IMG/VR virus record: IMGVR_UViG_2711768046_000005
Reading direction: 5' to 3' (one strand)
Length of the DNA stretch: 35,930 nucleotides
From: a virus
Lineage: Duplodnaviria > Heunggongvirae > Uroviricota > Caudoviricetes
Positions 1-35,930 of this stretch are shown here, in pieces; the stretch's first letter is position 1; each line of letters opens with the position of its first letter. Below the pieces are notes generated by a model. The model saw nothing but the letters and a program-made list of their open reading frames with translations. It had not been told where the DNA came from and ran no database searches. The position numbers and the translations under genes were made by a program.

Positions 1-1362
1 ATGTTTAAACCGGAACTCCTTTCCCCGGCGGGAACGCTGAAAAATATGCGTTACGCTTTCGCTTATGGCGCAGATGCTGTTTATGCGGGCCAGCCGCGTT
101 ACTCCCTGCGTGTGCGCAACAACGAATTCAACCACGAAAATCTTCAGCTCGGCATCAATGAAGCCCACGCGCTGGGGAAAAAGTTTTATGTCGTGGTCAA
201 CATTGCACCGCACAACGCCAAGCTGAAAACCTTTATCCGTGACCTGAAACCGGTGGTGGAAATGGGGCCGGATGCGCTGATTATGTCCGATCCAGGGCTG
301 ATTATGCTGGTGCGTGAGCACTTCCCTGAAATGCCGATCCATCTCTCGGTACAGGCTAACGCCGTGAACTGGGCGACGGTGAAATTCTGGCAGCAAATGG
401 GCCTGACCCGCGTGATCCTCTCTCGCGAGCTGTCGCTGGAAGAGATTGAAGAGATCCGCAATCAGGTGCCGGATATGGAGATCGAGATCTTCGTTCACGG
501 TGCGCTGTGCATGGCCTACTCCGGTCGCTGCCTGCTCTCTGGCTATATCAACAAGCGCGACCCGAACCAGGGTACCTGCACCAACGCCTGCCGCTGGGAG
601 TACAACGTCCAGGAAGGGAAAGAAGATGACGTTGGCAACATCGTACACAAGTACGAGCCAATTCCGGTGCAAAATGTTCAGCCGACGCTGGGTATCGGCG
701 CGCCAACCGACAAAGTGTTTATGATCGAAGAAGCCCAGCGTCCGGGCGAGTATATGACCGCGTTTGAAGATGAGCACGGCACTTACATCATGAACTCGAA
801 AGATCTGCGCGCCATCGCCCATGTTGAACGCCTGACCAAAATGGGCGTGCATTCGCTGAAAATCGAAGGCCGTACCAAATCTTTCTACTATTGCGCACGC
901 ACCGCGCAGGTTTACCGTAAAGCTATCGATGACGCCGCTGCGGGCAAACCGTTCGATACCAGCCTGCTGGAAACGCTGGAAGGTCTGGCGCATCGTGGCT
1001 ATACCGAAGGTTTCCTGCGTCGTCATACCCACGACGATTATCAGAACTACGAATACGGTTATTCGGTTTCTGACCGCCAGCAGTTTGTTGGTGAGTTTAC
1101 CGGTGAGCGCAAGGGGGAGCTCGCGGCGGTAGCGGTGAAAAATAAATTCTCCGTTGGCGACAGCCTTGAGCTAATGACGCCGCAAGGCAACATTAACTTT
1201 ACCCTTGAGCATATGGAAAACGCCAAAGGTGAAGCTATGCCGGTCGCACCAGGCGATGGTTATACTGTGTGGATCCCGGTGCCGCAGGATCTTGAGCTAA
1301 ATTACGCGCTGCTGATGCGTAATTTCTCCGGGGAAACCACGCGTAACCCCCACGGTAAGTGA
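1..1362 (+). CDS. yegQ: Peptidase U32-family protein YegQ/TrhP, complete
   Basis: 453-aa ORF starting at window base 1 and ending in TGA at 1360..1362. The translation is recognisable as enterobacterial YegQ (recalled, not searched). GC-rich host-like composition. Confidence 0.85.
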   Translation: MFKPELLSPAGTLKNMRYAFAYGADAVYAGQPRYSLRVRNNEFNHENLQLGINEAHALGKKFYVVVNIAPHNAKLKTFIRDLKPVVEMGPDALIMSDPGLIMLVREHFPEMPIHLSVQANAVNWATVKFWQQMGLTRVILSRELSLEEIEEIRNQVPDMEIEIFVHGALCMAYSGRCLLSGYINKRDPNQGTCTNACRWEYNVQEGKEDDVGNIVHKYEPIPVQNVQPTLGIGAPTDKVFMIEEAQRPGEYMTAFEDEHGTYIMNSKDLRAIAHVERLTKMGVHSLKIEGRTKSFYYCARTAQVYRKAIDDAAAGKPFDTSLLETLEGLAHRGYTEGFLRRHTHDDYQNYEYGYSVSDRQQFVGEFTGERKGELAAVAVKNKFSVGDSLELMTPQGNINFTLEHMENAKGEAMPVAPGDGYTVWIPVPQDLELNYALLMRNFSGETTRNPHGK

Positions 1363-1396
1363 TTAATTTCGATTATTTTTCCCGGATGGAAAATTC

Positions 1397-1412
1397 TTAG
1401 AAACCGATCACA
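1397..1412 (+). promoter_or_regulatory. Putative CRP site (ttagaaaccgaTCACA) with a TATCAT -10 at about 1434..1439, upstream of cyaR
   Basis: Partial match to TGTGA-N6-TCACA centred about 42 bp upstream of the inferred CyaR 5' end. CyaR is known to be CRP-activated. Half-site match is imperfect. Confidence 0.35.
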
Positions 1413-1446
1413 TACAGCTGCATTTATTAAGGTTATCATCCGTTTC

Positions 1447-1533
1447 GCTGAAAAACATAACCCATAAAATGCTAGCTGTACCAGGAACCACCTCCTTAGC
1501 CTGTGTAATCTCCCTTACACGGGCTTATTTTTT
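1447..1533 (+). ncRNA. cyaR: CyaR (RyeE) small RNA
   Basis: Sequence gctgaaaaacataacccataaaatgctagctgtaccaggaaccacctccttagcctgtgtaatctcccttacacgggcttatttttt matches my recollection of E. coli CyaR. It ends in a GC stem plus U-tract and sits immediately downstream of yegQ as in E. coli. Confidence 0.8.
1507..1533. repeat. attL core (27 bp, aatctcccttacacgggcttatttttt)
   Basis: Exact direct repeat of 35416..35442. It matches the reverse complement of the P2 att core as I recall it and overlaps the CyaR terminator. Confidence 0.8.
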
Positions 1534-1597
1534 ACGCGTAATTCAATGAAATAAAAGGATTTATTTCTGGTCACGTCCACACATTGACCACATCGAC

Positions 1598-1621
1598 AAA
1601 AAAGCCCCTCGACTGAGGGGC
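1598..1621 (-). terminator. Intrinsic terminator downstream of ogr (bidirectional hairpin)
   Basis: Stem gcccctc / loop gact / gaggggc, followed on the minus strand by a 6-nt U run. Lies 14 bp past the ogr stop. Confidence 0.6.
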
Positions 1622-1634
1622 TTTCTGTTTGTAA

Positions 1635-1853
1635 TTACATCCACATAATTTGCTGCCCTGACGGTAACGGGTGCGGCCTTACGGCGTGGACTTCTCCCGG
1701 CTTCACGATGTATCTCTGTACCGACTCATAGGTGATGAACGTGGCGCTGCAATTCACGTTCTGGCACTGGTGATAACGCTCTTTTGTCGTGTCAGTGATA
1801 TAGCGGCTTGTACGCGCATGTGCGGCATGCTGGCATAAAGGACAATGAAACAT
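1635..1853 (-). CDS. ogr: Late transcription activator Ogr (zinc-finger)
   Basis: 72-aa product from the internal ATG, MFHCPLCQHAAHARTSRYITDTTKERYHQCQNVNC..., with Cys-x2-Cys ... Cys-x4-Cys. Matches P2 Ogr length and sequence as recalled. Confidence 0.9.
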   Translation of the reverse strand: MFHCPLCQHAAHARTSRYITDTTKERYHQCQNVNCSATFITYESVQRYIVKPGEVHAVRPHPLPSGQQIMWM

Positions 1854-1934
1854 CGCGAGCACCTCTTCCGGTTTTGTTGATGGTGCCATTTTAGTTAATT
1901 TATCCTTATAAAACAAACAGATAAAATAAAAACA

Positions 1935-3098
1935 TCACTCATCATCTTCTGTTTCGTACTCCACATCAGAAAGCCTGACCTCAAGCTCTAAGGACGTCGT
2001 GAAGCCGCTATTATTCAGAAAATGTGTCACCTTAGTGATTGTCCAGTCCTGCTCGTCTATGACGCGCTTAAAGCCTGACACTTTGACCGGTATTTCCGTG
2101 TAAATATCTGCCCGACCGGTAGCCAGGCTGATGGAGAACTCCGCCACGCCCCGTTGCAGCTTATCCCACTTCGCCTGAGCGGCGCGCATGGCCTGCGCTT
2201 TCGTGGCATATACCGTGGTCAGGGCAAAAACGTTGTCAGCCTCACCGGCCATGTATTCACCTTCGCGCGCTTCCGGTACTTTTGGCGCTTTCTTCTGCGT
2301 GACTGGTTTCGCTTTCGGGTGCTCCAGTGCGCGCAGGTGTTTCTCTTTCTTTTTGCGTTTCAGTTTTACCTTCTGCTTTTGCGGCTTCGGGTCTTTGGTG
2401 TGAAGCCACTTTGCCGTTACGCCGGTATAGGCTCCACGGTCAGCAATCGCAAAATGATGACGGTCACCGTCGCTGCGGGTGATGGTGATCTGCGGGATTT
2501 TTTTACCGCTGGCCGTCACCCCATGCCCCGCTTTGAGAAACAGCAGTTTTCCCATTTTTACCGACACCTCACCGCCGTTGCGTTCAGCAAGACGGGTCAG
2601 GAATTTCACATCGAACTCCTGCGACTGGTCGATGTGCGGGATTTTAATTCCGGCCAGTGACGGAGCGACACTGGCTTCCAGCCTGTTACGGGAGGCGATC
2701 GCCTCAACAATCGCACCGAGCGTGGTGTCATGCCAGGAGCCTTCACGGCGGGAATTGAGCGTCCCGCGAAAATCTGCACTCCGGGCGCGGATGGTAACCA
2801 CATCCGGCGCGCCCCGGTGTTCAACCTCATCAACGGTAAATTTCCCTTTGCATACCAGGGCAAAACCTTTCCAGCCGATATACACCGTCAGGACAGCGCC
2901 ACGAACCGGCAGCCCGACCTGCCCGTCGGCATCGTTCAGTTCAATATCAAGCTGGTCAGCCTCAAAGCCCCGGTTATCCGTCAGGGTCATACTCATCAGA
3001 CGGTCGCTGATATTGCCGGTAATATCCCTGCTGTCGAGCATCAGCATGTAATCCGGCGTCAGCGTACTGCCTGCATCAAATGTCAGTGCATCCAGCAT
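1935..3098 (-). CDS. D: Tail protein D
   Basis: 387 aa, the same length as P2 gpD, at the collinear position next to ogr. Lys-rich central linker. Confidence 0.85.
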   Translation of the reverse strand: MLDALTFDAGSTLTPDYMLMLDSRDITGNISDRLMSMTLTDNRGFEADQLDIELNDADGQVGLPVRGAVLTVYIGWKGFALVCKGKFTVDEVEHRGAPDVVTIRARSADFRGTLNSRREGSWHDTTLGAIVEAIASRNRLEASVAPSLAGIKIPHIDQSQEFDVKFLTRLAERNGGEVSVKMGKLLFLKAGHGVTASGKKIPQITITRSDGDRHHFAIADRGAYTGVTAKWLHTKDPKPQKQKVKLKRKKKEKHLRALEHPKAKPVTQKKAPKVPEAREGEYMAGEADNVFALTTVYATKAQAMRAAQAKWDKLQRGVAEFSISLATGRADIYTEIPVKVSGFKRVIDEQDWTITKVTHFLNNSGFTTSLELEVRLSDVEYETEDDE

Positions 3099-3577
3099 TA
3101 TCCCGCCCCCGTCATATCCGTGAATTTAGTCGCCATACTGCCAGCCTTACCGATGAGCGATTCCGCCTGTTTACCGATATCGCCATAAAGCGCGGCCAGT
3201 GATTCATCAACGCGGGTGAGCGACAGCGTAAAATCAATTTTCCGGGGTGTGCCGTCTGCAAAGAAAATACTCCCTGTTTCACTCACCCTGCTGATGACAT
3301 ACATGCCGTAAATCATGCCAGTGCCATCCAGCAACGGCCACGCCCGGCCTTCCTCTGCCATCAGCCTGAGCGTGGTCATCGTCAGCTTTCCGCCGGTCAG
3401 TTCGGGATAAAGCACACCGGCAAGCGTCATGTTTTCCTCACCCACACCGAGAAACTGATAGGCATCCCGTTTACCAATACGGGAATTTGACGGCCAGCGA
3501 TAATCCGATTCACGTTGCATGGTCTGGTGCGGCAGCGTCTGGCGCATAAAAACAAACATCCCTAACGCGAGCATCAT
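3098..3577 (-). CDS. U: Tail protein U
   Basis: 159 aa, P2 gpU length and position. Start/stop overlaps D. Confidence 0.85.
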   Translation of the reverse strand: MMLALGMFVFMRQTLPHQTMQRESDYRWPSNSRIGKRDAYQFLGVGEENMTLAGVLYPELTGGKLTMTTLRLMAEEGRAWPLLDGTGMIYGMYVISRVSETGSIFFADGTPRKIDFTLSLTRVDESLAALYGDIGKQAESLIGKAGSMATKFTDMTGAG

Positions 3578-3591
3578 TTTTCGTCACCTCC

Positions 3592-6039
3592 TTAACCGTC
3601 ATGCATCATGCTGGCACGGGCGCGCGCACGTTTATCCCGCTCGTATTTTTCGAGCGCATCCTGTAACTGGCGGTCGAGCTGTGTTCCCGGTGCATTACCA
3701 CCCGGCAGGCTGATGTGATATTCGTTTTTACTCTGGTCTACATACGAGCGGCCAGCCGGTGCCGTGACCGGCTGGTAAGCCTGATAGCCTGCATAAGAGC
3801 TGGTCGCCGGAATATAACCACCTGTGCCATACGTGGCGGCATGAGTTCTGGCGGCAGTCTGGTCAAGTGCGTCAGACTCTTTGTTGATGACGCCGAGTTT
3901 TTCCAGTACCCAGTCAATACCGCTGCGCAGTTTGTTGAACGCATTAAGCGGCAGCATCAGCGCGTCAGCCAGTGCCTGCCCGAACATGACGCCCGTGTCA
4001 CGGCAACGGTTCAGGGTGTCCTGGGTGGCTTTGACCGGGGCAATCAGGTTTTTAAACCACTGCCACGCGGCCTGTAACTTTTCGCCCAGCCAGTCAAACA
4101 CCGGTTTCAGTGGCGAGAACAGCTCCCCCACCGGCGCAAATGCTGCTTTCAGCCCTTCAACCACACCACCAAAGAATGCGCTGACAGGCTCCCAGTATTT
4201 ACGGATAAGCAACGCCCCGGCGACAATGGCAGCCACCACAGCCACAACCGGCCAGCTAATAGCCCCGATGGCGGTCATAACAGCACTGCCAACCGTCGTG
4301 AAGATTGCCCCCATTGCGCCTGCTGCCGCGATGATGGCATTGATGCCGGTGATAACCGGCCAGGCTACAAGACCAATTGCACCGATGATGCCAATCAGCG
4401 CCAGCGCGCCACCGGCAATGAGGCCAATGGTTGACGCCAGTGATTTGTTTTTCTTGATCCAGCCGTCGAGTTTTAACACATACTTTGTGGCCGTCTGCGT
4501 GAGATTACGCAGTGCGCCTTCCTGCTGGTCAAACAGGTCAGTCCCCACCGCCTCATAAGCAGACTGAAACTCCTTAAAGTCACCGCCGAGGTTATCCTGC
4601 ATGATATTTACCAGCTCGGCGGTCTTCCCGTCTGAGGCTTTAAACGCAGCGGTCAGTTTGTCCAGCTTTCCGGTTGAGGCGGCAGTCATCAGCACGGCGG
4701 CGGCTGAGCTGGCTTCCTCCCCGAAAATGGTTTTCATGTATTCAGCCTGCTGGGCAGTACCGAGCCGGTTTTTCTCAAAACTGGCCTGCATTTCTTTCAG
4801 AATGGTAAATACTGGTCGGGTGTTTCCCTTACTGTCTGAGGTTTTCACGCCAAGCTCTTTGAGTGCATCCCATGCTTTTCCCGTCGGTGCCTGCAGGCGA
4901 CTTAACACGGCACGGCTTCCCGTCCCCGCCATTGAGCCTGTGATTTTTGCATCATGCAGCGCTCCGACCATTGCGGCGGTTTCTTCAATGCTGACACCGG
5001 CATTTTTTGCCACAGGTGCAGCATAGGTCAGCGCATCGCTCATACCGTCAAAATCGGCGGCGGTTTTGTTCATCGTCATGGAGAGAACATCCCCGATATG
5101 AGCGACCTTATCGTTTGAAAGCTGAAAGGCGGATTTCATCCCCATCAGCAGGGCAGCGTTTTCTTCCATCGTGCGACGGTTCGCCAGCGCCATATTCAGC
5201 GTGACCGGCGTTGCCGCCTGAATGGCATCAACATCCCCACCGGCTTTCGCAATAATAATCTGCGCACCGGCTGCATCATCTGCCGAGGCGGCGGTATTGT
5301 CGCCGAGCTGGCGCGCCTGTTTGCGTAGTGCAGCCATTTCGGCGGAGTCTTTTGCCACTCCGAGCACGGCCTGCAATTCTGAGTTTTTCTGCGCAAACTC
5401 ATAACCGGGCATCAGCAGCTTAACTCCGGCCATCGTTCCCGCCGCCGCAATCCCCACACCGGCAGCGCCCACCGAGGCCATATTTCCGGCCAGTTCCTTG
5501 CCTGCCTGATAACGCTGTTTGACTGCGTTAAGTTTTGCCTGTTGCGCACTGACACGCGCCAGCGCGTCGCGCTGACGGTTAAGCTGTGCGGTGGTTTCAC
5601 TGATACGGTTTTTCAGTCCCTGCTCATCATGTGCAAGATTGCGGGTATTAATTCCCACAGCGGCCAGTTCCCGTTGCTGGCGTTTAACGGAATCCGTCAG
5701 GTGGTTACATTTCGCCTGTAAGTCCTCCGCCGCACGCTTTGCGGATTCCAGCACTTTCGCCTGAGCACGGGTCGGACGTTCGGTGTTTTTAAACTGTGTG
5801 GCAAGGGCTTCGGCTTCCTGCCGTGCCTTTTCAAGTGCATGACCAGTCACGGCAAGCTGTGCGCTGGTCTTGCGAAATCCCTCAATACGGGATGCGTGAC
5901 CGTTCAGCTCGCGCAGTGATTTTTGTGTTTCCCGGATATCCCCCGACAGCGACTTACTCGCTGTGCGGATGGATTTAAACGGGCGGGATGCCTGGTCAAC
6001 AGCCCTGAGCAATACCTGTAATTTTACATTGTTACTCAT
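3592..6039 (-). CDS. T: Tail tape measure protein T
   Basis: 815 aa, P2 gpT length. Coiled-coil N-terminal half and Gly/Ala-rich hydrophobic segments typical of tape measure proteins. Confidence 0.9.
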   Translation of the reverse strand: MSNNVKLQVLLRAVDQASRPFKSIRTASKSLSGDIRETQKSLRELNGHASRIEGFRKTSAQLAVTGHALEKARQEAEALATQFKNTERPTRAQAKVLESAKRAAEDLQAKCNHLTDSVKRQQRELAAVGINTRNLAHDEQGLKNRISETTAQLNRQRDALARVSAQQAKLNAVKQRYQAGKELAGNMASVGAAGVGIAAAGTMAGVKLLMPGYEFAQKNSELQAVLGVAKDSAEMAALRKQARQLGDNTAASADDAAGAQIIIAKAGGDVDAIQAATPVTLNMALANRRTMEENAALLMGMKSAFQLSNDKVAHIGDVLSMTMNKTAADFDGMSDALTYAAPVAKNAGVSIEETAAMVGALHDAKITGSMAGTGSRAVLSRLQAPTGKAWDALKELGVKTSDSKGNTRPVFTILKEMQASFEKNRLGTAQQAEYMKTIFGEEASSAAAVLMTAASTGKLDKLTAAFKASDGKTAELVNIMQDNLGGDFKEFQSAYEAVGTDLFDQQEGALRNLTQTATKYVLKLDGWIKKNKSLASTIGLIAGGALALIGIIGAIGLVAWPVITGINAIIAAAGAMGAIFTTVGSAVMTAIGAISWPVVAVVAAIVAGALLIRKYWEPVSAFFGGVVEGLKAAFAPVGELFSPLKPVFDWLGEKLQAAWQWFKNLIAPVKATQDTLNRCRDTGVMFGQALADALMLPLNAFNKLRSGIDWVLEKLGVINKESDALDQTAARTHAATYGTGGYIPATSSYAGYQAYQPVTAPAGRSYVDQSKNEYHISLPGGNAPGTQLDRQLQDALEKYERDKRARARASMMHDG

Positions 6040-6459
6040 TCGTGTTTCCGCTTCGCCGGAGCGCCTTTTCGCGCCATGTGATGAGTTCGGTCAGGCTCAT
6101 GGGATACAGTTCTGATGGCGGCCAGTGAAATATCACTGCCACATCCGCCATCAGGTCATCGACCGAGAGATTTTTCGGAAACGTCACTGCACCGAGTTCG
6201 GCGACAAAAAACCGACCACCTTACCGGCCAGCGCCACAAGGTCAGGCAGTTCCAGCGCAGCGACTTCCTGCTCGGTCAGCATCGGTGCCGTCATGCGCGG
6301 CAGCACCTTAATCAGTGCATCGACTTCGGAGTTCGCGACCGCTGCCAGACTGACACCGCGCAGCGTCCCGGCATTGGGTTTCATCAGCGTGACCTGTTCG
6401 ATAACCTGCTCACCACGTTTGACCGGATTGTCCAGGGTAATGACATTTTCTTTGTTCAT
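6032..6459 (-). CDS. Tail assembly chaperone E+E', made by a programmed -1 frameshift at 6205..6211
   Basis: Hand translation: after GGT TTT TTG (G-F-L) a -1 shift continues VAELGAVTFPKNLSVDDLMADVAVIFHWPPSELYPMSLTELITWREKALRRSGNTNE to TAA at 6032..6034. Total is 142 aa, the P2 E+E' length. Confidence 0.7.
6184..6459 (-). CDS. E: Tail assembly chaperone E
   Basis: 91 aa, P2 gpE length and position upstream of T. Confidence 0.85.
   Translation of the reverse strand: MNKENVITLDNPVKRGEQVIEQVTLMKPNAGTLRGVSLAAVANSEVDALIKVLPRMTAPMLTEQEVAALELPDLVALAGKVVGFLSPNSVQ
6205..6211 (-). other. Slippery heptamer T_TTT_TTG for the E/E' -1 ribosomal frameshift
   Basis: X_XXY_YYZ heptamer in the E reading frame, 7 codons before the E stop. 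The -1 frame is open through to the T start region. Confidence 0.7.
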
Positions 6460-6515
6460 GGTTTTCTCACTTCTGAATCGGGGTTAACCGGTCAGCCAGG
6501 CTGACCGGATGAAAA

Positions 6516-7034
6516 TCACAGGCCGATATTGCGGCGGTGTTGCTCCAGCCGGTCGACGCCGTTCACCTTCTCAATCATGTTGATGGTGTCGATTTCGACC
6601 AGCTCCTTACCGTCCATCGTCAGCCGGAAATAGGTGCAGACCACGGAGATTTTCGACTCGGTGTCTTCTCCCTGTTTGCCCTCGCCGGTGTCGATTTCTT
6701 TCTGACGTCCACGCATGACCACCTCGACGGCCACCGTTTCGCCGGTATCGTCGCGCTGGTAAGAGCCTGCAAAACGAATCGGTACGGCATCCACACCGGT
6801 TGCGGCGTAAAGCTCCCAGATAACCGAATCCGGGAAGCCACCGAGCGACCACTCCATTGACAGCGCATCGTCATCAAGGCCGAGGTCTACCGGTGCGCTG
6901 CCGTTCATCCCCGCACCGCGATAGTTTTCGAGCTTACGGGTCAGTTTTGGTAGCGTGACGGACTTCGCGACGCCCTGATAGCTGTAGCCGTTCAGAAAGA
7001 CGTTCATTAACTTGAGTTTGCGCGGCATTGCCAT
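6516..7034 (-). CDS. FII: Tail tube protein FII
   Basis: 172 aa, P2 gpFII length and position. Confidence 0.9.
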   Translation of the reverse strand: MAMPRKLKLMNVFLNGYSYQGVAKSVTLPKLTRKLENYRGAGMNGSAPVDLGLDDDALSMEWSLGGFPDSVIWELYAATGVDAVPIRFAGSYQRDDTGETVAVEVVMRGRQKEIDTGEGKQGEDTESKISVVCTYFRLTMDGKELVEIDTINMIEKVNGVDRLEQHRRNIGL

Positions 7035-7046
7035 CGGTCAGGCTCC

Positions 7047-8237
7047 TTAATTGCTGTTAACCGAGGTGACCAGATTTGCCAGGTATTTATCGGTAATACG
7101 CTGGCGCAGGGTCAGGTTTTCAAGAGGAGGCACCGGTGTATAGTCGTAGTCGATATACAGTTTTCCGGCCTTGAGGGTTTCCGCATCGTTGGATTCTTCG
7201 CTGAACCAGCAGGTCGCATCCACGATATAGCCGTTTGTTTTCAGCTCACGGAATTTGGCATTGATGCCGTCAACGATGTCGCGAATCAGCGTTGCGGTGA
7301 TGGGCTTGTCCACCGCCCACATGTGCGCCTCAGCCATCGTGTCGGCCATCACCTGCGCGGTGCGGGTGTAGTTTTCAAAGAGGAACAGCGGGTCATCAGA
7401 GCAGGTACGGTTACCCCAGAAGCGGAAACCGTCGCGGCGAATCAGCGTTGTGACGCCTGCCTCGTTCAGCAGGTCAGCATCGGTGCCGGACTCCTGCAAA
7501 TCCCAGAATACAGATGCGCTGATGCCGGTAACACCGTTTACCCCGACGTTGGACAGCGTTTTATGCCAGCCCTGCTCCTGGTCGATTTTAGCACGCAGCC
7601 CCAGCGCACGGGCGGTGGCATACGCGGTGGCGGTAGTGCTGCTGACCGTATCCCATGCGAGGAAATCCGGCCAGATGACCATCAGCTCACGCTGGCTGAA
7701 ATTCTGGCGGTAGGCTTTCACCTCGGAAATGGTTTTACAGCCCCATGCGCTGATATACCCGAAAGCGCGCAGCTTCTGACAGACTGATGCCAGTGCAACA
7801 GCCACCTCTTTGGTGTCCAGTCCCGGCACGCCGAGAATACGCGGTTTAACACCGGTTACCGACTCTGCCGCCAGCAGGGCTTTCAGTCCGGTATACTGAC
7901 CGTTTTCGTCAGTGGTGCCGATGATATTGGAAACGGTCTGCGCGAGTTTCGTTTCTTCGTCGTCGCCGGTGCCGTCTTCAACACGCACGACAACGGTGAC
8001 CGGTTTTGACTGGTCAGCGATGGCCTGCAACGATGCCGCCAGCGTGCCTTTTTTACCGGCCTTTGCAATTGCGCTCTGCACATTGGTAATCAGCACCGGT
8101 TTATTGAGGGGGAAGGTTTCCGCATCCGCATCGCTGGCCGTGCAGACCATGCCGACAATGGCAGTGGATACAGTGGAAATGACGCGGGTGCCGTCGTTAA
8201 TCTCCAGCACCTGCACGCCGTGATGATAGTCACTCAT
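7047..8237 (-). CDS. FI: Contractile tail sheath protein FI
   Basis: 396 aa, P2 gpFI length and position. GGAG Shine-Dalgarno upstream. Confidence 0.9.
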   Translation of the reverse strand: MSDYHHGVQVLEINDGTRVISTVSTAIVGMVCTASDADAETFPLNKPVLITNVQSAIAKAGKKGTLAASLQAIADQSKPVTVVVRVEDGTGDDEETKLAQTVSNIIGTTDENGQYTGLKALLAAESVTGVKPRILGVPGLDTKEVAVALASVCQKLRAFGYISAWGCKTISEVKAYRQNFSQRELMVIWPDFLAWDTVSSTTATAYATARALGLRAKIDQEQGWHKTLSNVGVNGVTGISASVFWDLQESGTDADLLNEAGVTTLIRRDGFRFWGNRTCSDDPLFLFENYTRTAQVMADTMAEAHMWAVDKPITATLIRDIVDGINAKFRELKTNGYIVDATCWFSEESNDAETLKAGKLYIDYDYTPVPPLENLTLRQRITDKYLANLVTSVNSN

Positions 8238-8334
8238 CCGTTTAACTCCGTGGTTAATGGGTGCAACTATTTTCTGTTGGGCAGTGCATGAGACGCTATT
8301 TGACCTGACTGGTCAGTGGATGAAACAACAGATT

Positions 8335-8361
8335 AAAGAAAAGGCGGGCAATTCGCCCGCC
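8335..8361 (-). terminator. GC-rich hairpin with a minus-strand U-tract (putative intrinsic terminator) in the FI upstream region
   Basis: ggcgggc / aattc / gcccgcc perfect 7-bp stem, followed on the minus strand by TTTTCTTT. Confidence 0.4.
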
Positions 8362-8414
8362 TGTCCTGATTTGAACTCACTCATTTTCCGACTGACAATT
8401 TACATAGCCCAAAA

Positions 8415-8439
8415 GTTATCAAATCTGACAGTCTGCTTT
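8415..8439. repeat. Left boundary repeat of cargo locus 1 (gttatcaa-atctgacagtc-tgcttt)
   Basis: Shares gttatcaa...gtctgcttt in direct orientation with 10223..10240. Its 11-mer atctgacagtc is present inverted at 10253..10263. Confidence 0.5.
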
Positions 8440-8751
8440 GAGTGAGAAGCAGACATTTACTTAACCGGATAGCAAGAGACTTCATACTACAGCTCATACA
8501 TCATGGTTGATCCCGGAGTTTTCAGCAATGGAAATTGCCCACATGATCGTACCGTAACCACATTAGAAGCAGGTTCACTTTGTGAATTTTGATTGTGTCA
8601 CCCTATCAGTTTTGAATTTTTATAAAAAATATTCGCAAATTTGTGAATTATGAGAGACATACGAGCATGGACAACCAATGTTACTTTCATACACAATGAA
8701 GCAACATGATAAAAATACACTGACTTTAGTAAGTAAATTTAGGAGATTGCG

Positions 8752-17923: not shown

Positions 17924-18336
17924 GGTTCCCGCCCCTCAAAACGCTGACGGCAGGCCGTACGTATCAGCCGGAAGAACAGCGATACCACGAGATAAATCAG
18001 CGCGGTAAAAATCCACCCGGCAGCGACCAGCGAGATAAACGTCGCCACCATCACTACCAGAGCCACCGCCCGTCTGCGCCACGGCACCGGCTGCAAAAAC
18101 AGCGACGTGACAATCTTCACGGCCAGCGATTCCGGCGGCAGCTCTCGCCCGTAGCGTTCCAGTACATACTCTGTGGCATACACGCCGACACCGCCGGCAA
18201 CCACACAGATAACCGTCGCCAGAATCGCCCAGGCGGCGACAAAACTGACGGCCACGCTCTGCGGGTAAATCAGGGACAGTGCCAGCATCAGCGCCAGCGA
18301 CACGTTCAGCATCAGTGAAAGGGATAATTTCTTCAT
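17911..18336 (-). CDS. lysA: LysA (membrane lysis-timing protein)
   Basis: 141 aa with multiple hydrophobic helices. P2 LysA length and position. Confidence 0.8.
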   Translation of the reverse strand: MKKLSLSLMLNVSLALMLALSLIYPQSVAVSFVAAWAILATVICVVAGGVGVYATEYVLERYGRELPPESLAVKIVTSLFLQPVPWRRRAVALVVMVATFISLVAAGWIFTALIYLVVSLFFRLIRTACRQRFEGREPCQS

Positions 18337-18350
18337 GGTGTTGACTCCGT

Positions 18351-18848
18351 TTAAGCCGGTACGCCGCCAGCGGTACGCCAGACGGTGACCAGTTTTTCCA
18401 GTGAATGCTCACGCTGACCGTAACCGGCACCCGGCAGGGACGCCCAGATATTGCGACAGCGTGAAATGGCGCGCTCAATGCGTCCCGCCCGGATGTCATC
18501 CAGTGCACCGCGTTCGCGGATCAACTGAATGGCGAGCCTGTCCTGTGACAACGGACTGAAATCCGGCAGGGCAAGCTGTTTGCGGTAATGCGGCCAGAAC
18601 AGGTAAAGCTGCTGATAGCGACCGGAGGCCGTGGATTTTTCACCGCGACGGTTAAACACCTTCGCCGGTCGGCCATGCGCGAACGGGTGGTCACTGTAGT
18701 CGGTGAAGATTTCCGGCTTCCCGTCCAGTCCGGTGACTATCACGTCATAGCCACGGTTTTTCGTCAGCGGATGATTCGCCGTCCCTTCGGACACGGCCAG
18801 CATGTCGAGAAAGGCGGCGATATTCTGATGCGTGTTAATTACCGGCAT
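18351..18848 (-). CDS. K: Endolysin K (lysozyme-like)
   Basis: 165 aa, P2 gpK length, next to the holin. Confidence 0.85.
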   Translation of the reverse strand: MPVINTHQNIAAFLDMLAVSEGTANHPLTKNRGYDVIVTGLDGKPEIFTDYSDHPFAHGRPAKVFNRRGEKSTASGRYQQLYLFWPHYRKQLALPDFSPLSQDRLAIQLIRERGALDDIRAGRIERAISRCRNIWASLPGAGYGQREHSLEKLVTVWRTAGGVPA

Positions 18849-19129
18849 TACGGTTTCCCCCTGCCCTTAAAACGGCGCTGAATGGCAATCTCAATCACCT
18901 GATAACCGGCGATACCCAGCATGGAGCCGATGCCGCACACCGCAGGCAGTGACAGGTCAGGAAACTGCACCAGAACAACACCGGCAACCATCGAGACAAA
19001 ACCACCGAGCAACATGCGCCCGATAAACAGACGCGGGGTGATGGGTTCACCACCGGCAAGCACCTTGCCGACAACAATCAGCACCCCAATCATGAAAAGC
19101 GACAGGACGCTTTTTTCTTCTGCTGTCAT
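18848..19129 (-). CDS. Y: Holin Y
   Basis: 93 aa with transmembrane segments and a charged C-terminus. P2 gpY length. Confidence 0.85.
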   Translation of the reverse strand: MTAEEKSVLSLFMIGVLIVVGKVLAGGEPITPRLFIGRMLLGGFVSMVAGVVLVQFPDLSLPAVCGIGSMLGIAGYQVIEIAIQRRFKGRGKP

Positions 19130-19132
19130 GCG

Positions 19133-19336
19133 TTACTCCCACAGATTGACAGTTTCAGCCACGGGCGCGGTCTGAACGTCGGGCAGTTCGACGGCGGTGC
19201 CGTGTGGCAGCACTGCACCCAGTTCAGCCAGTCCCGGATTTGCGACGAGCACGGTCTCAACCACGCCCTCAGTGCGCCCGTAATACCGGACACAAATGGC
19301 GTCGAGCGTGTCGCCCTGTAGCGCAAAGGTCTTCAT
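19133..19336 (-). CDS. X: Tail protein X
   Basis: 67 aa from the internal ATG (MKTFALQGDTLDAICVRYYG...), P2 gpX length. Confidence 0.8.
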   Translation of the reverse strand: MKTFALQGDTLDAICVRYYGRTEGVVETVLVANPGLAELGAVLPHGTAVELPDVQTAPVAETVNLWE

Positions 19337-19845
19337 CAGATTTGACTCACGATGCAGCGCGGTTTGTCCTGGATACGCGCCACCGCCCAGCGCATATCCC
19401 GCCACAGTTCATCAATGGTGCTGTCAATGCTGTCAGCCTTCTTGTCACCTTTCGCACTGGCATCCACGCCGCGATAACGCTCATAAAGCGACGCGGTCGC
19501 CATCGCAGACACGGCGCGCTCGTAGTAAAAAACTTTGATGCTTTCACCGTCGATGTCGTCCGCCGGGACGTCCGCCAGACGCGTAAAACCGGCGGCAATT
19601 TTCTGTTCGCGGTACTCGTACAGCTCCGCATTCGTCTCCGCCATGCCTGACTTGATGGCCTCACGCAGACGGGCGGGGGCGACGGTCTGCTCAAGGCGCA
19701 TACGTTCCCGGACGCGCTTCGGGTCGATATCGGGAAAAAAGAACGTGTTTTTAATCACCGGCTCGTCGCCTGCCGGTTGCGGGATGACCACCGTACCCTC
19801 ACCGGACACGGGAGCCTCCTTTCGCGGAATAATCAGCGTCATCAT
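19336..19845 (-). CDS. L: Capsid completion protein L
   Basis: 169 aa from the internal ATG (MMTLIIPRKEAP...), P2 gpL length. Confidence 0.8.
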   Translation of the reverse strand: MMTLIIPRKEAPVSGEGTVVIPQPAGDEPVIKNTFFFPDIDPKRVRERMRLEQTVAPARLREAIKSGMAETNAELYEYREQKIAAGFTRLADVPADDIDGESIKVFYYERAVSAMATASLYERYRGVDASAKGDKKADSIDSTIDELWRDMRWAVARIQDKPRCIVSQI

Positions 19846-19944
19846 GACTACCTCTGAAAAGTCGGGCGGTGGACGCCGGTGCAGTGTCAGGTAATTCACC
19901 CTCACTGACCGGCGTGCCGCCCTGGCGCGGGGCGCATTCGGTTG

Positions 19945-20688
19945 TTAACTGGCTTTCTTTTTCGGGCGTCCACGTTTTGCCGGTGTCACGCTCCGGGTCT
20001 TACGCGGGGCGCGGGTGGCCGCTTTTGGCTGCGGCTCCGGCTTCGGTTTCAGCTCCCGCTCCAGTCGTTCAATCTCTTTTTTGACGCCTGCCTGACAGTC
20101 GAGCTGTGTCGCACGTTGCAGGTGAGCCAGCGCACCGGCGGCATCACCACCATCACGCAGAAACAGACCGGTGATTTTGTGCAGCTTTGCGCGCACTTCA
20201 TCAGGCATGTCAGCCGTGGCGGTCAGTTCAAGGGTGTCCGTCAGCAGGCGGGTATCCACAGACTCACCGGCAGCGTGAGCACGCATGGCCGCAAGCGCCA
20301 CCTCCTCGGTGAACATGTACGGCGGGGTGCGGCGGTGTTTACCCGGCATGGTCAGACCGTACTTCAGGGCATAACGGGCAATCTCCAGCGCACCGGCAAT
20401 ATCGCCGGTATCCAGACGCCACAGCATGACCGTCATCAGAATGTCATCCTGTGCACCTTTGCCCTGCTCCAGCACGCCGTTCACCCACGGCAACCAGAAC
20501 GGCAGCAGTTCGCGTTTTTTCGCGGCCTTCAGCTCTTTTGAATAAATCGCTTTCAGTGTACGCTGGTCTGCGGCGAGCTTAACCAGCATCTGCTCATAGA
20601 CAGTTGCATGTCGCAGCGGGGCGGCTTCCCGCTGCGCGGTCATCGCTGCCGAGACCCGCATCATGTGGCGCTGTGCGGGACTCGTCAT
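19945..20688 (-). CDS. M: Terminase small (endonuclease) subunit M
   Basis: 247 aa with a basic C-terminus. P2 gpM length and position. Confidence 0.85.
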   Translation of the reverse strand: MTSPAQRHMMRVSAAMTAQREAAPLRHATVYEQMLVKLAADQRTLKAIYSKELKAAKKRELLPFWLPWVNGVLEQGKGAQDDILMTVMLWRLDTGDIAGALEIARYALKYGLTMPGKHRRTPPYMFTEEVALAAMRAHAAGESVDTRLLTDTLELTATADMPDEVRAKLHKITGLFLRDGGDAAGALAHLQRATQLDCQAGVKKEIERLERELKPKPEPQPKAATRAPRKTRSVTPAKRGRPKKKAS

Positions 20689-20691
20689 CGG

Positions 20692-21765
20692 TTACGCTCC
20701 CGGCTCTGCGGTCGCCTTAGCCGGTGTGGAGAAATCACCGACCTTGATTTTTTCCACCAGACAACCGGCGGCGTAGTCCTCCACCACGTAATCAATGTTC
20801 ATTGACTCGTAGTTCTCCACGCGGTCGAGTTTCGGGTTTTCCTCAATCACGCGGCGATGGCTGTCATCCATGTAGTAGATGGACAGGTTTTCCAGCTTCG
20901 TGATGAGCATCGCATCCGCCGGGAAGTACGGGACGCGTACCGCCGGCAGGTTACCGATGCGTTTCTGGCTGATGATGACGTCAGCGGCCAGCATTTCGCT
21001 GTTGTCCTGCTCCTTGTTGACGATGGGAAAATACTTGTCCGCCAGTAGCTGACGTCCCACAATCACCACAAGGTCAGGGTCTTCCTGATACCACGGCTCA
21101 ATCAGGTTGTTGGTCGCATCCATCACCAGTGCGTCAAGGCTGGCATAATCACCGCCCTTACCCACGCGGATAACCTCAGAGGTGGTGTGCCCTTCCTCGT
21201 CAGTGACCTTGCTAATCACGCGCGCCGGTGCTTCATTGCGGTATTTCTGCAGCCAGCCGACCGCCACATCCTGTAGCATCGGATTACTGCTGCGGTCAGA
21301 GGTTTCGGCACGCCTCACGCCGTTAAAACCGGCCATGATTAAATCAAGGGACTGGCGTTTGATAATGGCGTTACGGACACGGAGCTGGAAATCCTGATAA
21401 CGCGCCCACAGGTCAAGCGTTTTGTAGCGGATATAAAAATCGAAGTTAATCTGGTCGCATTCGTACTTGTTTGACGCCAGCTTCGAGAAGTCCTTCGGCT
21501 GACGCTCGGTGCCACCGGCGGTGTCGGTGGTGCTGGCGATGGAGCCGGTGACACCAATACCAATTTTTTCCCCTTTCATTTCGCTGACCGGCACAATATT
21601 GATGCGGGTCAGAAAATCAGAGGACTCCTGCATGGTGTTCATCAGGGTCTGGGTGACCGACGGTTCAACGGTGAATTTTTTCGACACATCACCGGCGTCG
21701 ATGCCGTTCAGTTCGGCAACACGGGACAGGTAGGCATTAAATTTAAAGCGGGTTTCCTGGCGCAT
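20692..21765 (-). CDS. N: Major capsid protein N
   Basis: 357 aa, P2 gpN length and position. Confidence 0.9.
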   Translation of the reverse strand: MRQETRFKFNAYLSRVAELNGIDAGDVSKKFTVEPSVTQTLMNTMQESSDFLTRINIVPVSEMKGEKIGIGVTGSIASTTDTAGGTERQPKDFSKLASNKYECDQINFDFYIRYKTLDLWARYQDFQLRVRNAIIKRQSLDLIMAGFNGVRRAETSDRSSNPMLQDVAVGWLQKYRNEAPARVISKVTDEEGHTTSEVIRVGKGGDYASLDALVMDATNNLIEPWYQEDPDLVVIVGRQLLADKYFPIVNKEQDNSEMLAADVIISQKRIGNLPAVRVPYFPADAMLITKLENLSIYYMDDSHRRVIEENPKLDRVENYESMNIDYVVEDYAAGCLVEKIKVGDFSTPAKATAEPGA

Positions 21766-21819
21766 AGTTATTCCTGAAATTAAGGGTTAATCGTGAAGGT
21801 TTTCCTGGACTGACGCCGG

Positions 21820-22674
21820 TCAGCAGTTCGTCATCAGGGCGTCACCGCCACCGCCGGTGGCCTTGCTGCGGCGCTGCTGGGTCAGACTTTCGGTGTGGTC
21901 GAGACTGTTTTTCAGGCGGGTGAATGCCTGGCTGGTTTCATCCGCCCTGTCTGTCACCTCCTGCTTAAGTGCGGAAAAGGCGGTTTCCATCTCAGCGAGG
22001 CGCTGCTCAGTGGCGCTCAGTTTTTCCTGCACATGTTCAGCGACAGCGGTCACCGCTTCATGCACGTCATTCAGACGGGCGTCATCGCTCGCCTGTTTGC
22101 GGCCAAAAATGGATTTCACCTTTTCGGTCAGGGCGGTGAACACGGTTTCAGGCAGGTCTTCAAATTCCAGCTCAACGGGCGTTGCCACTGAAATCAGGTT
22201 TTCAGGGCTTAATTTGAAGCGGTTCAGGGGGTTGTGTTTTGCCGTGCGGCAGAATTCCAGGTATTCCGTGCCGAGGCTTGCCGGGTCATCGGTGACGGCC
22301 AGCCCCACCAGATAACATTTGCCGGTGTTGGCAAAGTTCGGCTGAATTTCCATTGAGGTGTAGACCTTCTGCGCGGCCTTGTTCATCGCGATAAGGTCAT
22401 CGGTCGGGGTGATTTTCGCAAACAGCGCCCATTTGCCTTTCAGCGCCGAATCATCGTCAATCTTTTCGGCCTTCAGTTCGGCCACATCACCATAACGTTT
22501 AAAAATACCGTCAGGCAGGATGCCGCGCAGATGTTCCAGGTTAATACGGCAACCATAGACACGCGGGTCAAAGGTTTCGGCCATTTCCTGAATATCCTGC
22601 GCACTGATGACACGCCCGTCACAGGTGTCACCCTCAACGCCGATACGAAAGAATTTTGAGACTTTTTTTGCCAT
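21820..22674 (-). CDS. O: Capsid scaffold protein O
   Basis: 284 aa from the internal ATG (MAKKVSKFFRIGVEGDTCDGR...), P2 gpO length. Confidence 0.85.
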   Translation of the reverse strand: MAKKVSKFFRIGVEGDTCDGRVISAQDIQEMAETFDPRVYGCRINLEHLRGILPDGIFKRYGDVAELKAEKIDDDSALKGKWALFAKITPTDDLIAMNKAAQKVYTSMEIQPNFANTGKCYLVGLAVTDDPASLGTEYLEFCRTAKHNPLNRFKLSPENLISVATPVELEFEDLPETVFTALTEKVKSIFGRKQASDDARLNDVHEAVTAVAEHVQEKLSATEQRLAEMETAFSALKQEVTDRADETSQAFTRLKNSLDHTESLTQQRRSKATGGGGDALMTNC

Positions 22675-22847
22675 TGTCAGGAGTCCTGAATAGTGATTAG
22701 AGGAGTCACATGTCGGCATCAGTTTCCCGACGATGCGCATCCTCCGCCATCAGTCCCGGATGGCTTATCACTGACACAACAGCACCTTAGCGAATCGCGG
22801 GGCGCGACTCAGTAGCCTTGCCGTGTATTCATCACGGCGAGGTATTC

Positions 22848-24620
22848 ATGACCATCACCACAGACACCACTCTTTTACACGACCCGCGTCGTCAGGCGGC
22901 GCTGCTGTACTGGCAGGGGTTTTCCGTGCCGCAGATTGCCGCCATGTTGCAGATGAAACGCCCGACGGTGCAGAGCTGGAAACAGCGCGACGGCTGGGAC
23001 AGCGTTGCCCCCATCAGCCGTGTCGAAATGAGTCTGGAAGCGCGACTGACCCAGCTCATCATCAAACCGCAGAAAACCGGTGGTGACTTCAAGGAAATTG
23101 ACCTGCTCGGACGCCAGATTGAACGACTGGCACGGGTAAACCGCTACAGTCAGACCGGCAACGAGGCAGACCTTAATCCGAACGTCGCTAACCGCAACAA
23201 AGGCGGGCGTCGCAAACCGAAAAAGAATTTTTTCAGTGACGAGGCCATCGAAAAGCTGGAGCAGATTTTCTTTGAGCAGTCTTTCGACTATCAGTTGCAC
23301 TGGTATCGCGCCGGGCTTGAGCACCGCATCCGCGATATCCTGAAATCCCGCCAGATTGGCGCGACGTTTTATTTTTCCCGCGAGGCGCTGCTGCGCGCCC
23401 TGAAAACCGGCCATAACCAGATTTTTCTGTCGGCCAGTAAAACGCAGGCGTATGTGTTCCGCGAATACATCATTGCCTTTGCCCGGCTGGTTGACGTTGA
23501 CCTGACCGGTGACCCGATTGTCCTGGGCAATAACAGCGCAAAACTGATTTTTCTCGGCACCAACTCCAACACCGCACAGAGCCATAACGGCGACCTGTAC
23601 GTCGATGAGATTTTCTGGATCCCGAATTTTCAGGTACTGCGTAAGGTGGCATCAGGTATGGCCTCACAGAGTCACCTGCGCTCGACCTATTTCTCCACCC
23701 CGTCCACGCTGGCGCACGACGCCTACCCGTTCTGGTCGGGTGAACTGTTCAACCGGGGACGCGCCAGCGCCGCCGAACGCGTGGAAATCGACATCAGTCA
23801 TAACGCCCTTGCCGGAGGTCTTCTCTGTGCGGACGGCCAGTGGCGGCAGATTGTCACCATTGAGGACGCCCTGAAAGGTGGCTGCACGCTGTTCGACATT
23901 GAGCAGCTCAAACGTGAAAACAGCGCCGACGATTTTAAAAACCTGTTCATGTGTGAATTTGTTGACGATAAGGCGTCGGTGTTCCCGTTCGAGGAGCTGC
24001 AACGCTGCATGGTCGACACGCTGGAAGAATGGGAAGACTATGCGCCGTTTGCCGCCAATCCGTTCGGCTCCCGCCCGGTATGGATTGGTTACGACCCGTC
24101 ACACCGTGGCGACAGCGCCGGATGCGTGGTGCTGGCACCGCCGGTGGTGGCCGGTGGCAAATTCAGAATACTTGAGCGTCACCAGTGGAAAGGCATGGAC
24201 TTTGCCACCCAGGCTGAATCCATCCGCAAACTCACCGAAAAATACAACGTCGAATACATCGGTATTGATGCCACCGGCCTCGGTGTCGGCGTGTTCCAGC
24301 TCGTGCGCTCGTTCTATCCCGCCGCGCGCGACATCCGCTACACGCCGGAAATGAAAACCGCAATGGTGCTCAAGGCAAAAGACGTCATCCGCCGTGGCTG
24401 TCTGGAATATGACGTCAGCGCCACCGACATCACCAGCTCGTTTATGGCTATCCGCAAGACCATGACCAGCAGCGGACGCAGCGCCACCTATGAGGCCAGC
24501 CGCAGCGAGGAAGCCAGCCACGCCGACCTCGCCTGGGCGACCATGCACGCCCTGTTAAATGAGCCACTCACCGCCGGTATCAGCACCCCGCTGACATCCA
24601 CCATTCTGGAGTTTTACTGA
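22848..24620 (+). CDS. P: Terminase large (ATPase) subunit P
   Basis: 590 aa from the internal ATG (MTITTDTTLLHDPRRQ...), with GAGG ribosome-binding site. P2 gpP length. Divergent from O. Confidence 0.9.
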   Translation: MTITTDTTLLHDPRRQAALLYWQGFSVPQIAAMLQMKRPTVQSWKQRDGWDSVAPISRVEMSLEARLTQLIIKPQKTGGDFKEIDLLGRQIERLARVNRYSQTGNEADLNPNVANRNKGGRRKPKKNFFSDEAIEKLEQIFFEQSFDYQLHWYRAGLEHRIRDILKSRQIGATFYFSREALLRALKTGHNQIFLSASKTQAYVFREYIIAFARLVDVDLTGDPIVLGNNSAKLIFLGTNSNTAQSHNGDLYVDEIFWIPNFQVLRKVASGMASQSHLRSTYFSTPSTLAHDAYPFWSGELFNRGRASAAERVEIDISHNALAGGLLCADGQWRQIVTIEDALKGGCTLFDIEQLKRENSADDFKNLFMCEFVDDKASVFPFEELQRCMVDTLEEWEDYAPFAANPFGSRPVWIGYDPSHRGDSAGCVVLAPPVVAGGKFRILERHQWKGMDFATQAESIRKLTEKYNVEYIGIDATGLGVGVFQLVRSFYPAARDIRYTPEMKTAMVLKAKDVIRRGCLEYDVSATDITSSFMAIRKTMTSSGRSATYEASRSEEASHADLAWATMHALLNEPLTAGISTPLTSTILEFY

Positions 24621-25654
24621 TGAGCAAGAAAAAAGGGAAAACACCGCAACCTGCGGCAAAAAAAATGACCGCCAGCGCCCCGAAAATGGAGGCATTCACC
24701 TTTGGTGAGCCGGTGCCGGTACTCGACCGCCGTGACATTCTGGATTACGTCGAGTGCATCAGTAACGGCAGATGGTATGAGCCGCCGGTCAGCTTTACCG
24801 GTCTGGCGAAAAGCCTGCGTGCTGCCGTGCATCACAGCTCGCCGATTTACGTCAAACGCAATATTCTGGCCTCGACATTTATCCCGCATCCGTGGCTTTC
24901 CCAGCAGGATTTCAGCCGCTTTGTGCTGGATTTTCTGGTGTTCGGTAATGCGTTTCTGGAAAAGCGTTACAGCACCACCGGTAAGGTCATCAGACTGGAA
25001 ACCTCACCGGCAAAATATACCCGCCGTGGCGTGGAGGAGGATGTTTACTGGTGGGTGCCGTCCTTCAACGAGCCGACAGCCTTCACGCCCGGCTCCGTGT
25101 TTCACCTGCTGGAGCCGGATATTAATCAGGAGCTGTACGGCCTGCCGGAATATCTCAGCGCCCTTAACTCTGCCTGGCTGAATGAGTCGGCCACGCTGTT
25201 CCGCCGCAAGTATTACGAAAATGGCGCACATGCCGGATACATCATGTACGTCACCGATGCCGTGCAGGATCGCAACGATATCGAAATGCTTCGCGAAAAC
25301 ATGGTTAAGTCGAAAGGCCGCAATAACTTTAAAAATCTGTTTCTCTATGCCCCGCAGGGGAAAGCCGACGGCATTAAAATTATCCCCCTCAGTGAAGTGG
25401 CGACGAAGGACGATTTTTTTAATATCAAAAAAGCCAGCGCCGCAGACCTGCTGGACGCGCACCGCATCCCCTTTCAGTTGATGGGCGGCAAGCCGGAGAA
25501 CGTCGGGTCGCTGGGTGATATTGAGAAAGTGGCAAAGGTCTTTGTCCGCAATGAGCTTATCCCGCTACAGGACAGGATCCGCGAGATAAACGGCTGGCTC
25601 GGTCAGGAGGTCATCCGCTTTAAAAACTACTCACTGGACACTGACAACGGCTGA
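24620..25654 (+). CDS. Q: Portal protein Q
   Basis: 344 aa, P2 gpQ length. Start overlaps the P stop. Confidence 0.9.
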   Translation: MSKKKGKTPQPAAKKMTASAPKMEAFTFGEPVPVLDRRDILDYVECISNGRWYEPPVSFTGLAKSLRAAVHHSSPIYVKRNILASTFIPHPWLSQQDFSRFVLDFLVFGNAFLEKRYSTTGKVIRLETSPAKYTRRGVEEDVYWWVPSFNEPTAFTPGSVFHLLEPDINQELYGLPEYLSALNSAWLNESATLFRRKYYENGAHAGYIMYVTDAVQDRNDIEMLRENMVKSKGRNNFKNLFLYAPQGKADGIKIIPLSEVATKDDFFNIKKASAADLLDAHRIPFQLMGGKPENVGSLGDIEKVAKVFVRNELIPLQDRIREINGWLGQEVIRFKNYSLDTDNG

Positions 25655-25659
25655 ACATC

Positions 25660-25681
25660 GCCGCCTGCGGGCGGCTTTTTT
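25660..25681 (+). terminator. Intrinsic terminator after Q
   Basis: gccgcc / tgcg / ggcggc followed by TTTTTT, 6 bp after the Q stop. Confidence 0.6.
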
Positions 25682-25822
25682 ACATCCCGTCATCACGCCC
25701 TCACACGCTCACCACCGCACAAAACACCCCGCAGACACACAACGCCTCAACGGGCAGACTAAGCGCCGTCACGACGCGCTGAGACGCTAAAAAAATACAA
25801 TCAGCACCACCGTCAGCGCGCA

Positions 25823-25841
25823 GTGCTTTCCCCACCTCGCC
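25823..25841. other. Putative cos site (19-nt cohesive end, ggcgaggtggggaaagcac on the minus strand)
   Basis: Differs at one position from the P2 cos sequence as I recall it (GGCGAGGCGGGGAAAGCAC). Located just downstream of Q, as in P2. Confidence 0.5.
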
Positions 25842-25884
25842 CGCCCGCTTCATGGGTCGGTTTTAATGCAGTTGTATTTAATGG

Positions 25885-25915
25885 AAAAAGCCCTCCAGGA
25901 CTGGAGGGCTTTTCT
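25885..25915. terminator. Bidirectional intrinsic terminator (end of the kinase operon; backup for Q)
   Basis: Perfect 10-bp stem agccctccag / ctggagggct, flanked by AAAA upstream and TTTCT downstream. Lies 55 bp past the kinase 2 stop. Confidence 0.65.
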
Positions 25916-25969
25916 ATTAGAGTTCGTAAAATGCTCATGCAAATTCACGCGTTATGCTGCAAAAAACAA

Positions 25970-27037
25970 TCATTTCTTAGCTTTCACAACCGGATGCGCG
26001 CGATCATGTCCACCGCCACGATGCTTAGAAAATATAACCTTTTCATTAGTAAAAGGTTTTTGGCCATAGACACTATCATAGTGGAAAAAGACGTTCGGAA
26101 GATGAGGCACACGGATGAATCCATACTTCACTCTAGTATCACCGATGACCCCAAAAACCCTTGTACTTACTGGGTAGCATAGTTCACCACAACGCATCAC
26201 TAATTCATCTGCTGTTGGGCGTTCAGAAGGTTCCAATTTTAAACAATCTTCTATAAGTTTAATTATTTCATTTGCCAATGGCGCATACTGTCTATTTGAA
26301 AATATAAAGTCAGGGTAAGGAACATGCGTGCCAGAAAGTATTTTTGGTATAGCCATATAACCAATACCAAAAGGGTATTTTCCAGTAAGAATCCTGAACA
26401 TCATCGCACCCAATGCCCAAATATCTGTAGGTTTCGAAACCTTACCTTGACTCTGTATGATTTCCGGTGCCATATATGGCAAAGCCCCGATAGCCGTTTG
26501 CGAAGAACTAATTGAATCTTGACCATTTCTTGCAGCCTCATCAATTTCATCTCCGGCCATCTTTGAAATGCCGAAATCCGTAATTTTTATCTCTGTAGCA
26601 TTGATACCACCGCCTACCATTATATTTGAAGGTTTGAGGTCCCGGTGTATGACGTCAACATGATGCGAAGCAGACAGAGCTTTAGCTAAATTATGAAATA
26701 TTTTAGCAGTTAAATATGGATCAACACTTGAATAAGTGTCTAAAATAGCCTTATCCAAGTCAACTCCATCAATAAATTCCTCCGTTAAAAACTCTCTACC
26801 CTCATCATCAATGAAGTAATCTAAGGTTTTAGCCACATTAGGATGATTAACCCTTGATGCTAATATTGCACTTCTATGAAACCTTTTTTCAGCAGATTTA
26901 TTTTTGGGAGTTTTGAGAGCCACATGCCTCGAGAGAATATTATCCATTGCCAAATAAACTTTTTGCATACCGCCTTCACCAATCTCCCTCAATATTGTAT
27001 ATCTGCTAACTTGAATTCCTGGAGTCAGATTTATCAT
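25970..27037 (-). CDS. Hanks-type Ser/Thr protein kinase with C-terminal cold-shock-like OB-fold domain (third gene of the cargo operon)
   Basis: 355 aa. Kinase motifs GEGGMQKVY, VALK, HRDLKPSN, DFG, PYMAPE and DIWALG are all intact. C-terminal aa 292-338 (FGVIGDTRVKYGFIRV...NVFFHYDSV...EKVIFS) resemble CspA RNP1/RNP2. GGAGG ribosome-binding site; ATGA overlap with the upstream gene. AT-rich. Confidence 0.85.
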   Translation of the reverse strand: MINLTPGIQVSRYTILREIGEGGMQKVYLAMDNILSRHVALKTPKNKSAEKRFHRSAILASRVNHPNVAKTLDYFIDDEGREFLTEEFIDGVDLDKAILDTYSSVDPYLTAKIFHNLAKALSASHHVDVIHRDLKPSNIMVGGGINATEIKITDFGISKMAGDEIDEAARNGQDSISSSQTAIGALPYMAPEIIQSQGKVSKPTDIWALGAMMFRILTGKYPFGIGYMAIPKILSGTHVPYPDFIFSNRQYAPLANEIIKLIEDCLKLEPSERPTADELVMRCGELCYPVSTRVFGVIGDTRVKYGFIRVPHLPNVFFHYDSVYGQKPFTNEKVIFSKHRGGGHDRAHPVVKAKK

Positions 27038-28098
27038 AACACCACCTCCGGATGGGAAAGGTCAAATGTAATGAAGACCCGCTCTTTTCTTGGCCGAGAA
27101 GTCTCTCCCAGAATAATAACACATGAATCAGGCAAAATATTATATTGCTTTGCAGCTATATTATTCACATACACCTCACCACTTAAACTCGATATATAAA
27201 ACTCTGAACCAGAATATTTCACCTCAATAGTCCCGACCCCTGAATTATTAAAAGCCGCAGATTTATTTGTTGAAGAAATGATGACGGGTGGAGTGTTATC
27301 AGAGATTAACAATGCTCTATGAGAGTTGTAGAGAACGAATTTTTTTAGAGTCTGACACACATCAGCCATATCAGGTCTCTCACAAGGATTCGTATCTAAA
27401 CATTGGAAAAGCAATTCTTTTACCTGAGTTGGTAACTGTATATTAGAATTATCAAAAGGATTAGACAATAATTTTTTGGGTAAAACTCTCATTTCCGGTG
27501 GTAGTGGGGTCTTAGCCAAAAACATGGCCGTTACAGCAAAAGCATATGTATCTATGGATTTTGTAAACGCTACTTGATGTAAAAATAATTCAGGTGCAGC
27601 ATATGTTGGGGTTCCTTTAAAACCTATTGTATTAGCTTCATCAACATTTCTAGATAGTCCGAAGTCATAAATCTTCACTACTCCCTCAGAATCAATTTTC
27701 ATGTTCCCAGGCTTGATATCCCTATGAATAATATCATGAGAATGTATCTCAGAAATACCCGAAGATATTTGCCACAAAATTTTAATCAAATCTTCAGAAT
27801 TTAATATGCGATCCTCTACTTCCAATAATGAAGGTCCGTCAACATACTCTTCGACTATAGCAATTCCTTTACCTTGATAATTAATAACATCATAAAGCTC
27901 TACTACATGTTTTGATCTTAATTTCATCAATGCTGATAACTCATCCATCATTCGAGGAGAATCATCAGGATTACTTATGGACTTTATAGCGACAAATCTT
28001 TCGAGGTGAGTATCCAAGCATTTGATCACGCAACCAAATCCTCCCGAAGCCTCTTCTTCAGTCCTCTTATATCTTGCAGGGAGAGTAAAATTAGTCAT
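27034..28098 (-). CDS. Hanks-type Ser/Thr protein kinase with C-terminal FHA-like region (second gene of the cargo operon)
   Basis: 354 aa. Kinase motifs SGGFGCV, VAIK, HRDIKPGN, DFG and GTPTYAAPE are intact. C-terminal aa 262-345 have an FHA-like pattern (SLSGEVYVNN...ILPDSCVIILGE) but lack the canonical Arg/His. AAGGAG ribosome-binding site; 8-nt overlap with the phosphatase gene. Confidence 0.85.
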   Translation of the reverse strand: MTNFTLPARYKRTEEEASGGFGCVIKCLDTHLERFVAIKSISNPDDSPRMMDELSALMKLRSKHVVELYDVINYQGKGIAIVEEYVDGPSLLEVEDRILNSEDLIKILWQISSGISEIHSHDIIHRDIKPGNMKIDSEGVVKIYDFGLSRNVDEANTIGFKGTPTYAAPELFLHQVAFTKSIDTYAFAVTAMFLAKTPLPPEMRVLPKKLLSNPFDNSNIQLPTQVKELLFQCLDTNPCERPDMADVCQTLKKFVLYNSHRALLISDNTPPVIISSTNKSAAFNNSGVGTIEVKYSGSEFYISSLSGEVYVNNIAAKQYNILPDSCVIILGETSRPRKERVFITFDLSHPEVVL

Positions 28099-29257
28099 CT
28101 TTATCTCCTTTAGTGGAGTTTTTCTCAGAGAATGAAATATCTAACTGTGAAATATTATCTAACTTATCATTATTGTTAGCTTCGATAACATTCCTTCCCT
28201 CATCACTCTTTATATTACTATTTTTTTTCTTTGTACGTGATTTCCTTTTCGATACATTTTTTTTGTTAGAAATTTCATTACTGCATTCTAACTCAGTAAC
28301 TTTTCTATCAATAACATTTTCAACCGTAGCTGAGTTAGGTATATCTAACGGCGCAGGTTGCACGCTAATTACTTTCATCTCACCAAAAGGATCCCATAAA
28401 TTAATTACATCCCCAGATGATACATCCAAAGCACTTAGGATGTTCGAAATCTCAACTACCGCAATCGACGCATTATCAAATCCACCAAACCAACTAGCTA
28501 GATCTATAACTCTTTTAGCGAACACTCCAGTATTATTGGAGTGAGCATATAATTTTCTCAAATTATTACTGTCAATGGTATGAGCACCATCTGAAGTTAA
28601 TGCAACCACCCCAGGTACGAGCCGAATATCGTGAAAATGTATCTCAAGAACACCATCAAGACCTATAAACTGTACTAACTCGCCACCTAACCTAGAATCA
28701 ATAACACCTGAGTCACTACCAAGATGCTCATTATATTTCTTTGCCAATACAGCTAATGTATCATCCTCACTAATTTGTTTTATGTGTTCAGCATTAATGG
28801 AATATATGCGACTATCCCCGACATTTATTGCTGTAATGTTATCGGAGTCATCTACAGCTAAGGCAGATAACGTAGCCCCACCGTTCCCATTATATACTTT
28901 CAAAACCGATTCATTTGCTTTTAAAACGGCGATTTCAAGACATTGTCTAATTGGCAAGCCTGAGTGTTTAATTATCTCGGTAAAAAAAGATGATACGGTC
29001 AATGAAGCAGCATTCGCTCCCCCTTCCATCCCCCCCATACCATCTGCTAAAGCGATGACAATCATGTCCTTATTCTTACTAAAAGGACGAAATTTTAATA
29101 CAGCTACCCGGTCTTGGTTCTCTTTCCTAACTAAACCTATGTCTGTAGCAATAGCTGCAGGTAGCATAGATACTCTTCGTACAGATGAAGAGATATTTTT
29201 TCTATGCAGCCAAGCGTGTATCTGTTCATGAAGGATCTCGTAAGAGTCTCGACTCAC
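28091..29257 (-). CDS. PP2C-family (PPM) Ser/Thr phosphatase with Lys/Asn-rich low-complexity C-terminal tail (first gene of the cargo operon)
   Basis: 388 aa from a GTG start with AGGAGG upstream; an alternative ATG start lies at 29167. PPM motifs TDIGLVRKENQDR, ALADGMGG, NVGDSRIY, LTSDGAHT and DNASIAVV are present. The tail (aa 272-388) is rich in K, N, S and D. Confidence 0.8.
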   Translation of the reverse strand: MSRDSYEILHEQIHAWLHRKNISSSVRRVSMLPAAIATDIGLVRKENQDRVAVLKFRPFSKNKDMIVIALADGMGGMEGGANAASLTVSSFFTEIIKHSGLPIRQCLEIAVLKANESVLKVYNGNGGATLSALAVDDSDNITAINVGDSRIYSINAEHIKQISEDDTLAVLAKKYNEHLGSDSGVIDSRLGGELVQFIGLDGVLEIHFHDIRLVPGVVALTSDGAHTIDSNNLRKLYAHSNNTGVFAKRVIDLASWFGGFDNASIAVVEISNILSALDVSSGDVINLWDPFGEMKVISVQPAPLDIPNSATVENVIDRKVTELECSNEISNKKNVSKRKSRTKKKNSNIKSDEGRNVIEANNNDKLDNISQLDISFSEKNSTKGDKDD

Positions 29258-29478
29258 AGCGCCTCCTCAAGCAAGCATTTCTCCGAAGCTATAGATTACA
29301 AAACACTAACGGCAATTCCTAGCATTACCCACTCAATTCCATTAGAAAACTGACGTAGTACAGTTAGTTGAATATTATTGTGATGACGAATGCCAATCCT
29401 CTGATCACGCTGATTACAATATCACAACTCCCCGCTCTCCGATTCACAGTATTCAGTGATACAGAATATCACCTCGTA

Positions 29479-31764
29479 CTATATACATCGTTGATTTATT
29501 GGAAGCCCCGGCCACTCATCAACAACCGGATATGTAAATTTTTTCTCGCCATATGCCACCCTCGCACCTCGTGCTAGTACATCCAGCTCCCACCGTTCCG
29601 GCGTGATGCCATGCTGTGCGAGGTCAAACCGGATACGCGATATCTGGTCGCGCTGCGATTTAGTCAGCCTTGCCGATGGCGCAATTTCATTAGGTTTTAA
29701 CGGGCCTCCGTTTCTCTGCTGACGATTTGGTGTTCTCAGGCCGTGTTTTAATGCGCCCCTGAGCGCCCTCACTACATCCGGGTCATTCCATTCGATAACA
29801 CCTTCATCAACCAGATTAAGTACTGCTGCGGCGTGCTCAGAAGGTGTGGGAGCCGGTAACGAAGTATCACCACCAGTGAGCTTTCCACAGTTATTGACAG
29901 GACTCCGAGGCGCGACGATGCCGCTTTTTAAAGTCAAAGGCTCAACGACCGGAACTTTCGGCACAATGCGCCAGTCCGTCGTTCTGGTGATATGAATATG
30001 ACGCGCGCCGAGATGCGGCGCGTAAATGCCGACCACTCTCTCGACTTCTTCCTCGTACTCGTTAACTTCATCCGACGGGCTACGGGCGACTCTGACAGTC
30101 TGACAATCGCGCGGGACATTTGCCCCACCCTGCGCGCTGATATACAACGCAAAATCACCACTGTCTGCGGCGGCGCGTGCAGCCTCGACGCGCTCGTCAA
30201 ACTCATCAGCAATGCTGACGCCGCGCGGCAATTTGCGTAGTTCACGGTAAGCCCCCATTGTCGGCAGGCCAACCGTTTTAAATTGCGGGATGCGCCACGT
30301 TGACGCCCATGCGGTAACAGCCGCTGCAGTGTCTTTCAGCGGCCTGCCGGTGTCGTTATCGAGCTGACCATCCAGTGCATAGCCGTCGATGTTTTTTGAA
30401 ATGTATTTCGCGATATATCCCGCAGCACCGCCCCGGTTAAGGTGTTTTGCCTGAAAACGGTTTCGCGCGGCTCCTCTTTCGTCGCCATCCTCTTTGAGCG
30501 CATAGCGACGCATGATTTCGATAATCTGGTTACGCTGGCGTGAATTACAAAAAAGCATCATATGCCAGTGCGGCGTTCCGTCGTGGTGTGGCTCGACGAC
30601 ACGCAAACCGTAGACCTGTAAATCATTATCCTTGAATGCCGTGCGCATCAGGCTCCAGATACGGCAGAGATAACGCTGCGCATCCTTTGGATTAAATGCC
30701 TCATCGTTCCAGCCGTGATTAAGCTGCACGGTTTTACTTTCGCCTTTTCCTACCTGACGTGTCGGGTGATACTTTGACGGCGCGGTCAGCGTGATAAACA
30801 TCCCCACATCACCCTCTGCAGCGGCGTAACGCTCAATACCGGCAATGGTGTTCATCAGCTCCATCCGGCGAATTTCAGGATTAGAAATACTGCCCATCAC
30901 CTTACTGATAAGGTCGATGCGCTCGCCGGTTTCCCTGTTTTCAAGGTCACACGATTTAAGAAATTCCAGATTTGCCTGGCGGCGCGCACGCACATCACGA
31001 ATGGCGTGTTTACTGGCATAAGGAGAACGGTCTTTATTGACCTCCCCGACAGCTATCAGTAACGCTTCATGCCAGCGCATACGCTGGCCTTTAAGCTGAT
31101 GAGTCCACCACTCATCGTTAAACAGACGGGCAATGGCAGAATATGCCTGCCTCGTGGTCATCTGTCCTTTACGGTATTTTTTCCAGTAGAGCGGGGAAAT
31201 ATTGAAAGCACGTGCAGCGCCAGCAACATGACCATACAGGTGAGCCTGCGCCTCATCCGTAAACAGCGATTCTTTTTCACCATGCGCATCAACCCATGCA
31301 TCGCAGAGTTCCTCATACATCATGAAAAGCTGCGATGAGATACGGGCGGCAAACTTTTTCAGCTCCTTGTCATTCATTCCCGGCAGGCGCGCATAGTGGT
31401 CACGCTCTGCCAGAAACAGCAACGACGCGTCGGTGTTCATTTCATGGCGCTGATTCACACGCTCAATGCGCGGCCATAAACGACGCTGAAAAGTAGATGT
31501 GAGGAAATAAAACCCGTGCACCGGGCTTTTATTGCGCCGGATGTAGTCATAGCGTGAAGTAAACAGCGAGCGCAAAAAGTAAGGCAGGCGGTTAATCGTG
31601 GATAAAACACCTTGCACCTGACGCATCTCGTCACGTGTAAGAGGTCTTTCGCGCCCGACAGCCTCGCGTGGCGCGTTCCATGCATAAGCACCGGTAAATG
31701 CCTTACCGGTGCCTGCGGTAAATGCTGACGGAGGGACAAAACACCCGGAGGCTTTAACGGCCAT
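29479..31764 (-). CDS. A: Replication initiation protein A (rolling-circle nickase)
   Basis: 761 aa from the internal ATG (MAVKASG...), P2 gpA length. Conserved HxH nickase region (EPHHDGTPHWHMM) and active-site Tyr region (AGYIAKYISKNIDGY). Confidence 0.9.
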   Translation of the reverse strand: MAVKASGCFVPPSAFTAGTGKAFTGAYAWNAPREAVGRERPLTRDEMRQVQGVLSTINRLPYFLRSLFTSRYDYIRRNKSPVHGFYFLTSTFQRRLWPRIERVNQRHEMNTDASLLFLAERDHYARLPGMNDKELKKFAARISSQLFMMYEELCDAWVDAHGEKESLFTDEAQAHLYGHVAGAARAFNISPLYWKKYRKGQMTTRQAYSAIARLFNDEWWTHQLKGQRMRWHEALLIAVGEVNKDRSPYASKHAIRDVRARRQANLEFLKSCDLENRETGERIDLISKVMGSISNPEIRRMELMNTIAGIERYAAAEGDVGMFITLTAPSKYHPTRQVGKGESKTVQLNHGWNDEAFNPKDAQRYLCRIWSLMRTAFKDNDLQVYGLRVVEPHHDGTPHWHMMLFCNSRQRNQIIEIMRRYALKEDGDERGAARNRFQAKHLNRGGAAGYIAKYISKNIDGYALDGQLDNDTGRPLKDTAAAVTAWASTWRIPQFKTVGLPTMGAYRELRKLPRGVSIADEFDERVEAARAAADSGDFALYISAQGGANVPRDCQTVRVARSPSDEVNEYEEEVERVVGIYAPHLGARHIHITRTTDWRIVPKVPVVEPLTLKSGIVAPRSPVNNCGKLTGGDTSLPAPTPSEHAAAVLNLVDEGVIEWNDPDVVRALRGALKHGLRTPNRQQRNGGPLKPNEIAPSARLTKSQRDQISRIRFDLAQHGITPERWELDVLARGARVAYGEKKFTYPVVDEWPGLPINQRCI

Positions 31765-32029
31765 ATGAGCCAAAAGCCTCTGAACAACGCTTGCTGAGTT
31801 GCTCAACCTGCGCGTTTAAATCAGCAAAAGATTTTGCGCTTCCGGTCAGAATATCGTGATGCATCAGGCCGGAAACGAGCTGGCCTAATTTCGGGTAATA
31901 ACCAACCACCGCCAGCCATTCCTGACCGGCGTTTTTACCGCTTTCCGCTCTCTTTTTCTCGTGGAGAATAAACTGAAAGCTGTCACTGGTAACGACATAA
32001 CGTTCGCCAATTTCAATACGAATACTCAT
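31754..32029 (-). CDS. Small early protein (P2 orf83-like)
   Basis: 91-aa ORF immediately upstream of A with an 11-nt overlap. Position as in the P2 early operon. Confidence 0.55.
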   Translation of the reverse strand: MSIRIEIGERYVVTSDSFQFILHEKKRAESGKNAGQEWLAVVGYYPKLGQLVSGLMHHDILTGSAKSFADLNAQVEQLSKRCSEAFGSYGR

Positions 32030-32250
32030 GCCGTTCTCCGGTAATGTTTGTTTTTTGCTTCAAAGACTGACTGACAGGAAACACAACGCGTGGCTGACGG
32101 ATAAGCCGCACGACGGGCAGCAGGTATTGGCGCGTCACACTCTTCGCAAACCAGCGCAGAAACACCGCAATGTTTTACCCTTGCCGCGTTAATCTGGCGC
32201 TCCAGTAATTCAGCCTGTTGTTCCTGAATAAAATCCACGTTGTCCGGCAT
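32026..32250 (-). CDS. TraR/DksA-type C4 zinc-finger protein (P2 orf82-like)
   Basis: 74 aa with CEECDAPIP...CVSCQ four-Cys motif. Coupled to neighbouring ORFs. Confidence 0.65.
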   Translation of the reverse strand: MPDNVDFIQEQQAELLERQINAARVKHCGVSALVCEECDAPIPAARRAAYPSATRCVSCQSVFEAKNKHYRRTA

Positions 32251-32555
32251 TACCAGCTCCTTTTGTCGTTCAGCTTCTTAAATTCATCAGCGCAATAACT
32301 GGCGAGTTCTGTCGTTAATTTTGTCAGTTCATCCACTGAGGAAATTTGCTTGTGGAATACAGCGCGTTTAACAAGTAAATTGACCACATCAGACAGGAGG
32401 TTTAATTCACTCTGATAAATCGCGATAACAGATTCAGTTATTTCGCGCTTCTCTTTATCAATACCAAGTTGAATAAGAGACAAATCACCATTTTTCATAA
32501 CGGCGATTTTTAAGGCGTTATTCAGTAATACAACCGAACGAGAACAGGACATCAA
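32250..32555 (-). CDS. Small early protein (P2 orf81-like)
   Basis: 101-aa ORF in the early operon with an ATGA overlap to the upstream ORF. Confidence 0.55.
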
Positions 32556-32776
32556 AGCACCTCCCCGCGAGACAATCCGATATTGTGAAATTTTTCCGAC
32601 TCCTGACTGAGCAGCTCAACTATCTCCACGCGGGATAACTCCGCCTTTGTGATGTGGCGAATCATGGCGTCAAGATGAGAAGAAAAGCGCGTCGCAGCGT
32701 CGGCCTGTGCTTCGGTTCTGGCCTGTTGCAGCAGTAATGCGTATTTACCGCACTGATTTTCAGAAACTGTATGCAT
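32552..32776 (-). CDS. Small early protein (P2 orf80-like)
   Basis: 74-aa ORF in the early operon, downstream of B. Confidence 0.55.
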
Positions 32777-32839
32777 GACTTTCTCCAGGCAAAAAGAAGC
32801 CCCGCACGATTAAGTGCGTTAAAAACTCTGGTTAATTAC

Positions 32840-33340
32840 TTAATGCAGATATTGCTCTGGTTTTACCGACGTCAGAATTGTCGGTGCATACTCAAACAGG
32901 CTGAATAATTCACGTAATGCACGGAATAAAGCATCACGCCAGTAACATGACTCTTCATTAATTCGCCAGTATGGCTGGTTAAATTCTTTTTCAGTCAATC
33001 CGGCATGCATAAATAAAGTACGACGCTGACTGACTGTTAAAAAACTAATATATGCATACTCACTTGCACCGACCTGACGACGTTTTGAGAATGCCCCACG
33101 CAATTCATCAATTGCACATACCAGTCGTTCACGTTCGACGTCGTTCATTTCTTCAAAACGCATCGTTGCGTGACGCTGTTTTAACTGCGCATGAAAGCAA
33201 ACTGTTAGCCGTTCGCGCTCCATCATCTGATTATAATAATCACATGTATCCTGCCAGCGAGGAACGGCAAGATGCTTACCAATTATCCGGCGCATAGCTG
33301 CTGGCTGTTTTTCAACGAGATTGAGCGTCATCACTGTCAT
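32840..33340 (-). CDS. B: Replication protein B (helicase-loader-like)
   Basis: 166 aa from the third ATG, with GGAGGG 7 nt upstream. P2 gpB length and position. Confidence 0.8.
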   Translation of the reverse strand: MTVMTLNLVEKQPAAMRRIIGKHLAVPRWQDTCDYYNQMMERERLTVCFHAQLKQRHATMRFEEMNDVERERLVCAIDELRGAFSKRRQVGASEYAYISFLTVSQRRTLFMHAGLTEKEFNQPYWRINEESCYWRDALFRALRELFSLFEYAPTILTSVKPEQYLH

Positions 33341-33531
33341 TTCCATACCCTCCGGCTTTTCAGAAAGGTCAGAGCCTTTTTTAACGGACTCTGTTTTTTG
33401 GTGCGGATAATGATTCCCTTACGCCCCTTACCGTGGGTGATGGTGAAGTCAATCGCCCTGGGGCTTTCGTTACGCAGTAACTGAGCAATACAACGAGGCT
33501 CATTCATACGGTTCTCCTTAACGTGGTTCAC
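33337..33531 (-). CDS. Small early protein (P2 orf78-like); start uncertain
   Basis: 64-aa basic ORF between cox and B. Confidence 0.45.
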   Translation of the reverse strand: MNHVKENRMNEPRCIAQLLRNESPRAIDFTITHGKGRKGIIIRTKKQSPLKKALTFLKSRRVWK

Positions 33532-33793
33532 CGAGACCTAACCACATCAACCAGCCGTCACGAATCTCTTTAGGTCGGCTTTCATAAGCCAGTTTTAGTC
33601 CGTTATTCCATGCCGGAAGGTATACCCAATATTCACCTGCACGACCTGAAGCTGATTGTGGATCGGTCATATCAATTACAGGCAGCTTTCCTTTATCGAT
33701 CATCCGACGAACCGCTCCTGTCGATTTTCCTATTAGTTTTGCGAACTCCTGATAAGGAATCGCATCAGTCATGAGTGTTACTTGCTTGCTCAT
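33518..33793 (-). CDS. cox: Cox (excisionase and early-operon regulator)
   Basis: 91 aa (MSKQVTLMTDAIPYQEFAKLIGKSTGAVRRMIDKGKLP...), P2 Cox length. First gene of the leftward early operon, divergent from C. Confidence 0.9.
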   Translation of the reverse strand: MSKQVTLMTDAIPYQEFAKLIGKSTGAVRRMIDKGKLPVIDMTDPQSASGRAGEYWVYLPAWNNGLKLAYESRPKEIRDGWLMWLGLGEPR

Positions 33794-33830
33794 GTCGTCC
33801 TCTAGCCCTCATGAATTGCGTTTAATGTCT

Positions 33831-33836
33831 TATAAT
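33831..33836 (+). promoter_or_regulatory. Putative Pc -10 hexamer (TATAAT) for the C-int transcript
   Basis: Perfect TATAAT on the plus strand about 70 bp upstream of the C ATG. The -35 is weak. Position implies face-to-face overlap with the Pe transcript, as described for P2. Confidence 0.4.
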
Positions 33837-33874
33837 GCCTTTTAGTGCCCACATCCAAGCACTAAACAATCTAC

Positions 33875-33914
33875 ATCTAAACTAAATACTATTGAGATCT
33901 AAACACCATGTCAA
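33875..33914 (-). promoter_or_regulatory. Pe early promoter (-35 TTGACA at 33909..33914, -10 TAGTAT at 33886..33891) with two C-repressor operator half-sites ATCTAAAC at 33875..33882 and 33897..33904
   Basis: Two identical 8-bp direct repeats 22 bp centre to centre flank the -10 of a minus-strand sigma70-like promoter (17-bp spacer). This is the operator architecture described for P2 C repressor. Confidence 0.55.
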
Positions 33915-34207
33915 ACACGATAAGCGAGAAGATAGTCTTAATGCGAAAATCAGAGTATTTGAGCAGACAACAACTTGCTGATTTAACAGGGGTTCCGTAT
34001 GGCACGCTGAGTTACTATGAAAGTGGTCGTTCAACACCTCCAACAGATGTCATGATGAACATCCTGCAGACCCCACAATTCACCAAATACACTTTATGGT
34101 TCATGACCAATCAGATCGCTCCTGAGTCCGGGCAAATTGCGCCCGCTCTCGCACACTTTGGGCAAAACGAAACAACGTCGCCCCACTCCGGTCAAAAGAC
34201 TGGTTAA
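33908..34207 (+). CDS. C: Immunity repressor C
   Basis: 99 aa (MSNTISEKIVLMRKSEYLSRQQLADLTGVPYGTLSYYESGRSTPP...), P2 C length, helix-turn-helix region. Upstream of int. Confidence 0.9.
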   Translation: MSNTISEKIVLMRKSEYLSRQQLADLTGVPYGTLSYYESGRSTPPTDVMMNILQTPQFTKYTLWFMTNQIAPESGQIAPALAHFGQNETTSPHSGQKTG

Positions 34208-34322
34208 CAATTCATCGTGAATATATTCATCACAAGTGCCTACTATTGGTGGCTAAATTTCAGCCACCACGAAAAAAGCGATTAGTAGTCGCAAAAAAAC
34301 ACACCACTCGGAGGGTTTTCTG

Positions 34323-35336
34323 ATGGCAATCAAAAAACTCGATGATGGTCGATATGAAGTGGACATCCGCCCTACTGGACGTAATGGAAAACGCATCCGT
34401 AGGAAGTTTGATAAGAAAAGCGAAGCTGTCGCTTTCGAGAAATACACGTTGTACAACCACCACAATAAAGAATGGCTATCAAAACCAACAGACAAGCGAC
34501 GTCTGTCGGAGCTGACACAGATCTGGTGGGATTTAAAGGGTAAACACGAAGAGCATGGGAAATCTAATCTTGGAAAAATTGAAATCTTCACAAAAATAAC
34601 GAATGACCCATGCGCATTTCAAATTACGAAATCGCTTATCAGCCAGTACTGCGCCACCCGAAGAAGTCAGGGTATTAAACCTTCGAGTATCAATCGTGAT
34701 TTAACATGTATTAGCGGCATGTTTACAGCCCTGATTGAAGCGGAGTTATTCTTTGGTGAGCACCCTATCAGAGGGACAAAAAGGCTTAAGGAGGAAAAAC
34801 CAGACACAGGCTATCTCACGCAGGAAGAAATTGCCTTACTGCTTGCTGCTCTTGACGGCGACAACAAAAAGATTGCGATTCTTTGCCTGAGTACTGGAGC
34901 ACGTTGGGGAGAAGCAGCTCGTTTGAAAGCAGAAAATATCATCCATAACCGCGTCACGTTTGTTAAAACGAAAACAAACAAACCACGCACCGTCCCGATC
35001 TCAGAGGCTGTTGCCAAAATGATCGCGGATAACAAACGAGGTTTTTTATTCCCTGATGCTGATTACCCTCGCTTCAGACGAACAATGAAAGCAATAAAAC
35101 CGGATTTGCCAATGGGGCAAGCCACACATGCACTAAGGCACAGCTTTGCCACTCATTTCATGATTAATGGAGGAAGTATTATCACGCTACAACGGATACT
35201 AGGTCACACGCGGATTGAGCAAACTATGGTTTACGCTCATTTTGCGCCAGAGTACCTTCAGGACGCCATTTCTCTTAATCCGCTAAGAGGTGGTACTGAG
35301 GCCGAGAGTGTCCACACAGTGTCCACAGTAGAGTAA
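34323..35336 (+). CDS. int: Tyrosine integrase
   Basis: 337 aa, P2 Int length. Catalytic signature ARWGEA ... HALRHSFAT ... LGH ... VYAH. Ends 80 bp before attR. Confidence 0.9.
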   Translation: MAIKKLDDGRYEVDIRPTGRNGKRIRRKFDKKSEAVAFEKYTLYNHHNKEWLSKPTDKRRLSELTQIWWDLKGKHEEHGKSNLGKIEIFTKITNDPCAFQITKSLISQYCATRRSQGIKPSSINRDLTCISGMFTALIEAELFFGEHPIRGTKRLKEEKPDTGYLTQEEIALLLAALDGDNKKIAILCLSTGARWGEAARLKAENIIHNRVTFVKTKTNKPRTVPISEAVAKMIADNKRGFLFPDADYPRFRRTMKAIKPDLPMGQATHALRHSFATHFMINGGSIITLQRILGHTRIEQTMVYAHFAPEYLQDAISLNPLRGGTEAESVHTVSTVE

Positions 35337-35415
35337 CGTTTAAGGGCTTTCAGTGGTAATTTATGCCGCTCAAACCCGCATTGTACCGTTGAAAGCCCCT
35401 ACTGGTGACACCCTA

Positions 35416-35442
35416 AATCTCCCTTACACGGGCTTATTTTTT
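35416..35442. repeat. attR core (27 bp, identical to attL)
   Basis: Exact direct repeat of 1507..1533, adjacent to int. Confidence 0.8.
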
Positions 35443-35612
35443 ATACATAAACCATAGAGACGGATTGATCCCAGGTCACCGTCTTCCATTGACCACATCG
35501 ATAGAATCTCCCTTCATAGCACGATGCCTTTCACGTAACGGCATCGTGCTCGCACAGGTTCCGGCTAAGCACAACCAGAACGCGGATGTTTGACGCTTAC
35601 CAAAAAATATTC

Positions 35613-35930: not shown

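Follow-up and report, generated by a model that had tools for sequence, protein, structure and literature searches.

A P2-type prophage at cyaR with rare AT-rich modules, including a KKP operon, in three accessory slots

Introduction

The 35,930-nt stretch of viral DNA analysed here (IMG/VR record IMGVR_UViG_2711768046_000005; referred to throughout as the window) raises the question of whether an apparently intact P2-like prophage, lodged next to an sRNA gene, is an inducible phage that carries defence functions as exchangeable cargo, or whether the AT-rich DNA at three of its positions is part of the core of this phage lineage. The first-pass annotation favoured an inducible prophage with at least three candidate defence functions. 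Our comparisons with P2 (NC_001895), with other P2-like prophages and with 5,426 complete E. coli genomes lead to a partly different account. We describe a P2 prophage whose modules would be exchanged at defined slots and would have the roles proposed below, and we consider this account, taken as a whole, to be probably correct.

Results

Alignment with P2 shows the element to be a 33.9-kb prophage of the P2 type (Peduovirus) that is genetically complete and has the immunity of P2. It lies at the cyaR 3´ end and is flanked by yegQ (trhP; 1-1362, plus strand, annotated as yegQ in the aligned E. coli A3024) and yegR (35613-35930, minus strand; the aligned gene of A3024 and of K-12 is annotated as yegR). 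The cyaR gene, as first proposed, is recognised at 1445-1530 on the plus strand by the Rfam CyaR model (RF00112), which matches over its full length (1-85) at 100.7 bits (gathering score, 47). The att duplication, initially given as a perfect 27-bp repeat, is in fact a perfect direct repeat of 28 nt, AATCTCCCTTACACGGGCTTATTTTTTA, at 1507-1534 (attL) and 35416-35443 (attR), and the exact 27-nt P2 attP core lies inside it. Because the cyaR match runs into the att core, with which the 3´ terminator overlaps, the core supplied by the phage rebuilds the sRNA terminator. The prophage has entered the 27-nt core at this terminator through recombination mediated by Int. The same site in K-12, where the yegQ-side layout is the same, holds the cryptic P2 remnant PR-X (ogrK).

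The backbone is that of P2, as the first-pass annotation had recognised. Nucleotide alignment (blastn) gave five collinear blocks of 88-98% identity, with an overall identity of ~97%, separated by three gaps (8454-10223, 15447-16475 and 25871-29506). All 37 P2 backbone proteins are present (37/37, tblastn), full length and ungapped, at 92-100% identity except H. From left to right, these comprise ogr and the F operon (D, U, T, E/E´, FII and FI; 1638-8237, minus strand; 97.5-100%, full length by tblastn), the tail fibre genes G and H (10317-13020, minus strand), the baseplate genes I, J, W and V (13031-15446, minus strand; 97-99.7%, full length), a block with S, R, lysC/B/A, K, Y, X, L, M, N and O on the minus strand and P and Q on the plus strand (16478-25654; 95.7-100%, all full length), the early operon A, orf83, orf82, orf81, orf80, B, orf78 and cox (29479-33793, minus strand; 95-100%, full length), and, on the plus strand at 33908-35336, the repressor C (33908-34207) and the integrase (34323-35336). 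The earlier statement that every ORF has its P2 length stands for these backbone proteins with the exception of the tail fibre protein H, which has 724 aa against 669 aa in P2, is 72% identical and is diverged at its C-terminal, receptor-binding end; no blastn match to P2 was obtained at 10891-11595. The fibre assembly protein G is 92% identical, and protein A diverges from its P2 counterpart in the last 7 residues.

Regulatory and recombination sites are conserved as well. C and Cox are 100% identical to P2 and Int is 99.7% identical, in agreement with the intact integrase initially described. The C-cox intergenic region with O1, O2, Pe and Pc (33794-33907) matches P2 25891-26004 at 114/114 positions, so the switch with its operators, also part of the first description, is that of P2. 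The P and P´ arms and the Cox sites are exact, including the Int-binding P arm at 1569-1596 (minus strand; P2 24293-24320), as is the pO/pP activator site, and the ori nick region has 1 mismatch. The E/E´ frameshift is likewise upheld, with an exact slippery site at 6189-6214 and an intact -1 frameshift product of 142 aa.

The three alignment gaps are the places where this prophage departs from P2. As tblastn shows, the prophage lacks fun(Z), orf30, orf91, tin and old, and AT-rich blocks (35-38% GC vs 54%) replace fun(Z), orf30 and old/tin/orf91. Their GC contents are 37.5%, 34.7% and 37.8% for cargoes 1, 2 and 3, compared with 54.2% in the backbone, so that the P2 alignment and base composition together confirm the presence of a different AT-rich gene or operon at each of the Z/fun, orf30 and tin/old positions. 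The cargoes occur in 14, 44 and 16 of the 5,426 complete E. coli genomes (44 being the count for cargo 1), and all three occur together in 1/5,426, while the P2-like P-Q region is present in 1,763 of the 5,426. The rarity of the cargoes against this common backbone indicates variable cargo rather than core genes of the lineage, as had been suggested. Close relatives have other genes, or none, at the same slots. The A3024 prophage is a telling case: it is 99.8% identical to window positions 1-25878, with 51 mismatches and no gaps, and shares cargoes 1 and 2, but directly after cos it has a different cargo, followed by an early region that is 95.3% identical. These genome comparisons show that the AT-rich modules in the FI/G, S/V and A/Q slots are rare in P2-like prophages and interchangeable between them. 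We infer that homologous recombination within the conserved flanking sequences, and not transposition, would exchange the modules.

The best characterised of these modules is cargo 3 (25871-29506, minus strand), which has no P2 homology, occupies the A-Q (tin/old) slot and contains Pfam PP2C_2 and Pkinase matches. The KKP system is defined by adjacent, co-oriented PP2C, Pkinase and Pkinase genes of 900-1300 bp each (Guo et al. 2024, PMC11341870, where its mechanism and occurrence in P2 prophages are also described). The three adjacent, co-oriented genes of cargo 3 have this order: a pfpC-like PP2C gene (28091-29257, 1167 bp), a middle, pfkB-like kinase gene (27034-28098, 1065 bp) and a pfkA-like kinase gene with a CSD tail (25970-27037, 1068 bp), all on the minus strand, with a terminator-like hairpin at 25902-25889. 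By its gene order and domain content, cargo 3 belongs to the KKP modules, which have been published as a system of prophage defence and lysogeny control. E. coli S40, which is catalogued among the KKP hosts, carries this block at 100% identity. Residues 34-269 of the phosphatase align with PP2C phosphatases of known structure, with the DGMGG, VGDSR, SDG and DN motifs retained, and the translations of both kinases keep GxGxxG (G-loop), VAxK, HRDxKPxN, DFG and APE; with their catalytic motifs complete, all three enzymes are predicted to be competent. The pfkA-like tail matches the Pfam CSD model weakly (E=0.0041, 17.4 bits, under the 27-bit cut-off), and its PDB matches are all cold-shock domains, aligning YGFI and VFFH. 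For the 105-aa tail of the pfkB-like kinase, an FHA domain was found neither in Pfam at E<=10 nor as an FHA chain among the PDB sequence matches. MADS and BREX kinases were considered and rejected, since the NCBIfam scores fall well below the cut-offs (128 vs 460 for MAD6, 69 vs 990 for PglW); there are no MADS or BREX partner genes in the window.

From the published KKP work (PMC11341870), the PP2C phosphatase would restrain two toxic Ser/Thr kinases. Once this phosphatase is inhibited by a protein from an incoming phage, unchecked phosphorylation would abort the infection. The activity of prophages or satellites may be modulated by the module as well. Promoter scans of the KKP block gave nothing above shuffled expectation, and its expression in the repressed lysogen is thus an assumption.

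In the fun(Z) slot, cargo 1 (8454-10223, plus strand; no P2 homology) contains a gene for a 444-aa protein (8752-10086, plus strand) that matches Pfam FRG (PF08867; 2.8e-22, 79.9 bits vs a cut-off of 25), the whole PADLOC PDC-S15 profile with residues 166-440 (6.7e-99), and phrog_4962 over its full length. The N-terminal ~165 aa gave no match in Pfam or the PDB. Profile matches thus identify cargo 1 as an FRG-domain protein and a PADLOC candidate defence gene. FRG is a clade of the ART superfamily and a predicted NADase (PMC9503650). Upon infection, the effector would, by prediction, use up NAD+ or modify a target by ADP-ribosylation. No experimental report on PDC-S15/FRG defence or NADase activity was found in the literature searched.

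Cargo 2 (15447-16475, plus strand; no P2 homology), in the orf30 slot, encodes a 247-aa protein (15530-16273, plus strand) assigned to phrog_12680, of unknown function. Homology to P2 Orf30 was rejected (BLASTP E=0.77; PHROGs 12680 vs 2407). The block brings a terminator-like hairpin that replaces the O-operon terminator (16327-16305), and the pV promoter region was swapped along with it, with a perfect TGT-N12-ACA dyad retained upstream of V. Across 128 sequences of the protein family, R126 and H131 do not vary (RNxxxH, of the Rx4-6H type), N127 is >=90% conserved in a 43-sequence set, and N75 is invariant. The structure model has a helical-bundle core with a beta-hairpin insert at 138-157, and distant homologues lie in RM- and TA-rich neighbourhoods. 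By motif, a non-significant fold match and genomic context, the protein is possibly a HEPN-like RNase; in a single-gene product modelled as all-helical apart from the insert, N75, R126 and H131 would suggest an RNase of the abortive-infection type. Family members match no Pfam HEPN or PADLOC model, and the similarity of the model to HEPN folds is not significant by Foldseek. A non-enzymatic function, with the protein as a helical structural or regulatory factor, for example in superinfection exclusion or in DNA or protein binding, and with the RNxxxH-HEPN match a coincidence, is a serious though less favoured alternative.

The claim of three candidate defence functions consequently fares unevenly: the KKP operon belongs to an experimentally characterised family, FRG/PDC-S15 is a candidate by database profile only, and the 247-aa protein is without annotation. 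We think it unlikely that the cargoes are not primarily anti-phage, that is, that KKP is mainly a lysogeny or satellite regulator or an addiction (toxin-antitoxin) module, and that the FRG and 247-aa proteins serve selfish stabilisation or host physiology. Such a reading would fit the way in which KKP was first described, namely as regulating Pf prophages resident in the same host and as a type VII-like toxin-antitoxin system (PMC11341870), the non-defence cargo, such as cytolethal distending toxin, in the A-Q slot of some P2 relatives, and the lack of a reported FRG/PDC-S15 phenotype in the literature searched. Against this, KKP-EC039 of E. coli conferred protection from T4, with Gp59 as its trigger (PMC11341870), the A-Q and fun slots have both yielded experimentally validated defence systems (PMC13586616), and the neighbourhoods of the distant cargo 2 homologues point to defence as well.

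The proposal that the prophage looks inducible, with mitomycin C as the test, is not supported. P2 is the prototype of the non-inducible class, with a repressor that is without a RecA cleavage site (PMC5322425), and the identity of C to this repressor places the prophage in the non-SOS-inducible class. The early region is collinear with that of P2, so no additional 186-type tum gene is inserted. To judge from the repressor, the genetic completeness of the prophage does not imply inducibility. The prophage should be unresponsive to SOS, with release only spontaneous, provided that the cos variant is tolerated.

This variant concerns the cos-like site, which is present as originally noted (25823-25841) but is 18/19 identical to P2 in its 19-nt cohesive-end sequence, GTGCTTTCCCCACCTCGCC here vs GTGCTTTCCCCGCCTCGCC in P2. 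The single G>A substitution, at 25834, is found neither in P2, nor in two relatives, nor in the 99.8%-identical A3024 prophage; in IMG/VR, the variant 19-mer occurs in 0 contigs and the canonical one in at least 120 contigs, and among the 5,426 complete E. coli genomes only the source strain gives a 100% match. The private substitution is a further caveat on viability and might disable packaging. It is nevertheless improbable that this point mutation has recently immobilised the prophage by blocking packaging and left a cryptic, fixed three-module accessory island for the host: the substitution is private among all sequences compared and P2-type prophages are in any case not SOS-inducible, but the ORFs are all intact at 92-100% apart from H, with no frameshift or stop, the remaining cis sites checked are exact or nearly so, the cos ends are still complementary because the substitution alters both strands equally, and the change could also be a sequencing error.

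Discussion

Compared with P2 itself (Peduovirus P2, NC_001895), the prophage has the same gene order, 37 backbone proteins, att core, Int arm and Cox sites, C-cox switch and E/E´ frameshift. It differs in the replacement of fun(Z), orf30, orf91, tin and old, in the diverged G and H C-terminus, in the pF and pV promoter regions, which are other alleles, and in the one cos substitution.

Each cargo can also be set beside a known system. Cargo 3 resembles KKP PfpC/PfkB/PfkA in having phosphatase, kinase and kinase on one strand, in its gene sizes, in the CSD-like tail with a GFI motif on the last kinase, and in lying between gpA and the portal gene of a P2 prophage. Sequence searches do not reveal the FHA domain of the middle kinase here, and the likeness is one of gene order, sizes and domains. 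The kinase domains also match PADLOC models of PD-T4-6 and Stk2-type single-kinase defence and of the MADS kinase MAD6 (1e-50 to 1e-55), but this match is limited to the kinase domain, and here there are two kinases and a phosphatase. Cargo 1 shares with PDC-S15 and FRG (PF08867) matches above the cut-off or over the full profile, and differs from them by its additional ~165-aa N-terminal domain. The cargo 2 protein resembles HEPN abortive-infection and toxin RNases, such as the HEPN-MNT toxin 7ae2, in R-N-x3-H, in its helical-bundle core, as a small single gene, and in its mobile-element and RM/TA neighbourhoods; it is unlike them in the lack of a Pfam HEPN profile match or a significant Foldseek hit, and in the modelled beta-hairpin at 138-157.

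The hotspots of P2 are known defence reservoirs (Rousset 2022; Vassallo 2022; NAR 2026; PMC9122126, PMC9519451, PMC13586616). The gpA-gpQ and fun slots are published hotspots with experimentally validated defence systems (PMC13586616), and further hotspots have been described within the tail genes (PMC9519451, PMC13586616). The novelty of the prophage is therefore low: it is a good but ordinary case of a known pattern, in which the sole fresh lead is the unannotated family in the orf30 slot. Set against the published P2 defence hotspots, the present prophage is no different in kind, and what distinguishes it is an uncommon combination of cargoes.

Exchange of the cargo modules

Three blocks of the prophage are foreign to P2 and poor in GC: cargo 1 in the fun(Z) slot between FI and G (8454-10223; 37.5%), cargo 2 in the orf30 slot between S and V (15447-16475; 34.7%), and cargo 3 in the tin/old slot between A and Q (25871-29506; 37.8%), compared with 54.2% for the backbone. 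The first-pass annotation had taken these loci for variable cargo, and their distribution bears this out. Among 5,426 complete E. coli genomes, a P2-like P-Q region is present in 1,763 (2,076 places), whereas cargo 1 has a match in 44, cargo 2 in 16 (6 of them near-identical), and cargo 3 in 14, so that the three loci are not core genes of the lineage. In the same set of genomes, only the source strain, S1-ZIM-01-A, has all three together. Other genes occupy the slots in relatives, and the S-V slot of vB_EcoM-720R8 is empty, with V and S lying about 100 bp apart.

A sister prophage at the same integration site in E. coli strain A3024 suggests how such differences can arise. Positions 1-25878 of the window match 418-26295 of the A3024 locus with 51 mismatches and no gaps (99.8%), a stretch that takes in cargoes 1 and 2. 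Just after cos, A3024 carries a different A-Q module, comprising a ComEC/Rec2-family protein and two hypothetical proteins, followed by an early region that is 95.3% identical (29507-33771 in the window, 29429-33693 in A3024) and a different immunity segment. From this alignment, the recombination joint in A3024 would lie at cos or the hotspot. A shared first part followed by a switched cargo and early region points to exchange of modules by homologous recombination in conserved flanks.

The limits of the exchanged units can be placed in two of the slots. The final 7 codons of replication gene A (29479-29506) differ from those of P2 and orf91 is missing, so that the left-hand limit of the A-Q swap falls within the end of gene A itself. 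In the S-V slot, the replaced segment takes in the pV promoter region, and in the corresponding place upstream of V the new sequence has a perfect TGT-N12-ACA dyad (15447-15530); the module also carries its own O-operon terminator (16305-16327). Since the module supplies both the V late promoter and this terminator, the swap unit includes essential backbone cis elements. Scans for sigma-70 promoters around all three cargoes gave none above shuffled expectation, and no such promoter is claimed.

Backbone, regulatory sites and integration site

The remainder of the prophage is P2, as the first-pass annotation had proposed. Collinear blastn blocks against P2 (NC_001895) extend over 1507-8453, 11596-15446, 16476-25841 (plus cosR, 25823-25870) and 29507-35501 at 96-98% identity, and over 10224-10890 at 88%. 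All 37 of the 37 P2 backbone proteins were recovered at full length, ungapped and with 92-100% identity, the exception being tail fibre H. C, Cox, Ogr, O, K, Y, FII and Orf78 are 100% identical to their P2 counterparts, and Int is 99.7% identical. The C-cox intergenic switch (O1, O2, Pe and Pc) is exact (114/114), as are the E/E´ slippery site, the P and P´ arms of Int, the Cox-binding region and the pO/pP activator site, and the -1 frameshift yields an intact E+E´ product of 142 aa. At pF the allele differs from that of P2 and has TGT-N12-CCA, as P2 does. With every backbone protein at full length (H diverged) and the cis sites that were checked exact or near exact apart from cos and the pV and pF regions, the claim that the element is intact stands.

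Tail fibre H is 72% identical to P2 H and longer (724 compared with 669 aa), with a diverged C-terminus. The corresponding part of the gene (10891-11595) is non-P2 and of lower GC, and the matching G is also diverged. H and G form a fourth variable region, one that probably sets host range. H additionally contains an internal 76-nt direct repeat (12295-12502; 83% identity, 132 nt apart).

The further suggestion that the prophage looks inducible, with mitomycin C proposed as the inducer, does not hold up. The P2 repressor has no RecA cleavage site, which makes P2 the prototype of the non-inducible temperate phages (PMC5322425). The repressor here is identical to P2 C, and the collinearity of the early region with P2 means that no extra tum gene of the 186 type has been inserted; the inference of inducibility is therefore unsupported. 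Spontaneous release would be the only release expected.

The two ends of the prophage are marked by a perfect direct repeat of 28 nt, AATCTCCCTTACACGGGCTTATTTTTTA, read directly in the sequence at 1507-1534 and 35416-35443, inside which lies the exact 27-nt P2 attP core. The prophage measures 33,909 bp, compared with 33,593 bp for P2. cyaR was placed at 1445-1530 by Rfam (100.7 bits, gathering score 47); the left att copy overlaps its 3´ end, and the phage-borne core thus rebuilds the sRNA terminator. Identity with annotated genomes assigns the left flank to yegQ/trhP (1-1362) and the right flank to yegR (35613-35930). At the same site, K-12 has a cryptic P2 remnant, PR-X, with ogrK and yegZ.

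In the host flank to the right of attR lie a diverged P2 Int P arm (35462-35515, with 70% identity to 1557-1610) and, at 35505, a partial core, AATCTCCCTT. We rejected the idea that this marks another, recent insertion of P2, since the sequence also occurs beside yegR in K-12, beyond PR-X, in the conserved yegR-proximal flank (window 35425-35930, K-12 locus 2813-3307). By this comparison, the P-arm-like sequence is an old relic of the conserved flank and no part of the present prophage.

The 19-nt cohesive-end sequence (25823-25841) carries a single G>A substitution, GTGCTTTCCCCACCTCGCC, at 25834. P2, two other P2-like records and the A3024 prophage, whose sequence otherwise matches at 99.8% over 25.9 kb, all lack the substitution. 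In IMG/VR, 0 contigs have the variant 19-mer and at least 120 have the canonical one; among the 5,426 complete genomes, S1-ZIM-01-A alone is 100% identical over 25796-25870. The change may affect packaging, or may be a sequencing error, and we regard this private mutation as a minor curiosity.

Candidate defence modules

Cargo 3, on the minus strand, consists of three overlapping or abutting genes encoding a PP2C phosphatase (28091-29257, 388 aa, with a GTG start preceded by a GAGGAGG ribosome-binding site) and two Ser/Thr kinases (27034-28098, 354 aa; 25970-27037, 355 aa), followed by a terminator-like hairpin 3´ of the kinase genes, just before cos. The 221-bp spacer gave no promoter call. 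Residues 34-269 of the phosphatase align to solved bacterial PP2C phosphatases with the metal-binding motifs kept, and the translations of both kinases contain the full set of catalytic motifs. The kinase-kinase-phosphatase (KKP) module has been defined as a PP2C, Pkinase, Pkinase triplet with genes of 900-1300 bp (Guo et al. 2024, PMC11341870), and by gene order and sizes cargo 3 matches it. More than 90% of KKP clusters are in temperate phages, P2 and P4 among them; the kinases act as toxin and the phosphatase as antitoxin, and an E. coli KKP protects against T4, whose Gp59 binds and inhibits the phosphatase (PMC11341870).

As in KKP, the last kinase has a PfkA-type cold-shock tail; the Pfam CSD match (E=0.004) falls below the cut-off, and cold-shock domains are the only PDB matches of the tail, with the YGFI and VFFH motifs aligned. 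An FHA domain was not detected in the middle kinase by Pfam and PDB sequence searches or by a word-index search with the tail alone. E. coli S40, in which the cargo 3 block is 100% identical, is listed as a KKP host in a supplementary table (PMC11341870). Because the coordinates given there for the prophage do not agree with where RefSeq places the block, we consider it very likely, and not certain, that the entry is this block. Readings of the kinases as MADS, BREX or Mokosh components were rejected as domain-only matches: the PADLOC hits to PD-T4-6, mad6, MkoA and PglW do not extend beyond the kinase domain, and NCBIfam scores fall well short of the cut-offs. Unlike P2 old/tin, the cargo 3 operon is co-directed with gene A, and it replaces orf91.

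Two database oddities accompany this block. In several complete E. coli assemblies (NZ_CP145671.1, NZ_CP074120.1 and NZ_CM129037.1) the chromosome record starts inside P2 gpA, with KKP 2,258 nt in, at 2259-5894; genome-rotation software probably took the phage replication gene for the chromosomal start marker. In E. coli NDM2, the block is both chromosomal and on a 43-kb plasmid-typed record (NZ_CP083887.1), which may represent P2 in an excised or circular state, or else a duplication made in assembly.

Cargo 1 is a single plus-strand gene (8752-10086) for a 444-aa protein. Residues 166-440 match the whole of the PADLOC candidate PDC-S15 (6.7e-99) and contain a Pfam FRG domain (79.9 bits, cut-off 25), while residues 1-165 have no match in Pfam or PDB. 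As phrog_4962 spans the entire protein, full-length relatives exist in phages. FRG has been placed in the ART superfamily, with a predicted role in prokaryotic immunity as an NADase-type effector (PMC9503650); we found no experimental test of FRG or PDC-S15 in the literature searched. Published work has already shown the fun slot to be enriched in defence genes (PMC9519451).

Cargo 2 is a single plus-strand gene (15530-16273) encoding 247 aa. It is not a homologue of P2 Orf30, the two proteins being unrelated, and searches of Pfam, PADLOC, NCBIfam and PDB sequences with it and 43 relatives gave no meaningful matches. A profile search (E<=0.001) recovered 331 representative clusters at 50% identity. 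In 128 sequences whose identity averages about 18%, no positions other than N75, R126 and H131 are invariant, and conservation of N127 is at least 90% among the set of 43; R126, N127 and H131 correspond to an R-N-x3-H motif of the HEPN type. AF2 modeling gave a pLDDT of 55 with 6 sequences and 95 with 128; the confident deep-alignment model (pLDDT 95.2, pTM 0.90) has long helices and a beta-hairpin insert, for which Foldseek returned nothing significant in PDB or the viral models of BFVD. A 51%-identical homologue sits in the same S-V slot of a more distant P2-like phage. Of three distant homologues, one follows the gene for an MmeI-type RM enzyme after 23 nt, one adjoins SNase, SocA_Panacea and Eco57I-type genes, and one has an uninformative context. 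The protein may be a HEPN-like abortive-infection RNase, a reading we hold as less likely than not. It is rather unlikely that it founds an undescribed single-gene anti-phage family, in which a HEPN-like RNase with catalytic N75, R126 and H131 would act by abortive infection. If it does, the orf30 slot would be a third bona fide P2 defence hotspot.

Discussion

The first-pass annotation credited the prophage with at least three candidate defence functions, a claim that fares unevenly: cargo 3 belongs to the characterised KKP family, cargo 1 is a database candidate, and cargo 2 is an unannotated protein with a suggestive motif. The RNxxxH protein family of the orf30 slot is the one new lead. 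The prophage offers two candidates for cloning, the RNxxxH protein and the FRG/PDC-S15 protein, which has an additional N-terminal domain. As a small, fully P2-immune element with three different modules in three known swap slots, it is also a clean natural test bed.

The A-Q and fun slots of P2 are established anti-phage hotspots (PMC9122126; PMC9519451). A 2026 survey of 1,511 P2 genomes reported further hotspots, one of them within the tail genes, and described elements whose cores are nearly identical as exchanging their defence loci very rapidly (PMC13586616). The A3024 sister differs mainly after cos, which makes the modular exchange directly visible. Since both the P2 hotspots and KKP in P2 prophages have already been published, our finding is a correct description of a known phenomenon, and it leaves the current understanding of P2 hotspots and KKP unchanged.

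Follow-up and report, generated by a model that had tools for sequence, protein, structure and literature searches.

Between its cos end and replication gene A, where P2 carries tin and old, the P2-like prophage DNA analysed here (the window, 35,930 nucleotides) holds three overlapping genes. The original prediction, made from the sequence, read them as a phosphatase and two kinases forming an anti-phage system, and left open whether the arrangement had been catalogued. We asked to which system these genes belong, and what they may do for the lysogen. Their order, domains and homology make it very probable that the cassette is a further allele of the known KKP (kinase-kinase-phosphatase) module, with the order pfpC-pfkB-pfkA. 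The module PfpC-PfkB-PfkA was described by Guo et al. (2024, Nat Commun 15:7244, PMC11341870; preprint 2022).

Layout and genomic position of the cassette

The features of the locus are collected in Table 1. From the ORF coordinates, pfpC and pfkB overlap by 8 nt and pfkB and pfkA by 4 nt, and the three starts are preceded by the Shine-Dalgarno sequences GAGGAGG, AAAGGAG and GGAGGTGG, in that order. The cassette genes are AT-rich, with a GC content of 0.36-0.39 whereas gene A and the portal gene on either side have 0.53-0.54. All of this had been read correctly in the original prediction, as had the terminator behind the last gene, a GC-rich hairpin with a run of A and a run of T. Because of these flanking runs the hairpin is, by its sequence, bidirectional in form, and a terminator scan also picked it up, as a minus-strand terminator at 25902-25889. 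The spacer ahead of pfpC showed neither a minus-strand sigma-70 consensus nor a terminator in a promoter and terminator scan, in which promoter-like matches overall were no commoner than in shuffled sequence.

Table 1. Coordinates of the cassette and of the P2-type features around it
Feature	Position	Strand	Description
P2-type portal protein (gpQ)	24620..25654	+	Pfam Phage_portal; RefSeq annotation
cos cohesive end	25823..25841	-	minus-strand GGCGAGGTGGGGAAAGCAC; 18/19 bases as in P2 cosR
Cargo segment without P2 homology	25871..29506		occupies the P2 slot of orf91-tin-old
Terminator-like hairpin, 3' of pfkA	25885..25913		9-bp GC-rich stem GCCCTCCAG/CTGGAGGGC, A5 and T4 flanks
pfkA-like gene	25970..27037	-	Hanks Ser/Thr kinase with C-terminal cold-shock domain; 355 aa, 1068 bp
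pfkB-like gene	27034..28098	-	Hanks Ser/Thr kinase with C-terminal FHA-fold domain; 354 aa, 1065 bp
pfpC-like gene	28091..29257	-	PP2C Ser/Thr phosphatase; 388 aa, 1167 bp, GTG start; RefSeq WP_125075118.1
Spacer, gene A stop to pfpC start	29258..29478	-	221 nt; GAGGAGG 5 nt upstream of GTG
P2 gene A replication endonuclease	29479..31764	-	Pfam Phage_GPA E 1.6e-123; RefSeq 'replication endonuclease'; 95% nt identity to P2 gene A

A blastn comparison with P2 (AF063097) gave one block of homology at 32000-29507 (95%, gene A) and another at 25870-25823 (94%, the final 48 nt before the cos end). Homology breaks off at 29507, still within the terminal part of gene A, and is picked up again at 25870; therefore the cassette replaces orf91-tin-old exactly, as a non-homologous insert in a P2-like prophage, with the gene A 3' end on one side and the final ~50 nt ahead of cos on the other. 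The placement in the tin/old position thus stands. The tin and old genes of P2 share with the cassette this insertion slot and, if the KKP assignment is right, the role of lysogenic-conversion genes that exclude other phages. However, their proteins are unrelated to those of the cassette, and old-tin is transcribed opposite to gene A from its own promoter, whereas the cassette is oriented like gene A.

Among 1670 complete E. coli genomes having this P2-type portal gene, KKP was present in 18, and by this distribution it is a variable cargo of the tin/old hotspot of P2-like E. coli prophages. Three different P2 hotspots of the prophage in the window contain candidate cargo.

Domain structure of the three proteins

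PfpC consists of a catalytic domain (~residues 38-270) and a Lys/Asn/Ser-rich tail from ~residue 290. It matched Pfam PP2C_2 (PF13672) with 26.7 bits against a cut-off of 24, and the NCBIfam Stp1/IreP PP2C profile with an E value of 1.5e-29 over residues 38-268. Its motifs, including those for metal binding, are intact (RKENQD44, DGMGG72, GDSR147, SDG222, DNAS261). Pfam Pkinase (PF00069) was found in the two kinase genes with E values of 1.7e-42 and 4.7e-45. The catalytic motifs are VAIK36, HRDIKPGN125, DFG145 and APE168 in PfkB, and GEGGM20, VALK39, HRDLKPSN131, DFG154 and APE190 in PfkA. The profile searches therefore uphold the earlier reading of a PP2C phosphatase with two complete Hanks kinases. 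The PHROGs labels are 'serine-threonine kinase' for both kinases and 'unknown function' for the phosphatase family. Among deposited phage genomes, only one full-length homologue of PfkA was found, in Klebsiella phage Kp4865-2 (45% identity). A decayed or inactive cassette is ruled out by the intact catalytic motifs and by the conservation of the cassette sequence, which is 99.9-100% in 14 complete genomes.

Each kinase carries a different C-terminal appendage, for which a cold-shock domain (CSD) and an FHA domain had been guessed. Structure models confirm both guesses, with a predicted FHA fold following the kinase domain of PfkB (~residues 9-250 and 251-354, respectively) and a predicted cold-shock domain following that of PfkA (~residues 11-283 and 284-355), with a GFI motif at 306-308. 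Pfam, proposed earlier as a check on all of these domains, did not detect the FHA domain in PfkB, and none of 120 homologues among the matches listed had a precomputed match to PF00498. Judged by sequence pattern, the canonical phosphothreonine-binding residues of FHA domains (GR, SxxH, NG) do not appear to be conserved in PfkB.

Relation to the KKP system

In the published search rule for KKP, a PP2C gene and two kinase genes are adjacent on the same strand and each 900-1300 bp long (Methods of PMC11341870). The three window genes conform to it in order, strand and length (Table 1), and their products have the KKP domains: a PF13672 phosphatase, two PF00069 kinases with HRD and DFG, a C-terminal FHA domain in PfkB, and a C-terminal CSD in PfkA with GFI, where GFI or GFA is expected. 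Alignments with the kinases encoded by Pf6 ran end to end, with 52% identity for PfkA (E 2e-121) and 43% for PfkB (E 7e-96). The same triad with the same 4-nt overlap between the kinase genes occurs in Pseudomonas zeae and in Pseudoalteromonas; in the latter the 8-nt overlap of phosphatase and kinase genes is also found, and the triad adjoins an integrase gene.

A closer relative is the tested module KKP_EC039 of E. coli 15EC039. The five primers used to clone it all fit the KKP in E. coli VG12A2, four exactly and the fifth with a one-base difference (primer ATG versus native GTG start), and we link the two on the basis of these matches. Like the cassette in the window, the VG12A2 allele is flanked by the portal gene and gene A, which places both alleles in one P2 slot, bounded by portal/cos and gene A. 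They agree in the order and sizes of their genes and in having overlapping frames, and both encode a PP2C phosphatase, a kinase with FHA domain and a kinase with CSD and GFI motif. The two alleles are 71% identical in nucleotide sequence, and PfpC, PfkB and PfkA are 66, 68 and 81% identical in amino acid sequence. PfpC, aligned over its full length, is the most diverged component, and its tail differs. The window allele is not KKP_EC039 itself, because the primers fail on the window, save pfkB-R with 2 mismatches, and fit the VG12A2 allele.

Proposed mechanism and alternative roles

Experiments on KKP homologues have shown a phospho-signalling anti-phage system of the kind predicted for this locus (PMC11341870). 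In that work PfkA and PfkB were jointly toxic and the PP2C phosphatase PfpC neutralised both. Four KKP modules, one of them from an E. coli prophage, protected against T4 and T-odd phages; KKP_EC039 blocked T4, the trigger being T4 Gp59, which binds and inhibits PfpC, with an inhibition in vitro that was only modest (PMC11341870). For the window allele we infer toxicity, defence, phage range and trigger from these homologues.

On this basis PfkB and PfkA would interact and be active only together. Left unrestrained, they would phosphorylate themselves as well as numerous host proteins involved in replication, translation and cell division, so that growth and phage production would stop. [quoted passage not shown] When a phage infects, one of its proteins (the helicase loader Gp59 of T4 for the tested E. 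coli allele) would bind and inhibit PfpC, the balance would shift to the kinases, and infection would be aborted or stalled. A phosphatase that restrains kinases until infection releases them had been proposed for this locus and agrees with the published mechanism; the accompanying idea of a kinase cascade does not, since the data point to an interacting pair, each kinase needing the other, rather than to a serial cascade (PMC11341870).

The window allele may not share Gp59 sensing or the T4/T-odd range, because PfpC, the proposed sensor, is the component that has diverged most. We consider it possible, if somewhat doubtful, that the window PfpC senses a phage protein other than Gp59 and protects against other phages, given its distance from the tested PfpC, and that the operon is also wired into P2 early transcription, being co-directional with gene A with no terminator between them, and influences P2/P4 lysogeny through phosphorylation of H-NS or StpA. 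If true, a different trigger or a link to lysogeny would extend the known system rather than make a new kind of system. Two KKP alleles in the same E. coli P2 slot offer a comparison that could show how PfpC accounts for trigger specificity.

A related but rather unlikely alternative, compatible with defence, is that regulation of prophages is the main role, with the kinases phosphorylating a nucleoid silencer (H-NS or StpA, cf. MvaU in P. aeruginosa) and thereby controlling induction of P2, of another prophage in the same cell or of a P4 satellite. KKP of Pf6 does regulate lysogeny, controlling Pf4 and Pf6 virion production through MvaU phosphorylation, and its authors propose similar crosstalk between prophages elsewhere (PMC11341870); the orientation of the operon and the lack of a terminator before it may also allow co-transcription with early phage genes. 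However, ~99% of the E. coli genomes with a P2-type prophage are without KKP, which is therefore not part of the P2 lysogeny circuit, so that the refutation foreseen in the original prediction, a conserved lysogeny module of the phage lineage, did not materialise for P2. The slot is moreover a known defence hotspot, and in K-12 expression of the homologous E. coli allele by itself was enough for defence (PMC11341870).

We think it very unlikely that the cassette is an addiction module only, stabilising the prophage by post-segregational killing without phage sensing. Although it combines toxin and antitoxin, both partners are enzymes, neither of them evidently less stable than the other, and all four KKP modules tested gave phage-specific protection, with a phage trigger identified (PMC11341870).

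Comparison with other kinase and phosphatase systems

The TerY-P triad reportedly comprises the vWA protein TerY, a PP2C phosphatase and a Ser/Thr kinase. It resembles the cassette in that a PP2C phosphatase and a Hanks kinase occur together in a defence setting, but the cassette encodes two kinases, one extended by an FHA domain and the other by a CSD, and lacks a vWA protein. TerY-P was ruled out, as foreseen, since the 3.6-kb cargo contains the three cassette genes only, none with a vWA match (ORFs, Pfam).

PD-T4-6 is said to be a single-gene Ser/Thr kinase system. PADLOC matched the cassette kinases to PD-T4-6 and to MAD6 of MADS with E values of 1e-50 to 1e-55, in matches that did not extend beyond the kinase domain (profile positions 6-265/311 and 47-341/659, for instance). 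Neither is known to have the phosphatase, FHA domain or CSD of the cassette, and no MADS genes lie near it; an identity with PD-T4-6 or MAD6 is ruled out by the kinase-domain-only matches and the absent gene context. The PADLOC check suggested earlier thus found the kinases through generic profiles and gave no match for the phosphatase (v2.0.0, 2023).

Stk2 of Staphylococcus (Depardieu et al. 2016) is, as cited in PMC11341870, a single host-encoded kinase of Gram-positive bacteria. According to that citing account, it shares the mode of defence, in which host proteins are broadly phosphorylated on Ser/Thr and growth is arrested as a result; unlike the cassette, it is described there without a dedicated phosphatase antitoxin or a second kinase.

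That the genes form a new, uncatalogued kinase defence system has next to no probability: PADLOC v2.0.0 lacks a model for the phosphatase and matches the kinases only by generic kinase-domain profiles (mad6, PD-T4-6, MkoA), and two surveys of P2/P4 hotspots (PMC9122126, PMC13586616) mention neither KKP nor a phosphatase, but the reading is refuted by KKP homology and architecture, with every sequence-testable KKP feature found and an allele of 66-81% identity at the same location fitting the KKP_EC039 primers. The question whether the arrangement is catalogued is thereby answered, as publications already cover the system, its architecture, its mechanism and its occurrence in prophages of P2 and P4, the census counting >1200 clusters, many of them in such prophages (PMC11341870). 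The assignment is of use for annotation: RefSeq names are generic, PADLOC 2.0.0 is without a model for KKP, and automated annotation may wrongly report the kinases as PD-T4-6 or MAD6.

Identification of a kinase-kinase-phosphatase cassette

Examination of the region between cos and gene A bore out the three overlapping minus-strand ORFs of the original prediction, which overlap by 8 nt (phosphatase-kinase) and 4 nt (kinase-kinase). Their GC content (0.36–0.39, versus 0.53–0.54 in the adjacent gene A and portal gene) agrees with the AT-richness claimed for them. The first gene contains a Pfam PP2C_2 domain, the PP2C metal-binding motifs, and a whole-domain match to the NCBIfam Stp1-type PP2C (E = 1.5e-29), and the other two contain Pkinase domains (E = 1.7e-42 and 4.7e-45), as expected for the predicted phosphatase and two kinases. 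All of the predicted kinase catalytic motifs (VAIK/VALK, HRDxKxxN, DFG and APE) were found, together with a Shine-Dalgarno sequence upstream of each of the three starts, also predicted. A hairpin 3′ of the last gene, with a 9-bp GC stem between an A run and a T run, corresponds to the proposed bidirectional terminator.

Features of the KKP operon and other cargo slots in the window
Feature	Coordinates	Strand	Description
Gene A	29479-31764	-	early replication gene, flank of operon
Spacer between gene A and operon	29258-29478		221 nt
PP2C phosphatase ORF (PfpC-like)	28091-29257	-	388 aa, GTG start
Kinase ORF (PfkB-like)	27034-28098	-	354 aa
PfkB C-terminal domain	27034-27348	-	
Kinase ORF (PfkA-like)	25970-27037	-	355 aa
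Cargo segment	25871-29506		3.6 kb
cos	25823-25841		19 nt
Tail sheath gene	7047-8237	-	
Z/fun cargo gene	8752-10086	+	444 aa
Tail-fibre assembly gene	10317-10844	-	
gpV-like gene	14811-15515	-	
orf30-slot cargo gene	15530-16273	+	247 aa
gpS-like gene	16478-16930	-	

The kinase-kinase-phosphatase module (KKP), defined in Guo et al. 2024 (PMC11341870; preprint 2022), consists of the PP2C phosphatase PfpC, followed by PfkB (kinase and FHA domains) and PfkA (kinase and cold-shock domain, CSD, with a GFI/GFA motif). More than 1200 clusters were found in Gram-negative bacteria; prophages, among them P2, P4, Mu-like and Pf6-like ones, carry >90% of these (PMC11341870). In a comparison with the Pf6 sequences from Supplementary Tables 5-6 of that paper, the last kinase of the window aligned end-to-end with PfkA (52% identity, E = 2e-121), and the middle kinase with PfkB (43% identity, E = 7e-96), in both cases including the C-terminal domain. 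Judged from its sequence, the cassette shows all of the defining features of KKP that can be assessed at this level. It is an already known system: the original prediction left undecided whether the arrangement was catalogued, and it is, as KKP (PMC11341870).

Predicted fold of the PfkB C-terminal domain

A Pfam search with a loosened threshold still gave no FHA match in the window PfkB, and a precomputed PF00498 (FHA) match was likewise missing from all 120 listed homologues. A profile search of PDB sequences returned nothing meaningful. Because of these negative searches, both C-terminal domains were modelled from homologue alignments, and that of PfkB is predicted to adopt an FHA fold. In a family alignment of this domain (homologues P0046-P0164), the invariant residues are H10, Y45, F50, N62, N63, G81, R90, D96, S98 and P100 (domain numbering), and the canonical phosphothreonine-binding residues (GR, SxxH, NG) seem not to be conserved. 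Instead of reading phosphopeptides, the domain may be a protein-protein module that binds the CSD of PfkA.

Genomic context and distribution

The window is a P2-like prophage, judging from the annotation that RefSeq gives to an identical locus and from Pfam matches to Phage_GPA and Phage_portal. Comparison with the P2 sequence and map (AF063097) showed homology through gene A to position 29507, resuming at 25870-25823, the final 48 nt ahead of the cohesive end; cos has one mismatch relative to P2 cosR. The cargo segment is therefore an exact replacement of P2 orf91-tin-old, in the tin/old slot originally claimed. P2 old-tin runs opposite to gene A from its own promoter near cos, whereas the KKP operon is co-oriented with gene A. 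A scan of the minus strand of the spacer found neither a recognisable terminator nor a consensus sigma-70 promoter.

The window allele is present in 14 of 5426 complete E. coli genomes (99.9–100% identical). A distant blastn search of these genomes revealed a second KKP allele, with 71% nucleotide identity, filling the identical P2 slot in 4 genomes. One carrier is E. coli VG12A2 (locus L002, NZ_CP128592.1 1728002-1731310), with the same portal and gene A neighbours. This allele is EC039-type: of the five published cloning primers for KKP_EC039, the allele from E. coli 15EC039 tested in PMC11341870 (Supplementary Table 13), all match VG12A2, four exactly and the fifth differing by one base (ATG in the primer, native GTG start). 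The primers fail to match the window, ruling out that its allele is KKP_EC039. Identities between the window and VG12A2 proteins are 66% (PfpC), 68% (PfkB) and 81% (PfkA); the far better conservation of PfkA would fit diversifying pressure acting on the sensor/antitoxin side.

Since the P2-type portal gene occurs in 1670 complete E. coli genomes, against 14 and 4 carriers of the two alleles, KKP is a rare, variable cargo (~1% of genomes with this P2-type prophage), and not a conserved lysogeny or replication module of P2. The cassette might serve mainly to regulate the prophage, as with Pf6 and MvaU; its co-orientation with gene A would fit this, but ~99% of these genomes lack KKP. Pseudomonas zeae and Pseudoalteromonas also have this triad, in both cases with the 4-nt kinase-kinase overlap; that of Pseudoalteromonas also has the 8-nt phosphatase-kinase overlap, and adjoins an integrase. 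In the E. coli NDM2 assembly, the KKP region is found on the chromosome (NZ_CP083886.1) and on a 43,140-bp 'plasmid' record (NZ_CP083887.1); the latter is most likely the P2-like prophage in excised, circular form, assembled separately.

Proposed mechanism

In KKP homologues, each kinase alone is non-toxic, and both together arrest growth, dependent on the HRD/DFG motifs, the CSD GFI motif and the FHA domain (PMC11341870). PfkA and PfkB make contact via their kinase domains and also via the FHA/CSD domains, and jointly phosphorylate themselves and many essential host proteins, e.g. PolA, TopA, DnaG, InfB, FtsZ and MinCE; their neutralisation requires the PfpC phosphatase motifs (PMC11341870). 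Gp59, found through T4 escape mutants, binds PfpC_EC039, modestly lowering its activity and triggering toxicity (PMC11341870). The phospho-signalling anti-phage reading of the original prediction matches this published mechanism and is thereby supported; by homology, the window allele would act in the same way. Its trigger and phage range may differ from those of the tested allele, because divergence is greatest in PfpC, the sensor. An addiction function alone is unlikely, as homologues give phage-specific protection, and TerY-P is ruled out by the absence of a vWA protein, as previously claimed. In the proposed PADLOC check, the kinases matched mad6, PD-T4-6 and MkoA over the kinase domain only, and the phosphatase had no match.

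Other cargo genes of the prophage

An AT-rich gene (GC 0.33–0.40) in the P2 Z/fun hotspot, between the tail sheath and tail-fibre assembly genes, contains an FRG domain (PF08867, E = 2.8e-22). Matches were also obtained to PDC-S15, a PADLOC candidate system (E = 7e-99), and to phrog_4962 (unknown function). The gene is probably a second item of defence cargo in this prophage. The P2 orf30 slot, between the gpV-like and gpS-like genes, is a third filled cargo slot. Its AT-rich gene (GC 0.34–0.36) had no match in Pfam or PADLOC, and encodes a phrog_12680-type protein (unknown function; full-length match, E = 3e-164).

What the first reader, a model, noticed from the sequence alone, without database searches (positions are those of the whole stretch)
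26024..26164. Cold-shock-like OB-fold appended to the third-gene kinase: possible nucleic-acid sensor
Residues about 292-338 of the distal kinase (FGVIGDTRVKYGFIRV-PHLPNVFFHYDSVYGQKP-EKVIFS) align by eye with the CspA core (KGFGFI RNP1-like and VFVHF RNP2-like elements). A kinase fused to a single-stranded nucleic-acid-binding module suggests activation by phage ssDNA or RNA intermediates. I do not recognise this fusion from known systems.
Basis: inference. Interest (0 to 1): 0.6.

Follow-up and report, generated by a model that had tools for sequence, protein, structure and literature searches.

The report
Cold-shock domain of a KKP kinase

Summary
Residues 292-338 of the 355-aa kinase (window 25970-27037, minus strand) lie in a genuine cold-shock domain (CSD). 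A family profile hits solved CSDs (Unr 3e-9, CspB 3.9e-6). 41 of 53 homologous tails hit Pfam CSD. An AlphaFold model (pLDDT 91) superposes on CspA, CspB, Unr and YB-1 at TM 0.75-0.83.

The fusion is not new. The operon PP2C phosphatase, then kinase with an FHA-like tail, then kinase with a CSD, sits between the P2 portal gene and replication gene A. This matches the KKP module PfpC-PfkB-PfkA of Guo et al. 2024 (PMC11341870), where a kinase-CSD with a conserved GFI motif is called the defining feature.

In published homologues the GFI motif is needed for kinase toxicity and phage defence. Toxicity appears without any phage once the phosphatase is missing. Both known triggers (T4 Gp59, Pf4 RepG4) act on the phosphatase. 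The "phage ssDNA/RNA sensor" idea is therefore not supported, though what the CSD binds is still untested.

Verdict: already known; low interest.

The parts
28091..29257 (-). pfpC-like PP2C Ser/Thr phosphatase (388 aa, GTG start). It is the antitoxin and phage-sensing component of KKP. The C-terminal ~90 aa form a K/N/S/D-rich low-complexity tail.
   Evidence: Pfam PP2C_2 PF13672 E=4.7e-6, 26.7 bits against a cutoff of 24. RefSeq calls it a PP2C family phosphatase.
29262..29268 (-). Shine-Dalgarno GAGGAGG, 4 nt upstream of the GTG start of the phosphatase gene.
   Evidence: Read directly from the sequence.
27034..28098 (-). pfkB-like Ser/Thr kinase (354 aa). Its start overlaps the phosphatase stop by 8 nt.
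   Evidence: Pkinase PF00069 E=1.7e-42, residues 18-249. GGF19, AIK37-39, HRD125, DFG145 and APE168 are present.
27058..27315 (-). Divergent FHA-like beta-sandwich at the C-terminus of the pfkB-like kinase (residues about 262-347).
   Evidence: AF2 pLDDT 91.2. Foldseek hits are weak but nearly all FHA domains: Pml1, Rv0020c FHA, Rad53 FHA1, EmbR, with E 0.01-1 and TM 0.5-0.6. No Pfam FHA hit in any of 37 family members and no PDB sequence hit.
25970..27037 (-). pfkA-like Ser/Thr kinase (355 aa). Its start overlaps the pfkB-like stop by 4 nt. The kinase domain is residues 13-280 (window 26198-27001).
   Evidence: Pkinase PF00069 E=4.7e-45. GGM22, ALK40-42, HRD131, DFG154 and APE190 are present. 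It belongs to a family of ~355-aa proteins with 54-83% identity across Proteobacteria and beyond.
25979..26167 (-). Cold-shock domain of the pfkA-like kinase (residues about 291-353). This is the feature the finding is about.
   Evidence: as set out in the observation check.
26114..26122 (-). GFI motif (G306-F307-I308) in the RNP1-like element KYGFI. In published PfkA homologues this is the motif whose mutation abolishes toxicity and defence.
   Evidence: Sequence. GFI is present in 110 of the 120 full-length homologues.
26078..26092 (-). RNP2-like element VFFHY (residues 316-320).
   Evidence: In an alignment with CspA and CspB, F27 is replaced by F in 120/120 tails and H29 by H in 112/120.
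25885..25910 (-). Intrinsic-terminator-like hairpin (AGCCCTCCA-GTCC-TGGAGGGCT followed by a T run), about 60 nt downstream of the pfkA-like stop codon.
   Evidence: Consensus scan and direct reading of the sequence.

Best explanation
The region is the C-terminal cold-shock domain of the PfkA-type kinase of a KKP (kinase-kinase-phosphatase) module. The module sits as low-GC cargo in the old/tin hotspot of a P2-like E. coli prophage, between portal gene Q and replication gene A.

Mechanism, taken from experiments on homologues. The two kinases act jointly as a toxin: they phosphorylate many host proteins and arrest growth. The PP2C phosphatase is the antitoxin. Phage infection is sensed at the phosphatase: T4 Gp59 inhibits it, and Pf4 RepG4 destabilises it. 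This unleashes the kinases.

The CSD is therefore not the phage sensor. It is an output-side module that the kinase pair needs in order to be active.

Inference on what the CSD does. It retains the core aromatic platform of RNP1 and RNP2 and is unusually basic. Most likely it tethers or activates the kinase pair on single-stranded RNA or DNA, or on nucleic-acid-bound substrates, possibly while also contributing to the PfkA-PfkB interface.
For: Identity as a KKP module:
- The operon is PP2C, then kinase, then kinase, on one strand, with overlaps of 8 and 4 nt.
- The distal kinase carries a CSD with a GFI motif.
- The middle kinase has an FHA-like fold.
- The module lies between the portal gene and the replication endonuclease of a P2-like prophage, in an island of 36-39% GC against about 55% in the flanks.
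- The published definition of KKP has the same order, the same domains and the same P2 context.
- Mass-spectrometry peptides of a His-tagged PfkA in the paper's supplement, which carry the GFI motif as the P. aeruginosa PfkA does, match the family consensus of this tail: ELLCYAK, NIFYNAYGFIARPLNDDVFFNQSSVYGPR, CFSMFIGGGAWR, AHPVMILDE.
- The same triad sits next to integrases in Pseudoalteromonas and Caballeronia.

Mechanism:
- The GFI mutant and the CSD truncation abolish PfkA/PfkB toxicity in the absence of phage.
- The GFI or GFA mutation abolishes defence.
- Gp59 binds and inhibits PfpC of an E. coli KKP.
- RepG4 triggers PfpC degradation.

CSD surface:
- The positions equivalent to CspB F15, F17, F27 and H29 are kept in 119, 120, 120 and 112 of 120 tails.
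- Net charge of this tail is +7 and the family mean is +2.6, against -1 for CspA and -6 for CspB.
- Many reported substrates are nucleic-acid-associated: MvaU, TopA, PolA, DnaG, InfB, RpoD.
Against: - No experiment was done on this exact locus. I could not establish whether the tested E. coli module (strain 15EC039) is the same as this one.
- The FHA domain of the middle kinase is undetectable by Pfam here and only weakly supported by fold.
- Nucleic-acid binding by any PfkA CSD is untested.
- Several classical contact positions are lost: W8 becomes D/E/N, F38 becomes P, R56 becomes G, and F30 is variable.
- The paper attributes part of the PfkA-PfkB interaction to the terminal domains, so the CSD could be purely a protein-interaction module.
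Confidence: 0.85

Rival explanations
1. The CSD is mainly a protein-protein interaction module. It docks PfkA onto PfkB (for example onto its FHA-like domain or kinase lobe) or onto substrates, and it does not bind nucleic acid.
For: [quoted passage not shown]
- Half of the classical Csp nucleic-acid contacts are replaced: W8 by D/E/N, F38 by P, R56 by G.
- There are family-specific invariant motifs that free Csps lack: LCY, SVYG and GGGxDRAHPV.
- Among the fold hits is the S1-like domain of DBC1, which binds a protein, SIRT1 (8ez6).
Against: - The four core aromatic and histidine residues of RNP1 and RNP2 are almost invariant.
- The published loss-of-function mutation lies in RNP1 (the GFI motif).
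- The tail is strongly basic.
- The two roles are not mutually exclusive.
Confidence: 0.3
2. One reading: the CSD is the sensor. The kinase is switched on when the CSD binds phage ssDNA or RNA replication intermediates.
For: - It is a genuine CSD with a retained aromatic platform and a basic charge.
- The known T4 trigger, Gp59, is itself a protein that works at ssDNA and replication forks (this point is from general knowledge), so a nucleic-acid co-signal is conceivable.
- The in vitro inhibition of PfpC by Gp59 was only modest.
Against: - PfkA plus PfkB are fully toxic without phage once PfpC is absent, and that toxicity already requires the CSD and the GFI motif.
- Expressing Gp59 alone, without infection, triggers toxicity.
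- A second trigger also acts through PfpC.
- No phage escape mutation points to a nucleic acid.
Confidence: 0.1
3. The locus belongs to another kinase-based defence system (PD-T4-6, the MADS mad6 kinase, Mokosh MkoA, BREX PglW, Stk2 or the TerY-P triad) rather than to KKP.
For: PADLOC's best hits for both kinases are mad6 (1e-54 and 2e-52) and PD-T4-6 models (down to 4.5e-50). MkoA and PglW models are also hit.
Against: - All those matches cover only the kinase domain, roughly residues 5-290.
- None covers the CSD or FHA-like tails, and the phosphatase has no PADLOC hit.
- The partner genes of MADS, Mokosh and BREX are absent from the island.
- PD-T4-6 and Stk2 are single-gene systems, and TerY-P needs a vWA protein (these two points are from general knowledge).
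- PADLOC 2.0.0 dates from 2023 and predates the KKP publication.
Confidence: 0.03

Closest known systems
KKP module PfpC-PfkB-PfkA of Pseudomonas Pf6 prophage and its homologues in E. coli 15EC039, Salmonella, Shewanella and Vibrio (Guo et al. 2024, Nat Commun, PMC11341870)
   Same: - Gene order is phosphatase, then kinase(FHA), then kinase(CSD).
- A PP2C_2 domain is present.
- Both kinases have intact GG(M/F), HRD and DFG motifs.
- The CSD carries a GFI motif.
- The module is prophage cargo between P2 portal and gene A.
- The tail consensus matches the PfkA peptides published in the paper's supplement.
   Different: - This exact allele was not shown to be one of the tested modules.
- Its middle-kinase tail does not reach any Pfam FHA score and looks like a degenerate FHA.
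- Its CSD alone is below the Pfam CSD gathering score.
Free bacterial cold-shock proteins CspA and CspB (PF00313)
   Same: - Five-stranded beta-barrel, with TM 0.75-0.83 and rmsd 1.7-2.2 A.
- The core residues of RNP1 and RNP2 (F15, F17, F27, H29) are retained.
   Different: - It is fused to a kinase rather than free-standing.
- The equivalents of W8, F38 and R56 are lost, and RNP1 is one residue shorter.
- It has extra invariant motifs: LCY, SVYG and GGGxDRAHPV.
- It has a net basic charge.
- Only 20-28% identity.
Eukaryotic Unr/CSDE1 multi-CSD proteins
   Same: They are the best sequence-profile hit (7zhh, 3e-9). In the 1.84-billion-protein library, many of the strongest hits outside the family are proteins with 4-8 matched stretches.
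   Different: Those proteins are RNA-binding translation regulators with tandem CSDs and no kinase. The similarity is at the domain level only.
Stk2 of Staphylococcus and PD-T4-6 (single-gene Ser/Thr kinase anti-phage systems)
   Same: A eukaryotic-like Ser/Thr kinase phosphorylates many host proteins to abort infection.
   Different: They are single genes, with no cognate phosphatase antitoxin, no second kinase and no CSD. The PADLOC matches cover the kinase domain only.

Membership tests
KKP (kinase-kinase-phosphatase) module | Three co-oriented adjacent genes in the order PP2C phosphatase, kinase, kinase | tested here: met
   The genes are 28091-29257, 27034-28098 and 25970-27037, all on the minus strand, overlapping by 8 and 4 nt. 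The same order is found in Pseudoalteromonas and Caballeronia loci.
KKP (kinase-kinase-phosphatase) module | The first gene has a PP2C phosphatase domain (PF13672) | tested here: met
   PP2C_2 E=4.7e-6, 26.7 bits against a cutoff of 24.
KKP (kinase-kinase-phosphatase) module | Both kinases have a Pkinase domain (PF00069) with intact GG(M/F), HRD and DFG motifs | tested here: met
   E=1.7e-42 and 4.7e-45. The motifs were located.
KKP (kinase-kinase-phosphatase) module | The distal kinase (PfkA) carries a C-terminal cold-shock domain with a GFI/A motif | tested here: met
   Profile, Pfam, AF2 and Foldseek results. GFI lies at residues 306-308.
KKP (kinase-kinase-phosphatase) module | The middle kinase (PfkB) carries a C-terminal FHA domain (PF00498) | tested here: inconclusive
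   No Pfam FHA hit in this protein or in 36 homologous tails, and no PDB sequence hit. The AF2 model (pLDDT 91.2) has FHA domains as nearly all of its top Foldseek hits, but weakly: E 0.01-1, TM 0.5-0.6.
KKP (kinase-kinase-phosphatase) module | Tripartite toxin-antitoxin behaviour and anti-phage activity, triggered through the phosphatase | not testable with these tools
   Shown only for homologues in the literature.
KKP (kinase-kinase-phosphatase) module | Typical context: cargo of a temperate prophage (P2, P4, Mu or Pf), in P2 between Phage_portal and Phage_GPA | tested here: met
   Portal gene at 24620-25654 and replication endonuclease at 29479-31806 flank the island. There is a GC drop to 36-39%.
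Cold-shock domain (Pfam PF00313, OB fold) | Five-stranded antiparallel beta-barrel that superposes on solved CSDs | tested here: met
   AF2 pLDDT 91.1, five strands. TM 0.75-0.83 to CspA, CspB, Unr and YB-1.
Cold-shock domain (Pfam PF00313, OB fold) | Sequence score above the Pfam gathering threshold | tested here: not met
   This sequence alone scores 17.8-18.2 bits against 27. At family level 41 of 53 tails match with E<=0.01, the best at 2.3e-9, and the family profile hits solved CSDs at 3e-9. Homology is therefore supported despite the sub-threshold single score.
Cold-shock domain (Pfam PF00313, OB fold) | RNP1 (KGFGFI) and RNP2 (VFVHF) nucleic-acid-binding motifs | tested here: met
   KYGFI and VFFHY. 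The equivalents of F15, F17, F27 and H29 are conserved in 93-100% of 120 tails. The peripheral contacts W8, F38 and R56 are not conserved.
Cold-shock domain (Pfam PF00313, OB fold) | Binds single-stranded DNA or RNA | not testable with these tools
   I found no binding data for any PfkA CSD.

The most novel reading that the evidence does not exclude
The PfkA CSD provides a second, nucleic-acid input. Full kinase activation would need both loss of phosphatase control (Gp59 or RepG4) and binding of the CSD to ssDNA or RNA that accumulates during phage replication. KKP would then be a coincidence detector that targets replication and translation proteins sitting on those nucleic acids.
Probability: 0.1. 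Interest if true: 0.55.

Novelty: already known. Interest (0 to 1): 0.15.

Why it matters
It matters little as a discovery. The kinase-CSD fusion, its GFI motif, its requirement for toxicity and defence, and its presence in P2 prophages were published in 2022 (preprint) and 2024.

Practical value:
- These genes are annotated in RefSeq only as generic kinases and a PP2C phosphatase, and PADLOC 2.0.0 sees them only as PD-T4-6 or mad6-like kinases. They can be annotated as a KKP module.
- One question remains open: what the CSD binds, and why the kinase pair needs it. That is directly testable with the residues mapped here (Y305, F307, F317, H319).

Tried and rejected
1. A word-indexed homologue search with the 77-aa tail alone returned only 3 fragments. 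The full-length search was needed.
2. I tried to tie this exact locus to the experimentally tested E. coli 15EC039 module. The RefSeq accessions WP_021546119, WP_000181134 and WP_125075118, and peptides of this locus, are absent from the paper's supplements, which use IMG gene ids and MCM accessions. This stays unresolved.
3. PADLOC gave only kinase-domain matches to PD-T4-6, mad6, MkoA and PglW, and nothing for the phosphatase. I rejected membership in those systems because the matches stop at the kinase domain and the partner genes are absent.
4. Sequence-level detection of FHA in the middle kinase failed with both Pfam and PDB profiles. Only the fold search points to FHA, and weakly.
5. The promoter scan of the island found no more sites than shuffled sequence gives (11 against 12.7 expected), so I propose no promoter.

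Full report
**What is at the coordinates.**
- Window 26024-26164 on the minus strand encodes residues 292-338 of a 355-aa ORF (25970-27037).
- This ORF is the last of three tightly coupled minus-strand genes.
  - A 388-aa PP2C phosphatase at 28091-29257 (PF13672, 26.7 bits against a cutoff of 24).
  - A 354-aa Ser/Thr kinase at 27034-28098 (PF00069, 1.7e-42).
  - The 355-aa Ser/Thr kinase (PF00069, 4.7e-45).
- The genes overlap by 8 and 4 nt. A GAGGAGG Shine-Dalgarno precedes the GTG start of the phosphatase. A 9-bp GC-rich hairpin with a T run follows the last stop codon.
- The three genes form an island of 36-39% GC in a background of about 55%. The island lies between a P2-type portal gene (24620-25654) and the replication endonuclease gene A (29479-31806).
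- The window as a whole is a P2-like prophage of E. coli. It runs from a host U32 peptidase gene at the left end to an integrase at 34323-35336.
- The exact island is present in 14 of 5426 complete E. coli genomes. It is annotated there only as "PP2C family phosphatase" and "serine/threonine-protein kinase".

**Is the C-terminal tail a cold-shock domain?** Yes.
- On its own, the 76-aa tail gives sub-threshold but specific hits: Pfam CSD E=0.0031 and S1-like E=0.0057, and among PDB sequences only a CSDE1 cold-shock domain and CspB.
- The kinase belongs to a large, well-conserved family of ~355-aa proteins, 54-83% identical across Gamma- and Betaproteobacteria and beyond. The tails of these proteins align without difficulty.
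- A profile of 53 tails hits 45 PDB sequences, nearly all of them cold-shock or related S1-like domains. The best are Drosophila Unr CSD789 at 3e-9, CspB at 3.9e-6 and CSDE1 at 8.3e-6.
- 41 of the 53 tails individually hit PF00313, the best at 2.3e-9.
- AlphaFold2 on this alignment gives pLDDT 91.1 and five strands.
- The top 43 Foldseek hits in the PDB are cold-shock domains or the related S1-like domain (CspA, CspB, CspE, Unr, YB-1, YBX2, CRHSP-24, DBC1). TM to CspA, CspB, Unr and YB-1 is 0.75-0.83, and rmsd to CspA and CspB is 1.7-2.2 A.
- The domain covers residues about 291-353 (window 25979-26167).

**What it is.**
- The literature search found the system at once. Guo et al. 2024 (Nat Commun 15:7244, PMC11341870; preprint 2022) describe the KKP module PfpC-PfkB-PfkA.
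- It is a PP2C phosphatase followed by two Ser/Thr kinases with divergent C-termini. PfkB has an FHA domain. [quoted passage not shown]
- More than 1200 clusters were found, over 90% of them in temperate prophages including P2, P4, Mu-like and Pf6-like elements. The P2 neighbourhoods shown include Phage_portal and Phage_GPA. The authors state that the kinase-CSD fusion may be the defining feature of KKP.
- The window's operon matches this definition in gene order, domains, kinase motifs (GGM/GGF, HRD, DFG), the GFI motif (residues 306-308) and genomic context.
- Mass-spectrometry peptides of a His-tagged PfkA printed in the paper's supplement line up with the consensus of the tail family built here (LCY...YGFI...DVFFH..SVYG...FS.F.GGGAxRAHPV). 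The peptides are ELLCYAK, NIFYNAYGFIARPLNDDVFFNQSSVYGPR, CFSMFIGGGAWR and AHPVMILDE. They carry GFI, as the paper reports for the P. aeruginosa PfkA.
- Two distant family members, in Pseudoalteromonas and Caballeronia, sit in the same phosphatase-kinase-kinase triad next to integrases.

**The one feature that is not cleanly met** is the FHA domain of the middle kinase.
- No Pfam FHA hit is obtained for this protein or for 36 homologous tails, and a profile finds nothing in PDB sequences.
- A confident model (pLDDT 91.2) does have FHA domains as almost all of its top fold matches: Pml1, Rv0020c FHA, Rad53 FHA1 and EmbR. The scores are weak, with E 0.01-1 and TM 0.5-0.6.
- I read it as a divergent FHA-like beta-sandwich.

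**How it works (shown for homologues, inferred for this locus).**
- PfkA and PfkB are individually harmless but jointly toxic.
- PfpC neutralises them through its phosphatase activity.
- Kinase-dead mutations in both kinases, C-terminal truncations, and the GFI mutation in the CSD all abolish toxicity.
- The kinases phosphorylate each other and many host proteins, including MvaU, TopA, PolA, DnaG, InfB, Tsf, FtsZ and MinCE.
- KKP modules from Pseudomonas, Shewanella, Vibrio, Salmonella and E. coli 15EC039 protect against lytic phages. [quoted passage not shown] Defence is lost in GFI or GFA mutants.
- T4 escape mutants map to Gp59. Gp59 expression alone triggers toxicity, and Gp59 binds and modestly inhibits PfpC.
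- A later paper shows that Pf4 RepG4 triggers the kinases by causing PfpC degradation.
- Sensing therefore happens at the phosphatase.

- The CSD is required for kinase toxicity even when no phage is present. Both known triggers act on PfpC.
- The proposal that the CSD is a sensor switched on by phage ssDNA or RNA is therefore not supported.
- What the CSD binds has not been tested in any paper I could find.
- From the alignment with CspA and CspB, the central aromatic platform is kept.
  - F15 is replaced by W, Y or F in 119 of 120 tails.
  - F17 is replaced by F or Y in 120 of 120.
  - F27 stays F in 120 of 120.
  - H29 stays H in 112 of 120.
- Peripheral contacts are lost: W8 becomes D/E/N, F38 becomes P, R56 becomes G, and F30 is variable.
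- The family has its own invariant motifs: LCY, SVYG and GGGxDRAHPV.
- The tails are basic. This one has net charge +7 and the family mean is +2.6, against -1 for CspA and -6 for CspB.
- My preferred reading is an inference. The CSD is an output-side module that tethers or activates the kinase pair on single-stranded nucleic acid or on nucleic-acid-bound substrates.
- The main rival is a purely protein-protein role in the PfkA-PfkB complex. The authors' pulldowns and modelling also suggest this.

**Relation to other systems.**
- PADLOC 2.0.0 (2023) has no KKP model. Both kinases hit PD-T4-6, mad6, MkoA and PglW models, but only across the kinase domain, and the phosphatase hits nothing.
- Those systems have different architectures, and their partner genes are absent here.
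- A search of 1.84 billion representative proteins with the tail profile found 601 hits at E<=0.001. They are of two kinds. One is single-domain hits at the very C-terminus of ~355-365-aa proteins or their fragments, which are the PfkA family. The other is long proteins with 4-8 matched stretches, consistent with Unr/CSDE1-like multi-CSD proteins.
- This agrees with Unr being the best PDB hit.

**Verdict.** The structural interpretation (a cold-shock OB fold) is right. The claim of novelty is wrong, and the sensor mechanism is contradicted by published genetics on homologues. The feature is an already known, defining part of the KKP module. The only open point is the ligand of the CSD.

Noticed in passing
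window 8752-10086 (+): A 444-aa FRG-domain protein (PF08867, 2.8e-22) lies in a second low-GC island (about 36% GC) between the tail-sheath and tail-fibre-assembly genes, which from memory is the P2 Z/fun hotspot position. It matches the PADLOC candidate defence family PDC-S15 at 6.7e-99. An FRG-domain gene also lies about 6 kb from the KKP triad in the Caballeronia locus L003.
   Followed up: partly
window 15530-16273 (+): A 247-aa ORF on the opposite strand to its neighbours, in a lower-GC stretch (about 46%) between the baseplate spike gene V (14811-15515) and the tail-completion genes. It has no Pfam or PADLOC hit. It may be further unknown cargo at the P2 orf30 position.
   Followed up: partly
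protein P0001 (99 aa, on 4 contigs, longest 295 kb), related to window 25970-29257: A chimeric ORF. Its first ~47 residues match the N-terminus of the PP2C phosphatase (MSRDSYEILHE...IGLVRKEN) and the rest is the C-terminal CSD of the PfkA-like kinase (AYGFIRIP...HPVIKAK). It looks like an in-frame deletion remnant of a KKP module that removed both kinase domains.
   Followed up: no
window 27058-27315 (-), C-terminal domain of the middle kinase: The FHA-like domain is invisible to Pfam FHA in all 37 family tails. By eye it lacks the canonical G-R and S-x-x-H phosphothreonine-binding motifs, while keeping an FHA-like 'GEV.VNN....LP.SCV..LG' segment. It may be a degenerate FHA that does not bind phosphopeptide.
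   Followed up: partly
window 28091-28360 (-), C-terminal ~90 aa of the PP2C phosphatase: A long low-complexity tail rich in K, N, S, D and E (...NKKNVSKRKSRTKKKNSNIKSDEGRN...KNSTKGDKDD) follows the phosphatase domain. Its role in antitoxin stability or trigger binding is unknown.
   Followed up: no
Klebsiella phage Kp4865-2, OK490418.1 8633-9664: An isolated phage genome encodes a full-length homologue of the kinase-CSD protein (45% identity over residues 12-351), with a second kinase match in the same record. KKP-like modules therefore also occur in sequenced Klebsiella phages. The record carries no annotation.
   Followed up: no
window 25800-29500 compared with complete E. coli genomes: Only 14 of 5426 complete genomes carry this island. 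About 380 further genomes match only the flanking P2 portal or gene A sequence, consistent with a variable cargo hotspot. One copy lies on a 43-kb record of strain NDM2 that is classed as a plasmid.
   Followed up: no
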